Shown piece by piece: positions 1 through 53,992 of a stretch of 53,992 nt of DNA (the stretch's first letter is position 1; each line of letters starts with the position of its first letter). Source of the DNA: a virus (taxonomy: Duplodnaviria; Caudoviricetes); IMG/VR virus record IMGVR_UViG_3300037294_000227, positions 1 to 53,992 of that record; one strand, given 5' to 3'. The translations under genes were made by a program, and so were the position numbers. The notes under the pieces were generated by a model, which saw nothing but the letters and a program-made list of their open reading frames with translations, did no database searches and had not been told where the DNA came from.

Positions 1-157
1 AAATAATTTTAATAAAATCTTCAAAAGTCCAGTCAATGTTTTTTATATTGTTGTTTGGCAACAGCCCATGAAAGTTTCTGCTACACATAGGACAACTTGC
101 CTGGCAGCGAGTAGTTAGTTCGATTTCAATTTTATGAAGCTGATCAAATTTAAACAC
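1..157 (-). CDS. Radical SAM protein, N-terminal part (truncated by window edge; not in ORF track)
   Basis: Manual translation from GTG at 157: MFKFDQLHKIEIELTTRCQASCPMCSRNFHGLLPNNNIKNIDWTFEDFIKII. CxxxCxxC motif, AGGA SD upstream, clear paralog of 1189..2241. Confidence 0.85.
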   Translation of the reverse strand, partial: MFKFDQLHKIEIELTTRCQASCPMCSRNFHGLLPNNNIKNIDWTFEDFIKII

Positions 158-174
158 AAACGGTTCCTTTTAGT

Positions 175-184
175 TAAATATTTA
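175..184. promoter_or_regulatory. Palindromic TAAATATTTA: overlapping T4-like late promoter cores on both strands
   Basis: TAAATA at 175-180 (+) and 184-179 (-) in the 28-nt gap between divergent genes. Confidence 0.6.
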
Positions 185-185
185 T

Positions 186-1232
186 GTGAACAACATATCA
201 GCAATAAAATTAAAACAAAAAGAACCAATGATGGTTACTTGGGACACTGGCAGACGTTGTAATTTTGATTGCAGCTACTGTGATCTTTCTCGACACGATA
301 CATTTAGTCCATTGACCTCTTTAAAATCATTGCAACTTACATACAAATTTATACAAGAGTACACCAAGCTGTACAATCAACCCAACGCTAATATTGCATT
401 TACTGGCGGCGAACCAACTGTAAATCCTAATTTTTGGCAGTTGATCGATACTATTGAAAACTTTACATTAGGATTGACCACAAACGGAACATTTCCAACA
501 AATAAAATAGATACAATTTTAAACAAATTTGTAGCAGTAACTATAAGCTGGCATTCTGAAATCGATCAAAAACTCAAAGATAGAGCAATAGAAAACGCAA
601 TACTATTAAGCGCCGCAGGGTTTAACGTTCGCGTAAATGTAATGATGCACACCGATTGTTGGAACGAATGTATACAAGCATACGATAAGCTAACATCAGC
701 AGGAGTAACTACAAATGCAGTTATTATCGGCGATGGCAATTTAGGGAGTACTGAATTTTACAAAGACGCTACTGGAACGTTGAGACGAACCAGTCATCCT
801 TATACCGAAGAACAGCAATTGTGGTATTTTAATATCAAAGGTCTTGATACTAACATTATTAACGATATAAAAAGTGGAAATCAACTGCCACGTAGCTGTT
901 GCGGGAACAGAGATCTAATGGGAAAATGCAATGGATGTTGGACTGATATTACGGCTGTTAACACAAATTTTAAAGGATGGTTTTGTAGTGTGAACAAATA
1001 TTTTATGCATATAGATCAGCACACCGGAAATGTGTATCATCATCAAACCTGTAAGGCAAAATTCAATAACGAAAGAGGCCCAATCGGCAATCTTAAAAAC
1101 ACAGATCTTATATTGGATTATGTATCTAAAAATGCAAACAATACAATAGTTTGTCCAAACTTGCGATGCGGATGTGGAATGTGTGCGCCTAAAGCTCAGA
1201 ATAAATCTGAACTTGATCGTTTGGGTTATTAA
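186..1232 (+). CDS. Radical SAM protein with C-terminal Cys-rich (SPASM/twitch-like) domain
   Basis: CNFDCSYC, FTGGEPT, TTNG; C-terminal SCCG...WFC...CPNLRCGCGMCAPK. Paralog of 4166..5254. Confidence 0.9.
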   Translation: MNNISAIKLKQKEPMMVTWDTGRRCNFDCSYCDLSRHDTFSPLTSLKSLQLTYKFIQEYTKLYNQPNANIAFTGGEPTVNPNFWQLIDTIENFTLGLTTNGTFPTNKIDTILNKFVAVTISWHSEIDQKLKDRAIENAILLSAAGFNVRVNVMMHTDCWNECIQAYDKLTSAGVTTNAVIIGDGNLGSTEFYKDATGTLRRTSHPYTEEQQLWYFNIKGLDTNIINDIKSGNQLPRSCCGNRDLMGKCNGCWTDITAVNTNFKGWFCSVNKYFMHIDQHTGNVYHHQTCKAKFNNERGPIGNLKNTDLILDYVSKNANNTIVCPNLRCGCGMCAPKAQNKSELDRLGY

Positions 1233-2241
1233 AAGTATTCCCGCAAGTTCTAGCACAGGTCCATAGTTTGTTTATGTTCCAATACTTTTTCCAACATTGT
1301 TGAAACTGTGTGGTTTCCAATACTGTGCGTATACCGTGAGAGGCGCTGGTGTCTCCTAGTTCTGCAATTAACTGCAAATATTGCTTTTTAATATAATCCT
1401 TAGGAGTAGCAAGCGTATCAGTTGGTTTGTAATAATCATACGGAATAGCTGCAAGAAAACAACAAGGCATTATATTACGATGTGCATCTATATATAATTC
1501 ACCTTTGTGTTTTGCATAACAACTTATTTGAGTATCATCGATTATCTTTGCAACTACATTCAAATCGCTTACATCAAAATACTTTGCTTTATTGTTTGAC
1601 GGTGGCTCCAAATAATATTCAGTATCTCCAGTTTTGTTTAACACCGAAAACTTTTTTTCAAAATTAAATCTATTACTGTCTTTGACACTAAAATATTTAA
1701 ACCCGTGTGTTTTTGCCAATGCTTCGGCAGCTTCAACTTGATGTTGGTTGTGCTTGAATTTTATAAAACTCCATTCGGCAATTCCTCCTGCTTTTATAAA
1801 AGCCTTTGCATTGTCTAATATCTTATCAAAGTCTGTGCCAATTCTGTATTTACTGTGTGTGTCGCGTAAACCGTCGATTGCAAAAATTACTCTATGTTCT
1901 GTAGACAAATGTTTTACAAAACTTTTCCAATAACTGACATTTCGTAGACTACCATTTGTATGTATTTCTACACTAATATTTTGAGTTTTTAATATTTCTG
2001 TCATCAATTGCAAGTCGTTGTTTACTACAGGGTCACCAAAATTTCCGCAAAATGTAATGTGTTTTATAGTATCAAACACCGGTTGTACAATAGTTTTAAA
2101 ATCTGATACAGACCAATCTGTTTCTATTAGTTTGGTATTTGGCAATCCGCTGTGATAGTTTCTGCTGCACATAGGACAACTTGCCTGGCACTTATTTGTT
2201 ATTTCTAAATGTAAGCTTTTAAGATCTGTATACTGGAACAT
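1189..2241 (-). CDS. Radical SAM protein with C-terminal twitch/SPASM-like domain
   Basis: CQASCPMC, GNFGDP (GGE-motif variant), HTNG, IDG; C-terminal SC...PCC...CARTC. Confidence 0.9.
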   Translation of the reverse strand: MFQYTDLKSLHLEITNKCQASCPMCSRNYHSGLPNTKLIETDWSVSDFKTIVQPVFDTIKHITFCGNFGDPVVNNDLQLMTEILKTQNISVEIHTNGSLRNVSYWKSFVKHLSTEHRVIFAIDGLRDTHSKYRIGTDFDKILDNAKAFIKAGGIAEWSFIKFKHNQHQVEAAEALAKTHGFKYFSVKDSNRFNFEKKFSVLNKTGDTEYYLEPPSNNKAKYFDVSDLNVVAKIIDDTQISCYAKHKGELYIDAHRNIMPCCFLAAIPYDYYKPTDTLATPKDYIKKQYLQLIAELGDTSASHGIRTVLETTQFQQCWKKYWNINKLWTCARTCGNTFNNPNDQVQIYSEL

Positions 2242-2245
2242 GTTT

Positions 2246-2275
2246 TATTTATGTGCGTATATTTCTCTATAAATA
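2246..2275. promoter_or_regulatory. Back-to-back late promoter cores
   Basis: TAAATA on - (2251-2246) lies 4 nt before ATG 2241; TATAAATA on + (2268-2275) lies 4 nt before ATG 2280. Confidence 0.7.
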
Positions 2276-2279
2276 ATGT

Positions 2280-3026
2280 ATGGACAGTTCTCATCATAGT
2301 TTTTTTCAAAAAAATAAAATATATACACAACAATTAAACAGACTTCCAAGTCTAACAATGTCAGACGAAGAAATTGCATTATGGATGTTGCAAGGCGGAC
2401 ATGGGGATTGGATTGAGTTAGATTTGCAAATCAATACATCTTCTTGGATTGCAGAATATCATACTGTGCAAGATATGTTTGTGCCTCACAGAGACATTGA
2501 TTCTGGTGAAGGAACACATCAGGGGTGGAGTGCTTGCACATTGCATGGCATAAGCTACGATAAAACAAATGTGTGGCAAGAGTATGGATACAAAACTGAG
2601 CCAGAATACAACTGGACACAAGCAGGAAAAAAATGCCCAAGCATAAAGTCTGCATTTGAGTCATTGCCTGCAGAACACCTAGCTAGAGTTAGATTTATGA
2701 AACTTGATGCAGGAGGATGGATTTCTCCTCACAACGACCTAGGACCAGGAATCAACTGGAATAAAATTTTTGATTATCCGTTGCCCATGACAATTGCAGT
2801 AGATCACCCCCAAGAATGCTACATGACCCTAGAAAATAGAGGAGTTGTTCCATTTAAAAATAATAAAGCATTTTTAGTTAACATTTTAAACAATCACAGT
2901 GTAATTAATTTTAGCAAGCAAGATAGAATACATGTCATAGGACATCTGTTTGTAGGAAATCGTAAAAAAGAATATTGTAAATTATTAGCAGACAGTTATA
3001 GGAAATCCTATGTTTTACAAAGGTAA
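2280..3026 (+). CDS. 2OG-Fe(II) oxygenase, aspartyl/asparaginyl beta-hydroxylase-like
   Basis: RVRFMKLDAGGWISPHND (HxD) ... HSVINFSKQDRIHVI (distal His plus 2OG-binding Arg). Confidence 0.8.
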   Translation: MDSSHHSFFQKNKIYTQQLNRLPSLTMSDEEIALWMLQGGHGDWIELDLQINTSSWIAEYHTVQDMFVPHRDIDSGEGTHQGWSACTLHGISYDKTNVWQEYGYKTEPEYNWTQAGKKCPSIKSAFESLPAEHLARVRFMKLDAGGWISPHNDLGPGINWNKIFDYPLPMTIAVDHPQECYMTLENRGVVPFKNNKAFLVNILNNHSVINFSKQDRIHVIGHLFVGNRKKEYCKLLADSYRKSYVLQR

Positions 3027-4215
3027 AAACAGTTGTGCAGATTTGTGTGTTTGTATAATCGACGACACCGATCAATACAGTCCTTGGATGAAAGAGCTTG
3101 TAAAAAATACTGCGGATTATACTATTACAAATGTAACTGGAATTGGATACGATGTGTGGGTTGGGCGACACGAACACACACTATTAAAACAAGTAGTGGG
3201 CCAATATAAAAGAGCAGTTGTTATTAGTGCAGGAACCGAATTTATAAATGGTAATAAATTCTTTGATAATTTGCCCGAGGATTTTTTTATTCTTGGGCAC
3301 GTACTTGATATGGGAGATGGCTATTACGGATTACACCATCAGTGCTATGTAATAGATCTTGATTTGTATGCTATGTTAGGAAATCCCGAACCTGGACAAA
3401 CACAATTGCTGGAACAGCATATCCAAACTGTTCCAAATAGAAGTAAAGAAAACATTCACGACGATTACACACCTCTTTGGATTTCAAAAGGATCTGCACA
3501 AAAAGTATACAAACACAAGTTTCACGGATGGAGGATAATCAGTGCAGGTCTTGAGGCAGATTATAAAATTTACGCTTTCGACAGCACGCTACGAGACGGA
3601 AAGCATTTCTTGTATTGTGATGTAGATACCAGTGACTGGATTTACAAACGCTACAATCATTGTTTGCAAAATCATGTGTACAAAGACAGCACAGGCAGTG
3701 TGGATTTTCCAAGACCTTACAATTGCAACATCGATCATTTGATATATCCTGCTGCTGGCACAACATGGTTGGACAAATTAAAAAAGCACGGATACGATAG
3801 TTCTACCAAAGTAACGTTTTATGACTATAATCAATCAGCGTTAGATTACATGCAAGCTAATACTAGAGATATGGGTTTAATTTTTGAATTTGCATTGTTG
3901 GATGCAATTGCAGAGCCCGAGTGCATAGTCGAACTTGTTGACAAAAACTGCAATCCGCAAGGTGTTGTTATACACATGAGCAATATTTTTTCGTACGAAG
4001 GAACAGCAAGTTTAATGCCGTTAAAATATCGAGTGCAACAAGAAAATAAACTTATCGAAAGTGTACAATCAAAAATTCCTATGTGTGTTTTAGAATTTGA
4101 TCAGCGTGCAGCCGAAGGATTTGTACCATGGCGTGCAGAAACAGGACTTGCAAAAGACTTAGAACTCACTGATCTTTCAACTGCGGTACTTCCTCCGTGG
4201 CATACTTATGATTGA
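3010..4215 (+). CDS. Hypothetical protein; C-terminal part weakly Rossmann/SAM-binding-like
   Basis: 401-aa ORF overlapping the oxygenase stop, AGGA SD. PAAG...VTFYDYNQSAL...HMSNIF resembles class I MTase motifs (weak). Confidence 0.6.
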   Translation: MFYKGKNSCADLCVCIIDDTDQYSPWMKELVKNTADYTITNVTGIGYDVWVGRHEHTLLKQVVGQYKRAVVISAGTEFINGNKFFDNLPEDFFILGHVLDMGDGYYGLHHQCYVIDLDLYAMLGNPEPGQTQLLEQHIQTVPNRSKENIHDDYTPLWISKGSAQKVYKHKFHGWRIISAGLEADYKIYAFDSTLRDGKHFLYCDVDTSDWIYKRYNHCLQNHVYKDSTGSVDFPRPYNCNIDHLIYPAAGTTWLDKLKKHGYDSSTKVTFYDYNQSALDYMQANTRDMGLIFEFALLDAIAEPECIVELVDKNCNPQGVVIHMSNIFSYEGTASLMPLKYRVQQENKLIESVQSKIPMCVLEFDQRAAEGFVPWRAETGLAKDLELTDLSTAVLPPWHTYD

Positions 4216-5254
4216 TTATTTTAAACTTTTCAGGAGTTGCTGCTTTTGGTGCGCATAGTCCACACCAGCATTTTGTTTTTTTGCACACAATAGTCGGTGT
4301 TCCTAGCAATAATCTGTCTATGATGGCACGAGTGTCTTTTAAGTTTCCTATGGGCCCAATGCGATCGTCCCAGGTCATACGACAGTCTTTGTTTGTAAAA
4401 ACTTCACCTGTGGTTTGTCTAATATATAAAAAGTATTTGTCAACACTACAACTCCACCCTTGGAAGTTGTTTCCTTCTACATACTTTGTGTCATAACTAT
4501 TGTTAACACACATGCTGTTGCCGCCGCAACATGCTCTTCCGGTACTGGCTAAGTCGTGACCGCGAGTAAGTACTGCTTTTATTTTTTGTGTTAACTTTGT
4601 AGGAGTTTTTCCTGTTAAAAACTTTACCTGTCGTGGAGAATAATTAAAACGTATGTCAAACCAGTGATGATCAATTTGTCTCACGTGGTATGGTGCTTTA
4701 ATTGCTTTTAACCAGCGTATTATTTTTAAACATTTTAGCCATAATTCTTTTTTTGGATGCATCATAACATTTACTTGGAATGATTTTTTTCTAATTATCA
4801 ATCCTCTAACATTGTCTTTGAATAGCCCTTCTTGAGTAGAATTTCCTTCTGCATGAAAACTTACGGTAAAATGATCTACTAACTTGCAAACTTTGTCCCA
4901 CTGATGCCGACCTACTACTGCATTTGTTATCAACGCTACTGTAAGTGTATAATCTATCTTTTCTTTTTTTGATTGTATGTATTCTAATATTTCAATGATG
5001 TTTGGGTGAAACACGCTTTCGCCGCCTTGAACGTTTAATCCTGCGATTCTCATATGGCTGGGCTTATTGTTCATTTGTATCTGTAAATATTCAAATATAA
5101 AATCAACAGTTTTTAAGCTATCTTCGAGACTAGGATGTTGCAATCTATTATTATGCCCATCGCCGCAATAACTACAATCCATATTGCATTTTAAAGTGCT
5201 TTCCCATGCAACTTGAAAACTTAAATTGTTTACTGGTACTAATGAATCTATCAT
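4166..5254 (-). CDS. Radical SAM protein with C-terminal Cys-rich domain
   Basis: CNMDCSYC, QGGES, ITN; ACCGG...WSC...CKKTKCWCGLCAPK. Start moved from 5314 to 5254 because of the ATGA overlap with the upstream stop. Confidence 0.9.
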   Translation of the reverse strand: MIDSLVPVNNLSFQVAWESTLKCNMDCSYCGDGHNNRLQHPSLEDSLKTVDFIFEYLQIQMNNKPSHMRIAGLNVQGGESVFHPNIIEILEYIQSKKEKIDYTLTVALITNAVVGRHQWDKVCKLVDHFTVSFHAEGNSTQEGLFKDNVRGLIIRKKSFQVNVMMHPKKELWLKCLKIIRWLKAIKAPYHVRQIDHHWFDIRFNYSPRQVKFLTGKTPTKLTQKIKAVLTRGHDLASTGRACCGGNSMCVNNSYDTKYVEGNNFQGWSCSVDKYFLYIRQTTGEVFTNKDCRMTWDDRIGPIGNLKDTRAIIDRLLLGTPTIVCKKTKCWCGLCAPKAATPEKFKIINHKYATEEVPQLKDQ

Positions 5255-6207
5255 TGTATTATCCATTTTTTTATAGAAATTTCTCCGGCGCATCCGCATA
5301 TATCGCGTGAGCAAAGTGTCGGCTGTATTGTAGGGCTGAACTCAAAGTCTTTATCGTTAATGTTATAAGTCTTATCAAATAGCCGCTGGTTGCAATTGGA
5401 TGTTATTACTCTGTTGGTAATTTTAATATGATCGACTCCTAAATTACAGTGCCATCCTTTAAAATAGTTTAAATTATTTCGAGTAATCCAACTGTCACTG
5501 TTTGTAATAGTTTTTTCATTATTGTTGTGCGTGATTGTAATTTCTGTTCTTGGTTTACGAGAAGTAGAATGAAACCAATCTGCGTTAGGATATCGTTTAA
5601 TAGGTTCTTCAAAATATTTTAATTGCTCAATTGTATAACAAGATTGACCATCAAACAATACAACTTTTGCAACAATTGGCCAAGGCAGTGTTAACTGTTG
5701 CATCTGTTCGACTAACTCAACGCATGTGTTAAATGCAGCTGGATCTATTAACACATCTACATTAACTAGTATCTCCGAACTGTATAAAAAATCAGCAAGA
5801 GTTTTAATTTTGTTTATTTTTGCATATTCGTGGTGTACGCTAATATTAATATGATCCAGCACTCTTGCTGCTTTTTGCCACCATATTATACCTCTAGTAC
5901 CATTGGTACTAATTTCTAAAATACAATTGTATTTTGATTTTAAGAAAATACAAAGTTCTAAAAAGTCATCCCATAATGTGGGTTCACCTCCAACAAAAAA
6001 AATATTAAACACATCTTTGCCATTTGCTGCATAATGATTTAGAACTTTTGATAAGTTTGTTTTAACGATTTCTAGGTCCGGCCAATTTGTATTGCCCTCG
6101 TTGCTGCCCGGGAAGCAGTAATTGCATTTTTGATTGCAAGTATTTCCTAGCATATATTCTATTCTAAGAACATTATCAGGTTGATTATTTTCTACTTTTA
6201 TTATCAT
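5251..6207 (-). CDS. Radical SAM protein with C-terminal Cys-rich domain
   Basis: CNQKCNYC, VGGEPT, STNG; WHCNLG...C...CSRDICGC. Paralog of 19391..20359. Confidence 0.9.
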   Translation of the reverse strand: MIIKVENNQPDNVLRIEYMLGNTCNQKCNYCFPGSNEGNTNWPDLEIVKTNLSKVLNHYAANGKDVFNIFFVGGEPTLWDDFLELCIFLKSKYNCILEISTNGTRGIIWWQKAARVLDHINISVHHEYAKINKIKTLADFLYSSEILVNVDVLIDPAAFNTCVELVEQMQQLTLPWPIVAKVVLFDGQSCYTIEQLKYFEEPIKRYPNADWFHSTSRKPRTEITITHNNNEKTITNSDSWITRNNLNYFKGWHCNLGVDHIKITNRVITSNCNQRLFDKTYNINDKDFEFSPTIQPTLCSRDICGCAGEISIKKWIIQ

Positions 6208-7583
6208 AATAAGTGTGCTAACTCAGGAAAAGTATTTTTGGCGCTAATTCCTCTAATTGCATCTAACTTGTTTACATATTCCTTGAATCCAGGTAGCCTT
6301 TCGGTATGGTCAGCACTTTCCATATAAACTAATATTGATTCCCAACGTCTCCATCCATAAGGATTTGACTCCCAAAAACTTTGATCTAAGTTGCCGTGAT
6401 TTTGTAACCATATCTTAAACTGCATAAACTTGTCACGTATTTCTTGTTTATCATCTTTGGAGAAATTTTGTATATTTAAAAATGTTGGTATGTATAAGAG
6501 GTGCATATTAATCAGGCCGCCGCCTGCTTGCACATTTTTAATTACTTCTGTATTGACTTTTTTAAAGTTACTATTGACTTTCCAATGTATAAAATCTGGA
6601 AGGTGCTTGATATTAAACATCTGAATAGCAGTAGCAATACTAGGACGTATGTTATCAGGAGTGTTGTCCAGCATATGGAGGTTACGCTCAACTGTTTCCC
6701 AATCTGTTGGGTACCTAATGTAATTGTTACGATCTGTATGTGCGTCAATGCTGACTCCGACTTTTACAACTGCAAAATGTTTCCATAGTTCGATAAGTTC
6801 TTCGTCTACAAGAATGCCATTGGTGTTATAACGCAGCCTAATTTTTTTATTGTGTCCACTGCGTACAATTTCTTCGATAAACTTTTTATGTTCTTTGATC
6901 ATTAAAGGTTCGCCGCCTGCGAAGTACACCTCTTCTAAATACGGAATTTGTTTGTACAATTGATCCCAAAATATTTCATTTTCGTGCCATTTGTTATTAA
7001 AGGACGATTTATCCCATTGCATCTGCCGCTTGACTTCAGGATCTTCTAATTGTGGTGCTAGCACTTTCCAGTCAGCTACCCATTTACTACTGTCATGTGG
7101 CGAACACATAACACACTTGATATTGCAAGTATGCCCAAGCCTTAGATCTAAATATTTGAGTTGATCTTTGTATCTACCATCAGATTGCGTGTCGTTTAAC
7201 ATAGTGACAGGATCGAGGCCGCGCTCCATCCAAGTAGTGGTTTCCCACATACGCTTGCTCACAACTCCTTGTTGCTCTTCAGCAAAGCACTTGGTACAAC
7301 TTGCTGGAATGTTACCGTCCATCATTGTGCGTCTGATGTTACGCATATATTCACTATTCCATGCCTGCATAGGAGTGGTAGTACTAAAGTTTACTGGATC
7401 ACCTGCGTCATCCTTTACTAAGCCCACTGTATGATCAACACCAGCACCACTAGCATTAGCACTGCAACATACCCGCATGTCTCCATTTGGTCGTGTTGCC
7501 ATGTGTATCCAAGGTAACGCACAAAATGTAGGAGTAGCAGTTTCTGCAATGGTGTCTTGCCATTGATCTAATAGTTGTTTCAT
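6204..7583 (-). CDS. Radical SAM protein with N-terminal twitch/SPASM-like domain
   Basis: N-terminal FCALPWIH...VCC...CTKC, then CNIKCVMC, FAGGEP, YNTNG, SID, YIRYPTDW. Confidence 0.9.
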   Translation of the reverse strand: MKQLLDQWQDTIAETATPTFCALPWIHMATRPNGDMRVCCSANASGAGVDHTVGLVKDDAGDPVNFSTTTPMQAWNSEYMRNIRRTMMDGNIPASCTKCFAEEQQGVVSKRMWETTTWMERGLDPVTMLNDTQSDGRYKDQLKYLDLRLGHTCNIKCVMCSPHDSSKWVADWKVLAPQLEDPEVKRQMQWDKSSFNNKWHENEIFWDQLYKQIPYLEEVYFAGGEPLMIKEHKKFIEEIVRSGHNKKIRLRYNTNGILVDEELIELWKHFAVVKVGVSIDAHTDRNNYIRYPTDWETVERNLHMLDNTPDNIRPSIATAIQMFNIKHLPDFIHWKVNSNFKKVNTEVIKNVQAGGGLINMHLLYIPTFLNIQNFSKDDKQEIRDKFMQFKIWLQNHGNLDQSFWESNPYGWRRWESILVYMESADHTERLPGFKEYVNKLDAIRGISAKNTFPELAHLL

Positions 7584-8191
7584 CTATATCCAATCAACAA
7601 AAATCTATTATATAACGGCAAAGACAATGTTTCTTTTTTCACTATGGTATTTATTCCGCTGCTTTTAGCAAAATCGTCAACTGTGTCAAAGCATCGAATA
7701 TGCTCAGGCAATTCATAATAATTATTGCTTTGTAACACTATGAGTGTATTAGCAGGAATTCTCTCTAACCAGATGTTGTATTGTAGTTGTGTGATATGTT
7801 CTGTACTGGTATTGATAACCACATGAGGAATCGTGTTGTATTCGTATGTACACATGTCATGTGTTTCTGCACGAAATATACCAGACATTTCTTGGCGTTT
7901 ACAAATCATTTCGGCAACTTCCTTGCATGATTCGTCGATGTCAATACTGCATATCTGTGCAATCTTTGTAAGCCTGTTAAACATCATACTTGCAAGAACG
8001 CCGTTCCAGCCACCATGGATTGTAACATTTAATGCAACACCATCATTTGGCAGGCAAGGCAATAAGTGTTCAATTAGCCATTCTTTACTTCTAAGTTGGC
8101 CCTTCCAGAAACTTTCTAACACACCATAATGATTTTCATTATTGCGTACAGCATCCATCCAAAATGCAATATCATCTAAATTTATGTACAT
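7580..8191 (-). CDS. Class I SAM-dependent methyltransferase-like protein
   Basis: TIHGGWNG (motif I-like), SIDID (motif II), HDM, VVINTSTEH. Confidence 0.65.
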   Translation of the reverse strand: MYINLDDIAFWMDAVRNNENHYGVLESFWKGQLRSKEWLIEHLLPCLPNDGVALNVTIHGGWNGVLASMMFNRLTKIAQICSIDIDESCKEVAEMICKRQEMSGIFRAETHDMCTYEYNTIPHVVINTSTEHITQLQYNIWLERIPANTLIVLQSNNYYELPEHIRCFDTVDDFAKSSGINTIVKKETLSLPLYNRFLLIGYR

Positions 8192-9339
8192 AATTGTTTT
8201 TTAATATCCGGGCACAAGATCTGTTGAATACGTTGAGACATAAAGTGCTTGAAATTGTACGCTCTTGTTTCTTTTGTTTTGTTGTTTAATTCTTCAATTG
8301 TGTATGTTTTCATTGCATGATCCAATGCGTTAATTGCAGCAAAAATTCGTTTGTCTGTATCCATAGTGTCATACGATTCATCAATAAAATCGTCAAATGT
8401 TTTAAACCCTAGTTCTCTAAGATACTGCAATGCATAACGTGGCCCAATTAGAACGAACATTTGTTTTGATACTATAGGTTTCCATATTTTTTCACTAAGA
8501 AACATATGACTATAATTGTTAAAACATTCATAGTAATATGTTTCTGTAACTAGATTAATTAATGCCTTGTTATAAAATGCTTTGTTAAAATCATGTGGGC
8601 GACTTCCAAATAAAAAATTCTCAGTGTCTAAATTCAACGGTAATTTTTGTGCTGTAAGACTCACTTGATTTTCTAGTGTTTGAAATATTTCTTCTGAAAA
8701 TTCATGAGAATAGTCAAACACTACTTGAGAAAATGAAGCAGGATTGGCAATATGTAGTTCGTATGTTTTATCCAAACACGATATCTTTCCTTTTTCTAAC
8801 ATACCCAAATAATCCATGTATGTGATTGCTACTGCTCTGTGATTATGCAACCGATTATTTAAACACATAAACCATTCAGTTTTGTTTATAGTACGCTTTT
8901 TTAAATTATAATCTATAGTATTTTGTTTAACTCTGTAGTACCAGTTGCTATTATAACATACTTTGAACAGCTTGTCAAACTGATTGTCTTTTAACCAAAG
9001 ATTATATTCTTCCTCCACATCACGATTACCAGACAGAAATATAAATTTGTCTTTGAGTTGGTGCTTTACTGAATATTCGTGCAATCTTTCAAACTCTACA
9101 GTTGTATATCCTTCAAGGCAACTGTCATATAACATGAACAAGTTATGAGTGTTGCGAATAACGTCCACTGCTACTTCTAACAAAGAAAGATCAGAAGCAA
9201 TACGATATATGTAAATACTTGTAGTATCCTTGTTATCTAGCCATTGATTAAAATTTAAATGAGTATTTAAACCGGTCGATGAATACAACGGATCGCCTGG
9301 CGCAAGATTAGAATATACTATTTGATTATTGTTTTCCAA
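8182..9339 (-). CDS. Putative glycosyltransferase (GT-B fold, GT10-like C-terminal motif)
   Basis: NLVTET...FLSEKIWKPI...LGFKTF...DESYD, shared with 10204..11313 and 14574..15893. ORF is secure, function is inferred. Confidence 0.55.
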   Translation of the reverse strand: MENNNQIVYSNLAPGDPLYSSTGLNTHLNFNQWLDNKDTTSIYIYRIASDLSLLEVAVDVIRNTHNLFMLYDSCLEGYTTVEFERLHEYSVKHQLKDKFIFLSGNRDVEEEYNLWLKDNQFDKLFKVCYNSNWYYRVKQNTIDYNLKKRTINKTEWFMCLNNRLHNHRAVAITYMDYLGMLEKGKISCLDKTYELHIANPASFSQVVFDYSHEFSEEIFQTLENQVSLTAQKLPLNLDTENFLFGSRPHDFNKAFYNKALINLVTETYYYECFNNYSHMFLSEKIWKPIVSKQMFVLIGPRYALQYLRELGFKTFDDFIDESYDTMDTDKRIFAAINALDHAMKTYTIEELNNKTKETRAYNFKHFMSQRIQQILCPDIKKQLCT

Positions 9340-10229
9340 TGTGCAATTGTCCTTGCTATTCCATCTTCGTAGGAAACTTTAGGATACCATCCTGTTTTTT
9401 CAGTAAGCAAGTTATGATTACTGTTGAGCCACCAAATTTCCCCATGTCGAGGATCTTTGGTATCCCAGTTAACAGTACCCCTCCAATCAAGTTGTTCTGC
9501 AATATAGTTTGCACAATCTTTAATCTTGCGAGGCTCGTCTGGACCGATTGTAAAGATATTTCCGCGGCAACTATCTCTATTTTCAATCACAGCCATCCAT
9601 GCATCTAATAAGTCGTCAATGTAAATGAAGTTTCTATATGGCTCGGCATATCCTAAATTGCATGTATTACCTTTGAGCATCTGACTGATAATTTGCTCTG
9701 TGACAAAGTAGTCGTTGTCTTTGCGACCGTAAGCATTAGTTTGTCGAAAGCTAGCCCATTCTAATCCATATGCACGTTCGGCATATTCGAGGTATTTTTC
9801 ACATGCATATTTTGCAACTGCATAAGGGGCATTTGGATGTGGTTCTGTGTGTTCATCAAATGCAACATTTTGAACATATGTGCCAGTTTGTTCAACTTCG
9901 TCGCTGATCGGTTGCCACCCGTAAACTTCCATAGTGCTTGCAAATACAAAATAAGGCATCGGATCTACATTACGACAAGCTTCAATTAAATTAACAGTAC
10001 CTACGTAGTTTACTTCGCTAAAACTAACTTGCTCATAAAAACTTTTTTGTACTTCAGTACGTGCTGCCAAATGCACAATAATATCAGGTGTAACTGATTT
10101 TACTTCTTGTTGAATTGCAGCGTGATCTGTTAAATTGCTTTGTAATTCTACAACTTCGCCTATTGCTTGTAATCTTGGCAGCAAATGTTGCCCAATAAAT
10201 CCACTACTTCCTGTTAATAATATTTTCAT
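9318..10229 (-). CDS. NAD-dependent nucleotide-sugar epimerase/dehydratase (extended SDR)
   Basis: TGSSGFIG, HLAA, ASTMEVYG, YAVAK (YxxxK), RNFIYIDD. Confidence 0.92.
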   Translation of the reverse strand: MKILLTGSSGFIGQHLLPRLQAIGEVVELQSNLTDHAAIQQEVKSVTPDIIVHLAARTEVQKSFYEQVSFSEVNYVGTVNLIEACRNVDPMPYFVFASTMEVYGWQPISDEVEQTGTYVQNVAFDEHTEPHPNAPYAVAKYACEKYLEYAERAYGLEWASFRQTNAYGRKDNDYFVTEQIISQMLKGNTCNLGYAEPYRNFIYIDDLLDAWMAVIENRDSCRGNIFTIGPDEPRKIKDCANYIAEQLDWRGTVNWDTKDPRHGEIWWLNSNHNLLTEKTGWYPKVSYEDGIARTIAHWKTIIK

Positions 10230-11313
10230 ATTGTTCCTTTAAACCATCGATGACCGAAATATAATCCGGATTGTCTGTTATATTTAACATTTTTCTATAC
10301 ACGTCAACTTGAACATGGTTAGTATTAGGATCAAGTTTTTTTAAAATCTTGCGACGTGTTTCTTGATCGCCTACAATTTTAAGTAGCCAAAGCCAGTTAT
10401 AGTGTACTGTCTGTTCGACTTTTTTTCTAAGCATACTGATGTCTCGGTTACAAATTTGCTTTACTTGTTTCATAAATTCTATACAACGGGTTTCGTCATC
10501 TTCTATACTGTCAAACGAATAATCAATTATATTGTCAAACAGCTTAAATCCCAAGCTTTTAATGTATTCATTTGCACGAGGATGCCCGTAAACTAAAAAC
10601 GGACGCCGGTTCCAAATAGGTATGTAGGTTTTTTCTGTTATAAATTGTACATCAACTGTTGATTCGCATATTACACTAAACAATGCATCTTTGAATTCCA
10701 GCGGAGGAAGCATATAGTCTACATAACCGTCTGGTCTATTTTCATGTAGGTCGTCAAACTTTAATATTTCTGGTTTCCAATATTTAAATTCATAACCGTA
10801 ATCCCAGTTATCAGAATTTCGAAAACTGATATATCCATGTTGAAATAAGTTTGCGTTGAACATATGGTCTAAAAATAAACACCTATGCGGGTGAGCTCTT
10901 CCGTTTAAACTAACAAAGTGTTTGTTAATATCCTTGCTGTGTCCCAACGGCAACCGTGAGTGAGAAAGTGCATTTTCAACAGTTTGAAATGCAAAAAAAG
11001 TTTCCCACGATATAAAGCTATCTCGGTGATCTATTATAGGGTATCTATAATTGAGTTTGTAACTTAGATTGCAGCCTGTTATTATTTCTAATGTGATATT
11101 ATGATAATTGCAAAATCCTTTAAATATTCGAAAAGTTTCTGAATCATGATAAAACGGCATAAAAACATATTCTTCTGCACCCAACAATCTTATTGTAGAA
11201 ATATCTTTCTTTTCAACAGCATCAACTAGCCATTTGAAATCGCTGTGTGTGTATGCCCAGACATTCAGATAATATATTCCATTATGCACTGTGTCTAAAT
11301 ATGTTCTTTTCAT
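10204..11313 (-). CDS. Putative glycosyltransferase (GT-B fold, GT10-like C-terminal motif)
   Basis: SLNGRAHPHR...SVICES...FITEKTYIPI..RRPF...LGFKLF...DYSFD. Confidence 0.55.
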   Translation of the reverse strand: MKRTYLDTVHNGIYYLNVWAYTHSDFKWLVDAVEKKDISTIRLLGAEEYVFMPFYHDSETFRIFKGFCNYHNITLEIITGCNLSYKLNYRYPIIDHRDSFISWETFFAFQTVENALSHSRLPLGHSKDINKHFVSLNGRAHPHRCLFLDHMFNANLFQHGYISFRNSDNWDYGYEFKYWKPEILKFDDLHENRPDGYVDYMLPPLEFKDALFSVICESTVDVQFITEKTYIPIWNRRPFLVYGHPRANEYIKSLGFKLFDNIIDYSFDSIEDDETRCIEFMKQVKQICNRDISMLRKKVEQTVHYNWLWLLKIVGDQETRRKILKKLDPNTNHVQVDVYRKMLNITDNPDYISVIDGLKEQYENIINRK

Positions 11314-11323
11314 TGTGTACCTA

Positions 11324-11331
11324 TATAAATA
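11324..11331 (+). promoter_or_regulatory. T4-like late promoter TATAAATA
   Basis: Exact TATAAATA 5 nt upstream of ATG 11337, no SD between them. Confidence 0.7.
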
Positions 11332-11336
11332 TTACT

Positions 11337-11924
11337 ATGTTTGATATAGTAACCCAGTTTGAAGAACGTATTGCAAAATTCTTTGGAGCACCATATGCTG
11401 TTAGTACCGATTGTTGTACTCATGCTGTTGAATTATGTTTAAGGTACAATAAATCAAACAACATCAGTATTCCAATGCACACTTACTTATCAATTCCTAT
11501 GACTGCTAGCAAACTAGATTTAAAATGGACGTGGAAAGACGAACGCTGGACTGATTATTATTATATAGACAATAAAATAATTGACGCTGCTGTTTTATGG
11601 AAAAAAAACAGCTATATAACAGGAACAATGATGTGCATTAGTTTCCAATATAAGAAGCATCTAAGTGTTGGGCGCGGTGGTATGATACTGTTAGATAATT
11701 ATCAAGCATATACAGATTTAATCAAACTTGGATACGATGGAAGAAATCGGCAACCGTCGTGGAGCGAACAGGCCATTGACTGCATAGGATATCATTACTA
11801 TATGACTCCAGAAACAGCACAACAAGGGCTCGATAAACTGGATACAGCTATTAACTCTACTCCTAAACTGTGGAGTTGGCAGGACTATCCAAATTTAACA
11901 ACTATGCCGATCTTTTCTAATTAA
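11337..11924 (+). CDS. Short DegT/DnrJ/EryC1/StrS-family PLP-dependent aminotransferase (195 aa)
   Basis: FEERIAKFFGAPYAVSTDCCTHA, IIDAA, SFQYKKHLSVGRGGM, GYHYYMT. Start moved from 11247 to 11337. Confidence 0.85.
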   Translation: MFDIVTQFEERIAKFFGAPYAVSTDCCTHAVELCLRYNKSNNISIPMHTYLSIPMTASKLDLKWTWKDERWTDYYYIDNKIIDAAVLWKKNSYITGTMMCISFQYKKHLSVGRGGMILLDNYQAYTDLIKLGYDGRNRQPSWSEQAIDCIGYHYYMTPETAQQGLDKLDTAINSTPKLWSWQDYPNLTTMPIFSN

Positions 11925-11927
11925 GTT

Positions 11928-12728
11928 TTATCCAGGAGCATCTGTGATTGTATAATGATTGTGAGAATTTTTACGAATATCTTGATATTTGTAATCTATA
12001 ATATTATTAATAATTGATATTGCTTTGGGAATATCGGGTTTAAGAGTTACTTTTATTTTTTCTAATGCATCGTTATGCAATGAAGAAAATATATCTACAG
12101 TAGACTGCTGTAGTTGTTTATCAATTGCAGGATATATAAATTCTTGTAGTATTTGCATGTGTTGAATTATATCAGGATGGCAATCTTGAATTACATCAAA
12201 CGGTTTTTGAAATTCGGATCTTTCAAAATTGTAATAAGGTATCTCGGGTAATTGATCTAGATAAAATTTTGTTATTTCTGACGAAGTTTTTTTTGTTTTA
12301 AATGCTTCATTTTTTGCTAATTTAAATGCACTACCTTGCCATGTGATATATTCTCCAAACATTTTATTAGCAGCAATTATTGCTGTTGAATTTTTAACAA
12401 TATCATTGTCATACGACCAATACCGTTTGATAAAATAGCGATTGTATTCTGTATTGCCGCCGTTGAATACACTGCCTGTGCATACCCAATTACTGTTGCG
12501 GATTCTGTCTTCTCTGCTCCAACTGCTCCAAAGAATAAAGATTTTGTCGTCTTTGTTGAATTTTAATTTTGCATTGGCTTCCACCATACGATGCATAATT
12601 CCTACGTTTCCCAATCCAGGTAATGCAAAATTATGATATTCGATTTCCATGTCGTATCCTAATATATTAGCCCAAGTTGGCCAGCCATACTGTGTATAGC
12701 TGCATCCAAATATGATTATTCTGCTCAT
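11928..12728 (-). CDS. SGNH/GDSL-like protein (GCS variant)
   Basis: IFGCSYT...W...NFALPGLGN...DCHP. Start moved from 12782 to 12728 (AAGGAG SD). Confidence 0.6.
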   Translation of the reverse strand: MSRIIIFGCSYTQYGWPTWANILGYDMEIEYHNFALPGLGNVGIMHRMVEANAKLKFNKDDKIFILWSSWSREDRIRNSNWVCTGSVFNGGNTEYNRYFIKRYWSYDNDIVKNSTAIIAANKMFGEYITWQGSAFKLAKNEAFKTKKTSSEITKFYLDQLPEIPYYNFERSEFQKPFDVIQDCHPDIIQHMQILQEFIYPAIDKQLQQSTVDIFSSLHNDALEKIKVTLKPDIPKAISIINNIIDYKYQDIRKNSHNHYTITDAPG

Positions 12729-12737
12729 GGCACTCCT

Positions 12738-12759
12738 TAAATAGTTGTATGAATATTTA
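12738..12759. promoter_or_regulatory. Face-to-face late promoter cores
   Basis: TAAATA on + at 12738-12743 (5 nt before ATG 12749); TAAATA on - at 12759-12754, upstream of the SD-led ATG 12728. Confidence 0.6.
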
Positions 12760-13753
12760 TAGTACAAACGAATGGGATCCATTAAAGAAGGTTGTTGTTG
12801 GTGTTGCTGATTATTGCCGTATTCCAGAAATGGATAAAAGCTTACGAGTTATTAATTATGCTGATCGCAAAGACGTAAGCGATGTTAAAGCTGGATTGTA
12901 TCCTGATCAAGTTGTTGAAGAAAGCAACGAAGATCTTGAAACATTTGTAAAATTTTTAGAAGGCGAAGGTGTAGAAGTTGTAAGACCCAATCGCACACCG
13001 GATGTTGAATATTACAATTATTGTCCACGTGATACTGTATTTGTTTATGGTAAGAAAATGCTTGCTACTCCGATGAGTTTGCGAGCAAGAGAACGTGAGT
13101 TTCATCATATGCTCCCTCACATAGCAGGCGTTGAATTAAGCCCCCGTTACAAAAATAACGACCTGTACGATGAAACTTGTGTCGGCGACCCTGATCAGTT
13201 GGCATTAACTGAAGTAGCACCTTGCTTTGATGCTGCTAATGCTATCCGAGCAAACGACGATGTGTTGTATTTGGTTAGCAACAGCGGCAATAAAGCGGGT
13301 GCTACTTATTTAGACCAGTGGATTAACAAACCAAAGTACGATTTTATAGATCGTGGAAATGTAAAAGTTCATACACTTGAAAATGTTTATAGCTATATGC
13401 ACATCGACAGCACTGTTGCGTTTTTACGCGAGGGATTGTTGTTGGCAAACCCCAGCAGAATTAAAAGTCGAGATGTGCTACCCGGCCCATTTAAAGATTG
13501 GGATATTATTTGGGCGCCTGATCCTGTAGACGCTGGACATTATCCAGGGTTGTGTAATAGTAGTATTTGGACATGGAACGTAAATTTGTTCAGTGTTAAT
13601 CCCAATCTTGTGGTATTAGAGGAACATCAAGAGCCTACACGCAAAGCGTTAGAAGCGTACGGTATCGAATGTGCTATGTTGCCATTGAGACATGCCAGAA
13701 CTTTAGGTGGATGTTTTCATTGCTGTACGCTAGACCTTGTCCGTAAAATTTGA
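12749..13753 (+). CDS. Amidinotransferase (glycine / inosamine-phosphate amidinotransferase family)
   Basis: NEWDPLKKVVVG, CPRD, FDAAN, HIDST and GGCFHCCTLD supply the Asp-His-Cys catalytic set. Confidence 0.92.
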   Translation: MNIYSTNEWDPLKKVVVGVADYCRIPEMDKSLRVINYADRKDVSDVKAGLYPDQVVEESNEDLETFVKFLEGEGVEVVRPNRTPDVEYYNYCPRDTVFVYGKKMLATPMSLRAREREFHHMLPHIAGVELSPRYKNNDLYDETCVGDPDQLALTEVAPCFDAANAIRANDDVLYLVSNSGNKAGATYLDQWINKPKYDFIDRGNVKVHTLENVYSYMHIDSTVAFLREGLLLANPSRIKSRDVLPGPFKDWDIIWAPDPVDAGHYPGLCNSSIWTWNVNLFSVNPNLVVLEEHQEPTRKALEAYGIECAMLPLRHARTLGGCFHCCTLDLVRKI

Positions 13754-14524
13754 TTTACTTAAAATTTCTTTTAATGCATCTGCTGTTTCTTGATGAAATA
13801 TAGGACCATCGTGTGCATCGTCTCTGGCCTTGTCATATGTAGTAGGCGTTATGTGCCATAATTTATATTTACTATGTAAAATTTCTTGCTCGATATCATC
13901 ATCCCATGTAAAGTTTAATACCGGTACTCCTGCTAGTTTCCACGTATTGTTAAAACTTTCAAACCACTGATATATATTAACGCTCATTTCTCCAGTGTTG
14001 ACTATGTAACGTTTTCCCCACCATCGGCCGTCTGGAGTATGGGTTTCGCTCATATCTTTCAAATAAACGTGCTTGCTCTTGCTTACTGTAGGAATATACA
14101 CAGAGTCTTTAAAAGCAAAATGCTTTCTTGTTTTTTGCGGCCATTGTACTATTACTATTTTTGGAGTGGGAGCGTTGTTGGTATTCCATAACAATGTATT
14201 AAATGAAGGAATATCAGGTCCCGATGCTTGCTTGGCAGCATTATAGAGATCCAAGGACAAATATTTAGAAATATGGTCTGTCCATATTTGATCAGTACGT
14301 AGTCCTACTCCTTCGGTATAACTACAGCCAAATGTTAAAAGAAAATTATTATCTAATTGGTTGATTTCTTTTGTTCTATAACCTAAACTATTAAAGTTAT
14401 AAGTGATTGGCCAGCGGGGGTATTTACGTTGGTGGTTAAGTGTGTCTGTTGAATATATAGAGTTTGTTTGATTGCAATCGTGTGCAGCAACCAGCAGTGG
14501 AGTTTCGGGATGATATTCTAGCAT
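13730..14524 (-). CDS. SGNH/GDSL-like protein (GCS variant)
   Basis: YNFNSLGYR...FGCSYTEGVG...W...YNAAKQASG...RDDAHDG. Confidence 0.6.
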   Translation of the reverse strand: MLEYHPETPLLVAAHDCNQTNSIYSTDTLNHQRKYPRWPITYNFNSLGYRTKEINQLDNNFLLTFGCSYTEGVGLRTDQIWTDHISKYLSLDLYNAAKQASGPDIPSFNTLLWNTNNAPTPKIVIVQWPQKTRKHFAFKDSVYIPTVSKSKHVYLKDMSETHTPDGRWWGKRYIVNTGEMSVNIYQWFESFNNTWKLAGVPVLNFTWDDDIEQEILHSKYKLWHITPTTYDKARDDAHDGPIFHQETADALKEILSKSNFTDKV

Positions 14525-14536
14525 TTCTTACCTTGA

Positions 14537-14558
14537 ATAAATATATGTATATATTTAT
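14537..14558. promoter_or_regulatory. 10-bp inverted repeat carrying TAAATA on both strands
   Basis: ATAAATATAT-GT-ATATATTTAT between divergent genes starting at 14524 (-) and 14574 (+). Confidence 0.6.
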
Positions 14559-14573
14559 CAACGGAGTTACTGT

Positions 14574-15893
14574 ATGTCTGAATACAATTGGTTTATGTCA
14601 CTATATTTTAAACCTAGAAATAATTTACTACCCGAATTAATCAACAAAGATGGAAATCGAACTCCGTTGATACATATTGGAAAATGTCAACACTTGATGC
14701 ATTTGATAAAGGACAGTTTTTTATCGTTGGATCAACGGCCTGTAATAGTATTTAATGGCACGCATTCTATACATTATTTAGAAAAATTATTTGTTACTAA
14801 AAGACATAAAGCTTTATTGCAGACAGAAGAAATTGCTTTCTACTTTTTTGAACCACTAACACACTATGTACACAAAAATGGGCGAGATCCCGAAATGGAA
14901 CCACACATTTTAAAAATAGACAACGAGCCGCACGAAATTAAGAATGTACGCTGCTTAGAATTAGAAAGTATAAACAGCTGGGCTGAGAAAAACAATATTA
15001 AAAATTTAAGTGTATATTGTACAGATCATGACTGTTATAAACATTACGCACAATTTTATCCATATTTAAAATTATACGAAGAAGATTTATTTACATCATG
15101 GCTGTGTGATCGTATTTCATATAGGTCTACACGCAACAAAGGGTGGGAGCACGATTTAGATTCTTCGTTGATTACAAAGAAATTCTGGAGCGGCGCATGG
15201 AGATACGAACCCAGTAGACATTTTATTACTGCATTTTTAGTAGGCAAAGATTTAGTTAAAGACAACAATGTAAGTTTTTATTTTAAAATTTCAAACAGCG
15301 AAATGAAAAGACGCATGTGGTTTGGTTGGAAAGAATTTAAATTAAAGTATCCTGCTGTTAGTGATATAGTAGAAACAGGCAATGAAATTTTACAAAATAT
15401 TGTTCCTCTGAGCTTGGCTGTAAGCAACCCTGTTTCAGTCAACGGAAACGCATCCGATCCAGAAGAAGATAGCGAATTAGATGGCGGAAATGTTAGAACC
15501 ACACACGACCCGAGAGATTCGTATACCGAAGCATTTTGTGCAATAATTCACGAAAGTAGATTTACTCAACCATGGCCAAATATCAGCGAAAAGACAATAA
15601 ACGCGATCAACAGTTATAGACCGTTTGTGATGTGTGCTGCTCCGGGTACATTACAGATGTTAAAAGATATGGGGTTTAAGACGTTTGACAAATACTGGCC
15701 GGAGGATTACGACAGTATTGTGAGTAACAAAGATCGAATAGTTAAGATATGCGAAACCATCGAATATATCAACAGCTTTAGTATTGAAGAACTTATACAC
15801 ATGCACAAGGATATGGAATCGATATTAATACACAATAAAGAAAATTTTGCAAATGTGCAGAAATATTACGACAAATTAAACAAAAAAAATTAA
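14574..15893 (+). CDS. Putative glycosyltransferase (GT-B fold, GT10-like C-terminal motif)
   Basis: AIIHES...ISEKTINAI..YRPF...MGFKTF...PEDYD; GGAG SD. Confidence 0.55.
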   Translation: MSEYNWFMSLYFKPRNNLLPELINKDGNRTPLIHIGKCQHLMHLIKDSFLSLDQRPVIVFNGTHSIHYLEKLFVTKRHKALLQTEEIAFYFFEPLTHYVHKNGRDPEMEPHILKIDNEPHEIKNVRCLELESINSWAEKNNIKNLSVYCTDHDCYKHYAQFYPYLKLYEEDLFTSWLCDRISYRSTRNKGWEHDLDSSLITKKFWSGAWRYEPSRHFITAFLVGKDLVKDNNVSFYFKISNSEMKRRMWFGWKEFKLKYPAVSDIVETGNEILQNIVPLSLAVSNPVSVNGNASDPEEDSELDGGNVRTTHDPRDSYTEAFCAIIHESRFTQPWPNISEKTINAINSYRPFVMCAAPGTLQMLKDMGFKTFDKYWPEDYDSIVSNKDRIVKICETIEYINSFSIEELIHMHKDMESILIHNKENFANVQKYYDKLNKKN

Positions 15894-16633
15894 GAAAAAT
15901 TTTCATTAAAAAGTTTTTCTGCCCAGTAAGCGTGAGCATCTTCTTTGTGATGATGCAACAATTGGCCATCAATACTAAATCCTGCATCTAGACAATGTTC
16001 AAAGAAACTCTCGCGTTGATCTGTAAATCCTTTGTAATTTTTGCCATCTACTCTAGAATTATAATACTGAAATCTGGTATTGGCTGAACAAAATTCCAAC
16101 GAATTTTTAAATATATAAGATATATCGTGAACTTTTAACATACTCTGCAGATTTAATATATTCATGTAACGATTTACTTCCCAATGAGTTTCGCTCATGA
16201 ATAGATGTCTACTCAATGCTCTAGCGTTAAAGTGATCGTGCTTGTTAACATAAGAAAAATAATTTGGATGTAAATGACCAACGTGTTCGTCTGGCACAAA
16301 CGGTATTTGCATCCAGAACCAATTGTTGTTTTCTACTCCGTTGTGAAAATACTCGGCACGGGCTGCGCCAGTCCAGTTGATTAAAAACAAACTTTGTTTT
16401 GCTAATTCAACGTTGTCTTGTATCCAGAAATTTGTTGTTCTAAAAATATAATCATTGCTAGCGCCAGGTAGTGCAATATTAGTATACTCTACTCCTAGAC
16501 GTCTTGCTAATTTTGCACCAAAACATTGTACTCTGTTGTATTCAGAATCGCCAATACCAGACCCTTCGATCTCGCTGCCTGCGGTATGACTACATCCATT
16601 TATAAAAACATGCTTAAAATTATACTTCATCAA
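15890..16633 (-). CDS. SGNH/GDSL-like protein (GCS variant)
   Basis: INGCSHTAG...NIALPGASN...LHHHKEDAHAYWA. Confidence 0.6.
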   Translation of the reverse strand: MMKYNFKHVFINGCSHTAGSEIEGSGIGDSEYNRVQCFGAKLARRLGVEYTNIALPGASNDYIFRTTNFWIQDNVELAKQSLFLINWTGAARAEYFHNGVENNNWFWMQIPFVPDEHVGHLHPNYFSYVNKHDHFNARALSRHLFMSETHWEVNRYMNILNLQSMLKVHDISYIFKNSLEFCSANTRFQYYNSRVDGKNYKGFTDQRESFFEHCLDAGFSIDGQLLHHHKEDAHAYWAEKLFNENFS

Positions 16634-17271
16634 ATATTCTCAATTACAGGCCATTCACCTGAGTTAACTGCAAATGCTGTTTCGTAAACTTTTTGCATAT
16701 TTATTAGTCCATCAGACTCAAACTGACCAAATCTCCAAACGTCCATTTTACCTAGTATAGGTGTTAGTTTTTCTTTAGGCAAAAAAGGAGTAGACCGAGA
16801 AACACATCCGTAAAAGTCATGTATTCTAATATTTTCGTTAGAATCAACAAAGCATGTATGCGGATAATAATTAATTTTATACACTGAATTTTCAAGCACT
16901 TTTAAAATATTTTTAATCTGACCTGCATATTCATGCTTGTAAGACTTGCGCTCGATAATGTGATTTAAACTGCTGTCATACCATTTGAAAAATATGCGTC
17001 GAGACGCTGTATCTATATCAATAATTTCAGGTAAAAACGTTTCATTTTTAAAATGAGTTAACCATTTTAATTCATTATTAAAATAAAAATCACACACTTC
17101 TTCGTTGTATAAATATCTGTCAAAAAAGTAACTTTTGTTAATAGTGTAATCCATGCAAAAAATAGTTTTTTCAGGATTAACATAAGGAACATATACAAGG
17201 TTAGGCCTAACCTTGGCTCCTTGTTTATACTTGTAAAAAATGTTCCAGTTGTTGATATCCATTAATTCCAT
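16630..17271 (-). CDS. Hypothetical protein, possibly a degenerate protein-kinase/APH-like fold
   Basis: FNNELKWL...PEIIDID...IFFKWY...KINYYPHTCFVD...IRIHDFYG. True start may be ATG 17262 (TAATG overlap). Confidence 0.55.
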   Translation of the reverse strand: MELMDINNWNIFYKYKQGAKVRPNLVYVPYVNPEKTIFCMDYTINKSYFFDRYLYNEEVCDFYFNNELKWLTHFKNETFLPEIIDIDTASRRIFFKWYDSSLNHIIERKSYKHEYAGQIKNILKVLENSVYKINYYPHTCFVDSNENIRIHDFYGCVSRSTPFLPKEKLTPILGKMDVWRFGQFESDGLINMQKVYETAFAVNSGEWPVIENI

Positions 17272-19391
17272 TTACCGTTTTTAATATACCTATATTTAAA
17301 ACTAAAATCGACAGTGTCATTCAATAATTCTTCTTCGTTGAGTAAGTCTGTAAAGTCTTGTCCAGAACGCCCTGATTCAAGGTCCCAATTTGGTTTTGCA
17401 AGTCGTCTTGCTCTTTTAGCTGTATTACTCATCATACGCGAATAATCCTGAGCATAAAAAGGACCCTTGCGCCCTAGTGGCGGACGAACTCTATCGTCAT
17501 AAGGGTTGTCAACTTGTTTAAAATCCCAAGAAAAATCAGCTTCCCAATTTCCGTCGTCATCAATGTTAAATTTGTAAACTGCATTTAACATACCAGGACC
17601 AAACTGACTACCAAATTCTTTTAAATCAATTTCAGGGTTAAACAATACTTCAGCTGTGTAACCTCCACGAGTTTTCCACAGCATTCTAAAGAAAGGCCAC
17701 ATTTCATTGACTAGTGTATCTGCAAAAGGATTAAGACCCGGGTTAATAATATTGTAATCAAAATCTTCGTAGCTGTCAATTTCTTTTATATTAGAAGGAT
17801 TGTTTAACTTGATTTTGTAATGTTCTTTTGCAAGATTATATCGAATAGGATATCCAAAAGGCATTTCAGTACATCCTACCATAAAATCAATAAACATATG
17901 AAATGATTTTACACGGTGCATTACATGCGTTCCGCCTTTGGTAAAATCATTCGTAATCCAATGTCCTTGATATTTTTGATAACTGAGATTAAACTTATGT
18001 GGATTCTGTCCTGCAATAGTTTCAGGGCCTAGTCCAAATCCTACACCAGCGCCAATATTGTTGATATTCATTTCTCGCATACGCCAAAGAAATGTCATAC
18101 TGTCTGCAAAGTCTTTGTGATCTTCTGTAGGAAATCCTACAATCCAATTTGTTGCAGCAAAAATTCCAACTTCTTTTCCGTGTTTAAAGTTAGCTTCCAT
18201 TTCCTCTACTGTTACACCTTTGGCCATATCATTGAGAACTTTTTGACTTCCGCTTTCTATGCCATAGTTGAGCATAATACAGCCACCGGCTTTAAGGTCT
18301 TTAAAGTATTCAAGATCCATTCTACCATCGCATCTTGCATATCCAGTCCAATGAATTTTCAAGTCTTTGGCTGCAACACCTTTCACAAATGCACGTAATT
18401 CGTTGACGTTGCCATTTACTAGACTATCGATAAACCAAAAAACATTGGTACCTTTGTTATAATACAACCACTCAACTTCACCAATTAAATCAACTGATTG
18501 GCGCTGACGATATTTCCAAAAATGTGTTTCTTCACAAAAAGTACACTTGGCTGTGCAACCACGACTAAACTCTGTGTTTACTCCGTTGGGTATTTCGTAC
18601 TGACTAAAATCAATACTTTCATAATCTGGCATTGGCAAACCACTGATATTAATTTTTTCACCGAATGGTTGTTCAACAAATTGTGTACCTTCGTGTTCTC
18701 TTCCTAATTCTATGTCTGCAAGGATTCTAAGCAACACTGCCTCGCCTTCGCCGTTGACAACATAATCATAATAAGGATATTGCTCAAACCAACTTTTTTG
18801 AGCGTTGCTCCCGCCTACTGCAATCTTAATATCCGGACGTAATTCTTTTAAGCGGCGGCACATCCATTTTGTAGGTTCTTCGCTGATATAATATATTGTA
18901 AATCCTACAACTTGCGGATCAAGTGCTAGAATTTCATGCACTGCTTCCTCTAGCATAGGCTCAAGAACAGGATGAATATCGTTCATATACGTTTCACCTT
19001 CCCAATGCCAACTGGCACTAGGATCCCAAAGTCTAAATGGAAATGCGTTGTTTGGTTGCCACTCAGTTTTGTATTTGTTATACACTCTTACATTTAAGTC
19101 AAGTATATGTGTTTCGTATCCTGCGCTTTTTGCAACTCCGCTGAGACGTGCTAAATTAAACGGAGGAAACTGAGGTGCCCATTCGGGACATAGTACTAGT
19201 ACAAGTTTTGTTTTACGAGTTTTATAATCAACATATACAGGTGTAAGATTTTTTTCAATTAATGCAGTAGACCTTGCATAAGGCTTAATTACTTCAAGCA
19301 TGTTCATATGCTTATCGTCTGCTGCACTCTCTGTTAATCTATCAGGAATTTCTGGTTCTGCTTTTGCTAAACCTTTGAGGTTAAAATCCAT
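17262..19391 (-). CDS. B12-binding-domain radical SAM protein
   Basis: PPFNLARL...ILDLN...VVGFT...AVGG...VVNGEGE (cobalamin domain), SRGCTAKCTFC, YGIESGS, WIVGFPTE. Confidence 0.92.
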   Translation of the reverse strand: MDFNLKGLAKAEPEIPDRLTESAADDKHMNMLEVIKPYARSTALIEKNLTPVYVDYKTRKTKLVLVLCPEWAPQFPPFNLARLSGVAKSAGYETHILDLNVRVYNKYKTEWQPNNAFPFRLWDPSASWHWEGETYMNDIHPVLEPMLEEAVHEILALDPQVVGFTIYYISEEPTKWMCRRLKELRPDIKIAVGGSNAQKSWFEQYPYYDYVVNGEGEAVLLRILADIELGREHEGTQFVEQPFGEKINISGLPMPDYESIDFSQYEIPNGVNTEFSRGCTAKCTFCEETHFWKYRQRQSVDLIGEVEWLYYNKGTNVFWFIDSLVNGNVNELRAFVKGVAAKDLKIHWTGYARCDGRMDLEYFKDLKAGGCIMLNYGIESGSQKVLNDMAKGVTVEEMEANFKHGKEVGIFAATNWIVGFPTEDHKDFADSMTFLWRMREMNINNIGAGVGFGLGPETIAGQNPHKFNLSYQKYQGHWITNDFTKGGTHVMHRVKSFHMFIDFMVGCTEMPFGYPIRYNLAKEHYKIKLNNPSNIKEIDSYEDFDYNIINPGLNPFADTLVNEMWPFFRMLWKTRGGYTAEVLFNPEIDLKEFGSQFGPGMLNAVYKFNIDDDGNWEADFSWDFKQVDNPYDDRVRPPLGRKGPFYAQDYSRMMSNTAKRARRLAKPNWDLESGRSGQDFTDLLNEEELLNDTVDFSFKYRYIKNGKWN

Positions 19392-20359
19392 TAGTACTCC
19401 ATAAACTTTGGTATAATTATATCAGTGCCGCAATGGCAATGCGTCTTACTACATATAACAGGTTTTAGGTCAAAAGTCAAGTTTTCATCTAATATGTTGC
19501 CATGTTGATTTCCTACGCCGCAACTGGCGCTACTAACTTGTCCAATAGGATTAATAAACAAGCTATCATCAACTTGGCATTTCCATCCTTTAAAAAAGTT
19601 TTGTCGATCTGCAATAATTTGATTACTGTTTGTAGGTTGAATATTTCCGTTTGAATAGTGACTAATGCTGATAGCACTGTTTTCTCTATAAGGTTTAGGT
19701 AAACGCATTACAGTTTCAAACTGTGCAGTTTCTAAAAACTTTTGCTTTTCTGGATCTTTGTATTCCCAAGGACCGGCATTAACACTCATCTCATCAAACA
19801 ACGGTGTCCATTCTAAATTATAATTCGGAACTTCTTCGCGCACACGCTTGCCGAACTCAACCACTTCCCAAAACCGTTCTTCGTGCATTAACATTTTTGT
19901 ACACAAATAATCTACTTTATCACAAAGAAACTTTGCATTTTCAATATAACGATCCTTTTTACTAAATTCAACATGAAAACTCGCAACAATATCGTCAAAC
20001 AAATGATGATGCTGTTCCCAATATTTTAAAGGGCGTGACAAATTGGTATTAACTGCTACTGTTAAGTTGTTGCCTAGTTCATCTTTGAGATATTCTGTTA
20101 ACGGAATAAAATTTTCCCAATGCGTAGGTTCGCCACCACTGTAAAATATTTTAAAATGTCTATAGCCGCGATCTTGATATTGCTGGAATATATTACGTAC
20201 ATTGCGTAAGTATATATCAAGATTGCCGTTATTTCTGCTGTCGCCTGCCCAATTTCCTGGATTGCAGTATGTGCATTGAAAATTACAAAAATTATTTACT
20301 TGCCAAGTAAGACTCATATAAGGTTCTGCAATAGGAGTAATTTTTAATAAATCAGACAT
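19391..20359 (-). CDS. Radical SAM protein with C-terminal Cys-rich domain
   Basis: CNFQCTYC, SGGEPT, NTN; WKC...ASC...CSKTHCHCG. Confidence 0.9.
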   Translation of the reverse strand: MSDLLKITPIAEPYMSLTWQVNNFCNFQCTYCNPGNWAGDSRNNGNLDIYLRNVRNIFQQYQDRGYRHFKIFYSGGEPTHWENFIPLTEYLKDELGNNLTVAVNTNLSRPLKYWEQHHHLFDDIVASFHVEFSKKDRYIENAKFLCDKVDYLCTKMLMHEERFWEVVEFGKRVREEVPNYNLEWTPLFDEMSVNAGPWEYKDPEKQKFLETAQFETVMRLPKPYRENSAISISHYSNGNIQPTNSNQIIADRQNFFKGWKCQVDDSLFINPIGQVSSASCGVGNQHGNILDENLTFDLKPVICSKTHCHCGTDIIIPKFMEY

Positions 20360-21641
20360 ACTTACGCAACCATTCCATTTCTGGGTACACAGACCAAAAA
20401 TCTTCTTTACGGTGCTGATCTAGTCCGTGATTCTTTTCAAAAAAATCTTTTAGGCGCTGTTGATTAAACGAACCTGTGTTCATAAATTGAATAACGCTAT
20501 CAATTTTTCCAAGTACATCTTTTACTACATCAGGTTTTGCAATCATACGTTCTTTGATTTTATCATAAGCCCACGCTTTGTAATCGATATACTTTGCTCT
20601 TAGTTCTATTTTTATATCTTCGGGTATATTATCGATCCGCATAAAGTTTGGATCTGTGAGTATATTTAGCCTACAATTCTCAATATCGACTAAACCTCGT
20701 TCTACCCAATCCATATGAAAATCTGGCCAATTCCATACATTGTATAGGCTAATAGTAGGAGTAAGTTCAAAGTGTACATGCGGAACATGTTCTAACATTT
20801 CAAGTCTGTTACGTTCAATCTGTTCCCAGTTGGTGCCATGTCGAGAAAATTCTGCTCTAGATCCGTCTGCATCTAAACTTGCGCTTACTTGTATATCACT
20901 AAAATGTTTCCAATAATCGATAATACTTTTTTTCTTAAATCGTAAATTACTGAAATTTGTAGTGTAACGCAGACGCACACCTGTCTTGCCGTCAGCAATC
21001 CATTTATCTAATATTTTATAATGTTCGTCTGTGATTAGTGGCTCGCCGCCTGCCCAGTATACTTCTTCGACATTGGGTAAGAACTCTTGTAACTCTTCCC
21101 AAAAAGTTATATGTTTTGCTACGTTAACTACAATGCTACCATCGTTGTTGAGAATGTTAGCAACTTCGTGTTTTCCGTATAGTTCGCCGTGTTCTTGTGC
21201 ATGTAAACTACTTAACTCAGGACCACAAGTGCGACATTTCATATTGCAAATATTACTAAAACGAATATCCATATATGCCATGCGCATATCTTCTTCTGGA
21301 ATACTGCCGTCTGTTGCTGTTTTTTCTACTAGATCAAAATGCTTGTCGCCGAACCATTGATTATGATTTTTACGAAGAGTCCAGATATATGTACTGTCTT
21401 CTAATTCATAACAACGATTACAACAATTAAGTTTTTTACCTTCTAACATAGCAAGACGTAATTCTTTATAGCGATCACTATTCCATGTTTCTTTCACGCC
21501 ATCTTTTTTAACATTACCAAATGGTTGATCACTGTCAGCAATGCAACAGGGCATAGCCCTACCGTCTGGCCAAACATGCATATGGATCCACGGTAATATA
21601 CAAAACGCTTTATTTTCGTTTAACAATACATCTTTAATCAT
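20352..21641 (-). CDS. Radical SAM protein with N-terminal twitch/SPASM-like domain
   Basis: FCILPWIH...PCC...CNRC; CNMKCRTC; WAGGEP; YTTN. Confidence 0.9.
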   Translation of the reverse strand: MIKDVLLNENKAFCILPWIHMHVWPDGRAMPCCIADSDQPFGNVKKDGVKETWNSDRYKELRLAMLEGKKLNCCNRCYELEDSTYIWTLRKNHNQWFGDKHFDLVEKTATDGSIPEEDMRMAYMDIRFSNICNMKCRTCGPELSSLHAQEHGELYGKHEVANILNNDGSIVVNVAKHITFWEELQEFLPNVEEVYWAGGEPLITDEHYKILDKWIADGKTGVRLRYTTNFSNLRFKKKSIIDYWKHFSDIQVSASLDADGSRAEFSRHGTNWEQIERNRLEMLEHVPHVHFELTPTISLYNVWNWPDFHMDWVERGLVDIENCRLNILTDPNFMRIDNIPEDIKIELRAKYIDYKAWAYDKIKERMIAKPDVVKDVLGKIDSVIQFMNTGSFNQQRLKDFFEKNHGLDQHRKEDFWSVYPEMEWLRKYV

Positions 21642-22860
21642 CTAGCATCTCTTTTAATTCAGGGAAAATTTTTGTAAAATCTTCTCCTCTAATTTCATCT
21701 CGACGTTTTACATGATGCCGAAATTCAACCTTGTGTTCATTCCATTGATTTTCTTCGTTGGTAAAGTTAATAGCGTCATTAACATGCACTGCTTGATACC
21801 AATCACCGTCGATCATATACTGGTGTACTTTTTTTAATCTGCTGGATCCTATATCTTTTATAGATTGGGGCAATATCTTAGAACAATAATAAGTAGGAGT
21901 TAGTGCTCTGTAAATACTTATCATGTCCTTTCGACGTAGCAGCAGTTTTCCGATCATATAATTTAAAAATTCATCCATGGTTGCATAGTTAAACGCACTT
22001 AATACTGTATTAAACTGAAAGTCAATATAATCCAAATCTCTGATGCTTTTTAAATTTTCTTCTACCACACCCCAGTCTGTTCCGTGACGCAAGTATTCTG
22101 CACGTTCGCCATAATGATCAAGACTTGCACTGATTTCAACACGCTTAAACTTGCTCCACATATCAAGTATATCATATTTTTTATATTTAAAATTACTCAT
22201 ATTGGTATTATAACGTAGTGTAATGTTTTTGTTTGCGCCAGTACGAATCATCTCTTCAAGCAATACATAATGCTCGTCGGTAATAAGAGGTTCACCCCCT
22301 GCAAAGTAAGCAAGATCCATATTTGGTACTTGTGCTTTGATTTCTTCTAGCAACGCACCTGAGTTGTCAGCATGTTGAATAATACGATAATCCGGAGGTG
22401 TCCAGTCATGCTGTTTCATTTCTTGAGCCCATTGGCTGCTGAATTCGCTACCGCAGGTTCTGCATTTGAAATTGCAAATGTTACTAAACCTTACATCAAA
22501 ATATTTCATTTTAAATTCAGGAACAGTGCCGTCTGGTTGTGTGGTAGTTACAACTTCGTCAAAGTCTTTACCAAAGTGTTCCAAACTGTATTTTCTAAAA
22601 CTAAATGGCGAAGTTTCCTCGTGCTTATAACAATAGTTACAGATGCTGTTTTTTTTGCCAGCAAGCATATCAAGGCGCAACTGTTTCATTTTGTCACCAT
22701 TGAACACTTGTGCTAAACTCTTGCCTTTGATATTATCGAACGGGGCAGTATAATCACTGCTACAGCACGGATATACATTTCCAAGTGGTGTCACATTCAT
22801 ATGCGTCCAAGGAAACATACAAAATGTCTTGCTTTCATTTAATAACTTATCTTTATTCAC
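21634..22860 (-). CDS. Radical SAM protein with N-terminal twitch/SPASM-like domain
   Basis: FCMFPWTH...PCC...CNYC; CNFKCRTC; FAGGEP; YNTN. Confidence 0.9.
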   Translation of the reverse strand: MNKDKLLNESKTFCMFPWTHMNVTPLGNVYPCCSSDYTAPFDNIKGKSLAQVFNGDKMKQLRLDMLAGKKNSICNYCYKHEETSPFSFRKYSLEHFGKDFDEVVTTTQPDGTVPEFKMKYFDVRFSNICNFKCRTCGSEFSSQWAQEMKQHDWTPPDYRIIQHADNSGALLEEIKAQVPNMDLAYFAGGEPLITDEHYVLLEEMIRTGANKNITLRYNTNMSNFKYKKYDILDMWSKFKRVEISASLDHYGERAEYLRHGTDWGVVEENLKSIRDLDYIDFQFNTVLSAFNYATMDEFLNYMIGKLLLRRKDMISIYRALTPTYYCSKILPQSIKDIGSSRLKKVHQYMIDGDWYQAVHVNDAINFTNEENQWNEHKVEFRHHVKRRDEIRGEDFTKIFPELKEMLDD

Positions 22861-24232
22861 TTACATTCTCACACAGTTTAAAAAAGTCTTTCATTTCAGG
22901 AAAGTTTGCTTCAAAGTCATTTCCTCTACGAGCGTCTTGCTCTTTGAAAAAATTCCAAAAATCTTTGCGACCTTCAAGAAGCTTTTCGTCGTTATATTGA
23001 GTTGTTTTCATATAGTCAACGACACGTCTAAATTTTTCGTATTCAAGATTAGTAAAGTGTTGCTTACTACCTTCTTGTGTGTTGTCTTTGATGAATTGCA
23101 AATGACTTTCCATATACGGCAAATATTCTTCTTTAGGGAGAATATTAATGTCATATTGTAAGGGCTCTTTGAGATAAGGAGTGTCAAAGTGAATGCGCTG
23201 CCACCGACCGCTGTTGGTATCGTTGTATTTTGCACGCCATTCAAGCATTTTTTCCAACAGGCTTTGAAATGTAGTCACACTAAACAAATTGAATGTAATC
23301 ATAAACGTAACTTGCGCAGTTGTGTTGCGCATGAAATAATCAAGATTACGTTCAAACACTTCGATATCAAGTCCGTCGCGAATATATTCAGCACGCTTAC
23401 CCCAAGTGTCCACACTTGTAAACAATTTAAAGTTTTTAATTTTATTTTGGGTAAGCAAGCTGTTTACTCCATCAGTAAACTTTTCAAGCTGCCGTTCTTT
23501 ACCTCCAAGATTACTGTTTACATTTAATTCAAGATGCGGCTTGGGATCTTTTTCAAGTTCATCAAACAATCGATAAGTGCTTTTTTGAATAGTAGGTTCG
23601 CCGCCTGTGATACGCAAGATGTTTAGTGTTTTGCTAACTTCGGGCCACCATTTCCACCATGCTCTTACATAAGGATTGCTGTCTTCTTCATAAACACGAA
23701 ACCAATCAATGTCACAGCGGTGGTTCTTAGACATAGTATAAGGACCGTGTTGACGTATTTCGTTGTGATAACGACTGCTGGCTTTAGGGTGACAGTATCC
23801 GCAACGGAAATTACATTCGTTACCAAATGAAACTTCAATGTATTCAGGATTTACGTTAAAGTCCCAAGGATTAAATTTAATTTCTTGCAAGCGTTCTTCG
23901 TTGTAAATACTGCCGCTTCGGATATGACGATCACTAACATAGTCATCGCCCATGTTTTCAATGTTCCAACAATATTGACATCCTACACATTGCTTGCCTT
24001 CGAGCATTTCTTTGCGTTCAAGTTTTTTGTGTTTGGTATTGTGCAATGCACTTGGATTGGTCAGCAATTCGTCTACATCAATTTTATGAGGAGCCGGGTG
24101 ATAACAACTGTGTGTTTCGCCTGTTTGCAAATATATTGTAGTATGGTACCATTTAGCAAAACAAAATGTTGGACTGAAATGACGATTTGTGATTCCGTTG
24201 ATGGCTTTTAAACGATCTTGATCCAATGACAT
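22853..24232 (-). CDS. Radical SAM protein with N-terminal twitch-like domain
   Basis: FCFAKWYH...SCYH...CQYC; CNFRCGYC; ITGGEP; EYIRDGLD. Confidence 0.9.
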   Translation of the reverse strand: MSLDQDRLKAINGITNRHFSPTFCFAKWYHTTIYLQTGETHSCYHPAPHKIDVDELLTNPSALHNTKHKKLERKEMLEGKQCVGCQYCWNIENMGDDYVSDRHIRSGSIYNEERLQEIKFNPWDFNVNPEYIEVSFGNECNFRCGYCHPKASSRYHNEIRQHGPYTMSKNHRCDIDWFRVYEEDSNPYVRAWWKWWPEVSKTLNILRITGGEPTIQKSTYRLFDELEKDPKPHLELNVNSNLGGKERQLEKFTDGVNSLLTQNKIKNFKLFTSVDTWGKRAEYIRDGLDIEVFERNLDYFMRNTTAQVTFMITFNLFSVTTFQSLLEKMLEWRAKYNDTNSGRWQRIHFDTPYLKEPLQYDINILPKEEYLPYMESHLQFIKDNTQEGSKQHFTNLEYEKFRRVVDYMKTTQYNDEKLLEGRKDFWNFFKEQDARRGNDFEANFPEMKDFFKLCENVSE

Positions 24233-25161
24233 TAATTTTCTCTATCTATAAATTGTTGGCCTGAAATTCTTGCAGGATTTTGATATACTGTTTTAAAAAA
24301 TTTACTCTGTCCTGCATCCAAGGTTGTCTCGGCAATTGGAATTTCTAAAGCATGTATAAGCTTGGCGCCATATTCCTCGATTGCTTCGGGCAAATTTTCT
24401 TCGTCGACTGTGGCTTCAATATTTTTCCACATATTATTTAGGTATGTAAAATCACGTACATTTACAAAATCCCAATCAGTACACATTGTCATGAATAGCC
24501 CTTGTCGAGCGCCGTAGATGCCCCACATGCCGTTTTCTACATCTGCACCGACCATAAGCCAAATGTACAGACGATGTAAGTTTTTCCAATGATTTTTATG
24601 AAAATCTTCTACACTCACACGCATGCCGCGATCAAGTGCCATCTTAACTCCTTCCCTAAATCCTGCACGCCAGGCTTGTTGCGGAGTAGTATTATTCATA
24701 ATTTCTGAGTAGCACCCGTTCATTTGAATATATTCGATATCCCAGCAAAAGTCTACTTGTGCATGTGGATTATCTGCAGGTGCGTTTTCGTGTGTTTTCA
24801 TATTCAACACATATTCTTTGGGCCAGCACTTTATGCCACCGTTACCATACGCAAGTCCGTTGATATGATTTTTAGCAGTCCAACTGATTACGCACTTTTC
24901 CAGATCTTTGTGTGCTTCAAAATCAAACTCTTTGGTAAGGAACTCTTTGTCAATAACATTGTCACCGTCAATGGTAATAAAGCGATTTGTCTCACTTAAT
25001 TCTGCGCAAGCTTTATGTGCTGCATCACTGCCCTCAACTCCGTGTACACGCTTTGCCCAGGGAATTTTGCTACACAGATCGGCATAATTTTTTTCTGCAT
25101 TTGGTTCGTCGTAACTTAGATAAATGATGTCAAAATCTAACACTCTAAATTTGTTAGTCAT
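24232..25161 (-). CDS. Putative GT-A-fold glycosyltransferase
   Basis: IIYLSYDEP N-terminal strand, AAHKACA helix followed by FITIDGD (DxD). Confidence 0.6.
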   Translation of the reverse strand: MTNKFRVLDFDIIYLSYDEPNAEKNYADLCSKIPWAKRVHGVEGSDAAHKACAELSETNRFITIDGDNVIDKEFLTKEFDFEAHKDLEKCVISWTAKNHINGLAYGNGGIKCWPKEYVLNMKTHENAPADNPHAQVDFCWDIEYIQMNGCYSEIMNNTTPQQAWRAGFREGVKMALDRGMRVSVEDFHKNHWKNLHRLYIWLMVGADVENGMWGIYGARQGLFMTMCTDWDFVNVRDFTYLNNMWKNIEATVDEENLPEAIEEYGAKLIHALEIPIAETTLDAGQSKFFKTVYQNPARISGQQFIDREN

Positions 25162-25745
25162 ACTAATACCTCGTGATAATATGTCTCTAGTCTCTTTGTA
25201 GTATACACACTTAATGCAGACGGGTCAAGTTCTATTTGGGTATCAAAACTAATACCAATTGTTTCATTTTCAACCAAATCCGAGATGCGTATTTTGATAA
25301 ATTTTTCCAACTGGTGTAAATCATTGTATTGAGTAATACTAAATGTTAAAATACTATTTAGATGCATATTTTTTGTTCTAAAATTTTCTCTAACTGTTTT
25401 GTCAAGACTAAAGTGCCATGTTTTATTTTTAATATCTTGTGTAATTTTTAAATCAGCTAGACTATCCAACTGTTTTGAAATTTTATATATATCAACATTG
25501 ATATCAAGGTTTATTTCTTCATTATTAAAAACATGTTTTAGAATATATGATTTTTTAACAGTATCAAATATTACTTGATAATGAAAAAATTGTTCTTTAC
25601 CTGATAACAACGAATCTATTTCGTTTAGTTCAACTGCAATGCGATTGCCAGGCTGTGTATCAGTATTTGATACACTGAGTAAATTTCCATTGTCATCAAA
25701 ATATACGTAACGTTGTGTTTGGACATACATTATAGAATTACTCAT
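25158..25745 (-). CDS. Hypothetical protein
   Basis: 195-aa ORF overlapping its neighbours on both sides, consistent with translational coupling. Confidence 0.75.
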   Translation of the reverse strand: MSNSIMYVQTQRYVYFDDNGNLLSVSNTDTQPGNRIAVELNEIDSLLSGKEQFFHYQVIFDTVKKSYILKHVFNNEEINLDINVDIYKISKQLDSLADLKITQDIKNKTWHFSLDKTVRENFRTKNMHLNSILTFSITQYNDLHQLEKFIKIRISDLVENETIGISFDTQIELDPSALSVYTTKRLETYYHEVLV

Positions 25746-26586
25746 TATGCACTCCTAGATAATCTTCATATATTTTTATTATATCATCTGTAACAAAATC
25801 TTTTTCTGTATAATGAAAAATGCCGCTCTGTTTGTAATTTCCAATTTTTAAAGTTAAATTATTGTCTAAATAAACCTTAACTTTGTCTTGCCATTTGTCA
25901 GTAACAAATGTCTTCCAATCTTGACAATGTGTTTTCATATGCACAAAATTAGGAAAACTAGTTTGGCTAGTTACTGCATCTTCCATATCTAAAATTTTAG
26001 TTACAATAGCTGCACTAACGTCTACACTGGGCCACTGCTGAAAGTATTTGCCGCCTGCAAACTGCCCATAAAATAGTTCCCAATTGTTCATAACAATTTC
26101 TAACCATTTAAAAAACACGTGAGCATTATCATTTTTTTTGAAATAGTGAAACCCTGCATATAAGTTAGGAAGTTCATGGTTTTTAAATGCTTTTCTATAA
26201 TATATACTTGTAACCGGATCACCACGATATGTTAAAGCATTTGTTGTGAAATAAACATCTTTGGATTGTAGTAAATTCCACCAAGTTGCTATATTGTCTA
26301 ACACTAACATATCTGTGTCTAGTACAATAGTCTGATCGTATGGAGTAGCATGATAGATTTTCCATCTATTTTCTATTTTCCATTCACTCGAGGCTGCTTG
26401 GTCATTCCACGGAATATCAACTATATCATCAAAGACACTTGCTGTTTTTTTATCTAACATTGTATCAGTTATCAAACATATTTTACTTCCTGGGTTGGTT
26501 GCTCGTATACTCATTGCACACAGGTATGCCTGTTTAACATAGTCATGTGTACTATTTTGTGCAAATAGTGTAAAATTAATAGACAT
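25738..26586 (-). CDS. GT8-like (GT-A) glycosyltransferase
   Basis: AMSIRATNP...ICLITD...FDDIV...TPYDQTIVLDTDML (DxD)...FVHMK. Confidence 0.72.
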   Translation of the reverse strand: MSINFTLFAQNSTHDYVKQAYLCAMSIRATNPGSKICLITDTMLDKKTASVFDDIVDIPWNDQAASSEWKIENRWKIYHATPYDQTIVLDTDMLVLDNIATWWNLLQSKDVYFTTNALTYRGDPVTSIYYRKAFKNHELPNLYAGFHYFKKNDNAHVFFKWLEIVMNNWELFYGQFAGGKYFQQWPSVDVSAAIVTKILDMEDAVTSQTSFPNFVHMKTHCQDWKTFVTDKWQDKVKVYLDNNLTLKIGNYKQSGIFHYTEKDFVTDDIIKIYEDYLGVHNE

Positions 26587-27409
26587 CGATGACCCTATTT
26601 AAACTAAATTTATTCATAACGTGAACATTACTACCAGTGATGCTCGCTGGAAAATACGTTCCACTTTTGTATTCTATTAAAAACTTGAATGTAGTATCGT
26701 TCAACGTTAATAATATATCTTTATCAGTAGTGTAAAACATTGTACCAGGAAGCGGATTAGCAAAGTTTCCTTGCTGATATCCATTCATAATGTGTATTGC
26801 TATACTAAATGCATGATCATTTCTAAATGTATCAGTGTTTAAATTATAAAGTCTGCGATAATGCAACCAGTTTTCTTTGATATGTTTTAACAAATCAAAA
26901 AACAATTTGTTTGTATCGGTTTTTTTAAAATAAACAACTGTTGCCCAATAAAAATCTATGCTTGTTTCACTGATATAGTCAAACTCACTCAAGTCTCGCC
27001 AATTTGATAGTTCAAAACCAGTTTTATAAATTAAAAAATTATTTTTCTGCAAAAAACAATTCTTTAAGACACTGTTACTTACAATAAAATCAGTATCCAT
27101 TAGCAATGTTTCGTTGTACGGCGATAAATCATATACATCGCAACGAGAAGTATTTTTAAATTCTAAACTTTTTCGAGTAAAATTACCGTCATTATACTTT
27201 TTGTATGTGTAATTTGTATCGTTTTCGATTACAATAATATTGTCAAACGGATGATTAGAAAAGTTTGTTTCTATATAATCCTTGTTGTCCGTAATTATAC
27301 TAACAGGAATTTCAAGATATTTTATAATTCGATTAGCACAGAATACAGCTTGCTTAACATAATCAACTTCTGCATTATTACGTGCAATTAAAACTGCACC
27401 TTTGCTCAT
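26576..27409 (-). CDS. GT8-like (GT-A) glycosyltransferase
   Basis: VSIITD...FDNII...SPYNETLLMDTDFI (DxD)...FRND...VHVMNK. Paralog of 25738..26586. Confidence 0.72.
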   Translation of the reverse strand: MSKGAVLIARNNAEVDYVKQAVFCANRIIKYLEIPVSIITDNKDYIETNFSNHPFDNIIVIENDTNYTYKKYNDGNFTRKSLEFKNTSRCDVYDLSPYNETLLMDTDFIVSNSVLKNCFLQKNNFLIYKTGFELSNWRDLSEFDYISETSIDFYWATVVYFKKTDTNKLFFDLLKHIKENWLHYRRLYNLNTDTFRNDHAFSIAIHIMNGYQQGNFANPLPGTMFYTTDKDILLTLNDTTFKFLIEYKSGTYFPASITGSNVHVMNKFSLNRVIDVY

Positions 27410-27753
27410 AAATCAACTATGCCTTCTACAGTTCTATTTCTTTTTAACTTATTATATTCGGTAAGATAGGTGTTTGCGGCTTGCCAATAAACACTGACAA
27501 TTTTGTTTGCAAACAATTGCAAATCTTCAACTTCAGTTGGAATATCGTTGTCGTCAATTAAAATTGTGCTAGACTGCTGAAGTGCTAATAGACTTTGACA
27601 AAAACTTATTAGCCCAGTAGTTACTGTAAATTGACTACCATCGTGATAATGAATTAAGTTATTTTGAAATTGTTCTTTTAGAACACGCTTCTGGTTGCCT
27701 AATGTAACCATATAATTACTAAATTCTAATGCTTTTTCTAGACGAGCGTCCAT
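27406..27753 (-). CDS. Hypothetical protein heading the enzyme operon
   Basis: 115 aa, strong AGGAG SD, ATGA overlap with the next gene. Confidence 0.8.
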   Translation of the reverse strand: MDARLEKALEFSNYMVTLGNQKRVLKEQFQNNLIHYHDGSQFTVTTGLISFCQSLLALQQSSTILIDDNDIPTEVEDLQLFANKIVSVYWQAANTYLTEYNKLKRNRTVEGIVDL

Positions 27754-27774
27754 ATAATACTCCTACTTTAATGT

Positions 27775-27802
27775 ATTATATAGCAATTTTACAAAATGTC
27801 AA
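27775..27802 (-). promoter_or_regulatory. Sigma70-type promoter TTGACA-N16-TATAAT
   Basis: -35 at 27802-27797 and -10 at 27780-27775, both exact consensus, intergenic. Confidence 0.75.
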
Positions 27803-27816
27803 GAACTAAGATGGTG

Positions 27817-28797
27817 TTATTCAAGCAATGTTACATTTACAACAGTAGGTGCAGGACGACTTACTCCATAAGTAACAGTATCATATACAAAACTACTGGA
27901 TGGTCTAGCAGATTGTACACTGCTTGTTAACGTTCCGTTTACACTTTCGTCGATGGGATCAAATACAATGCCTGTTCCTTCGCCGACGTCTCCATCATTG
28001 AATGTTATTTGAAATCTCAACACTGTGGTTGAATCTGCTCTACCTTCAATTGTATAATCGTTGTCAGCATATACACCGCTACCAGTTTTAACAAGTAATT
28101 GTTGATATGTACCAGTTAAGTCGTCCATGCCTTTGTTGGCGCTGGTTCCGCTGTTTGCTGTTGTGGTATATTTGTTAAATTTAACTGTGCCGATTGCAGA
28201 TAAAAGAGCTGCCCAGTCGGTGCTTTTTGAGCCAGACCCTCCTGTGAGATTTGCAAAAAATCTAATCTCACCACCAGCAGAAAAATATTGAGACAGGGCA
28301 ATAGCACTCGAAAAAGTAACTGTTACAACATGCTGGATAGATTGTACCTGCCCTGCTCCGCCCCATGCAGTGCTTCTTGTGCTTGTAATTGCTGTACCAG
28401 GAAGAAGATTTCCAACTGGAAATCCAGATACTGCTGGATTGAAATTGGATATGTCCGTGCCAACTTGTATGTAATCGTTTACACCCATTTTGGTACCATC
28501 AGTAACTGCTGTAAGCGCACCAGTGCTTGGGTTAAAAGCAAACGCAGTGTCTGCACCAATACGCAATCCAACTGACGGCACTGCAATAGTAGAACTCAAA
28601 GATCCAGTTTGATGTACAACAACTCGCTGAAGATCAATATATAGATTTTTTAGTTGCAATGCAGTGATAGTATTAACATTTGATACCACAGCACTGCTAA
28701 CTAAATTTTCTCCCCAAGATCCATTTAATATAGAATTCACTGTTGATCTAATATTATTATAATCTGTGGCAAAAATTGTGCCGGCGGTACTTACCAT
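27817..28797 (-). CDS. Putative virion structural protein (Ser/Thr/Gly-rich)
   Basis: Paralog of 28846..29733 (STAWGG..Q.Q, VTFSS, AGGE.RF.A.LT, GTVKFN); follows the tail-fibre genes; AGGAG SD. Confidence 0.65.
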   Translation of the reverse strand: MVSTAGTIFATDYNNIRSTVNSILNGSWGENLVSSAVVSNVNTITALQLKNLYIDLQRVVVHQTGSLSSTIAVPSVGLRIGADTAFAFNPSTGALTAVTDGTKMGVNDYIQVGTDISNFNPAVSGFPVGNLLPGTAITSTRSTAWGGAGQVQSIQHVVTVTFSSAIALSQYFSAGGEIRFFANLTGGSGSKSTDWAALLSAIGTVKFNKYTTTANSGTSANKGMDDLTGTYQQLLVKTGSGVYADNDYTIEGRADSTTVLRFQITFNDGDVGEGTGIVFDPIDESVNGTLTSSVQSARPSSSFVYDTVTYGVSRPAPTVVNVTLLE

Positions 28798-28820
28798 ATT
28801 TTTACTCCTATGCAGTATCT

Positions 28821-28849
28821 ATTATACAACATACTCACCAAAATGTCAA
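28821..28849 (-). promoter_or_regulatory. Sigma70-type promoter TTGACA-N17-TATAAT
   Basis: -35 at 28849-28844 (overlapping the upstream TGA stop) and -10 at 28826-28821; exact consensus with optimal spacing. Confidence 0.8.
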
Positions 28850-29733
28850 GCTAAATTTGCTGTAGTTAAGTATACAGGAGTTGCTACTTCAACATATATC
28901 CCAGTTGGTCTGAGTTGAGTTATTGTGCTGGTTAGTGTACCCACCACAGGCTCGTCTACGTTGCCTGAAGAACTATCGTTGAACTCTACTTTAAATATTA
29001 ATTTACCACTGTCAACAGAATCAACTTTTGCATATACAACAATATCATTCTCACTATAAATTCCACTGCCGGATTTAATCCAAATAACCTGATAACTTGT
29101 TGTCAATTCAAAGTTACCGATATTATTTGGAGATGTGCCGCTGCCGCCGGTTGTTGTGTCATAATTGAATTTAACTGTACCCATTGCTGTTAACATACTG
29201 TTCCATTCAACATACTTTGCACCAGTGCCGCTGGTTAAGCTTGCAGCAAACCTAACTTCGCCGCCTGCATTAAAAAAGTACCTACGCTGATCAGGGCTAC
29301 TAAATGTTACTGAAAATTCGTGGAACACTGTTTGAGGTTGTGAGCCGCCGCCCCAAGCGGTGGAGCGTTGATTGGTCAATTTTGCTTCAACACTGGCCTG
29401 CGATGCTTCAAATATATCATTCTTATTATTGTAAACAATATTTGTAACTGTTTCGTACTCGTTGTATACTATTTCGGTAATATCATCAGTTAAAATTATC
29501 AATGACAAACTCGGAGTCGACCCTGTTTGGTGTACATACAAATCAATTAAATCAAGTTTTAAATTTTGCATGTGCAATGCATTTACTGTATTGATAGACG
29601 AAACTGGGCTACTTTTAATAGGATCTTGACCGTATCCGAATTGACCTGTTGTACCCACGCCGCCTAACACGTTTTTAACTTTTACTTGCATTGCATTGTA
29701 ACGTGCAACAGATATAATCTCGCCGACGGCCAT
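28846..29733 (-). CDS. Putative virion structural protein (Ser/Thr/Gly-rich)
   Basis: Paralog of 27817..28797; late promoter and AGGAG SD upstream. Confidence 0.65.
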   Translation of the reverse strand: MAVGEIISVARYNAMQVKVKNVLGGVGTTGQFGYGQDPIKSSPVSSINTVNALHMQNLKLDLIDLYVHQTGSTPSLSLIILTDDITEIVYNEYETVTNIVYNNKNDIFEASQASVEAKLTNQRSTAWGGGSQPQTVFHEFSVTFSSPDQRRYFFNAGGEVRFAASLTSGTGAKYVEWNSMLTAMGTVKFNYDTTTGGSGTSPNNIGNFELTTSYQVIWIKSGSGIYSENDIVVYAKVDSVDSGKLIFKVEFNDSSSGNVDEPVVGTLTSTITQLRPTGIYVEVATPVYLTTANLA

Positions 29734-29758
29734 TTAAGTCTCCTATAATATACTACTA

Positions 29759-29766
29759 TATTTATA
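29759..29766 (-). promoter_or_regulatory. T4-like late promoter TATAAATA
   Basis: Exact match, overlapping the TAA stop of the upstream gene. Confidence 0.65.
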
Positions 29767-31225
29767 CTTTAAGTACACACTCGACCAACTTTTCATCTTC
29801 GTTGAGGTTTGTTTCTAATGCCACTCCTACCATTGCTGTTGTTGCAATGGTTGTACTAACACCATCTGCCATAGCATACACTGCTTGTCCTTTTTTAACT
29901 GTGCCTTTGACTCTCACCGGAACGCGGCCTTTGAGTGCAATGTACTGTCCTTCAGCTTCGCTGTTCATCATGTATGCAGGATCGGTTGATACTACACCAA
30001 TGCAGTGGTTGCTGGCAATAGCTGGTTCGACTTCGTGTGTGTCACATGCACATACTGCTACTGCTGTACCTGGTAGCAGTTCTTCTGCTGTTGAGTATTT
30101 TTCTGCAAGGTCGGCATAACGTGCTTTGGTTGCTGTACCATTAAACACAACTGCTGTCAAGTCACCGTTGTTGTCTCTTGCTGCAATAGTATTAGGACTG
30201 GCACCAGTTGATGACGACACGTATGTTGATCCAGTTGCACCTAATCTCATTTGATTTGTTTTAGTTGCAATTCCATCTAGGCTGGTTGCATAGACAGTAG
30301 CCCATTTTTTTGCAGCAGAACCCAAGTCATACGAATTGTCAGTGCCGGGTAAAATGCCTGTGTTTTCGATTGTAGTAATTACTGCACTTGAACTGTTTTT
30401 AATTCTTAGAATATTTCTTTCAAGCTTAATTACAGGAGTAGAACTATCCGAATCAATATTTACAGTAAGGTCAATGTCGTTGCCTAGAGTGTAGCCAAAG
30501 TCATTAAATGCTACTGCGGACACTCTGTCTGCAAAATTATTGTCAATGTTGTATTCGCTTGCATCGATGCCGTTAAGTGTTAATGCATTGCTTGCTGTTC
30601 CCCAATAATAATGATCACTGGATGTAACACCGTTGGTTGATGCAGTTGTATTAACTAATGTTGTGCCTTTTCTAATTACATCAAATCCTGCAATAGCATC
30701 AGAAGCCGAAATAGTAAACTCGTCGGTACTGATAATATATACAACTACGTCGTTGATTGTTGCAGCAATTACAGAATGCGACGTACTAAGTGTATCTTCC
30801 AGTGTAAGACTGGTCATTTGTGTTACACCAGTTCCTGCACTTTGTGGTCCAATTAGAACCCACTCGCCGGCTGCATTTTTTGCTTTTAATTGGTTTGATG
30901 TAGTGTCCCACCAAAAGTCGCCCTCTACCGATCCTGCCGGTGCTGTTGCAGACACTTCGGCCCCACCAGTGGTTTTCCAAATGTTGCCATCATAAAATCT
31001 TAATTTTGCGTTGCCGCTGTCGTACCACAGCATTCCACTTAATGGCTTGGTCGGCGCACTGGTATTAGCAAAACTTTCTAACAAAAACAAAAAGTTTTCA
31101 TTTTGTGCTTCTCCATAACCTGCAAAATTTTTACCAATGAGTTTTAATTCAGTGGCATTATTTACTGTGCCGTCTTCGACTGTTGTGATAACAGTTCCGT
31201 TGTATCTATTAATAGTGTATGCCAT
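29762..31225 (-). CDS. Tail fibre protein with C-terminal peptidase G2-like intramolecular chaperone domain
   Basis: Shared fibre N-terminus (GKNFAGYGEAQNENFLFLLE...GMLWYD); ILPGTDNSYDLGS..KKW; YADLAEKY...GVVSTDPAYMMN...GRVPVRVKG. Confidence 0.75.
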   Translation of the reverse strand: MAYTINRYNGTVITTVEDGTVNNATELKLIGKNFAGYGEAQNENFLFLLESFANTSAPTKPLSGMLWYDSGNAKLRFYDGNIWKTTGGAEVSATAPAGSVEGDFWWDTTSNQLKAKNAAGEWVLIGPQSAGTGVTQMTSLTLEDTLSTSHSVIAATINDVVVYIISTDEFTISASDAIAGFDVIRKGTTLVNTTASTNGVTSSDHYYWGTASNALTLNGIDASEYNIDNNFADRVSAVAFNDFGYTLGNDIDLTVNIDSDSSTPVIKLERNILRIKNSSSAVITTIENTGILPGTDNSYDLGSAAKKWATVYATSLDGIATKTNQMRLGATGSTYVSSSTGASPNTIAARDNNGDLTAVVFNGTATKARYADLAEKYSTAEELLPGTAVAVCACDTHEVEPAIASNHCIGVVSTDPAYMMNSEAEGQYIALKGRVPVRVKGTVKKGQAVYAMADGVSTTIATTAMVGVALETNLNEDEKLVECVLKV

Positions 31226-31254
31226 TTTTTAAATTACCCTTGCTGTAATGTTAG

Positions 31255-31260
31255 TATTTA
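31255..31260 (-). promoter_or_regulatory. Late promoter core TAAATA
   Basis: Intergenic, about 30 nt upstream of ATG 31225. Confidence 0.55.
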
Positions 31261-31264
31261 CCTA

Positions 31265-33085
31265 TTAAACGCTAGATACAAGATCTGACTCAAACGTCCA
31301 TTGTCCTGCGCCATTGATAATATATCTTTTTAAACTTCTTGTTACTGTTAAAGTAACTGGCTGAGATGACTGCGTTGTAAAACTAAAGTCTTGCACAACT
31401 GATTGGTTTTCTGTACCGTTTTTATCAACTGCAACAAAGCTTTTTGTTACACCGGCACCTGCATTGTAATTATACGTTCCGGAATATGTAGTTCCGTGAA
31501 CTACACAATAAACACCAGTGTTTTTTGTTATTGCTGGGACGAGGTCGTTGATTACTGCTGCAACTTGTGCATTACTTAATCCTGTAATATCCAATGCAAG
31601 AAATTCGTCCTGGTCTAAATATTTGTCGTCTACGTATTCTTTAGTAGCCACAACACTAGGATCGTCACTGACGTCAGGAGTGCCAACTCCAATAATTTTT
31701 CTACTGTTGGCAACAGAAATATCGCCGCCGCTGTCTAATGTCATTGAACCTATAACAGTAATTGTTGACCCATTTAAGTTAATATTGTCAACATCAAGAT
31801 TTGTTAATGTTCCAATTTGAGTTAATCCGACTGCGCTCGAAACTGTTGCGCCCAACGTAGTAGTTGTTAGTATATCAAAGTTTGCAATCTTATAAGCAAA
31901 TCCTGCAGGGATATTAACGTTGCAACTACTATCCCAACTGTTGTATGTGTTGTTCCAGGTTATTGTTTTATCGTCACCTGAAACTCTAACTGCAATGCCG
32001 GCGCCGTCAACTTCTACATCAGATAGTAATGCACTGTCTGATGTTACTGCTAATTCAATTAATTTGTCTTCAACTCTTAGCGTACTAACATCTAAACTAG
32101 TAGTTTCGCCCTGAACCAGTAAATTGCCCGATATCCTAATATCTCCGGCAAAATCGAAATCATACTGAGGCGAAGGTTGCCAAAATCCTATTCTACCAGT
32201 TTGGGTTTTAATTGTAATTGCATCTCTGGTAGTCCCGTCTTGGTTAACTTGAATTCGCAAGTCTGAATTATTCAGTTGATTTTTTAACAATACATCTGTG
32301 CTTAAAACTTTTATATTAAAGTCACTGTCGTCGCCAACAATTAGTCCATTATCATTTTTAACATGTAATGTACCAGTAGTTGTATTATTTTTAGAAACTT
32401 GCATAAAATCATTTGGAGTAAACGGATTGTCTGTGCTGTCCAACAGGTTGTATGTAAAATCTGCTGGGCCATAGAAAGCAAAATTAGCATAGTCGGTGTT
32501 GATGTTTACACCTACTTTAATTGATGTTCCAAAGCCTTCTAAATACCTTATATTGTCAGATATGTTTGCTGCTGTAAATGTTTCTTTACTATATAATGCT
32601 ACCGGTGTTCCGCCTATCATCATACGAGAAACTGTTTTGTTTATACCAAATATATCTTTTAATGTAATAACAGACCATCCAGTTTCACCTTGGTCTACTG
32701 TGTAAACAGGTCCTGCTAAAATTATGTCCGTTCCGTCACTGAAGTAAATTTGGTTGTTTCGACTATCTATCCAAATATCGCCTGCTAACATCGACGGCTG
32801 GGTTGCTGCAACAACAGTTGTGTCTGTAGATTTCCAATCTTCGCCGTTGTATACTCTTAAACGCCCTTCGCTGGTATCATACCATAGTTGTCCAATCAAT
32901 GGATTAGCTGGTGGTGCAACGTTTTTAAAATTTTCTAAAAGTCTTACAAAATTTTCATTAAACTGCTCTCCATAACCTGTGTAGTTTCTTCCTACTAATG
33001 TTAGATCAGTTGTATCAGTATCTATCTTACCGTCTATCAGATCAACTAAGAGTGTCCCGTCAGTTGTATTAATCTTATAACTCAT
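31265..33085 (-). CDS. Tail fibre / baseplate-attached structural protein
   Basis: Same N-terminal domain (GRNYTGYGEQFNENFVRLLENF...GQLWYD); beta-rich fibre-like segments (GDIRISGNLLVQG, ATKEYVD). Confidence 0.72.
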   Translation of the reverse strand: MSYKINTTDGTLLVDLIDGKIDTDTTDLTLVGRNYTGYGEQFNENFVRLLENFKNVAPPANPLIGQLWYDTSEGRLRVYNGEDWKSTDTTVVAATQPSMLAGDIWIDSRNNQIYFSDGTDIILAGPVYTVDQGETGWSVITLKDIFGINKTVSRMMIGGTPVALYSKETFTAANISDNIRYLEGFGTSIKVGVNINTDYANFAFYGPADFTYNLLDSTDNPFTPNDFMQVSKNNTTTGTLHVKNDNGLIVGDDSDFNIKVLSTDVLLKNQLNNSDLRIQVNQDGTTRDAITIKTQTGRIGFWQPSPQYDFDFAGDIRISGNLLVQGETTSLDVSTLRVEDKLIELAVTSDSALLSDVEVDGAGIAVRVSGDDKTITWNNTYNSWDSSCNVNIPAGFAYKIANFDILTTTTLGATVSSAVGLTQIGTLTNLDVDNINLNGSTITVIGSMTLDSGGDISVANSRKIIGVGTPDVSDDPSVVATKEYVDDKYLDQDEFLALDITGLSNAQVAAVINDLVPAITKNTGVYCVVHGTTYSGTYNYNAGAGVTKSFVAVDKNGTENQSVVQDFSFTTQSSQPVTLTVTRSLKRYIINGAGQWTFESDLVSSV

Positions 33086-35130
33086 TAAACGACTCCTGTA
33101 TAGATGATATAATTAATTGTTAAAAATGGCGGTACTGTTGTGTATTTGTCTTGAGAAGACCACCCATCAATGCTGCCTGTTATTGTTAATCCAGAACCAG
33201 CGGCGCCGCCGGTGATACTTATATTAGTTGTATTAGAATCCGAAATGCTAGTAACTCCGGTGATTGCATAGAACTGAGTGCCATTGTCTCCCATCAACGA
33301 ATGTCCGTGATCTGGCAGATTTGACAGACTGATATTACTGCGCTGTGCGCCGCCTACTGCGCCTAATATCGATGCTGCGCCGTCATTGTAGATTCTATCT
33401 TCGTCAGTAGACAATGTTCTAGTTGCACCGGCTAGATTTCCCACGGTGGTGCGTCCTCTAGCATCTGGAAGATTAAAGTAACCAAGTGCAATACTGCCAC
33501 CGTATGTAAAACCAATAAGCGAAAACAAGCCTGCATATTGTGTGTCTGTCAACGATATGGGATCGCCGTTACACAATCTCCAGCCGCTGGGCGCTGTAGC
33601 TGCTGCGTACGGCATCATCATTCCGAGTGCAAAGGTTGGGACAGTCGATGCAATTGCTGCTACTGTGCTGATATAAAATTCATTTATAGTCTGCGTGTCA
33701 CCAATTTCGGATGTGGTTTTACGTATTAATACTTGTTCAGTGCCGGATACACTATCAGCATACGATGATTTACCAGTAAAGAATGAATCGTTTAATGCAA
33801 CATTAAATGTTTTTGTTAGGCCGCCGCTTTGGCCGTCAAATGTTACTGGCGACGTTGTTGTAACATCTCCAGTGATTGAAAACGTAGTTGTACTGTTTAA
33901 TTTTCCAGAACTACCGGATGTACCAGTTACATTTCCTATTACATCACCTACCAAAGATCCTCTAAATGTGTTGGCATAGATATTGTTGTATACTAAATTG
34001 ATAGATCCGATATTTCTTGAGTTAGTAACGTCAGGAGTGATGTTAGTGCCAGATATCGATCCAACTGATGAAAAGTTTCCGCCAACATTTAAGTTTTTAG
34101 CAATCCCAACACCGCCTGCTGTAATCACTGACCCTGTACTTATATTTGTGCTTTCTGTTGTATTATTATTAATAATTGTTCCAGAAGCTAAAATATTACC
34201 TGTAACATCTAATGCTTCTTGTGGAGATTCGTTGAGTATGCCCACTTTACCATCATTTTTAATTCTAATAGCAGTGGTATTACCTTGTACTCTAAGAGCA
34301 ATATAACCATCATTGGACTTGTTGGTAATCAACGAGTTACTACCTGTAACACTAAACACCAATGTTTGTGTTTCACCGATGTCAATGCCACCATTGTTTC
34401 TAACTCGAAGAGGTTGTAAAAAAATGTTTGTTGCGTTTAATCTTGCAAATTGTGCTCCAGCAACTGCGCCCACTGTATCGTTGACATATAGTGTTTCTGC
34501 TTTCTGCGATGTTCCGTAATACTTGCCTGCTGTTCCGCCAATATTGCTAGAAAGATTATGTCCAGGATATATAACACCAAACCCCGGTATGGTCAACTTA
34601 GGTGTAAATTGTGTAGAGCTAATAATACTCACAACAATATTATTAACATAATTTAGTATACAAGGAACTGAAGCGTTAACAGTACTAATAATTGTTTCAA
34701 ATCGAGAACCTGTGCCTGCGCCTTCAGCGTAATCTGGACCAACTAGTGTCCAGCCGCTGCCACTGTACAAGTAAACTTGTTGGTTACTTGTGTCCACCCA
34801 AAGATCTCCTATGAGACTTTGTTCTGCGGCGGGCTGACTGCTTCCTTTTTTGACGCCGCCAGCACTGACCCAATTGGCTCCATCGTAAAGTTTTAATTGA
34901 TCTATACCGGTTGTGTTATCATACCATAACTGTCCTTCAACTGGATTGCTAGGACTGGTAGTATTGGCAAAATTTTCTAACAGATGCAAGAAGTTTTCTA
35001 ATACTTTGGTTCCGTAATCGGTGAGGTTACGGCCCGGAAGTGTCAAGCTAGTTTCGGTATTGGCTGTTTGATCCTCAACTGTTATACTTCCTTTGTTAAC
35101 ACTGTCAGTAAAATTTATCTCATATGCCAT
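33085..35130 (-). CDS. Tail fibre protein with tail-collar domain
   Basis: Shared N-terminus; GMMMPYAA...PSGWRLCNG...LFSLIG..YGG...FNLPDARGR collar motif; ends PPFLTINYII. Confidence 0.85.
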   Translation of the reverse strand: MAYEINFTDSVNKGSITVEDQTANTETSLTLPGRNLTDYGTKVLENFLHLLENFANTTSPSNPVEGQLWYDNTTGIDQLKLYDGANWVSAGGVKKGSSQPAAEQSLIGDLWVDTSNQQVYLYSGSGWTLVGPDYAEGAGTGSRFETIISTVNASVPCILNYVNNIVVSIISSTQFTPKLTIPGFGVIYPGHNLSSNIGGTAGKYYGTSQKAETLYVNDTVGAVAGAQFARLNATNIFLQPLRVRNNGGIDIGETQTLVFSVTGSNSLITNKSNDGYIALRVQGNTTAIRIKNDGKVGILNESPQEALDVTGNILASGTIINNNTTESTNISTGSVITAGGVGIAKNLNVGGNFSSVGSISGTNITPDVTNSRNIGSINLVYNNIYANTFRGSLVGDVIGNVTGTSGSSGKLNSTTTFSITGDVTTTSPVTFDGQSGGLTKTFNVALNDSFFTGKSSYADSVSGTEQVLIRKTTSEIGDTQTINEFYISTVAAIASTVPTFALGMMMPYAAATAPSGWRLCNGDPISLTDTQYAGLFSLIGFTYGGSIALGYFNLPDARGRTTVGNLAGATRTLSTDEDRIYNDGAASILGAVGGAQRSNISLSNLPDHGHSLMGDNGTQFYAITGVTSISDSNTTNISITGGAAGSGLTITGSIDGWSSQDKYTTVPPFLTINYIIYTGVV

Positions 35131-35133
35131 TTA

Positions 35134-35745
35134 TTATACCTCGTTGAATCCGCTTAGACTTTGTACTCTCACAGTGTAGTCAATCTGAATTAGTCTGTTT
35201 AAACTTTTCTGTACTGGATGAAAAATAACATGAGTTATCAATCTTCCTGCGCCTGAACTACTGTAACTACGAAGACCAAGTTCGTCGAATACATACAACT
35301 GCTCGGTATCACCAGCAGTATCAAAAGCGTCTTGGCCGTCTGGCTCTCCATAATCTAATAAACAACTTACAATAATATCGGTATAGTTGGTACCTGCAAC
35401 ATGCCTGATTTCTGTTTTATTTCTTGTAGGATCTAGATTATTAACACTAGTGTCATCTACAACCTTAGTATAAGTTTGGTTATAAAGACTTGCATTAGTA
35501 CCAGTAGTATTAGGAGTTAAGTATGTTATGATTCCAGTTGGGTCAACACTGGTGCCGCCGTTTCCGAAGCTCATTTCATAAATGTATCCCTGGCCCTGAT
35601 TTGCAAGACTTTCTGCTAACGCTAAACTCATATTTTCATAATGAATTGCATTTCTCTTGTTTATAAAAATTTCGCCTGTAGAAGGATCATGAATTTTAAT
35701 ATGACCTTCTACATGTATTCCGTTTAGTTCATTAATATCTGTCAT
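35134..35745 (-). CDS. Putative baseplate/tail structural protein
   Basis: Position between the giant baseplate gene and the fibres; MSFGNGG...FDELGL...HPVQKS pattern. Confidence 0.6.
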   Translation of the reverse strand: MTDINELNGIHVEGHIKIHDPSTGEIFINKRNAIHYENMSLALAESLANQGQGYIYEMSFGNGGTSVDPTGIITYLTPNTTGTNASLYNQTYTKVVDDTSVNNLDPTRNKTEIRHVAGTNYTDIIVSCLLDYGEPDGQDAFDTAGDTEQLYVFDELGLRSYSSSGAGRLITHVIFHPVQKSLNRLIQIDYTVRVQSLSGFNEV

Positions 35746-35762
35746 GTTTACACCTTATACTG

Positions 35763-35768
35763 TATTTA
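35763..35768 (-). promoter_or_regulatory. Late promoter core TAAATA
   Basis: Overlaps the TAA stop of the giant ORF; followed by an AAGGTG SD and ATG 35745. Confidence 0.55.
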
Positions 35769-38700
35769 TTTTGGTAAGCGAATTGTTGCTCTGCGTAAGA
35801 ATCTGCTTATTGCATTATCTGATTGTGCTAGTGTTTTATTTGGTTCGTTCCAGACTTGACCAATTTTTCTTACAACTTCAATGCGCTGATCGGCCCAGCG
35901 TTCGGGTGCAATTATTTCACCAGTTATTGTATCTCTGGGTTCGATGTAAAGGTTGTTTCCATCAATTCTAAAGTCTGCAGAAATAGTGATATTACCTTCA
36001 TTACTGTCTTGTGCAAGAGTAGGCTGATAAACTTCAATTGCAGTATTTCTTAATCTACTGCCACCTAAGAACACATCTATTTCGTTAACACTCTCAGGCA
36101 CAAAATCCAAAGAATATTCAGTACTGGTTCCGTCTGCTGTCATTGTTTGTCTCAGTATTCTATCTTGGTATGTAATAGTTTCTTCAGGACCTTGTCCTAA
36201 CAATTCTGTGCCTGTGTCGTAGATTGTTTTGACGCCTGTGCCTAACGTTCCTCTTCTCAGCTGCAATAATGCGTTTCCTTTGATCTCGAAGTATTCTATA
36301 CGTTCGCCTTCGATGAACAACACGCCTGGGATATTTTTGGCGCGGTTGGGTTGGAAAATTCCTGCGGTGTTATCAAGTAAAATTCGAGCATCGTAGTAAT
36401 TAAGCGGAGTTGCTAATACATAGCTGTTGTCTTGGTTGAGACGTTTGTAGTGTGTTCGGTTGAGCATGTCTTTGAATATACGATATCCGTATTTCGGAGT
36501 TGACGGTGCAGTACCAAATTGTAATACATCAATTCTATCATTTTCGGACGGAACAACTTTTAATTGCACGGCATCGAGAGAATCAACAACTGTATAATCT
36601 ACATACGGTGTTAATAGAATTCCGTTTATTGCTACCCATGCATATGGAGTTCCGTAAACAGGCTTTCTTAATTGCAATATTCCTCGTGTTAGCAAGTTTC
36701 TCTTAACATATTCGTCTGTACCTTCGGCTACTGTAGTTTTTGAAAGTACGTCGTAGGTCATACGAGAAAAATTATTAATATCATGATTACTAAATGTGTA
36801 AATTTCGATGTTTTCACCACTGCTTGGCGGCACGGCAAATGTTAAACTGTCGCTTTCAACATAAAATACATCAGTAATTTTTACCTGTGTACTATCATTA
36901 TCTGCAATATCAACCACAAATTCAGGATCTTTTATAAATGCATTTCTAATATCAGGTCTGTAAGTTTCGATAACAACGCTGTTACCAATGACTGATTTTA
37001 CAATACCAATATAAACTTCATTGTCGTCAGTTGATGTCATTCTAAGTTCTGCCCCTACTGTTGCAAATCCTTCGATGTCAATTACACTGCTATCGACACT
37101 CTCAAAATCAATTTGTGTATCTACAAAATAATAATCGGCGTCGGAGATAACAAAAATATCCAATTTGCTTCCGATTGTTGCAATGTCATTTCTTAATATA
37201 CGAATTCTACTGTTTACAGGATCATATGTTACTTGTTCTTTTGTGAGTCTAACACCATCTGAATATACAATAACTTCTGCCGACGGAATATAAGAAGGGC
37301 CTGCAAACTGCCAAGATTCAATATCGTAATCGCGTTCTGTTGTTGCAGTATACGAAATACTATATCCCGGATTTAAAATTCGATTGTTGCTCTTAACCAA
37401 TATGTTGTGAGAGAACGGTCTTGCATTAAAAGGAATAGGACCGTCTACATTGAACTTGTGATAATTATTTTCACCGTTTGATTCAAATGTATTATCAATT
37501 TGCATTCTGCTGTAAGTTTGCAATAGTGAATCGTAAATAGTGTACTGAATTAAGTCATTTTCAGTAACATTGTTATTGATTATAGTAACTTGTACACGAC
37601 CCGTAGCATTTTCAGTAAGTGTATAATCTACATCAGGAAGTGCAACAACTCCATTTATTGTCATAATTGACGAAAGTTCTTCGCTGTAAACTGCTGCGGT
37701 GTCGTATGCTATAGTGCTACCATCATACACAATTGTATCAGTGTCAATGATATCAACACCATTGGTGCCTATGGTTGTAATTGTTAGATTATCCCCAATA
37801 GTACTATCGTCTAGAGTTAGTGTTTGAGCATTCCAATTTATTGAATAAAGCAACGAATCTAAAATAACACCGTCCAGTTTAACAATAACACTATCGCCTG
37901 TTTGCGGAATTTGAGGCAATGCAAATTCCGATGTGGTGCCGTCGATCTTGTAACTTGCAACCCCGATAATACCAACACCGTCGCTAGGTCTATGATACAC
38001 TCTAATATCCAATGTGTCCATTAGCTGTCCTGGTACTAGTTCCTCTGGTCCTTTGCTGGTTGTTTCTGTAACAAGGCCGTCGCCGTCTACTGTTATATCT
38101 TCGCTTGTTAATCCAGTAGCAGTTGAGTATGTTAGATTACCACTGCTTAGAGCAGTGTCATAGCTATTCTCAGTAGGAGTGAAACTGCCGTCGCTGGTAG
38201 ATTTTCTAATCACAACAATATCATTTGCACTAGTTGGAATTAATGATGTATCTATTTCAACTGTGGTTGTTATGCCGTCGCCGATTATTGTTTGCATTAC
38301 TGCATTAGGGTTAGTAACAGCACCACTACCGCTATAATTAATGTCGTCGAGGCGAACATTATTTAGATAGAAATTATACTCAACTTCAGTTTCTAACGGA
38401 CCAGCAAGCTCGAATATACTAGTACTGCCGTCAAGCACAAATATTTCGTCTTCATATGTATTGTCAAAAGTATCCCACGGAGTAGAACCAAATCCCTGTC
38501 CAAATTGTGGATCTGGATCCCATCCTTGAATATTGCCAAAATCTATACTTTCATAAATTGAACCACTGTACTCTACACCGTCCATTAACTGTGCTAAGTC
38601 TTTGCCTGGCATACCGGCAGTTGAGTTGTAAAATGAATAAATTCTATCTGCTGCGTCTAGCATCACAACATCTTTTTTATAGCTAATAGTTATCACACTG

Positions 38701-41700
38701 TTCAGCGCTGGTGCGTTAACAAACTCAACTTTTCCTAAATATCTATCATAGCTCTTAGTTGTATCAGATACATTAGATACAGCAAATGCACTACTCAATT
38801 GAATTTTATTATCTACATAAACAACAAAACTATCAGTTTTAATATTCATTGGCCATTTGAGATTGAATATTTCTTTTGCGCCAGTACCTGTAAATGTTTC
38901 AGTAACATTTAAATCAGTTAACAAATATGTACCTTTGATTCTATCAAATTTGATAATCAAGTGTGCTTTTCTTACGACGCCATTGCCAAGTATTGCAACT
39001 GCTTTAGCCGGAGTTCCACCTTCTTCTAATGTGCCGTCGATAGTAACAGTTGGTGCTTTATAAACCTTGCCACCTTTATTTGTAAGTTCTATAGTAGAAA
39101 CTTTGCCTCGGCTTAGATATGCCTTGGCCGTTGTGCCGTTATTTTCGGAGATTGTTACAATTGGTGTTTCTTTATATCCAGAGCCGCTGTCTGCAACACG
39201 TATTTCAACTACGTCATATCCGTTGTTGTCAACCCAGCTCTTGTAAGGATAAGCCATGTATTTTTCAACAATATCGGTTATTGCATTCTGGTTTTGTTTT
39301 GCAGCAATTGTTTCAATTTCTTTAGTTACAACATTGTAACTAGGCGGTACATCGAAGTCAGTTGTTAAGCTTGCAGTCGATTCAAGCTGGTTGTAAGAAC
39401 TGATGTATTCTCTAATTTTTGAACTAAATGGCTTGACTTCGTTAACATAATCTTCGTAGTTTTCCAAGTTGTCGTTTTGGAATGTAATTTTTTGTGCAAG
39501 AGTGCCAAGGTTGTGCTTTGCTCGAATAAAACTGGTTTTAAATGCCCAGTCAATATTTGATTGTTCGCTAAATGCATAACGCACACTTGCAAAAAATGTA
39601 TTATTGTATTCTACTGCTAAATCGCCTACAAATATATCATCTCTTAGTGCAGCTAAAATATTTCTTAATTCTGTTACTGGTTCTCTATCGTAAAACGCAG
39701 CATCATAAATTAATGCATCATATCCACTTGTAACTGTTGCATAATCATAAAGCCTAGTTGCTAACTGTATTGTACCGTTTTGTCGGCCAATGGTTTTGTA
39801 ATTTATTGTATAATCCTCAACTGGTTGGTTATTGATTTTTTCAAGTAACAGCCAACCGCCAGTTCCAATTGTGGTGATTTTTACAATATCACCAATTGAA
39901 TCGTTTAATGCAAAAAGTTCATAACTTTGATCTACAATATGAGTAATTGCAGTTAATTCACTATAGCCTGTTGCATACCAGTCTTTATAATTCCAATAAT
40001 TTGTTGTGTTAAATGACTGATTATCATTTCTTTCCCAAACCTGAGATGCCACGTTCCAATTGTATATTGCCCAGCGACCATTAATTTCTGAGTCACTGTT
40101 TACTAATACACTAAATTTACGTACAAACAATGTTGTGTCGCTACTGTATTTTTTACCTTGATTTTTTACAATTACATTAGTAACATGACCGAGATTGTTG
40201 ATTTCTGTTTGTAATATTGCTCCAGATCCAGTATCGGTGTTTATAACAATACTTGGCGGAACTTTATAACTTCTTCCTGGATCCTCAATAGTGACACTAA
40301 TAATTTTTCCGTTTTCAATAACCGGAGTCAGTGTTGCTTGTTTTGATTTTGCCACTCCAACAAAACGTAAATCATCAACGGTGTCTACAATCGAATCATA
40401 ATTTCCGCTGGTAATAATTGGAGGTTCGTCCTTTAACATAAGTTGGTCAATTACAAAATTGTCTACTATTTGATTTTTAATCAGTACATCGTTGACTCGT
40501 TCAACAAACTGCTTAACTGCTTCAAGTCTATTAACAAACATACTCTGTCTTGGATTATTCAATATACCATATTTTTGTTTAGGTGATAGACCAGTATCCG
40601 GAACAGGATTATTAGACAAATCATACCCAACCAAGCTATCATACCATTTTTGTTCGATTTCTGAGTTTGGTTTAGATACGTCTAGCCCCTCGGTTAATAA
40701 CTGATATTCTCTGTGTATATTGGTTTCTAGGGTTTCGTTTCTTTCAAACTCAATATGTAACACGGTATCGGTGCCACTTATTAGACTTTGAATATTATAT
40801 AGAGCAAATTTATTTGTGTCGAGTGGTGCTAGATATCTATATCCGCTAGCAGCAGGATTTCTAATTAATTGCTCTATATCATACGAACTCAAACGTCTTT
40901 TGATATTTGTAGGAACAACTCTATTGTTCCTTACCCAATAATAATAATAAGTAGTTGTCCTGCCACTGATGGTATCAATATCAGTTGAAGAGCTATAAAT
41001 TGTATCGTTGTACTTTGGAGTTCCGCTAATGCCTTTGACAAATCCTTCATTGGTGTCGGCTTGGTTGCGCCACTGCGACGGTGTTAACGTAGTTTTGACC
41101 CATTCGTAAATTTCAATACTGCCAGAATCAGCCAAGGAATTCCAATTGGCTGCTCTGTAATGTATATTGTCTTGATAAGGGTTTATCCATGTTGCACTGT
41201 CAATTGCCCACCATAGCTTTCCTACATAACTGTTTGTCCAATTCGAATTTACATCAACAGTTATACCAAATCTATCATTGTCGTTTGAACTATAAATTGC
41301 AGGATCATAAAATGTTTTAAATGAAATTTCTTGTTCTGCTGCGCCTGGTATTTTTCCTTGTCGTGGATCAACAACATCGAGATTAGCAATAATATCGTTA
41401 GTTTCTTTGCTGTACAAGAATACTCTAGAAATTTTATTTAAATTAACTTTTCCTGATTGTGCAGTTACTAGTTCCCAACTATTTTTGTTTATAGGGGCTC
41501 TCATGTCAACTAACATACCCAACGAACTGTCCTCTGAACTAATGTAGCCACTTTGTAAAATAGTGTCTGCATCGTCTGCTGGATTTATTTTAGGAAACCC
41601 TATGTACACATGATTATTATTTAATTTAAAGTTTGAAATATCGTTAAACTTAGTATTTCTATTATAAGAAAGATCTTCGCCGAATACAAAAGAATTACCT

Positions 41701-44700
41701 ATTTCTTGGAAGATTGCAATTCTTCCAGTGTCTTTAGTAACTGTAATAAACTGTGTGTTGTTGCCATCATATGTTGTCTTAAATGTATTTTCTTTACTTG
41801 TTTCGTCTAGTACATATCGTGAATAAATTGGATTACTAAATCCATCTCTTGTAATCATTACAAATTCTGGTTGAGAATATCGATCAAAAGTAGTGGCTAC
41901 TCTCTTGTCTGTATTCTTGCCGCTGATTGCTAGTTTGCTGTTGCTAAAACTAATTCCAGTACCAAATGCTTCGTTTTCTTCTGCAAAAGGACTTTGTAAT
42001 GTTTGTACCAAATTGTACGAAGAAATGTTGTTTGAGGTTGTTTTTTCATAAATGTATACAACTCCTTGGTCTATTCCTCTATTATCATTTAATGGTGCAG
42101 CAATAGCAAGTTTGTTACCGGTATTGTTAAGAGAAATAACATACCCAAATCCGTCGACACTATCGTCAGCATCAACATACTGAAGGAACGACCAACGACC
42201 CGATTGGTTTTCAAAAATTGAAACTCGTTCTGTTTTAATTGTTGTATTCTGTGCTAATAGCCCATAATCAGCAGAAGCTGCAATTGAAATAATATCGCCA
42301 AAATCGTTAACATCAAATTTTATACCAATATTAGTCGAAAGATTGTAAACAGTGGAATCGTCTTTGTCCGAAGCAAGGTACAAATCATGTGGAATATATC
42401 CTGTATATTCAACCGAATCAATGGGTGTCCATTTTAAGCTAACTGTAGGATTTTCAGTAACGCCATTGGTTGTTGCTCGATAGAGATTTCCGTTAAGAAA
42501 CACAATCTCGTTGTCGTTATATGTTACACTACTAGACCATTCGCCTTTGTAATTTCTATCTTTGGTGTTGCTCCATGCCGAGCTTGTGTCAGTTTCGAAG
42601 AAATAAATTTTACCTTGATCGATTCCAGCTTCGCCCGGGGCGCCGACAAATAATTTAGTAGTACCATACGAGGTTTGTCTTAGTTCAACTTTGTATCCAA
42701 AACGCTCTTCGGCAGTCGGAATTGGACTCATTATAACATGTTCTAAATTATAGTTATTTGTTATTGGATTTATTTTATAAAGATATACCACACCCTGATT
42801 GGTTAACCCACTAGAATTTCCAGCACTATCAGTTTCTAATAGATAGACAGGCTCCCAATCTTGTGTTAAATTTGTAATTGTACTGTTGTCGCCGTTTACA
42901 GCAATTTTAGCACGCCACAAAGTTCCGCGATCACTAACAATATCGCCTGCTGCATATGTACCAGTTGGTGTCAATTCGCCAACAAATTTTGTTAATGCGT
43001 TACTAGCATTAGGTGTACCCACTGCAATATAAACAGAATCTGCACTAATAGCTACGTCAAAACCAAATAACGAATCTTTATCAATAGTATTGTCAGGAAT
43101 GAGAACTTGAGATAAATCTTTTGTAAAACTTTCTGAGTTACGCTTGAGCACTCGAACGGATTCGTCTCTACCGAATAAAAAGTTGTCAATAGAGTTTACT
43201 ACCATAGTAGTATTAAATTTATTAACATCAAAACTTGATGCAAAGCCGTCGCCGTCGCCTGTTGGGTTTAACGTTTCTTCTTGCAGTGTAAATATTTTTT
43301 CATTTGAATAGACACCAAAGTTTCCATCGCCTTTGTTATCAATCCATACTTTATCGTCGAGATTTTCAATTATGTTTTGAATATTTAAATTTAAGTCATT
43401 TGCATTAACAAAGCGTCGTTTAACAAACTTGCTAATTCCGCCGACGCTACTGTCGTTGTACTCTTCTTCACTGATAGTAGTAGCAGTTAATATAACAACT
43501 TGATTTAAGAATACTTCTTTAACTTTGAAAAATCCATTGATTCCTGTATAATTAGAACGAATTCCGATAATATCATCAGCAACAAAATCAGTAACATTAT
43601 TTTCAAAATATACTGTAAACCCTGTGTTAGGGTCGGTTGGTTCAAAATCAATTTCTCTATCATCTGGCAACAAAGGAATAATATTAATGACAGAATTTTC
43701 AACTGCTACATTTCTATATACATTCCAGTCTCGATCTTCTCTTAATATCCAAACAAAGTCTCCTACAGAAACACTTTCAATTGGCAATAATGTTAATTGT
43801 TCTTTGACAATTGAAACAAAATTTACATCATTTTCACGTACATATCCGCTGTCAAAACCGATAACAGAGGTATCTGCCTTTTCAATAAAAATTGAATGGG
43901 TATAATCTGTTGGCTTTATTATTGCTGCTTGCGGTGTAATTTCATAAACTAAATCGGTTCGAGTATTACTAATTGAATTTGTCAATTCAAACAGTTGAGG
44001 TTCTAAATTAAATTTTGTTTCATCTAACTCGTACTCTACTTCATACGTATTTTCAACCGAACCATATTGTCCTACACGAATTCCCCATTCTTCATAAAAT
44101 TCTAAACTATCCTTGTCTGCATTACTAAGTGCATCAAACAGCTTTGTTAAACTATTTAATGTGCCTTTGTCCTGTATAAATCCTTGATAAAACTTATATT
44201 GACTTACACTATCTGTGATAATGTTTTGAAGGTAATTACGTTTTTGATATCCGATTAAATGCTGACCTAGACGCTGCTGTTCTGTATCAAAATTATCAGT
44301 ATCAAGATCGTAAAAATCTGCAAACTGATTTACTTTATAATCCCAGTTAGGGTATAATCTAGCAACGGGCTTTTCATTTAATATATTCCAAAAACTAGAA
44401 TCAAAAATATCTGTACTAGAATGTTTTTTGTTGGCTGCATAGTAAAACTCTTTGTATTTTACAACATCTCCAATTGCATAATCTTTCCATACACTCCACT
44501 CGGTTACTTTTGCATCATCGTAAAAGAACCCGGGAATGTACAATCCTCCAGTCCATTCATCAGTACGATAGCCGACTAGTTTTATACGCTCTTGTCTATA
44601 ACCAGGAGCAACATCGTAGATAGTATCATTAAAAACAGTGTTGTTGTCAATTAAGATAACATGTTCTTTTTGTACTAGAGGTAATTTAGCAAGGTATATA

Positions 44701-47700
44701 CCGTCATTGGTATTCTGAGGCTTGATGCCAAACTCGTTTTGGTTGCTTCTAAAAATATTACTAAACTCAGAATTAATTCTTGTACCAGACCCGCTAAGTA
44801 TATTCACATCGTAAAAGCCATCAAATATGTCATCAACAATATAATAATCTCTAGAAAATTTAAGTTGATTGGCTGCTGGACTAATAGTTAAAACTGTTCC
44901 AATGTCCCAATTTTGAGTTACCCAAAACATAAACTCTTTTAAACAAAGTTTCATATCTTCAAGAGCTTCGGTGTCTCTGTTGTAAAAGCTAAAATCAAAC
45001 CCTTGATTTATCAAATAGTGCTCGTACCCGAGCATAAAATTTGTAACTTCTTGTACTGAAGCAAGCACCGTACCGTATGGCAGCGAACTCACAGTTGGCG
45101 CAAAGTCTTTTCTAAGCAAAGTAGTTATGCCGCCGACCACAGGCAAACTAGGAAGCACTGCAAACTTAGTGACATCAAATTCAACTCCGCTGATGTGTGT
45201 AATAATAGTTCTAAAATACTTTCCATTATTGAATACAACATTACCAGCAACATATTGAGTATTACCTGTCCAGTTTACATAAGATTCGCTGACGCCGCCA
45301 ACTGTAATTGCGCTATCTCTTTGTCTAGCAATTGGTGCATTGTAATTAAACACTGGATCTTCTTTATCATATCCTGTTACAATGTAACCAGTTTGACTTT
45401 TTTCGATCATAATGCCGCTGAATACCGGAGTTTCCAAAGGACTGCTTACATTAAAGAAGATTTGATAATTTTCATCAGGAACAAACACGCTGGTTTTGTT
45501 CAACGGACTTCTACTATCAAGTACCAATTTTAATTTATTTTTATCAGCAAATCCTCCTAGCTTAACTGCTAGTTGGTTAACACTATTTTTTATCTGAGTT
45601 TGATAAGTATCGTATCTAGTTGTTACTTTGTTAACCATATAATCAGCAATATAATTAACCAATCCACTAGTCAAAATCAAAGCATTGTCAGTACTAATAG
45701 TTGGAAACACCAAGTCTTCGAGACGCAATCTTTTTGCAGTAGGAGTATAAATTAAATTTCCAACTATGTCTCGCTCAATTCTCGAACAATCAAACCCTAA
45801 GCCAAAAATATGAGTCGGCTGCAATATAGTCCAAGCAGTAATCAAACTAAATGGATATTCGCTACTGCGCCTCCACGCTGTTTCTACAGGTGATTCGTCG
45901 CCAAACTTAAAGTTATTTTTAGTTGGTACCAAAGAATAATCTTGGGCTAAACCACAATCTACCGGACTTAACAGTCTGCCATATTCGTCTACTGGAATAT
46001 TAGACAACAGGCCAACACGCTTGAACTTGTTATTTCTTATAAGCGGCTTCCCGGGTTCCTTGATTATTCCTTGTGCAAGATCTGCCCAAAGTATTGTATT
46101 GTCCTTAGTATAAGGAGCAGGACCGTAGGTGTCAGTCCACCATGTTGGCTTGATAGTGAATCCTAGCATTTCCCACGGATGTGTGTGAGGACGATCTGTA
46201 TCAAAATATTTTTTATAGATAGCTCTCCATGTTCCCGGTAACGGATTTCCTGCTTTGTCTCCCATTTCGGAATAATTATATGTAAACCCGTTGAGGTCGT
46301 TCCACGAAATATTGCTGCTGTAATCAGGCGAGCCGGCAATTTCTAACCACTGTGCAAAATCAGCTAATAATATATTGTCAATACTATGTTTAGTAAATCC
46401 AGTATTTCTATCAATTCCTGATACAAAATCAAATATGTCAATTTTGTCTGCAGAGTACTGACACTTAATATTGTTGTAGATTCTCATTTCTAATTCAAGT
46501 ATAAGTTCGTCTCTATAATCGCCGTATGCTTTTACCAAGCTACCGTCATGTCCTTGAATCATAGATGTAGTTTCAATGTAAGTGTTGTCTAGAATTAACA
46601 TAGGTTCAAACAGTGGATACAACCCTAACTTTGTAGGAGTAGGAGGAATATAAGAACCATTGGTACTTTCATATTCGTATACTTCAACAATATCGCCGTC
46701 TTGCAGATCTTGTAAAACATATACAAAATTGTCAGTGAACACATAGTCTTTTTTGTGTAGTAACTGTATACTGTTCAAATAAACTGTCACTGATTTGTTT
46801 GATAATGTAGTTAAATTAAACGATTTACTCAATGCAAAATAAGCAGGACCGTTGTATTCAACTGTGTGGATTGTTTTTGTTTCTGCACCCACACCTACCA
46901 TATCACTAAAATAAAATGGACGATACGAAGTTTTAGATTCTGCAAGAGTGCTTAAAATTAAATCAACGTGATCTTTAGCACTGCCGTGAAATCCGGTCTT
47001 GTTTGCTTCGTAAACAAATTGTCTTTTAAATTTTGCATACTCTTTTCTAGCAAATTTCAACGACTTTACTATGTTTGCATTTTTATCTGTTAAATTATAC
47101 AACGATAGATTGAATGGCCCGCTGTGTTGTACAAAACGTTTTCCGTATGCAGTGAGATTGCTAACGTCTCTTAAATTGCTGGTACCAGGAAACACTCCTA
47201 CAAATTCAGGATGGTCGTCTGTTATACTGTCAATATGATCGTTTACTTCACCAAGAGTAACTTCTGTGATGTTGTTGTTAAGAGGATTCTTTTCAAGGTT
47301 AATTGGAATTTCATAAAACCCGTTTGCATTTTTATTTGCACTGCTAAATGTCTTGATCAACAATATATCATCGACATTTAACGAAGTATTAAAATCTACA
47401 TATGCAATACCATTAATTCTCGAAATCGAGTAATCAATTGTTTCATATTTTCTTGCACTGTTTACCCATACTTTAATAACTAGATCAGTTAAGTTACCAC
47501 TTTTATTATACACATCAATTGGAAAATTATTCAGTTGTGTATTAAGGGTACGATTTCTAATCACACCTTGAGTACTTTTAGCAACTGCTTTTTTCCAACC
47601 ATTTTCATAAGAAAAGTTTTCGCCAGTATTGTCAAACTTTTTTACAAAGGCAGTATCGGTATTAATATCAATTTCTATGTCCATGTCGGATTGATAATTA

Positions 47701-49643
47701 AAGCTATCAGTTAAAAGATTAAAATCAAATACAATATCACCTACGTTAGCAATATTACGGTAACTTAATGCAAATCCTAATTCCGTATCTACTGTGCCAT
47801 TTCCAACTTTATAGTTGAATATTTTATTTCCTTTGAAACTGCTTGCTGGATAATAAATTTCGTCAGTGTAACTGAATCCGTTTTTGTCAAACAAGTCAAA
47901 CAAGGGAAATTGATTTACTGTTGTTTTGTCCTGTGAAGCCTTCCAAGAATTTCCATTGTAATAAAACATATTACCCGAATAGTTGTTTCCTTTTAAAACA
48001 AGAACAGCTTCGTCTACTGTAGGAATAGTATCTACTGCTTCGACTAATGCAATTTGTCTACGAGCATTGTGTGTAATAAAATTAACTACGTATATTTTAC
48101 CATTAACTAATATATCAGGATCGGCTGTGAATAACACTCTCATCCCGTCTACTAAGTCAATTCCGTCTACATTATATCCTAAGCTGCCTTCGATTGTACT
48201 AAACACGTCAGTTGTAAATGTATCAACTAAGTCAATATTTTGTTTTGCTTTTGCGCCGTGCTGAAATAGTTTCAACCCTGCATCAAACTCAATAATAGGA
48301 CGCTTTGCTCTTGCATCCTGATCAAGCGTTACTTCAAGACCATTTGCTATTGCACTTGCTTCTACTACATCTTTGTGAAACCAACGATTATAACGTGTCC
48401 ACGGATTTCGATCAGCACTGCTACGATTGATTACAATATAATCTTTTATTCCAGGAAAACTAGTGGCATCCTCAAACGGATAACGATCAAACCCGTAGTT
48501 GTCAAACGGAATATTAAATTCACTTGTAAATATTGCAGGAACTTCTAAGTCTTTTTCTGCAACCAATTTAATTGCACTTCCTACACCTTCTACGTACCAG
48601 TAACCAGTTTTGTATTTCTCAGGAGATACTACCCCTTGAAAATATATTTTCATTCCGTTGCTAATCTGTGCACCAGTTGACGACTTATAGGTTTTTTTAC
48701 CTAAAAAATCTTTCTCAACATCAATCGAGGATGCTTCTGTGATTTCGTATGTAGCAATTGCGCCGCTGGTATCAATTGAATTTTCACTGAGATAATAAAG
48801 AGTGCTAGGAACGTCGTCTGGCACTACAAATTCTATTACGCCTTTTTCGATATAATTAGCAGTTGTTTCAACTAATTTACCTTCGGCATTGTATTCGTAT
48901 TTTACAACACCTTTTTTATACAATGTGCTAAAATTTGCAGGATTGTATTCGAGATACGGATCCTGGTCGTTGAATACTCTGTTAAGTGTTAACGCAAAAG
49001 GGTGACCGGGGGTGTCGATTTCAAAACGATAAGTTTGTCCTTTGTAGAGTTTTACTGTTGGATTTCTTGTAAATCCGTTTGGTGTAAACACATAAGCATA
49101 GTTGTCTGCATCAAATTCAAGACCAACAGTGTATGTACTAACAATAGTTTTTGCTTGTCCAAAAATAGCAACTGGATCAGGTCCCATTGGTAACCAATAA
49201 TATTCGCGAAAGTTTGCAAACTTGTCCCAGTTTATATGTGGGTTCCATGCATAAAATTCTTGACTGTTTAATACACTGTGATTGCTAGTGGATCCTTTAA
49301 AGCTGGTTAATTGCCCTAAGTAATCGTTGTAATCTTTGTAAAATTCAACATTGTTTAAATTATCTTTGTAAACCATTACAGGCTCAAACTGATAGTTTTC
49401 TCTCGATGCAGAAACATCTGATAAAAAGCTGTCTGCTGCTGTTGTAGCTCTAGCGTATCTTCGGCCAGCAAAACTGTTTATTTTTTCAACAACACCAGGC
49501 TTAATCATCTGATCGATAGTTGAATTTATAAATTTTTTATTGGTGTCTGTTCTAAAATACTTTGGAAGGAAATTTGAAGCACTGATATCTCCAGTGCCGT
49601 TAACAGGTAGGGCAGATTCATTTTGATCTTTATCATATGCCAT
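35766..49643 (-). CDS. Giant (4625 aa) multidomain baseplate/virion structural protein
   Basis: Uninterrupted 13.9-kb ORF directly after the gp6-like gene; GSGY..P.VTI-type repeats, FG-GAP-like repeats, CBM5/12-like repeats. Confidence 0.8.
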   Translation of the reverse strand: MAYDKDQNESALPVNGTGDISASNFLPKYFRTDTNKKFINSTIDQMIKPGVVEKINSFAGRRYARATTAADSFLSDVSASRENYQFEPVMVYKDNLNNVEFYKDYNDYLGQLTSFKGSTSNHSVLNSQEFYAWNPHINWDKFANFREYYWLPMGPDPVAIFGQAKTIVSTYTVGLEFDADNYAYVFTPNGFTRNPTVKLYKGQTYRFEIDTPGHPFALTLNRVFNDQDPYLEYNPANFSTLYKKGVVKYEYNAEGKLVETTANYIEKGVIEFVVPDDVPSTLYYLSENSIDTSGAIATYEITEASSIDVEKDFLGKKTYKSSTGAQISNGMKIYFQGVVSPEKYKTGYWYVEGVGSAIKLVAEKDLEVPAIFTSEFNIPFDNYGFDRYPFEDATSFPGIKDYIVINRSSADRNPWTRYNRWFHKDVVEASAIANGLEVTLDQDARAKRPIIEFDAGLKLFQHGAKAKQNIDLVDTFTTDVFSTIEGSLGYNVDGIDLVDGMRVLFTADPDILVNGKIYVVNFITHNARRQIALVEAVDTIPTVDEAVLVLKGNNYSGNMFYYNGNSWKASQDKTTVNQFPLFDLFDKNGFSYTDEIYYPASSFKGNKIFNYKVGNGTVDTELGFALSYRNIANVGDIVFDFNLLTDSFNYQSDMDIEIDINTDTAFVKKFDNTGENFSYENGWKKAVAKSTQGVIRNRTLNTQLNNFPIDVYNKSGNLTDLVIKVWVNSARKYETIDYSISRINGIAYVDFNTSLNVDDILLIKTFSSANKNANGFYEIPINLEKNPLNNNITEVTLGEVNDHIDSITDDHPEFVGVFPGTSNLRDVSNLTAYGKRFVQHSGPFNLSLYNLTDKNANIVKSLKFARKEYAKFKRQFVYEANKTGFHGSAKDHVDLILSTLAESKTSYRPFYFSDMVGVGAETKTIHTVEYNGPAYFALSKSFNLTTLSNKSVTVYLNSIQLLHKKDYVFTDNFVYVLQDLQDGDIVEVYEYESTNGSYIPPTPTKLGLYPLFEPMLILDNTYIETTSMIQGHDGSLVKAYGDYRDELILELEMRIYNNIKCQYSADKIDIFDFVSGIDRNTGFTKHSIDNILLADFAQWLEIAGSPDYSSNISWNDLNGFTYNYSEMGDKAGNPLPGTWRAIYKKYFDTDRPHTHPWEMLGFTIKPTWWTDTYGPAPYTKDNTILWADLAQGIIKEPGKPLIRNNKFKRVGLLSNIPVDEYGRLLSPVDCGLAQDYSLVPTKNNFKFGDESPVETAWRRSSEYPFSLITAWTILQPTHIFGLGFDCSRIERDIVGNLIYTPTAKRLRLEDLVFPTISTDNALILTSGLVNYIADYMVNKVTTRYDTYQTQIKNSVNQLAVKLGGFADKNKLKLVLDSRSPLNKTSVFVPDENYQIFFNVSSPLETPVFSGIMIEKSQTGYIVTGYDKEDPVFNYNAPIARQRDSAITVGGVSESYVNWTGNTQYVAGNVVFNNGKYFRTIITHISGVEFDVTKFAVLPSLPVVGGITTLLRKDFAPTVSSLPYGTVLASVQEVTNFMLGYEHYLINQGFDFSFYNRDTEALEDMKLCLKEFMFWVTQNWDIGTVLTISPAANQLKFSRDYYIVDDIFDGFYDVNILSGSGTRINSEFSNIFRSNQNEFGIKPQNTNDGIYLAKLPLVQKEHVILIDNNTVFNDTIYDVAPGYRQERIKLVGYRTDEWTGGLYIPGFFYDDAKVTEWSVWKDYAIGDVVKYKEFYYAANKKHSSTDIFDSSFWNILNEKPVARLYPNWDYKVNQFADFYDLDTDNFDTEQQRLGQHLIGYQKRNYLQNIITDSVSQYKFYQGFIQDKGTLNSLTKLFDALSNADKDSLEFYEEWGIRVGQYGSVENTYEVEYELDETKFNLEPQLFELTNSISNTRTDLVYEITPQAAIIKPTDYTHSIFIEKADTSVIGFDSGYVRENDVNFVSIVKEQLTLLPIESVSVGDFVWILREDRDWNVYRNVAVENSVINIIPLLPDDREIDFEPTDPNTGFTVYFENNVTDFVADDIIGIRSNYTGINGFFKVKEVFLNQVVILTATTISEEEYNDSSVGGISKFVKRRFVNANDLNLNIQNIIENLDDKVWIDNKGDGNFGVYSNEKIFTLQEETLNPTGDGDGFASSFDVNKFNTTMVVNSIDNFLFGRDESVRVLKRNSESFTKDLSQVLIPDNTIDKDSLFGFDVAISADSVYIAVGTPNASNALTKFVGELTPTGTYAAGDIVSDRGTLWRAKIAVNGDNSTITNLTQDWEPVYLLETDSAGNSSGLTNQGVVYLYKINPITNNYNLEHVIMSPIPTAEERFGYKVELRQTSYGTTKLFVGAPGEAGIDQGKIYFFETDTSSAWSNTKDRNYKGEWSSSVTYNDNEIVFLNGNLYRATTNGVTENPTVSLKWTPIDSVEYTGYIPHDLYLASDKDDSTVYNLSTNIGIKFDVNDFGDIISIAASADYGLLAQNTTIKTERVSIFENQSGRWSFLQYVDADDSVDGFGYVISLNNTGNKLAIAAPLNDNRGIDQGVVYIYEKTTSNNISSYNLVQTLQSPFAEENEAFGTGISFSNSKLAISGKNTDKRVATTFDRYSQPEFVMITRDGFSNPIYSRYVLDETSKENTFKTTYDGNNTQFITVTKDTGRIAIFQEIGNSFVFGEDLSYNRNTKFNDISNFKLNNNHVYIGFPKINPADDADTILQSGYISSEDSSLGMLVDMRAPINKNSWELVTAQSGKVNLNKISRVFLYSKETNDIIANLDVVDPRQGKIPGAAEQEISFKTFYDPAIYSSNDNDRFGITVDVNSNWTNSYVGKLWWAIDSATWINPYQDNIHYRAANWNSLADSGSIEIYEWVKTTLTPSQWRNQADTNEGFVKGISGTPKYNDTIYSSSTDIDTISGRTTTYYYYWVRNNRVVPTNIKRRLSSYDIEQLIRNPAASGYRYLAPLDTNKFALYNIQSLISGTDTVLHIEFERNETLETNIHREYQLLTEGLDVSKPNSEIEQKWYDSLVGYDLSNNPVPDTGLSPKQKYGILNNPRQSMFVNRLEAVKQFVERVNDVLIKNQIVDNFVIDQLMLKDEPPIITSGNYDSIVDTVDDLRFVGVAKSKQATLTPVIENGKIISVTIEDPGRSYKVPPSIVINTDTGSGAILQTEINNLGHVTNVIVKNQGKKYSSDTTLFVRKFSVLVNSDSEINGRWAIYNWNVASQVWERNDNQSFNTTNYWNYKDWYATGYSELTAITHIVDQSYELFALNDSIGDIVKITTIGTGGWLLLEKINNQPVEDYTINYKTIGRQNGTIQLATRLYDYATVTSGYDALIYDAAFYDREPVTELRNILAALRDDIFVGDLAVEYNNTFFASVRYAFSEQSNIDWAFKTSFIRAKHNLGTLAQKITFQNDNLENYEDYVNEVKPFSSKIREYISSYNQLESTASLTTDFDVPPSYNVVTKEIETIAAKQNQNAITDIVEKYMAYPYKSWVDNNGYDVVEIRVADSGSGYKETPIVTISENNGTTAKAYLSRGKVSTIELTNKGGKVYKAPTVTIDGTLEEGGTPAKAVAILGNGVVRKAHLIIKFDRIKGTYLLTDLNVTETFTGTGAKEIFNLKWPMNIKTDSFVVYVDNKIQLSSAFAVSNVSDTTKSYDRYLGKVEFVNAPALNSVITISYKKDVVMLDAADRIYSFYNSTAGMPGKDLAQLMDGVEYSGSIYESIDFGNIQGWDPDPQFGQGFGSTPWDTFDNTYEDEIFVLDGSTSIFELAGPLETEVEYNFYLNNVRLDDINYSGSGAVTNPNAVMQTIIGDGITTTVEIDTSLIPTSANDIVVIRKSTSDGSFTPTENSYDTALSSGNLTYSTATGLTSEDITVDGDGLVTETTSKGPEELVPGQLMDTLDIRVYHRPSDGVGIIGVASYKIDGTTSEFALPQIPQTGDSVIVKLDGVILDSLLYSINWNAQTLTLDDSTIGDNLTITTIGTNGVDIIDTDTIVYDGSTIAYDTAAVYSEELSSIMTINGVVALPDVDYTLTENATGRVQVTIINNNVTENDLIQYTIYDSLLQTYSRMQIDNTFESNGENNYHKFNVDGPIPFNARPFSHNILVKSNNRILNPGYSISYTATTERDYDIESWQFAGPSYIPSAEVIVYSDGVRLTKEQVTYDPVNSRIRILRNDIATIGSKLDIFVISDADYYFVDTQIDFESVDSSVIDIEGFATVGAELRMTSTDDNEVYIGIVKSVIGNSVVIETYRPDIRNAFIKDPEFVVDIADNDSTQVKITDVFYVESDSLTFAVPPSSGENIEIYTFSNHDINNFSRMTYDVLSKTTVAEGTDEYVKRNLLTRGILQLRKPVYGTPYAWVAINGILLTPYVDYTVVDSLDAVQLKVVPSENDRIDVLQFGTAPSTPKYGYRIFKDMLNRTHYKRLNQDNSYVLATPLNYYDARILLDNTAGIFQPNRAKNIPGVLFIEGERIEYFEIKGNALLQLRRGTLGTGVKTIYDTGTELLGQGPEETITYQDRILRQTMTADGTSTEYSLDFVPESVNEIDVFLGGSRLRNTAIEVYQPTLAQDSNEGNITISADFRIDGNNLYIEPRDTITGEIIAPERWADQRIEVVRKIGQVWNEPNKTLAQSDNAISRFLRRATIRLPK

Positions 49644-52600
49644 TAGTAAATAATTCCTCCGGTTGTAGTTGAACTACTAGTTGTTGAGCTTTGAATTCCT
49701 GCGTTGTTACTAAATGCTGTAGTAACAATTGCGCCTGCGGCTCTTAATCTTTCTTGTGTGTTTGCCGTTATAAGTTCGATATCATCTACTGTTGCACTGC
49801 TAATAAAAATTTCGTCATTTTCACTTTTTACTTCAAATAGACTACCAAAATTTTGACTTGCATCTCTTGGCACTATGACAATACTAACAACATCAGGTGC
49901 TAATTGTTTCATAATATACGAAGACAATTCGCTAAAATAAAACGTTTCTCCAAAGTCCCAATTATCTAATGCAAAATATTCATTGATTGCTGTTATCACT
50001 TTTGATTTAATCTCATTGTCACTGACTACTCTGTTTTCGTTTTTAACTATTTTAAACACTGCTTGTAAATCTAAATCGCTATTACTTCCGAATAATGTTT
50101 TATATTTTACTGGATGATAAATTACTTCATCACTAATACTTTTTACTTTATTAATTTCTGCACCATATGCTTTATATAGCTGATCGCTGCTTGGCGGTAA
50201 TGGTCTTGTTGCCACTATGTTGTTAATAAACTGTCTAAAATTAGTGTCGTACGACTTTGTTAAAATGTATGTGTCAATAATATTTGTACTGCTAGGATCA
50301 ATACGAGAATTTTCATCAGCAGCATGTACATATTGGAATTTGATTTTGTCTCTTCCAATATAAGCATTATAATTGTATACTTCGGTTAATGATCTATTAG
50401 AACTATCAAGTTTTTTAAATACATCATCTGCTACAAAATAAAATATAGGATTATTTTCTGCTAACAGATTTGGTGATTCGCTAACATTAATAGTTTGTAT
50501 ATTCTCAACCTCGTGGTTGACGTAAACATAAAATTCGTTATTGTTTATTACAGATTTTTTAGTAAAAATGTAATTTGTATTATCTACTATTTCATTAAAC
50601 AAATCTGGGTTATCTATAATACCGTCGTCGTCATTATCGTAGAATGTTACTTCAACTTTTTTACTGTCAACGTAGCCGCCTGCATCTCTGTACTCTTTAG
50701 AAATTTCCCAATCAAAGTCAACTGTAAATGGACTTGTTCCTTGTCCGGCATTAATATTGTTGTTGATATTTAAAACACGAAGTTTATCTTTTACAATTTC
50801 ACCTGTTTTGCTATCATATATTTTTTTACTACCATCAAAATAAAATCTAACTTCTGCATCACTTTCAAACACATAACGTAATGTTCTGTGTGTAATATTG
50901 TAGGATACGCCGTCAGTTTCAAATAACAATAACCAACTGCTATCAATCTGCTGTCCTGACGTGTCTCCTGCTAATCCTAAACTAAAATTAGAATTTACAT
51001 CAAGATCTTCTTGCAGAATAATATTCCACTGTCTTAGTTCTCTATCATAACGTAACCCAAAACTTCTATAAGCAAATACATTGTCAATGATTTGAGTTTG
51101 TACATCTGATATTAAATCTCTAACAAATCTAGGCTTAATAAATTGTAAAATAGAATTAGAAGGAATAATATCATTGAATGTTATTGGACCAGACCCGTCT
51201 GTGTTTAGTTCTTGGCCTGTGCCAACTGTACTAATTACCTTGGTCCACAGGTAGCTTGTTTCTCCCTTAACGCCAGATGACAACACTAGACGATCGTTTA
51301 AAAATGCATATCCTGCAGGAGCTATAAACTTAACCAAGGCACCAGTTTCTAAGAATCGCAAAGGACCTTCTGTAAAGCTACCTACTGTATAATAGATATT
51401 ATTTTCATCATATACTCTACCAGTACTCCTGTTAGTGTCCGAGGTTGATTGTTCCCAACGTAAATTAAGTTCAGAATAATCTTGATTTGGATATTCGTTT
51501 AGATAAAAGTTCTTTGTACCGATATTTTCTAACAACGGAATGATTGTATTGAAAATAGTTTTTGAAATATCAGTTCTTGTAATAAACTTAAAATTTGTTA
51601 GTTTATTCAAGTATTCCTTATATATTACGCCGTCGGTTCCAAATATATTTGTTTTACTGTATTTTCCAGTAGCATCTAAAATATCGTAATATCTACTAAT
51701 TCCGCTAGCTGTTCTATTGACACTTTTTGTTTTGATAATTTCTTGGCTAATACCTAGTGGACCTAAATTATAATCTTCGGCTGTAATAAGTCTATTTTGA
51801 GTATAATATGTACTAGGAGCATTTGTTTTAATACTATCTGTTGATTCGGTTGCACTGGCATTGTCAACTGGAGTTTTTAAATCCATACTTATTGTAAGTG
51901 TTTCTGTTTTGCCGACTTTACTTAGATAAGGCACACGCACACTTATTCCTTGCATACTTGCAGGAGTTATAGTATAATCAGCATTAGCACTTGTTCGGTA
52001 ATAAACTCTAAACGACCCCTTTGGCAATTCGCCAAATATTCCATCACTAAAAATTAAACTAATTCTGTCTTGTGTTCTTGTTAATACACTGTAAATATTT
52101 CTAATGTTTTTGCTGATACTGTTATAAACAATATTGTTACCTTCAACACTGTCAACCTTTGTCCACAATTCCTCTTCAATATTATCTGAATTGAGTTTGT
52201 ATAACCAAACATCACTGTTGTTTATGTCTGATATATTGATTTCAATTTTTTGATTTGGCACTGGAGAATCGACAATAAAGTCACCTTTTTGAATATTGCC
52301 TTGTCTAAAGTGTGCAAAGAATCCAGTGTTAGAACTGCCAGCGCCCTGGCCGTTGTCTCTGTAAATGAATCCAAATTGACTACCTGGCAACGGTGCTTCT
52401 TCAACAATATCGCCGGCGCTGATACCAGTGCTGACAATTTCAAAATTTAATGTTTTACTGTTTATTGGTTTTGTGAATGTAAAAATACTACTTTTATCAG
52501 TTAAGTTGTTTAGTCTGTATTGTTCAGTTGCAATACCATCTACATTTTCTAATTTAATAGGGCGTCCTATCCGATTGTTTATAGGAAGACTTGCATTTAA

Positions 52601-53077
52601 AATTTTAGTAAATTGCTCAAACCAATCCGAATTAGTAGTGTCATTCCATGTGATATTTCTGTTGGCTAAATTAACGCCATTGCTGTCTATAATTTGTTCT
52701 GTTGTTTTTACACCAGTAAACTTTAACAATCCGTTTGCAGCTTGATTTCTTGTAACATTATAAGATACCAACCGAGCAAGACGAAGAACGCTTTCTCTGC
52801 GCTCTGCTAATTCAAGAAAATTTTCTCTTGCATTTAAATCAATACGAAAACTAATATTTTGTCCAAGAAATGCAATCATATCAATTAGCGCAAGATATTC
52901 GCTTGACTCAATATAGTCATTGAAATCTTCTGGGTAATTGGTACGCAGATACTCGATCATTGTACGACGAAGATTGTCAAAATCGTAGCTTTTGAAATCT
53001 GCATACTTAAAACTCTGATAGATTGTTTTCCAATCTTCAGCTAATAACAGTCTATTTTGTCTATCAGTAGATGACAT
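49643..53077 (-). CDS. gp6: Baseplate wedge subunit, T4 gp6-like
   Basis: DFDNLRRTMIEYL...DYIESS...LIDMIAF...ENFLELAERRESVLRLARLVSY; ESTDSIKTNAP..YYTQNRLITAEDY. Start ATG 53077 preferred over GTG 53083 on SD spacing. Confidence 0.85.
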   Translation of the reverse strand: MSSTDRQNRLLLAEDWKTIYQSFKYADFKSYDFDNLRRTMIEYLRTNYPEDFNDYIESSEYLALIDMIAFLGQNISFRIDLNARENFLELAERRESVLRLARLVSYNVTRNQAANGLLKFTGVKTTEQIIDSNGVNLANRNITWNDTTNSDWFEQFTKILNASLPINNRIGRPIKLENVDGIATEQYRLNNLTDKSSIFTFTKPINSKTLNFEIVSTGISAGDIVEEAPLPGSQFGFIYRDNGQGAGSSNTGFFAHFRQGNIQKGDFIVDSPVPNQKIEINISDINNSDVWLYKLNSDNIEEELWTKVDSVEGNNIVYNSISKNIRNIYSVLTRTQDRISLIFSDGIFGELPKGSFRVYYRTSANADYTITPASMQGISVRVPYLSKVGKTETLTISMDLKTPVDNASATESTDSIKTNAPSTYYTQNRLITAEDYNLGPLGISQEIIKTKSVNRTASGISRYYDILDATGKYSKTNIFGTDGVIYKEYLNKLTNFKFITRTDISKTIFNTIIPLLENIGTKNFYLNEYPNQDYSELNLRWEQSTSDTNRSTGRVYDENNIYYTVGSFTEGPLRFLETGALVKFIAPAGYAFLNDRLVLSSGVKGETSYLWTKVISTVGTGQELNTDGSGPITFNDIIPSNSILQFIKPRFVRDLISDVQTQIIDNVFAYRSFGLRYDRELRQWNIILQEDLDVNSNFSLGLAGDTSGQQIDSSWLLLFETDGVSYNITHRTLRYVFESDAEVRFYFDGSKKIYDSKTGEIVKDKLRVLNINNNINAGQGTSPFTVDFDWEISKEYRDAGGYVDSKKVEVTFYDNDDDGIIDNPDLFNEIVDNTNYIFTKKSVINNNEFYVYVNHEVENIQTINVSESPNLLAENNPIFYFVADDVFKKLDSSNRSLTEVYNYNAYIGRDKIKFQYVHAADENSRIDPSSTNIIDTYILTKSYDTNFRQFINNIVATRPLPPSSDQLYKAYGAEINKVKSISDEVIYHPVKYKTLFGSNSDLDLQAVFKIVKNENRVVSDNEIKSKVITAINEYFALDNWDFGETFYFSELSSYIMKQLAPDVVSIVIVPRDASQNFGSLFEVKSENDEIFISSATVDDIELITANTQERLRAAGAIVTTAFSNNAGIQSSTTSSSTTTGGIIY

Positions 53078-53100
53078 GCGCACTTCCTCAGTTTATCTAA

Positions 53101-53115
53101 TATTTATCATATTTA
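53101..53115 (-). promoter_or_regulatory. Tandem late promoter cores TAAATA
   Basis: TAAATA at 53115-53110 and 53106-53101, upstream of the gp6-like gene. Confidence 0.55.
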
Positions 53116-53128
53116 AAAAGTGCGTATA

Positions 53129-53575
53129 TTAAATCAAGCCGTTTTTTTGGTCAAAATTAAACTGTAGCTTTTCGCTGATGCTGTATTCTAGATAAGTTAA
53201 ATCGCATTCAATTTGTATGCCACTTTCGTAACTACTAACTGAAACGTTATTAACTCTTACACGCGGTTCGTGTACAGTAATAATCTGTGTTACATTTTGA
53301 ACAATAACATCTTTGAGATTATCAGTCAACGGATCGTACAATACATCCCATATGATTGTTCCAAATCCTGGGTTTTCTAATTTTTCGCCTAGTCGTATAT
53401 GAAAATGATTTACAATGTCTTGTTTGATCAGTGCAAGATCATACAGTTTAAATTCTTTGCTGTCGGGGTTTACTGTGCTGATGCCACGATAAGTTCCTTG
53501 AGTTACAGGAGGTGCTTCTCTTTTGAGAGATTGTATTTTTAAGTTCTTGTATAGATTTTTTTCTAAGCTACTCAT
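53129..53575 (-). CDS. gp25: Baseplate wedge protein, gp25/GPW family
   Basis: LIKQDIVNHF...GEKLENPGFGT.IW..LYDP...EPRV signature. Confidence 0.9.
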   Translation of the reverse strand: MSSLEKNLYKNLKIQSLKREAPPVTQGTYRGISTVNPDSKEFKLYDLALIKQDIVNHFHIRLGEKLENPGFGTIIWDVLYDPLTDNLKDVIVQNVTQIITVHEPRVRVNNVSVSSYESGIQIECDLTYLEYSISEKLQFNFDQKNGLI

Positions 53576-53579
53576 ACCG

Positions 53580-53585
53580 TATTTA
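53580..53585 (-). promoter_or_regulatory. Late promoter core TAAATA
   Basis: 4 nt upstream of ATG 53575, no SD between them. Confidence 0.6.
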
Positions 53586-53586
53586 C

Positions 53587-53991
53587 CTATTTTCCTGTTC
53601 GACGAGGTGCCGAGAGATCGCTAACTACTCTGCGTATACCTGCTCCAAATCCTTCTTGTCTAAAAGTTTCAATAGGTGCTTGGCGATTCAAATCTAAATA
53701 ACTACCTGCTGGCCGAGGTCTATCCGCACTGTCTTGCAATGCTTGTCTGGCATTAGAAATCAAAGTATCAGTGGCAATATTATTAGTTACAGCCGGCCGA
53801 GGTCTATCCGCACTGTCTTGCAATGCTTGTCTGGCATTATAAATCAAAGTATCAGTGGCAATATTATTAGTTACAGCCGGAATTCCTGTGTCGTTTCCTG
53901 CTGCATCCACGTATGTCACAGCTATAGGACTTAGAGGGGCAACTCCCGGTAATGCAGCACTTGTAGGAAGTACCGCAGGCTGTTGCCACAA
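53587..53991 (-). CDS. C-terminal part of a gene entering from the right edge (function not determinable)
   Basis: Frame open to the window edge, ends in TAG just before the gp25 promoter; carries an in-frame 28-aa duplication. Confidence 0.55.
   Translation of the reverse strand: MWQQPAVLPTSAALPGVAPLSPIAVTYVDAAGNDTGIPAVTNNIATDTLIYNARQALQDSADRPRPAVTNNIATDTLISNARQALQDSADRPRPAGSYLDLNRQAPIETFRQEGFGAGIRRVVSDLSAPRRTGK
53711..53880. repeat. 84-bp tandem duplication (2 copies, 1 mismatch)
   Basis: Copies start at 53711 and 53795; encode PAVTNNIATDTLI[Y/S]NARQALQDSADRPR twice. Confidence 0.95.
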
Positions 53992-53992
53992 C

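Follow-up and report, generated by a model that had tools for sequence, protein, structure and literature searches.

Gene islands resembling the one analysed here have been published before with no function assigned to them, from the host recognition cluster of pelagimyophages and from the Campylobacter phages CP220 and CPt10, and our literature search found no characterised function for islands of such type, in agreement with a preliminary description of this DNA. BtrN, a radical SAM (rSAM) enzyme, catalyses the oxidation of an aminocyclitol alcohol, and sigma-70-type promoters in T4-type phages are early promoters. For pelagimyophages, a passage in PMC7029224 reads the glycosyltransferases (GTs) of the host recognition cluster as remodelling the envelope and treats GT8-like enzymes as typical of LPS core synthesis. 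The authors of the cyanophage S-SCSM2R paper name homologous genes 'antibiotic synthesis genes' in a passage of PMC12801897. Virus-encoded, LPS-related GT-A and GT-B enzymes add mono- to trisaccharides to 5hmC, and such clusters can sit near structural genes, as a passage in 10.1101/2023.12.21.572611 describes.

The window analysed here is a stretch of 53,992 nt, a fragment of the DNA of an uncultured giant phage in which the island starts right behind tail-fibre genes. Positions 1–27753 are 99.6% coding, with only five gaps that sum to 124 nt; the island follows immediately after the baseplate and fibre genes and runs in their orientation from 27753 to 15890. Both observations confirm what had been described before (almost no intergenic DNA, and co-orientation over the first 12 kb). 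The contig end truncates the island, and the window holds the fibre-proximal first 28 kb of a far larger block. In the closest relative, the island is at least 65.8 kb long and contains 25 CxxxCxxC ORFs. No hydrophobic segment of the membrane-span type was found among the 38 window proteins or in the island of relative G001, and in both the island is predicted to encode soluble enzymes only. As had also been noted, family searches matched no DNA-metabolism family among the window proteins.

Table 1. Features of the island and of its fibre side; genes are named in the text by their first coordinate.
Feature	Position	Strand	Evidence
rSAM N-terminal fragment, paralogue of 1189	1..174	-	CxxxCxxC in same context as 1189 ORF (frame translation)
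rSAM, C-terminal Cys-rich family	186..1232	+	PF04055 48.4 bits
rSAM, separate family	1189..2241	-	PF04055 35.3 bits
Asp/Arg beta-hydroxylase-type 2OG oxygenase	2280..3026	+	PF05118 (Asp_Arg_Hydrox) 39.3 bits vs cut-off 22.6
Conserved protein	3010..4215	+	Homologues 44–70% identical in relatives G001, G002
rSAM, C-terminal Cys-rich family	4166..5314	-	CxxxCxxC; PF04055 28.5 bits, slightly below cut-off; BLASTP 4e-36 vs 186
rSAM, C-terminal Cys-rich family	5251..6207	-	PF04055 50.4 bits; C-terminal Cys columns
N_Twi rSAM	6204..7583	-	NF033640 388 bits vs cut-off 170
Conserved protein	7580..8191	-	Bdellovibrionota homologues adjoin N_Twi genes
GT-B-like, paralogue of 14574	8182..9339	-	hhalign probability 99.2% vs 14574 family
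Extended SDR, NDP-sugar epimerase/4,6-dehydratase type	9318..10229	-	PF01370 (Epimerase) 141 bits
GT-B-like, paralogue of 14574	10204..11313	-	hhalign 97.8–99.0%
Half-size DegT-like protein, 195 aa	11337..11924	+	PF01041 53 bits
G-C-S-motif protein, possible SGNH-like	11928..12782	-	hhalign 69.9% vs 13730 family
StrB1-type arginine amidinotransferase	12749..13753	+	Profile vs StrB1 (PDB 1bwd), E 9e-59, full length
G-C-S-motif protein, possible SGNH-like	13730..14524	-	hhalign 91.3% vs 15890 family
GT-B-fold protein	14574..15893	+	AF2 model pLDDT 77.7, pTM 0.82
DUF6071 protein with G-C-S motif	15890..16633	-	PF19547 60.6 bits vs cut-off 27
Weakly protein-kinase-like, variable cassette	16630..17271	-	Protein kinases 6/6 PDB matches, E 0.1–0.9
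B12-binding rSAM, variable cassette	17262..19391	-	PF02310 42.8 bits and PF04055 58.1 bits
rSAM, C-terminal Cys-rich family	19391..20359	-	PF04055 34.1 bits; C-terminal Cys columns
N_Twi rSAM	20352..21641	-	NF033640 381 bits
N_Twi rSAM	21634..22860	-	NF033640 387.7 bits
N_Twi rSAM, most conserved of them	22853..24232	-	NF033640 303 bits
GT-A-fold protein, paired with N_Twi genes	24232..25161	-	AF2 model pLDDT 78.9
Poorly conserved protein without Cys	25158..25745	-	37–61% identity in relatives; family searches without match
Two paralogous GT8-like (GT-A) genes	25738..26586 and 26576..27409	-	hhalign 99.2% between pair
First gene of co-oriented operon, 115 aa	27406..27753	-	48–73% conserved; family searches without match
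Perfect sigma-70-type promoter (12/12) ahead of 27406, head of 12-kb co-oriented operon	27775..27802	-	
Two paralogous Ser/Thr/Gly-rich proteins, between fibre and GT genes	27817..28797 and 28846..29733	-	37% mutual identity
Perfect sigma-70-type promoter (12/12) ahead of 27817	28821..28849	-	
Three paralogous tail-fibre genes directly upstream of island	29762..35130	-	PHROG tail fibre and virion structural protein matches

The CxxxCxxC motif was found in 10 whole ORFs, and an 11th rSAM gene is truncated by the contig end; the earlier count of 11 is right because this truncated paralogue of 1189, at 1 to ~170 (-), carries the motif. Seven of the 10 whole ORFs matched Pfam Radical_SAM above the gathering score. 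The other three have different support: 4166 its paralogy with 186, and 20352 and 22853 scores that clear the NCBIfam NF033640 cut-off. NF033640 (N-terminal twitch domain, N_Twi), a family already catalogued and unstudied, has four members in the window, and its N-terminal domain aligns to the BtrN twitch domain (E 2e-4). Among these members, 6204 has a SPASM match at residues 21–99, N-terminal to the rSAM core, 21634 has 3515 database homologues at E ≤ 1e-5, and 22853 is 84–87% identical in most relatives and 39–62% identical to its Bdellovibrionota orthologues. In addition, 186, 4166, 5251 and 19391 form a paralogous family with a Cys-rich, twitch/SPASM-like C-terminal end that contains conserved Cys columns. 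Homologues of 1189 adjoin N_Twi genes in Bdellovibrionota. The B12-rSAM 17262, present in 4 of 27 related loci, scored best against the RiPP C-methyltransferase TIGR03975 (110 bits) and ApyD (99 bits), both below cut-off. We know of no glycan pathway with 20 or more rSAM enzymes, which counts against reading the island as a glycan pathway.

About six GT-like proteins had been proposed, and six GT-fold genes (three GT-A and three GT-B) are present in the window. Their support is at the fold level only: none matched a Pfam GT family at E < 0.01, and the Foldseek TM-scores of the models were only 0.24–0.40, which counts against the assignment. For 24232, Foldseek returned 46 matches at E ≤ 1e-3, with GT-A-type folds only among the matches listed; these are mostly glycosyltransferases, with two sugar nucleotidyltransferases, and the top ones include the peptide S-glycosyltransferases ThuS and SunS and the PBCV-1 capsid glycosyltransferase. 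This gene is paired with N_Twi genes both in phages and in Bdellovibrionota. For 14574, there were 58 matches at E ≤ 1e-3, and GT-B enzymes only were among the matches listed, including OtsA, TarM, BshA and the protein glycosyltransferase SdgB. Furthermore, a joint profile of 25738 and 26576 weakly matched glycogenin, a GT8 enzyme (E 7e-4).

The earlier assignments of the NDP-sugar SDR, the amidinotransferase and the 2OG oxygenase all held (Table 1). SDR 9318 matched UDP-glucose 4-epimerase (4zrm, 8e-28) and reached no equivalog cut-off, and the C-terminal Cys motif of 12749 was aligned with that of 1bwd. The aminotransferase proposed before did match DegT, but 11337 covers only residues 37–132 and about 168–218 of WbpE and, being half-size, may not be an active aminotransferase. 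It is 56% identical to the 195-aa ORF305 of S-SCSM2R, and the half-size form is conserved. The amidinotransferase is 82–90% identical across relatives; in the window and in close kin, a single gene separates it from the DegT-like gene, and several more distant loci have the DegT-like gene immediately upstream of it. In the cultured cyanophage S-SCSM2R, this pair is surrounded by five annotated glycosyltransferase genes, in line with a sugar pathway. When the amidinotransferase was used to find 74 IMG/VR loci, a BLAST-detectable DegT-like gene accompanied it in all 22 loci at ≥ 80% identity, in 19 of 22 at 50–80% and in 6 of 30 below 50%. Only 7 of these 30 distant loci had rSAM genes nearby, which counts against a glycan-tailoring pathway.

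Other labels fared less well. The three proteins described as SGNH-like (11928, 13730 and 15890) do have an invariant G-C-S block in common, accompanied in 11928 by invariant N and H columns, but their sole GDSL match was at E 0.49 and 15890 belongs to DUF6071. Protein kinases were indeed the PDB matches of 16630, which is present in 8 of 27 related loci, although their E-values leave the kinase-like label weak. Searches of Pfam, NCBIfam, PHROGs and PDB gave nothing in favour of the methyltransferase-like label of 7580. No match was obtained for 3010 in Pfam, NCBIfam or PHROG, or for the Ser/Thr/Gly-rich pair 27817/28846 in family searches.

Sugar building and tailoring is the best-supported role, because the six GT-fold proteins, the NDP-sugar SDR and the DegT-like protein accompany a StrB1-type amidinotransferase, and because the N_Twi N-terminus aligns to the BtrN twitch and the rSAM arrays of Bdellovibrionota adjoin GT2 genes. 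The product is probably a sugar or glycan. At somewhat under even confidence, we favour a pathway of soluble enzymes for the assembly and radical tailoring of a heavily decorated, guanidino-bearing glycan, most likely on a particle protein near the fibres. From folds and family memberships alone, we infer the following steps. GT-A and GT-B enzymes, supplied by the NDP-sugar SDR, would assemble a sugar chain in the cytoplasm on an acceptor, most likely a phage particle protein close to the fibres; twitch-domain rSAM enzymes would convert selected hydroxyls to ketones in the manner of BtrN; the half-size DegT-like protein would turn ketone into amine; and the amidinotransferase would turn amine into a guanidino group with arginine as the donor. 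The other rSAM paralogues, the B12-rSAM, the G-C-S-motif proteins and the hydroxylase could make further edits, as could a halogenase-family enzyme and a sulfotransferase in relatives. In longer relatives the enzyme set grows to include a Trp-halogenase-family enzyme, further Asp/Arg hydroxylases, a sulfotransferase and a nitroreductase; G001 has a Trp_halogenase match of 227.7 bits and three Asp/Arg hydroxylases. These additions suit the tailoring of proteins or small molecules no less than that of glycans.

The acceptor is less certain. The preliminary description placed a hypermodified glycan on virion proteins, or else on the infected cell surface, and proposed a synteny comparison of linkage to fibre genes. 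All 21 related IMG/VR loci with ≥ 6 kb of flank keep the fibre genes upstream and the gene order after them; these loci are kin of one clade, and the linkage is therefore not independent evidence. Among cultured phages that are more distant, annotated fibre or other structural genes do not adjoin the related genes: in Vibrio phage K566 related rSAM genes lie near NAD-salvage genes, and in S-SCSM2R oxygenase genes surround the DegT/amidinotransferase pair, with DNA ligase close by. The tail-fibre genes encode a Collar domain and have their N-termini in common. Even the most distant phage loci retain the Ser/Thr/Gly-rich pair ahead of their GT genes, and the proteins of this pair are candidate acceptors or fibre accessories. 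Late-type promoters had also been claimed. Eight of 37 gene starts, five of them in island genes, have the motif ATAAATA no more than 45 nt upstream (background 0.005), but overall TATAAATA was not enriched (5 found versus 8.8 expected) and the head of the main operon carries a sigma-70-type promoter; the predicted promoters are thus mixed. This sigma-70-type, not late, promoter counts against the virion-protein reading, and a target argued only from gene position within one clade falls short. A virion protein as acceptor is possible though doubtful, and the fibre proteins are a leading guess only.

The island could instead remodel the host envelope, altering LPS core, O-chain or capsule sugars during infection, which would block superinfection or stop progeny sticking to debris, with host membrane steps exporting the product. 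The pelagimyophage reading and GT8-like enzymes in that passage of PMC7029224 favour this, and the sigma-70-type promoters at the island head would suit early expression. In Bdellovibrionota, GT2 was the commonest family among 123 ORFs neighbouring the arrays (8/123), which also lie beside NTP-transferase and ABC-transporter genes, again in line with envelope chemistry. Neither the window nor the G001 island contains a membrane protein, flippase, polymerase or ligase, weak counter-evidence because the host could supply those steps; the late-type motifs at five island genes also argue against it. To our knowledge, serotype conversion is not a known trait of lytic jumbo phages. We regard envelope remodelling as unlikely.

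Direct modification of side chains in fibre proteins or a RiPP-like peptide, with sugars as one decoration among many, appears distinctly unlikely. On this view, amino-acid side chains would be the main substrate of the rSAM enzymes, the hydroxylases, the halogenase-family enzyme, the kinase-like protein and the sulfotransferase. The below-cut-off RiPP scores of 17262, the Asp/Arg beta-hydroxylase-type enzymes (one in the window, three in G001), the strong Trp_halogenase match in G001, the weak kinase likeness of 16630 and the presence of ThuS, SunS, the PBCV-1 enzyme and SdgB among the fold matches are consistent with it. However, these fold matches have low TM-scores and say nothing on the acceptor, no precursor-like small ORF stands out in 1–27753, no PqqD/RRE-type domain was matched among the window proteins (Pfam, E < 0.01), and the SDR, DegT-like and StrB1-type proteins indicate sugar or cyclitol chemistry.

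We consider it very unlikely that the island makes an unattached, aminoglycoside- or aminocyclitol-like guanidino compound against the host or competitors. The number of GT and rSAM genes is far above that of any aminoglycoside pathway known to us, neither an exporter nor a self-resistance gene was seen in the window (Pfam and membrane-segment scan), and inositol and 2-deoxy-scyllo-inosose synthase families had no match there (Pfam, NCBIfam). In favour of such a compound, the gene set follows the logic of aminoglycoside pathways, with a BtrN-like twitch-domain rSAM, a DegT-type aminotransferase, a kinase-like protein, an NDP-sugar SDR and GTs, and with StrB1 as the closest solved relative of 12749; the S-SCSM2R label points the same way (PMC12801897, same passage). 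Least probable of all is hypermodification of phage DNA, a complex glycan on a modified base that evades host nucleases, which has a precedent in the viral 5hmC clusters near structural genes (10.1101/2023.12.21.572611, same passage) but is opposed by homologous arrays in Bdellovibrionota chromosomes and by window proteins that matched no cytosine methyltransferase, TET/JBP-type dioxygenase or thymidylate-synthase-type hydroxymethylase (in five related fragments, each 15–32% of a genome, PF00303 matched 0/5 against 10 of 14 control genomes, and PF12851 0/5 with its control silent too).

The contig, whose completeness CheckV put at 15%, comprises 53,992 bases, and its right half is occupied by virion genes that all lie on the minus strand. 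The 1146-aa baseplate wedge protein encoded there matched 96 phage records, with less than 60% identity in all of them, and was 34-36% identical to proteins of Salicola phage SCTP-2, Sinorhizobium phage Phosso, Agrobacterium phage Atu_ph07 and Rak2-like coliphages. In addition, the first 1200 residues of a 4625-aa ORF aligned at 29-32% identity with structural virion proteins from Phosso, Atu_ph07 and PA5oct, all of them jumbo phages. The baseplate protein suggests that the phage is a member of the jumbo group that includes Salicola SCTP-2, Atu_ph07 and Rak2-like phages, and not a pelagimyophage. An 84-bp unit was present in two tandem copies (98% match; 53711-53880) within the ORF at 53587-53991. 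Downstream of the baseplate and fibre genes, from 27753 down to 1, runs the island of radical SAM (rSAM) and glycosyltransferase (GT)-fold enzyme genes, whose ORFs are named here by their left coordinates. The coding share over this island was 99.6%, with five gaps summing to 124 nt, and the near-absence of intergenic DNA noted in the preliminary description was thus borne out. No tRNA genes or Rfam families were found in the window, and hence no cobalamin or SAM riboswitch.

The island is real, conserved and uncharacterised, and the window holds less than half of it. In a related 117-kb phage contig (G001), the gene order was that of the window from 27753 to 186, gene for gene, and the island went on for about 26 kb more; 22 ORFs with a CxxxCxxC motif were located at 47.6-95.3 kb, and the additional part encoded a Trp-halogenase-family protein (227.7 bits), a sulfotransferase (135 bits), a nitroreductase and three Asp/Arg hydroxylase-type proteins. 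In the closest relative (G002), the genes were colinear and the common island proteins were 34-88% identical to those of the window; its island, counted from the homologue of 27406 up to where the contig stops, spanned no less than 65.8 kb and contained 25 CxxxCxxC ORFs, of which 24 had a BLAST match to rSAM proteins of the window. When IMG/VR was scanned with the rSAM protein 21634, 27 loci were found (46-88% identity). Five core genes (24232, 22853, 21634, 20352 and 19391) were complete in 22 of the 27 loci, and in the other five the flank was short on one side. Fibre homologues were located upstream in 21/21 loci whose upstream flank measured 6 kb or more, a linkage that counts roughly as one observation because these loci are kin. 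Cassettes varied between loci (17262 in 4/27 and 16630 in 8/27). Contigs from this clade reach lengths of up to 374 kb. In most relatives the enzymes showed stronger conservation than the fibres, with identities of 84-87% for 22853 and 82-90% for the amidinotransferase 12749 and of 40-56% for the fibre proteins. Furthermore, the Ser/Thr/Gly-rich paralogues at 27817-29733 (27817 and 28846) kept their place ahead of the GT genes even in the most remote of the phage loci.

The CxxxCxxC motif was found in ten whole ORFs of the window and in one fragment: the first 170 bases encode, on the minus strand, the N-terminus of an eleventh rSAM gene that is cut by the contig end. The original count of 11 rSAM genes was therefore correct, since this fragment carries the motif of the eleventh gene, and a miscount was ruled out. 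PF04055 scored above its cut-off in seven of the ten whole ORFs; two of the remaining three passed NF033640 and one is a paralogue of 186. NF033640, 'twitch domain-containing radical SAM protein', exists as an NCBIfam catalogue entry only and has a curated cut-off of 170 bits for the whole-protein score. The rSAM genes formed four groups (see the table), and the six whole proteins outside the N-terminal twitch-domain (N_Twi) group reached 34-40 bits against NF033640 and are non-members. The N_Twi proteins matched Pfam SPASM at residues 14-99, N-terminal to the rSAM core at about 124-305, and four Cys residues were invariant in this N-terminal part, ahead of the CxxxCxxC core; the best solved match of the N-terminal domain was the twitch domain of BtrN (E 2e-4). 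The rSAM paralogues were mutually 20-35% identical, yet each was well conserved between phages, which suggests many distinct editing steps. In more distant cultured phages the setting was different: Vibrio phage K566 carried four N_Twi paralogues near NAD-salvage genes, and Ralstonia phage RsoM2USA carried a 22853 orthologue (38% identity) between two DUF6071-like genes; nearly all genes in both regions are annotated 'hypothetical protein'. No published reaction for NF033640 proteins was found in literature searches.

Members and coordinates of features discussed in the text (positions refer to the window unless a contig or locus is named)
Feature	Position or ORFs	Strand	Details
N_Twi (NF033640) rSAM group	6204, 20352, 21634, 22853		388.1, 381, 387.7, 303 bits, respectively
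C-terminal Cys-column rSAM group	186, 4166, 5251, 19391		Mutual paralogues; conserved C-terminal Cys columns
Third rSAM family	1189 and contig-end fragment		
B12-binding rSAM	17262		
Third perfect 12/12 sigma-70-type promoter	8950-8978	-	Extended TG; inside GT-B-like ORF 8182-9339
Three paralogous fibre genes	29762-35130	-	Virion half
4625-aa ORF	35766-49643	-	CBM_5_12 match, 42 bits; weak FG-GAP match
gp25-like protein	53129-53575	-	Virion half
Trp-halogenase-family protein (G001, beyond window extent)	L120:13386-14804	-	
Sulfotransferase (G001, beyond window extent)	L122:769-1635	-	
Nitroreductase (G001, beyond window extent)	L121:16378-17064	+	
rSAM array of a 917-kb Bdellovibrionia contig (L039)	Locus positions 131-11400		Eight adjacent CxxxCxxC ORFs in the chromosome of a predatory bacterium, related to N_Twi and 19391/5251 families

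None of the six genes described as GT-like matched a Pfam GT family; structures were predicted for two of them. The model of 24232 (pLDDT 78.9) had 46 Foldseek matches at E<=1e-3, all of GT-A type among the matches listed, and contained an invariant acidic DxD-type motif (D65-G66-D67). The model of 14574 (pLDDT 77.7) had 58 matches at E<=1e-3, with only GT-B enzymes among the matches listed. TM-scores were low for both proteins (0.24-0.40), so that the GT evidence stands at the fold level only. ORFs 8182 and 10204 were joined to 14574 with hhalign probabilities of 97.8-99.2%, and 25738 was joined to 26576 with 99.2%, against 0.1-1.2% for control pairs without relationship. A profile built from 25738 and 26576 together matched glycogenin (GT8) weakly in its N-terminal half (E 7e-4). 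These models and profiles are consistent with six GT-fold genes, three GT-A and three GT-B. PDB profile searches for 24232 and the 14574 family returned nothing usable, Protein Atlas gave only unnamed viral clusters for 14574, and a GT10 lead for the GT-B family (Atlas score 0.79) fell below the reliability line.

The profile of 12749 matched StrB1 (1bwd) at E 9e-59 over its full length (residues 6-332), followed by HsvA, AGAT and SxtG, and the Cys-bearing C-terminal motif of 1bwd was aligned in 12749; this Cys is the catalytic residue in StrB1/AGAT-type enzymes. The amidinotransferase already proposed for this gene, here assigned to the StrB1/AGAT type, is the firmest call made from the sequence. 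The DegT-like protein 11337 scored 53.1 bits against PF01041 (cut-off 19.8), which places the proposed aminotransferase in the DegT/DnrJ/EryC1 family but not as a full-size enzyme: with 195 aa it matched only residues 37-132 and about 168-218 of WbpE, and the complete two-domain DegT fold (about 360 residues) was absent from it. The gene probably starts at 11337, and a broken full-length gene was ruled out, because the short form is kept in relatives (about 200 aa) and in the cyanophage S-SCSM2R (195 aa). A search with the amidinotransferase recovered 74 IMG/VR loci, in which the DegT-like gene lay alongside in 22/22 loci at >=80% amidinotransferase identity, 19/22 at 50-80% and 6/30 at <50%, and rSAM-motif ORFs in 22/22, 20/22 and 7/30, respectively; these companions are the BLAST-detectable ones, and distant homologues were possibly missed. 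In four IMG/VR contigs of 320-353 kb (L176, L186, L192 and L198), amidinotransferase homologues with 33-38% identity had a fixed neighbourhood: a gene resembling 14574 or 10204 on the opposite strand, then a 412-aa ORF and, immediately upstream, a 172-190-aa ORF that may encode a diverged DegT-like protein.

The other tailoring labels fared unevenly. ORF 9318 encodes an extended SDR of the NDP-sugar epimerase/dehydratase type, as had been described, with scores below every equivalog cut-off, and the reported 2OG oxygenase was confirmed as an Asp/Arg-hydroxylase-type oxygenase (2280). The three families labelled SGNH-like share an invariant G-C-S block in an alignment that also contains an invariant N and two H, and hhalign gave 15.8%, 69.9% and 91.3% among them; the GDSL relationship itself came down to a single marginal structure match (E 0.49), and one member, 15890, is DUF6071. 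Matches of the G-C-S profile to Saf pilus proteins look spurious. The kinase-like label of 16630 corresponds to six protein-kinase matches, all at E 0.1-0.9, and the MTase-like label of 7580 found no support in any search made, the PDB profile search having given nothing usable. PHROGs and NCBIfam contained no match for 27406, 27817, 28846, 25158, 3010, 7580 or 16630, and Protein Atlas placed 28846 in unnamed viral clusters only.

Many island genes had been said to sit behind late-type promoters. The exact sequence TATAAATA occurred five times against 8.8 expected and was not enriched. Of 37 gene starts, 8 had ATAAATA in the 45 nt ahead of them (background chance 0.005), namely those of five island genes at strand switches (1189, 2280, 11337, 13730 and 14574) and three structural genes. 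A perfect 12/12 sigma-70-type promoter heads the 12-kb co-oriented operon (27406 to 15890), another lies ahead of 27817, and a third, inside a GT-B-like ORF, would drive the genes downstream of 8950. Late promoters for the whole island were thus ruled out by the lack of TATAAATA enrichment and the sigma-70-type main operon, and with this mixture of promoters the earlier statement is only partly right. Only 4-5 nt separate the ends of two copies of TATAAATA, at 2268-2275 (+) and 11324-11331 (+), from the ATG codons of 2280 and 11337, respectively; if these copies are late promoters, the mRNAs would be nearly leaderless.

To collect cellular relatives, the four N_Twi paralogues were searched against genomes limited to a single one per species, and 79 loci were kept in a set favouring similarity to 22853. 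Judged from record titles, 50 of the 79 came from Bdellovibrionota-type predators, some of them on large contigs. Homologues of 24232, 1189, 19391 and 7580 adjoined the Bdellovibrionota N_Twi genes. Among 123 other neighbouring ORFs from 12 Bdellovibrionota-type loci, GT2 was the commonest Pfam family (8/123), and NTP-transferase, methyltransferase, GNAT and ABC-transporter domains had two members each, with housekeeping families alongside. The Bdellovibrionota link suggests a tool common to organisms that attack Gram-negative cells, and no publication on such a link of N_Twi arrays was found in literature searches. In three contigs (L049, L051 and L053) filed under Betaproteobacteria, Rickettsiales and Verrucomicrobia MAGs, genes were ordered as in the phages, with a fibre gene followed by a 28846-like gene, the GT8-like pair, a 24232-like gene and N_Twi genes; these contigs are probably phage DNA mis-binned into bacterial MAGs.

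The best-supported chemical core, by analogy, would consist of three enzymes: a twitch-domain rSAM, the DegT-like protein and the StrB1-type amidinotransferase. In aminoglycoside pathways, BtrN is an rSAM alcohol dehydrogenase that works with the DegT-type aminotransferase BtrS, and StrB1 is an inosamine-phosphate amidinotransferase. By analogy with BtrN, the twitch-domain rSAM would convert a sugar hydroxyl to a ketone; the DegT-like protein would convert the ketone to an amine, like DegT-type aminotransferases; and the amidinotransferase would convert the amine to a guanidine, like StrB1. We infer all of these steps alike, including the supply and assembly of the sugar chain by the six GT-fold proteins and the SDR. 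No membrane-type hydrophobic segment (19 residues with a mean Kyte-Doolittle hydropathy of >=1.6) was detected in the 38 window proteins or in the ORFs at 44-104 kb of G001, so that the encoded steps would be cytoplasmic. We lean towards a sugar or glycan as the product. Only tentatively do we propose a virion protein as its acceptor, for which the Ser/Thr/Gly-rich paralogues at 27817-29733 are candidates.

The rival that survives best is remodelling of the host envelope by the island enzymes, which is the published view for pelagimyophage GTs; by hydropathy, none of the hallmarks of an Und-P-linked polysaccharide locus (membrane initiating transferase, flippase, polymerase, transporter) was found in the window or the G001 island. 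Alternatively, the enzymes might tailor proteins or peptides directly. The structural matches of 24232 include the peptide S-glycosyltransferases ThuS and SunS as well as the PBCV-1 capsid glycosyltransferase; among RiPP features, no PqqD-type match at E<0.01 was obtained with Pfam for the window proteins, and the 124 nt of gaps leave no room for an unannotated RiPP precursor outside the listed ORFs. The product might also be a free aminoglycoside-like compound. The island has in common with aminoglycoside pathways the trio of a BtrN-like twitch rSAM, a DegT-type and a StrB1-type enzyme, and StrB1 is the closest solved relative of 12749; in contrast to those pathways, the DegT-like protein is half-size, there is no cyclitol synthase and there are far more GT and rSAM genes, and the twitch domain is N-terminal in N_Twi but C-terminal in BtrN. 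Glycan hypermodification of DNA fares worst: no 5hmC hypermodification partners (cytosine methyltransferase plus TET-type dioxygenase, or thymidylate-synthase-type hydroxymethylase) were found among the window proteins, and PF00303 occurred in 0/5 related fragments with a working control. PF12851 also gave 0/5, there with a silent control; each of these fragments represents 15-32% of a genome.

Returning to a glycan product, an extended form of this reading, which we regard as unlikely, is that a polycationic guanidino-glycan coat on the phage fibres, and equivalent surface structures of Bdellovibrionota, would help attackers stick to the anionic outer membrane of Gram-negative cells, with N_Twi and its partner families being a new enzyme class that edits in-chain sugars, one paralogue per position. 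In that extended form, having one paralogue per position would account for the 20 or more N_Twi and partner enzymes required by a single phage. If the proposed glycan reading holds, some of the largest aquatic phages devote at least one-sixth of their genome to private carbohydrate chemistry, with more radical SAM enzymes than in any pathway known to us. The glycan reading would also provide a first functional context for NF033640, which has thousands of database members, and guanidino sugars on a virus particle would be a new host-recognition chemistry. New here are the placement of the window as under half of the island, the evidence for six GTs at the level of the fold, the mixture of promoter types, the lack of membrane proteins and the quantified coupling of the DegT-like gene and the amidinotransferase.

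Among known systems, the HRC of T4-like pelagimyophages and cyanomyophages is described, in the available sections of the source, as a variable island in the structural region with fibres, GTs (GT8 commonest) and rSAM cassettes and a mean size of 44.6 kb (Zaragoza-Solas et al., 2020, mSystems; PMC7029224). The window island resembles it in lying directly after the baseplate and fibre genes, in combining GTs with rSAM and in having cassettes that vary between relatives. However, it is much larger (in G002 it extends over no less than 65.8 kb and contains 25 CxxxCxxC ORFs, against that mean), and its lineage appears to be the jumbo group. The HRC is defined by its position between VrlC and the neck gene gp14 in a Tevenvirinae-type genome, whereas the far border of the window island lies beyond the contig. 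The same sections contain no mention of the rSAM families, the amidinotransferase or the Bdellovibrionota link. In the Campylobacter phages CP220 and CPt10, five rSAM genes form a module with a putative glycine amidinotransferase and each genome carries 11-12 rSAM genes in total, and the available text does not describe fibre-gene linkage or GT content (Timms et al., 2010, BMC Genomics; PMC2853527). They differ from the phage here in lineage and host; the CP220 amidinotransferase was 25% identical to 12749, and two of the four N_Twi proteins of the window gave no tblastn match in Campylobacter phages.

The cyanophage S-SCSM2R encodes a DegT-like protein 56% identical to 11337 and an amidinotransferase 65% identical to 12749, both lying with an rSAM gene in a stretch that also contains five annotated GT genes, as well as 2OG oxygenases and a PrnA-type halogenase. 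Unlike the window island, this stretch is annotated with a single rSAM gene and yielded no N_Twi protein, and the part inspected does not adjoin genes annotated as fibres. The glycosylation systems of mycobacteriophages, which are siphoviruses of Actinobacteria, comprise a few GTs and are not known to include radical SAM, amidinotransferase or aminotransferase genes. The S-SCSM2R genes were named 'antibiotic synthesis genes' in the available part of the original report (BMC Biol 2025, PMC12801897); this phage is cultured, so that the common DegT-like/amidinotransferase pair is testable and offers a direct experimental entry point. Phage-encoded GTs located by the structural genes of mycobacteriophages decorate the phages' own particle proteins (Freeman et al., 2023, Cell Host Microbe, via PMC12619734), and a marine T4-like environmental genome with 12 rSAM genes is mentioned in the available portion of PMC5332604. 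No published function for phage twitch rSAM, Bdellovibrio SPASM or jumbo-phage arrays of rSAM, GT and fibre genes was found in literature searches; islands of this kind have already been noticed in print and none has been explained. The present island is set apart from those in print by a different phage lineage, a much larger size and a defined set of rSAM families.
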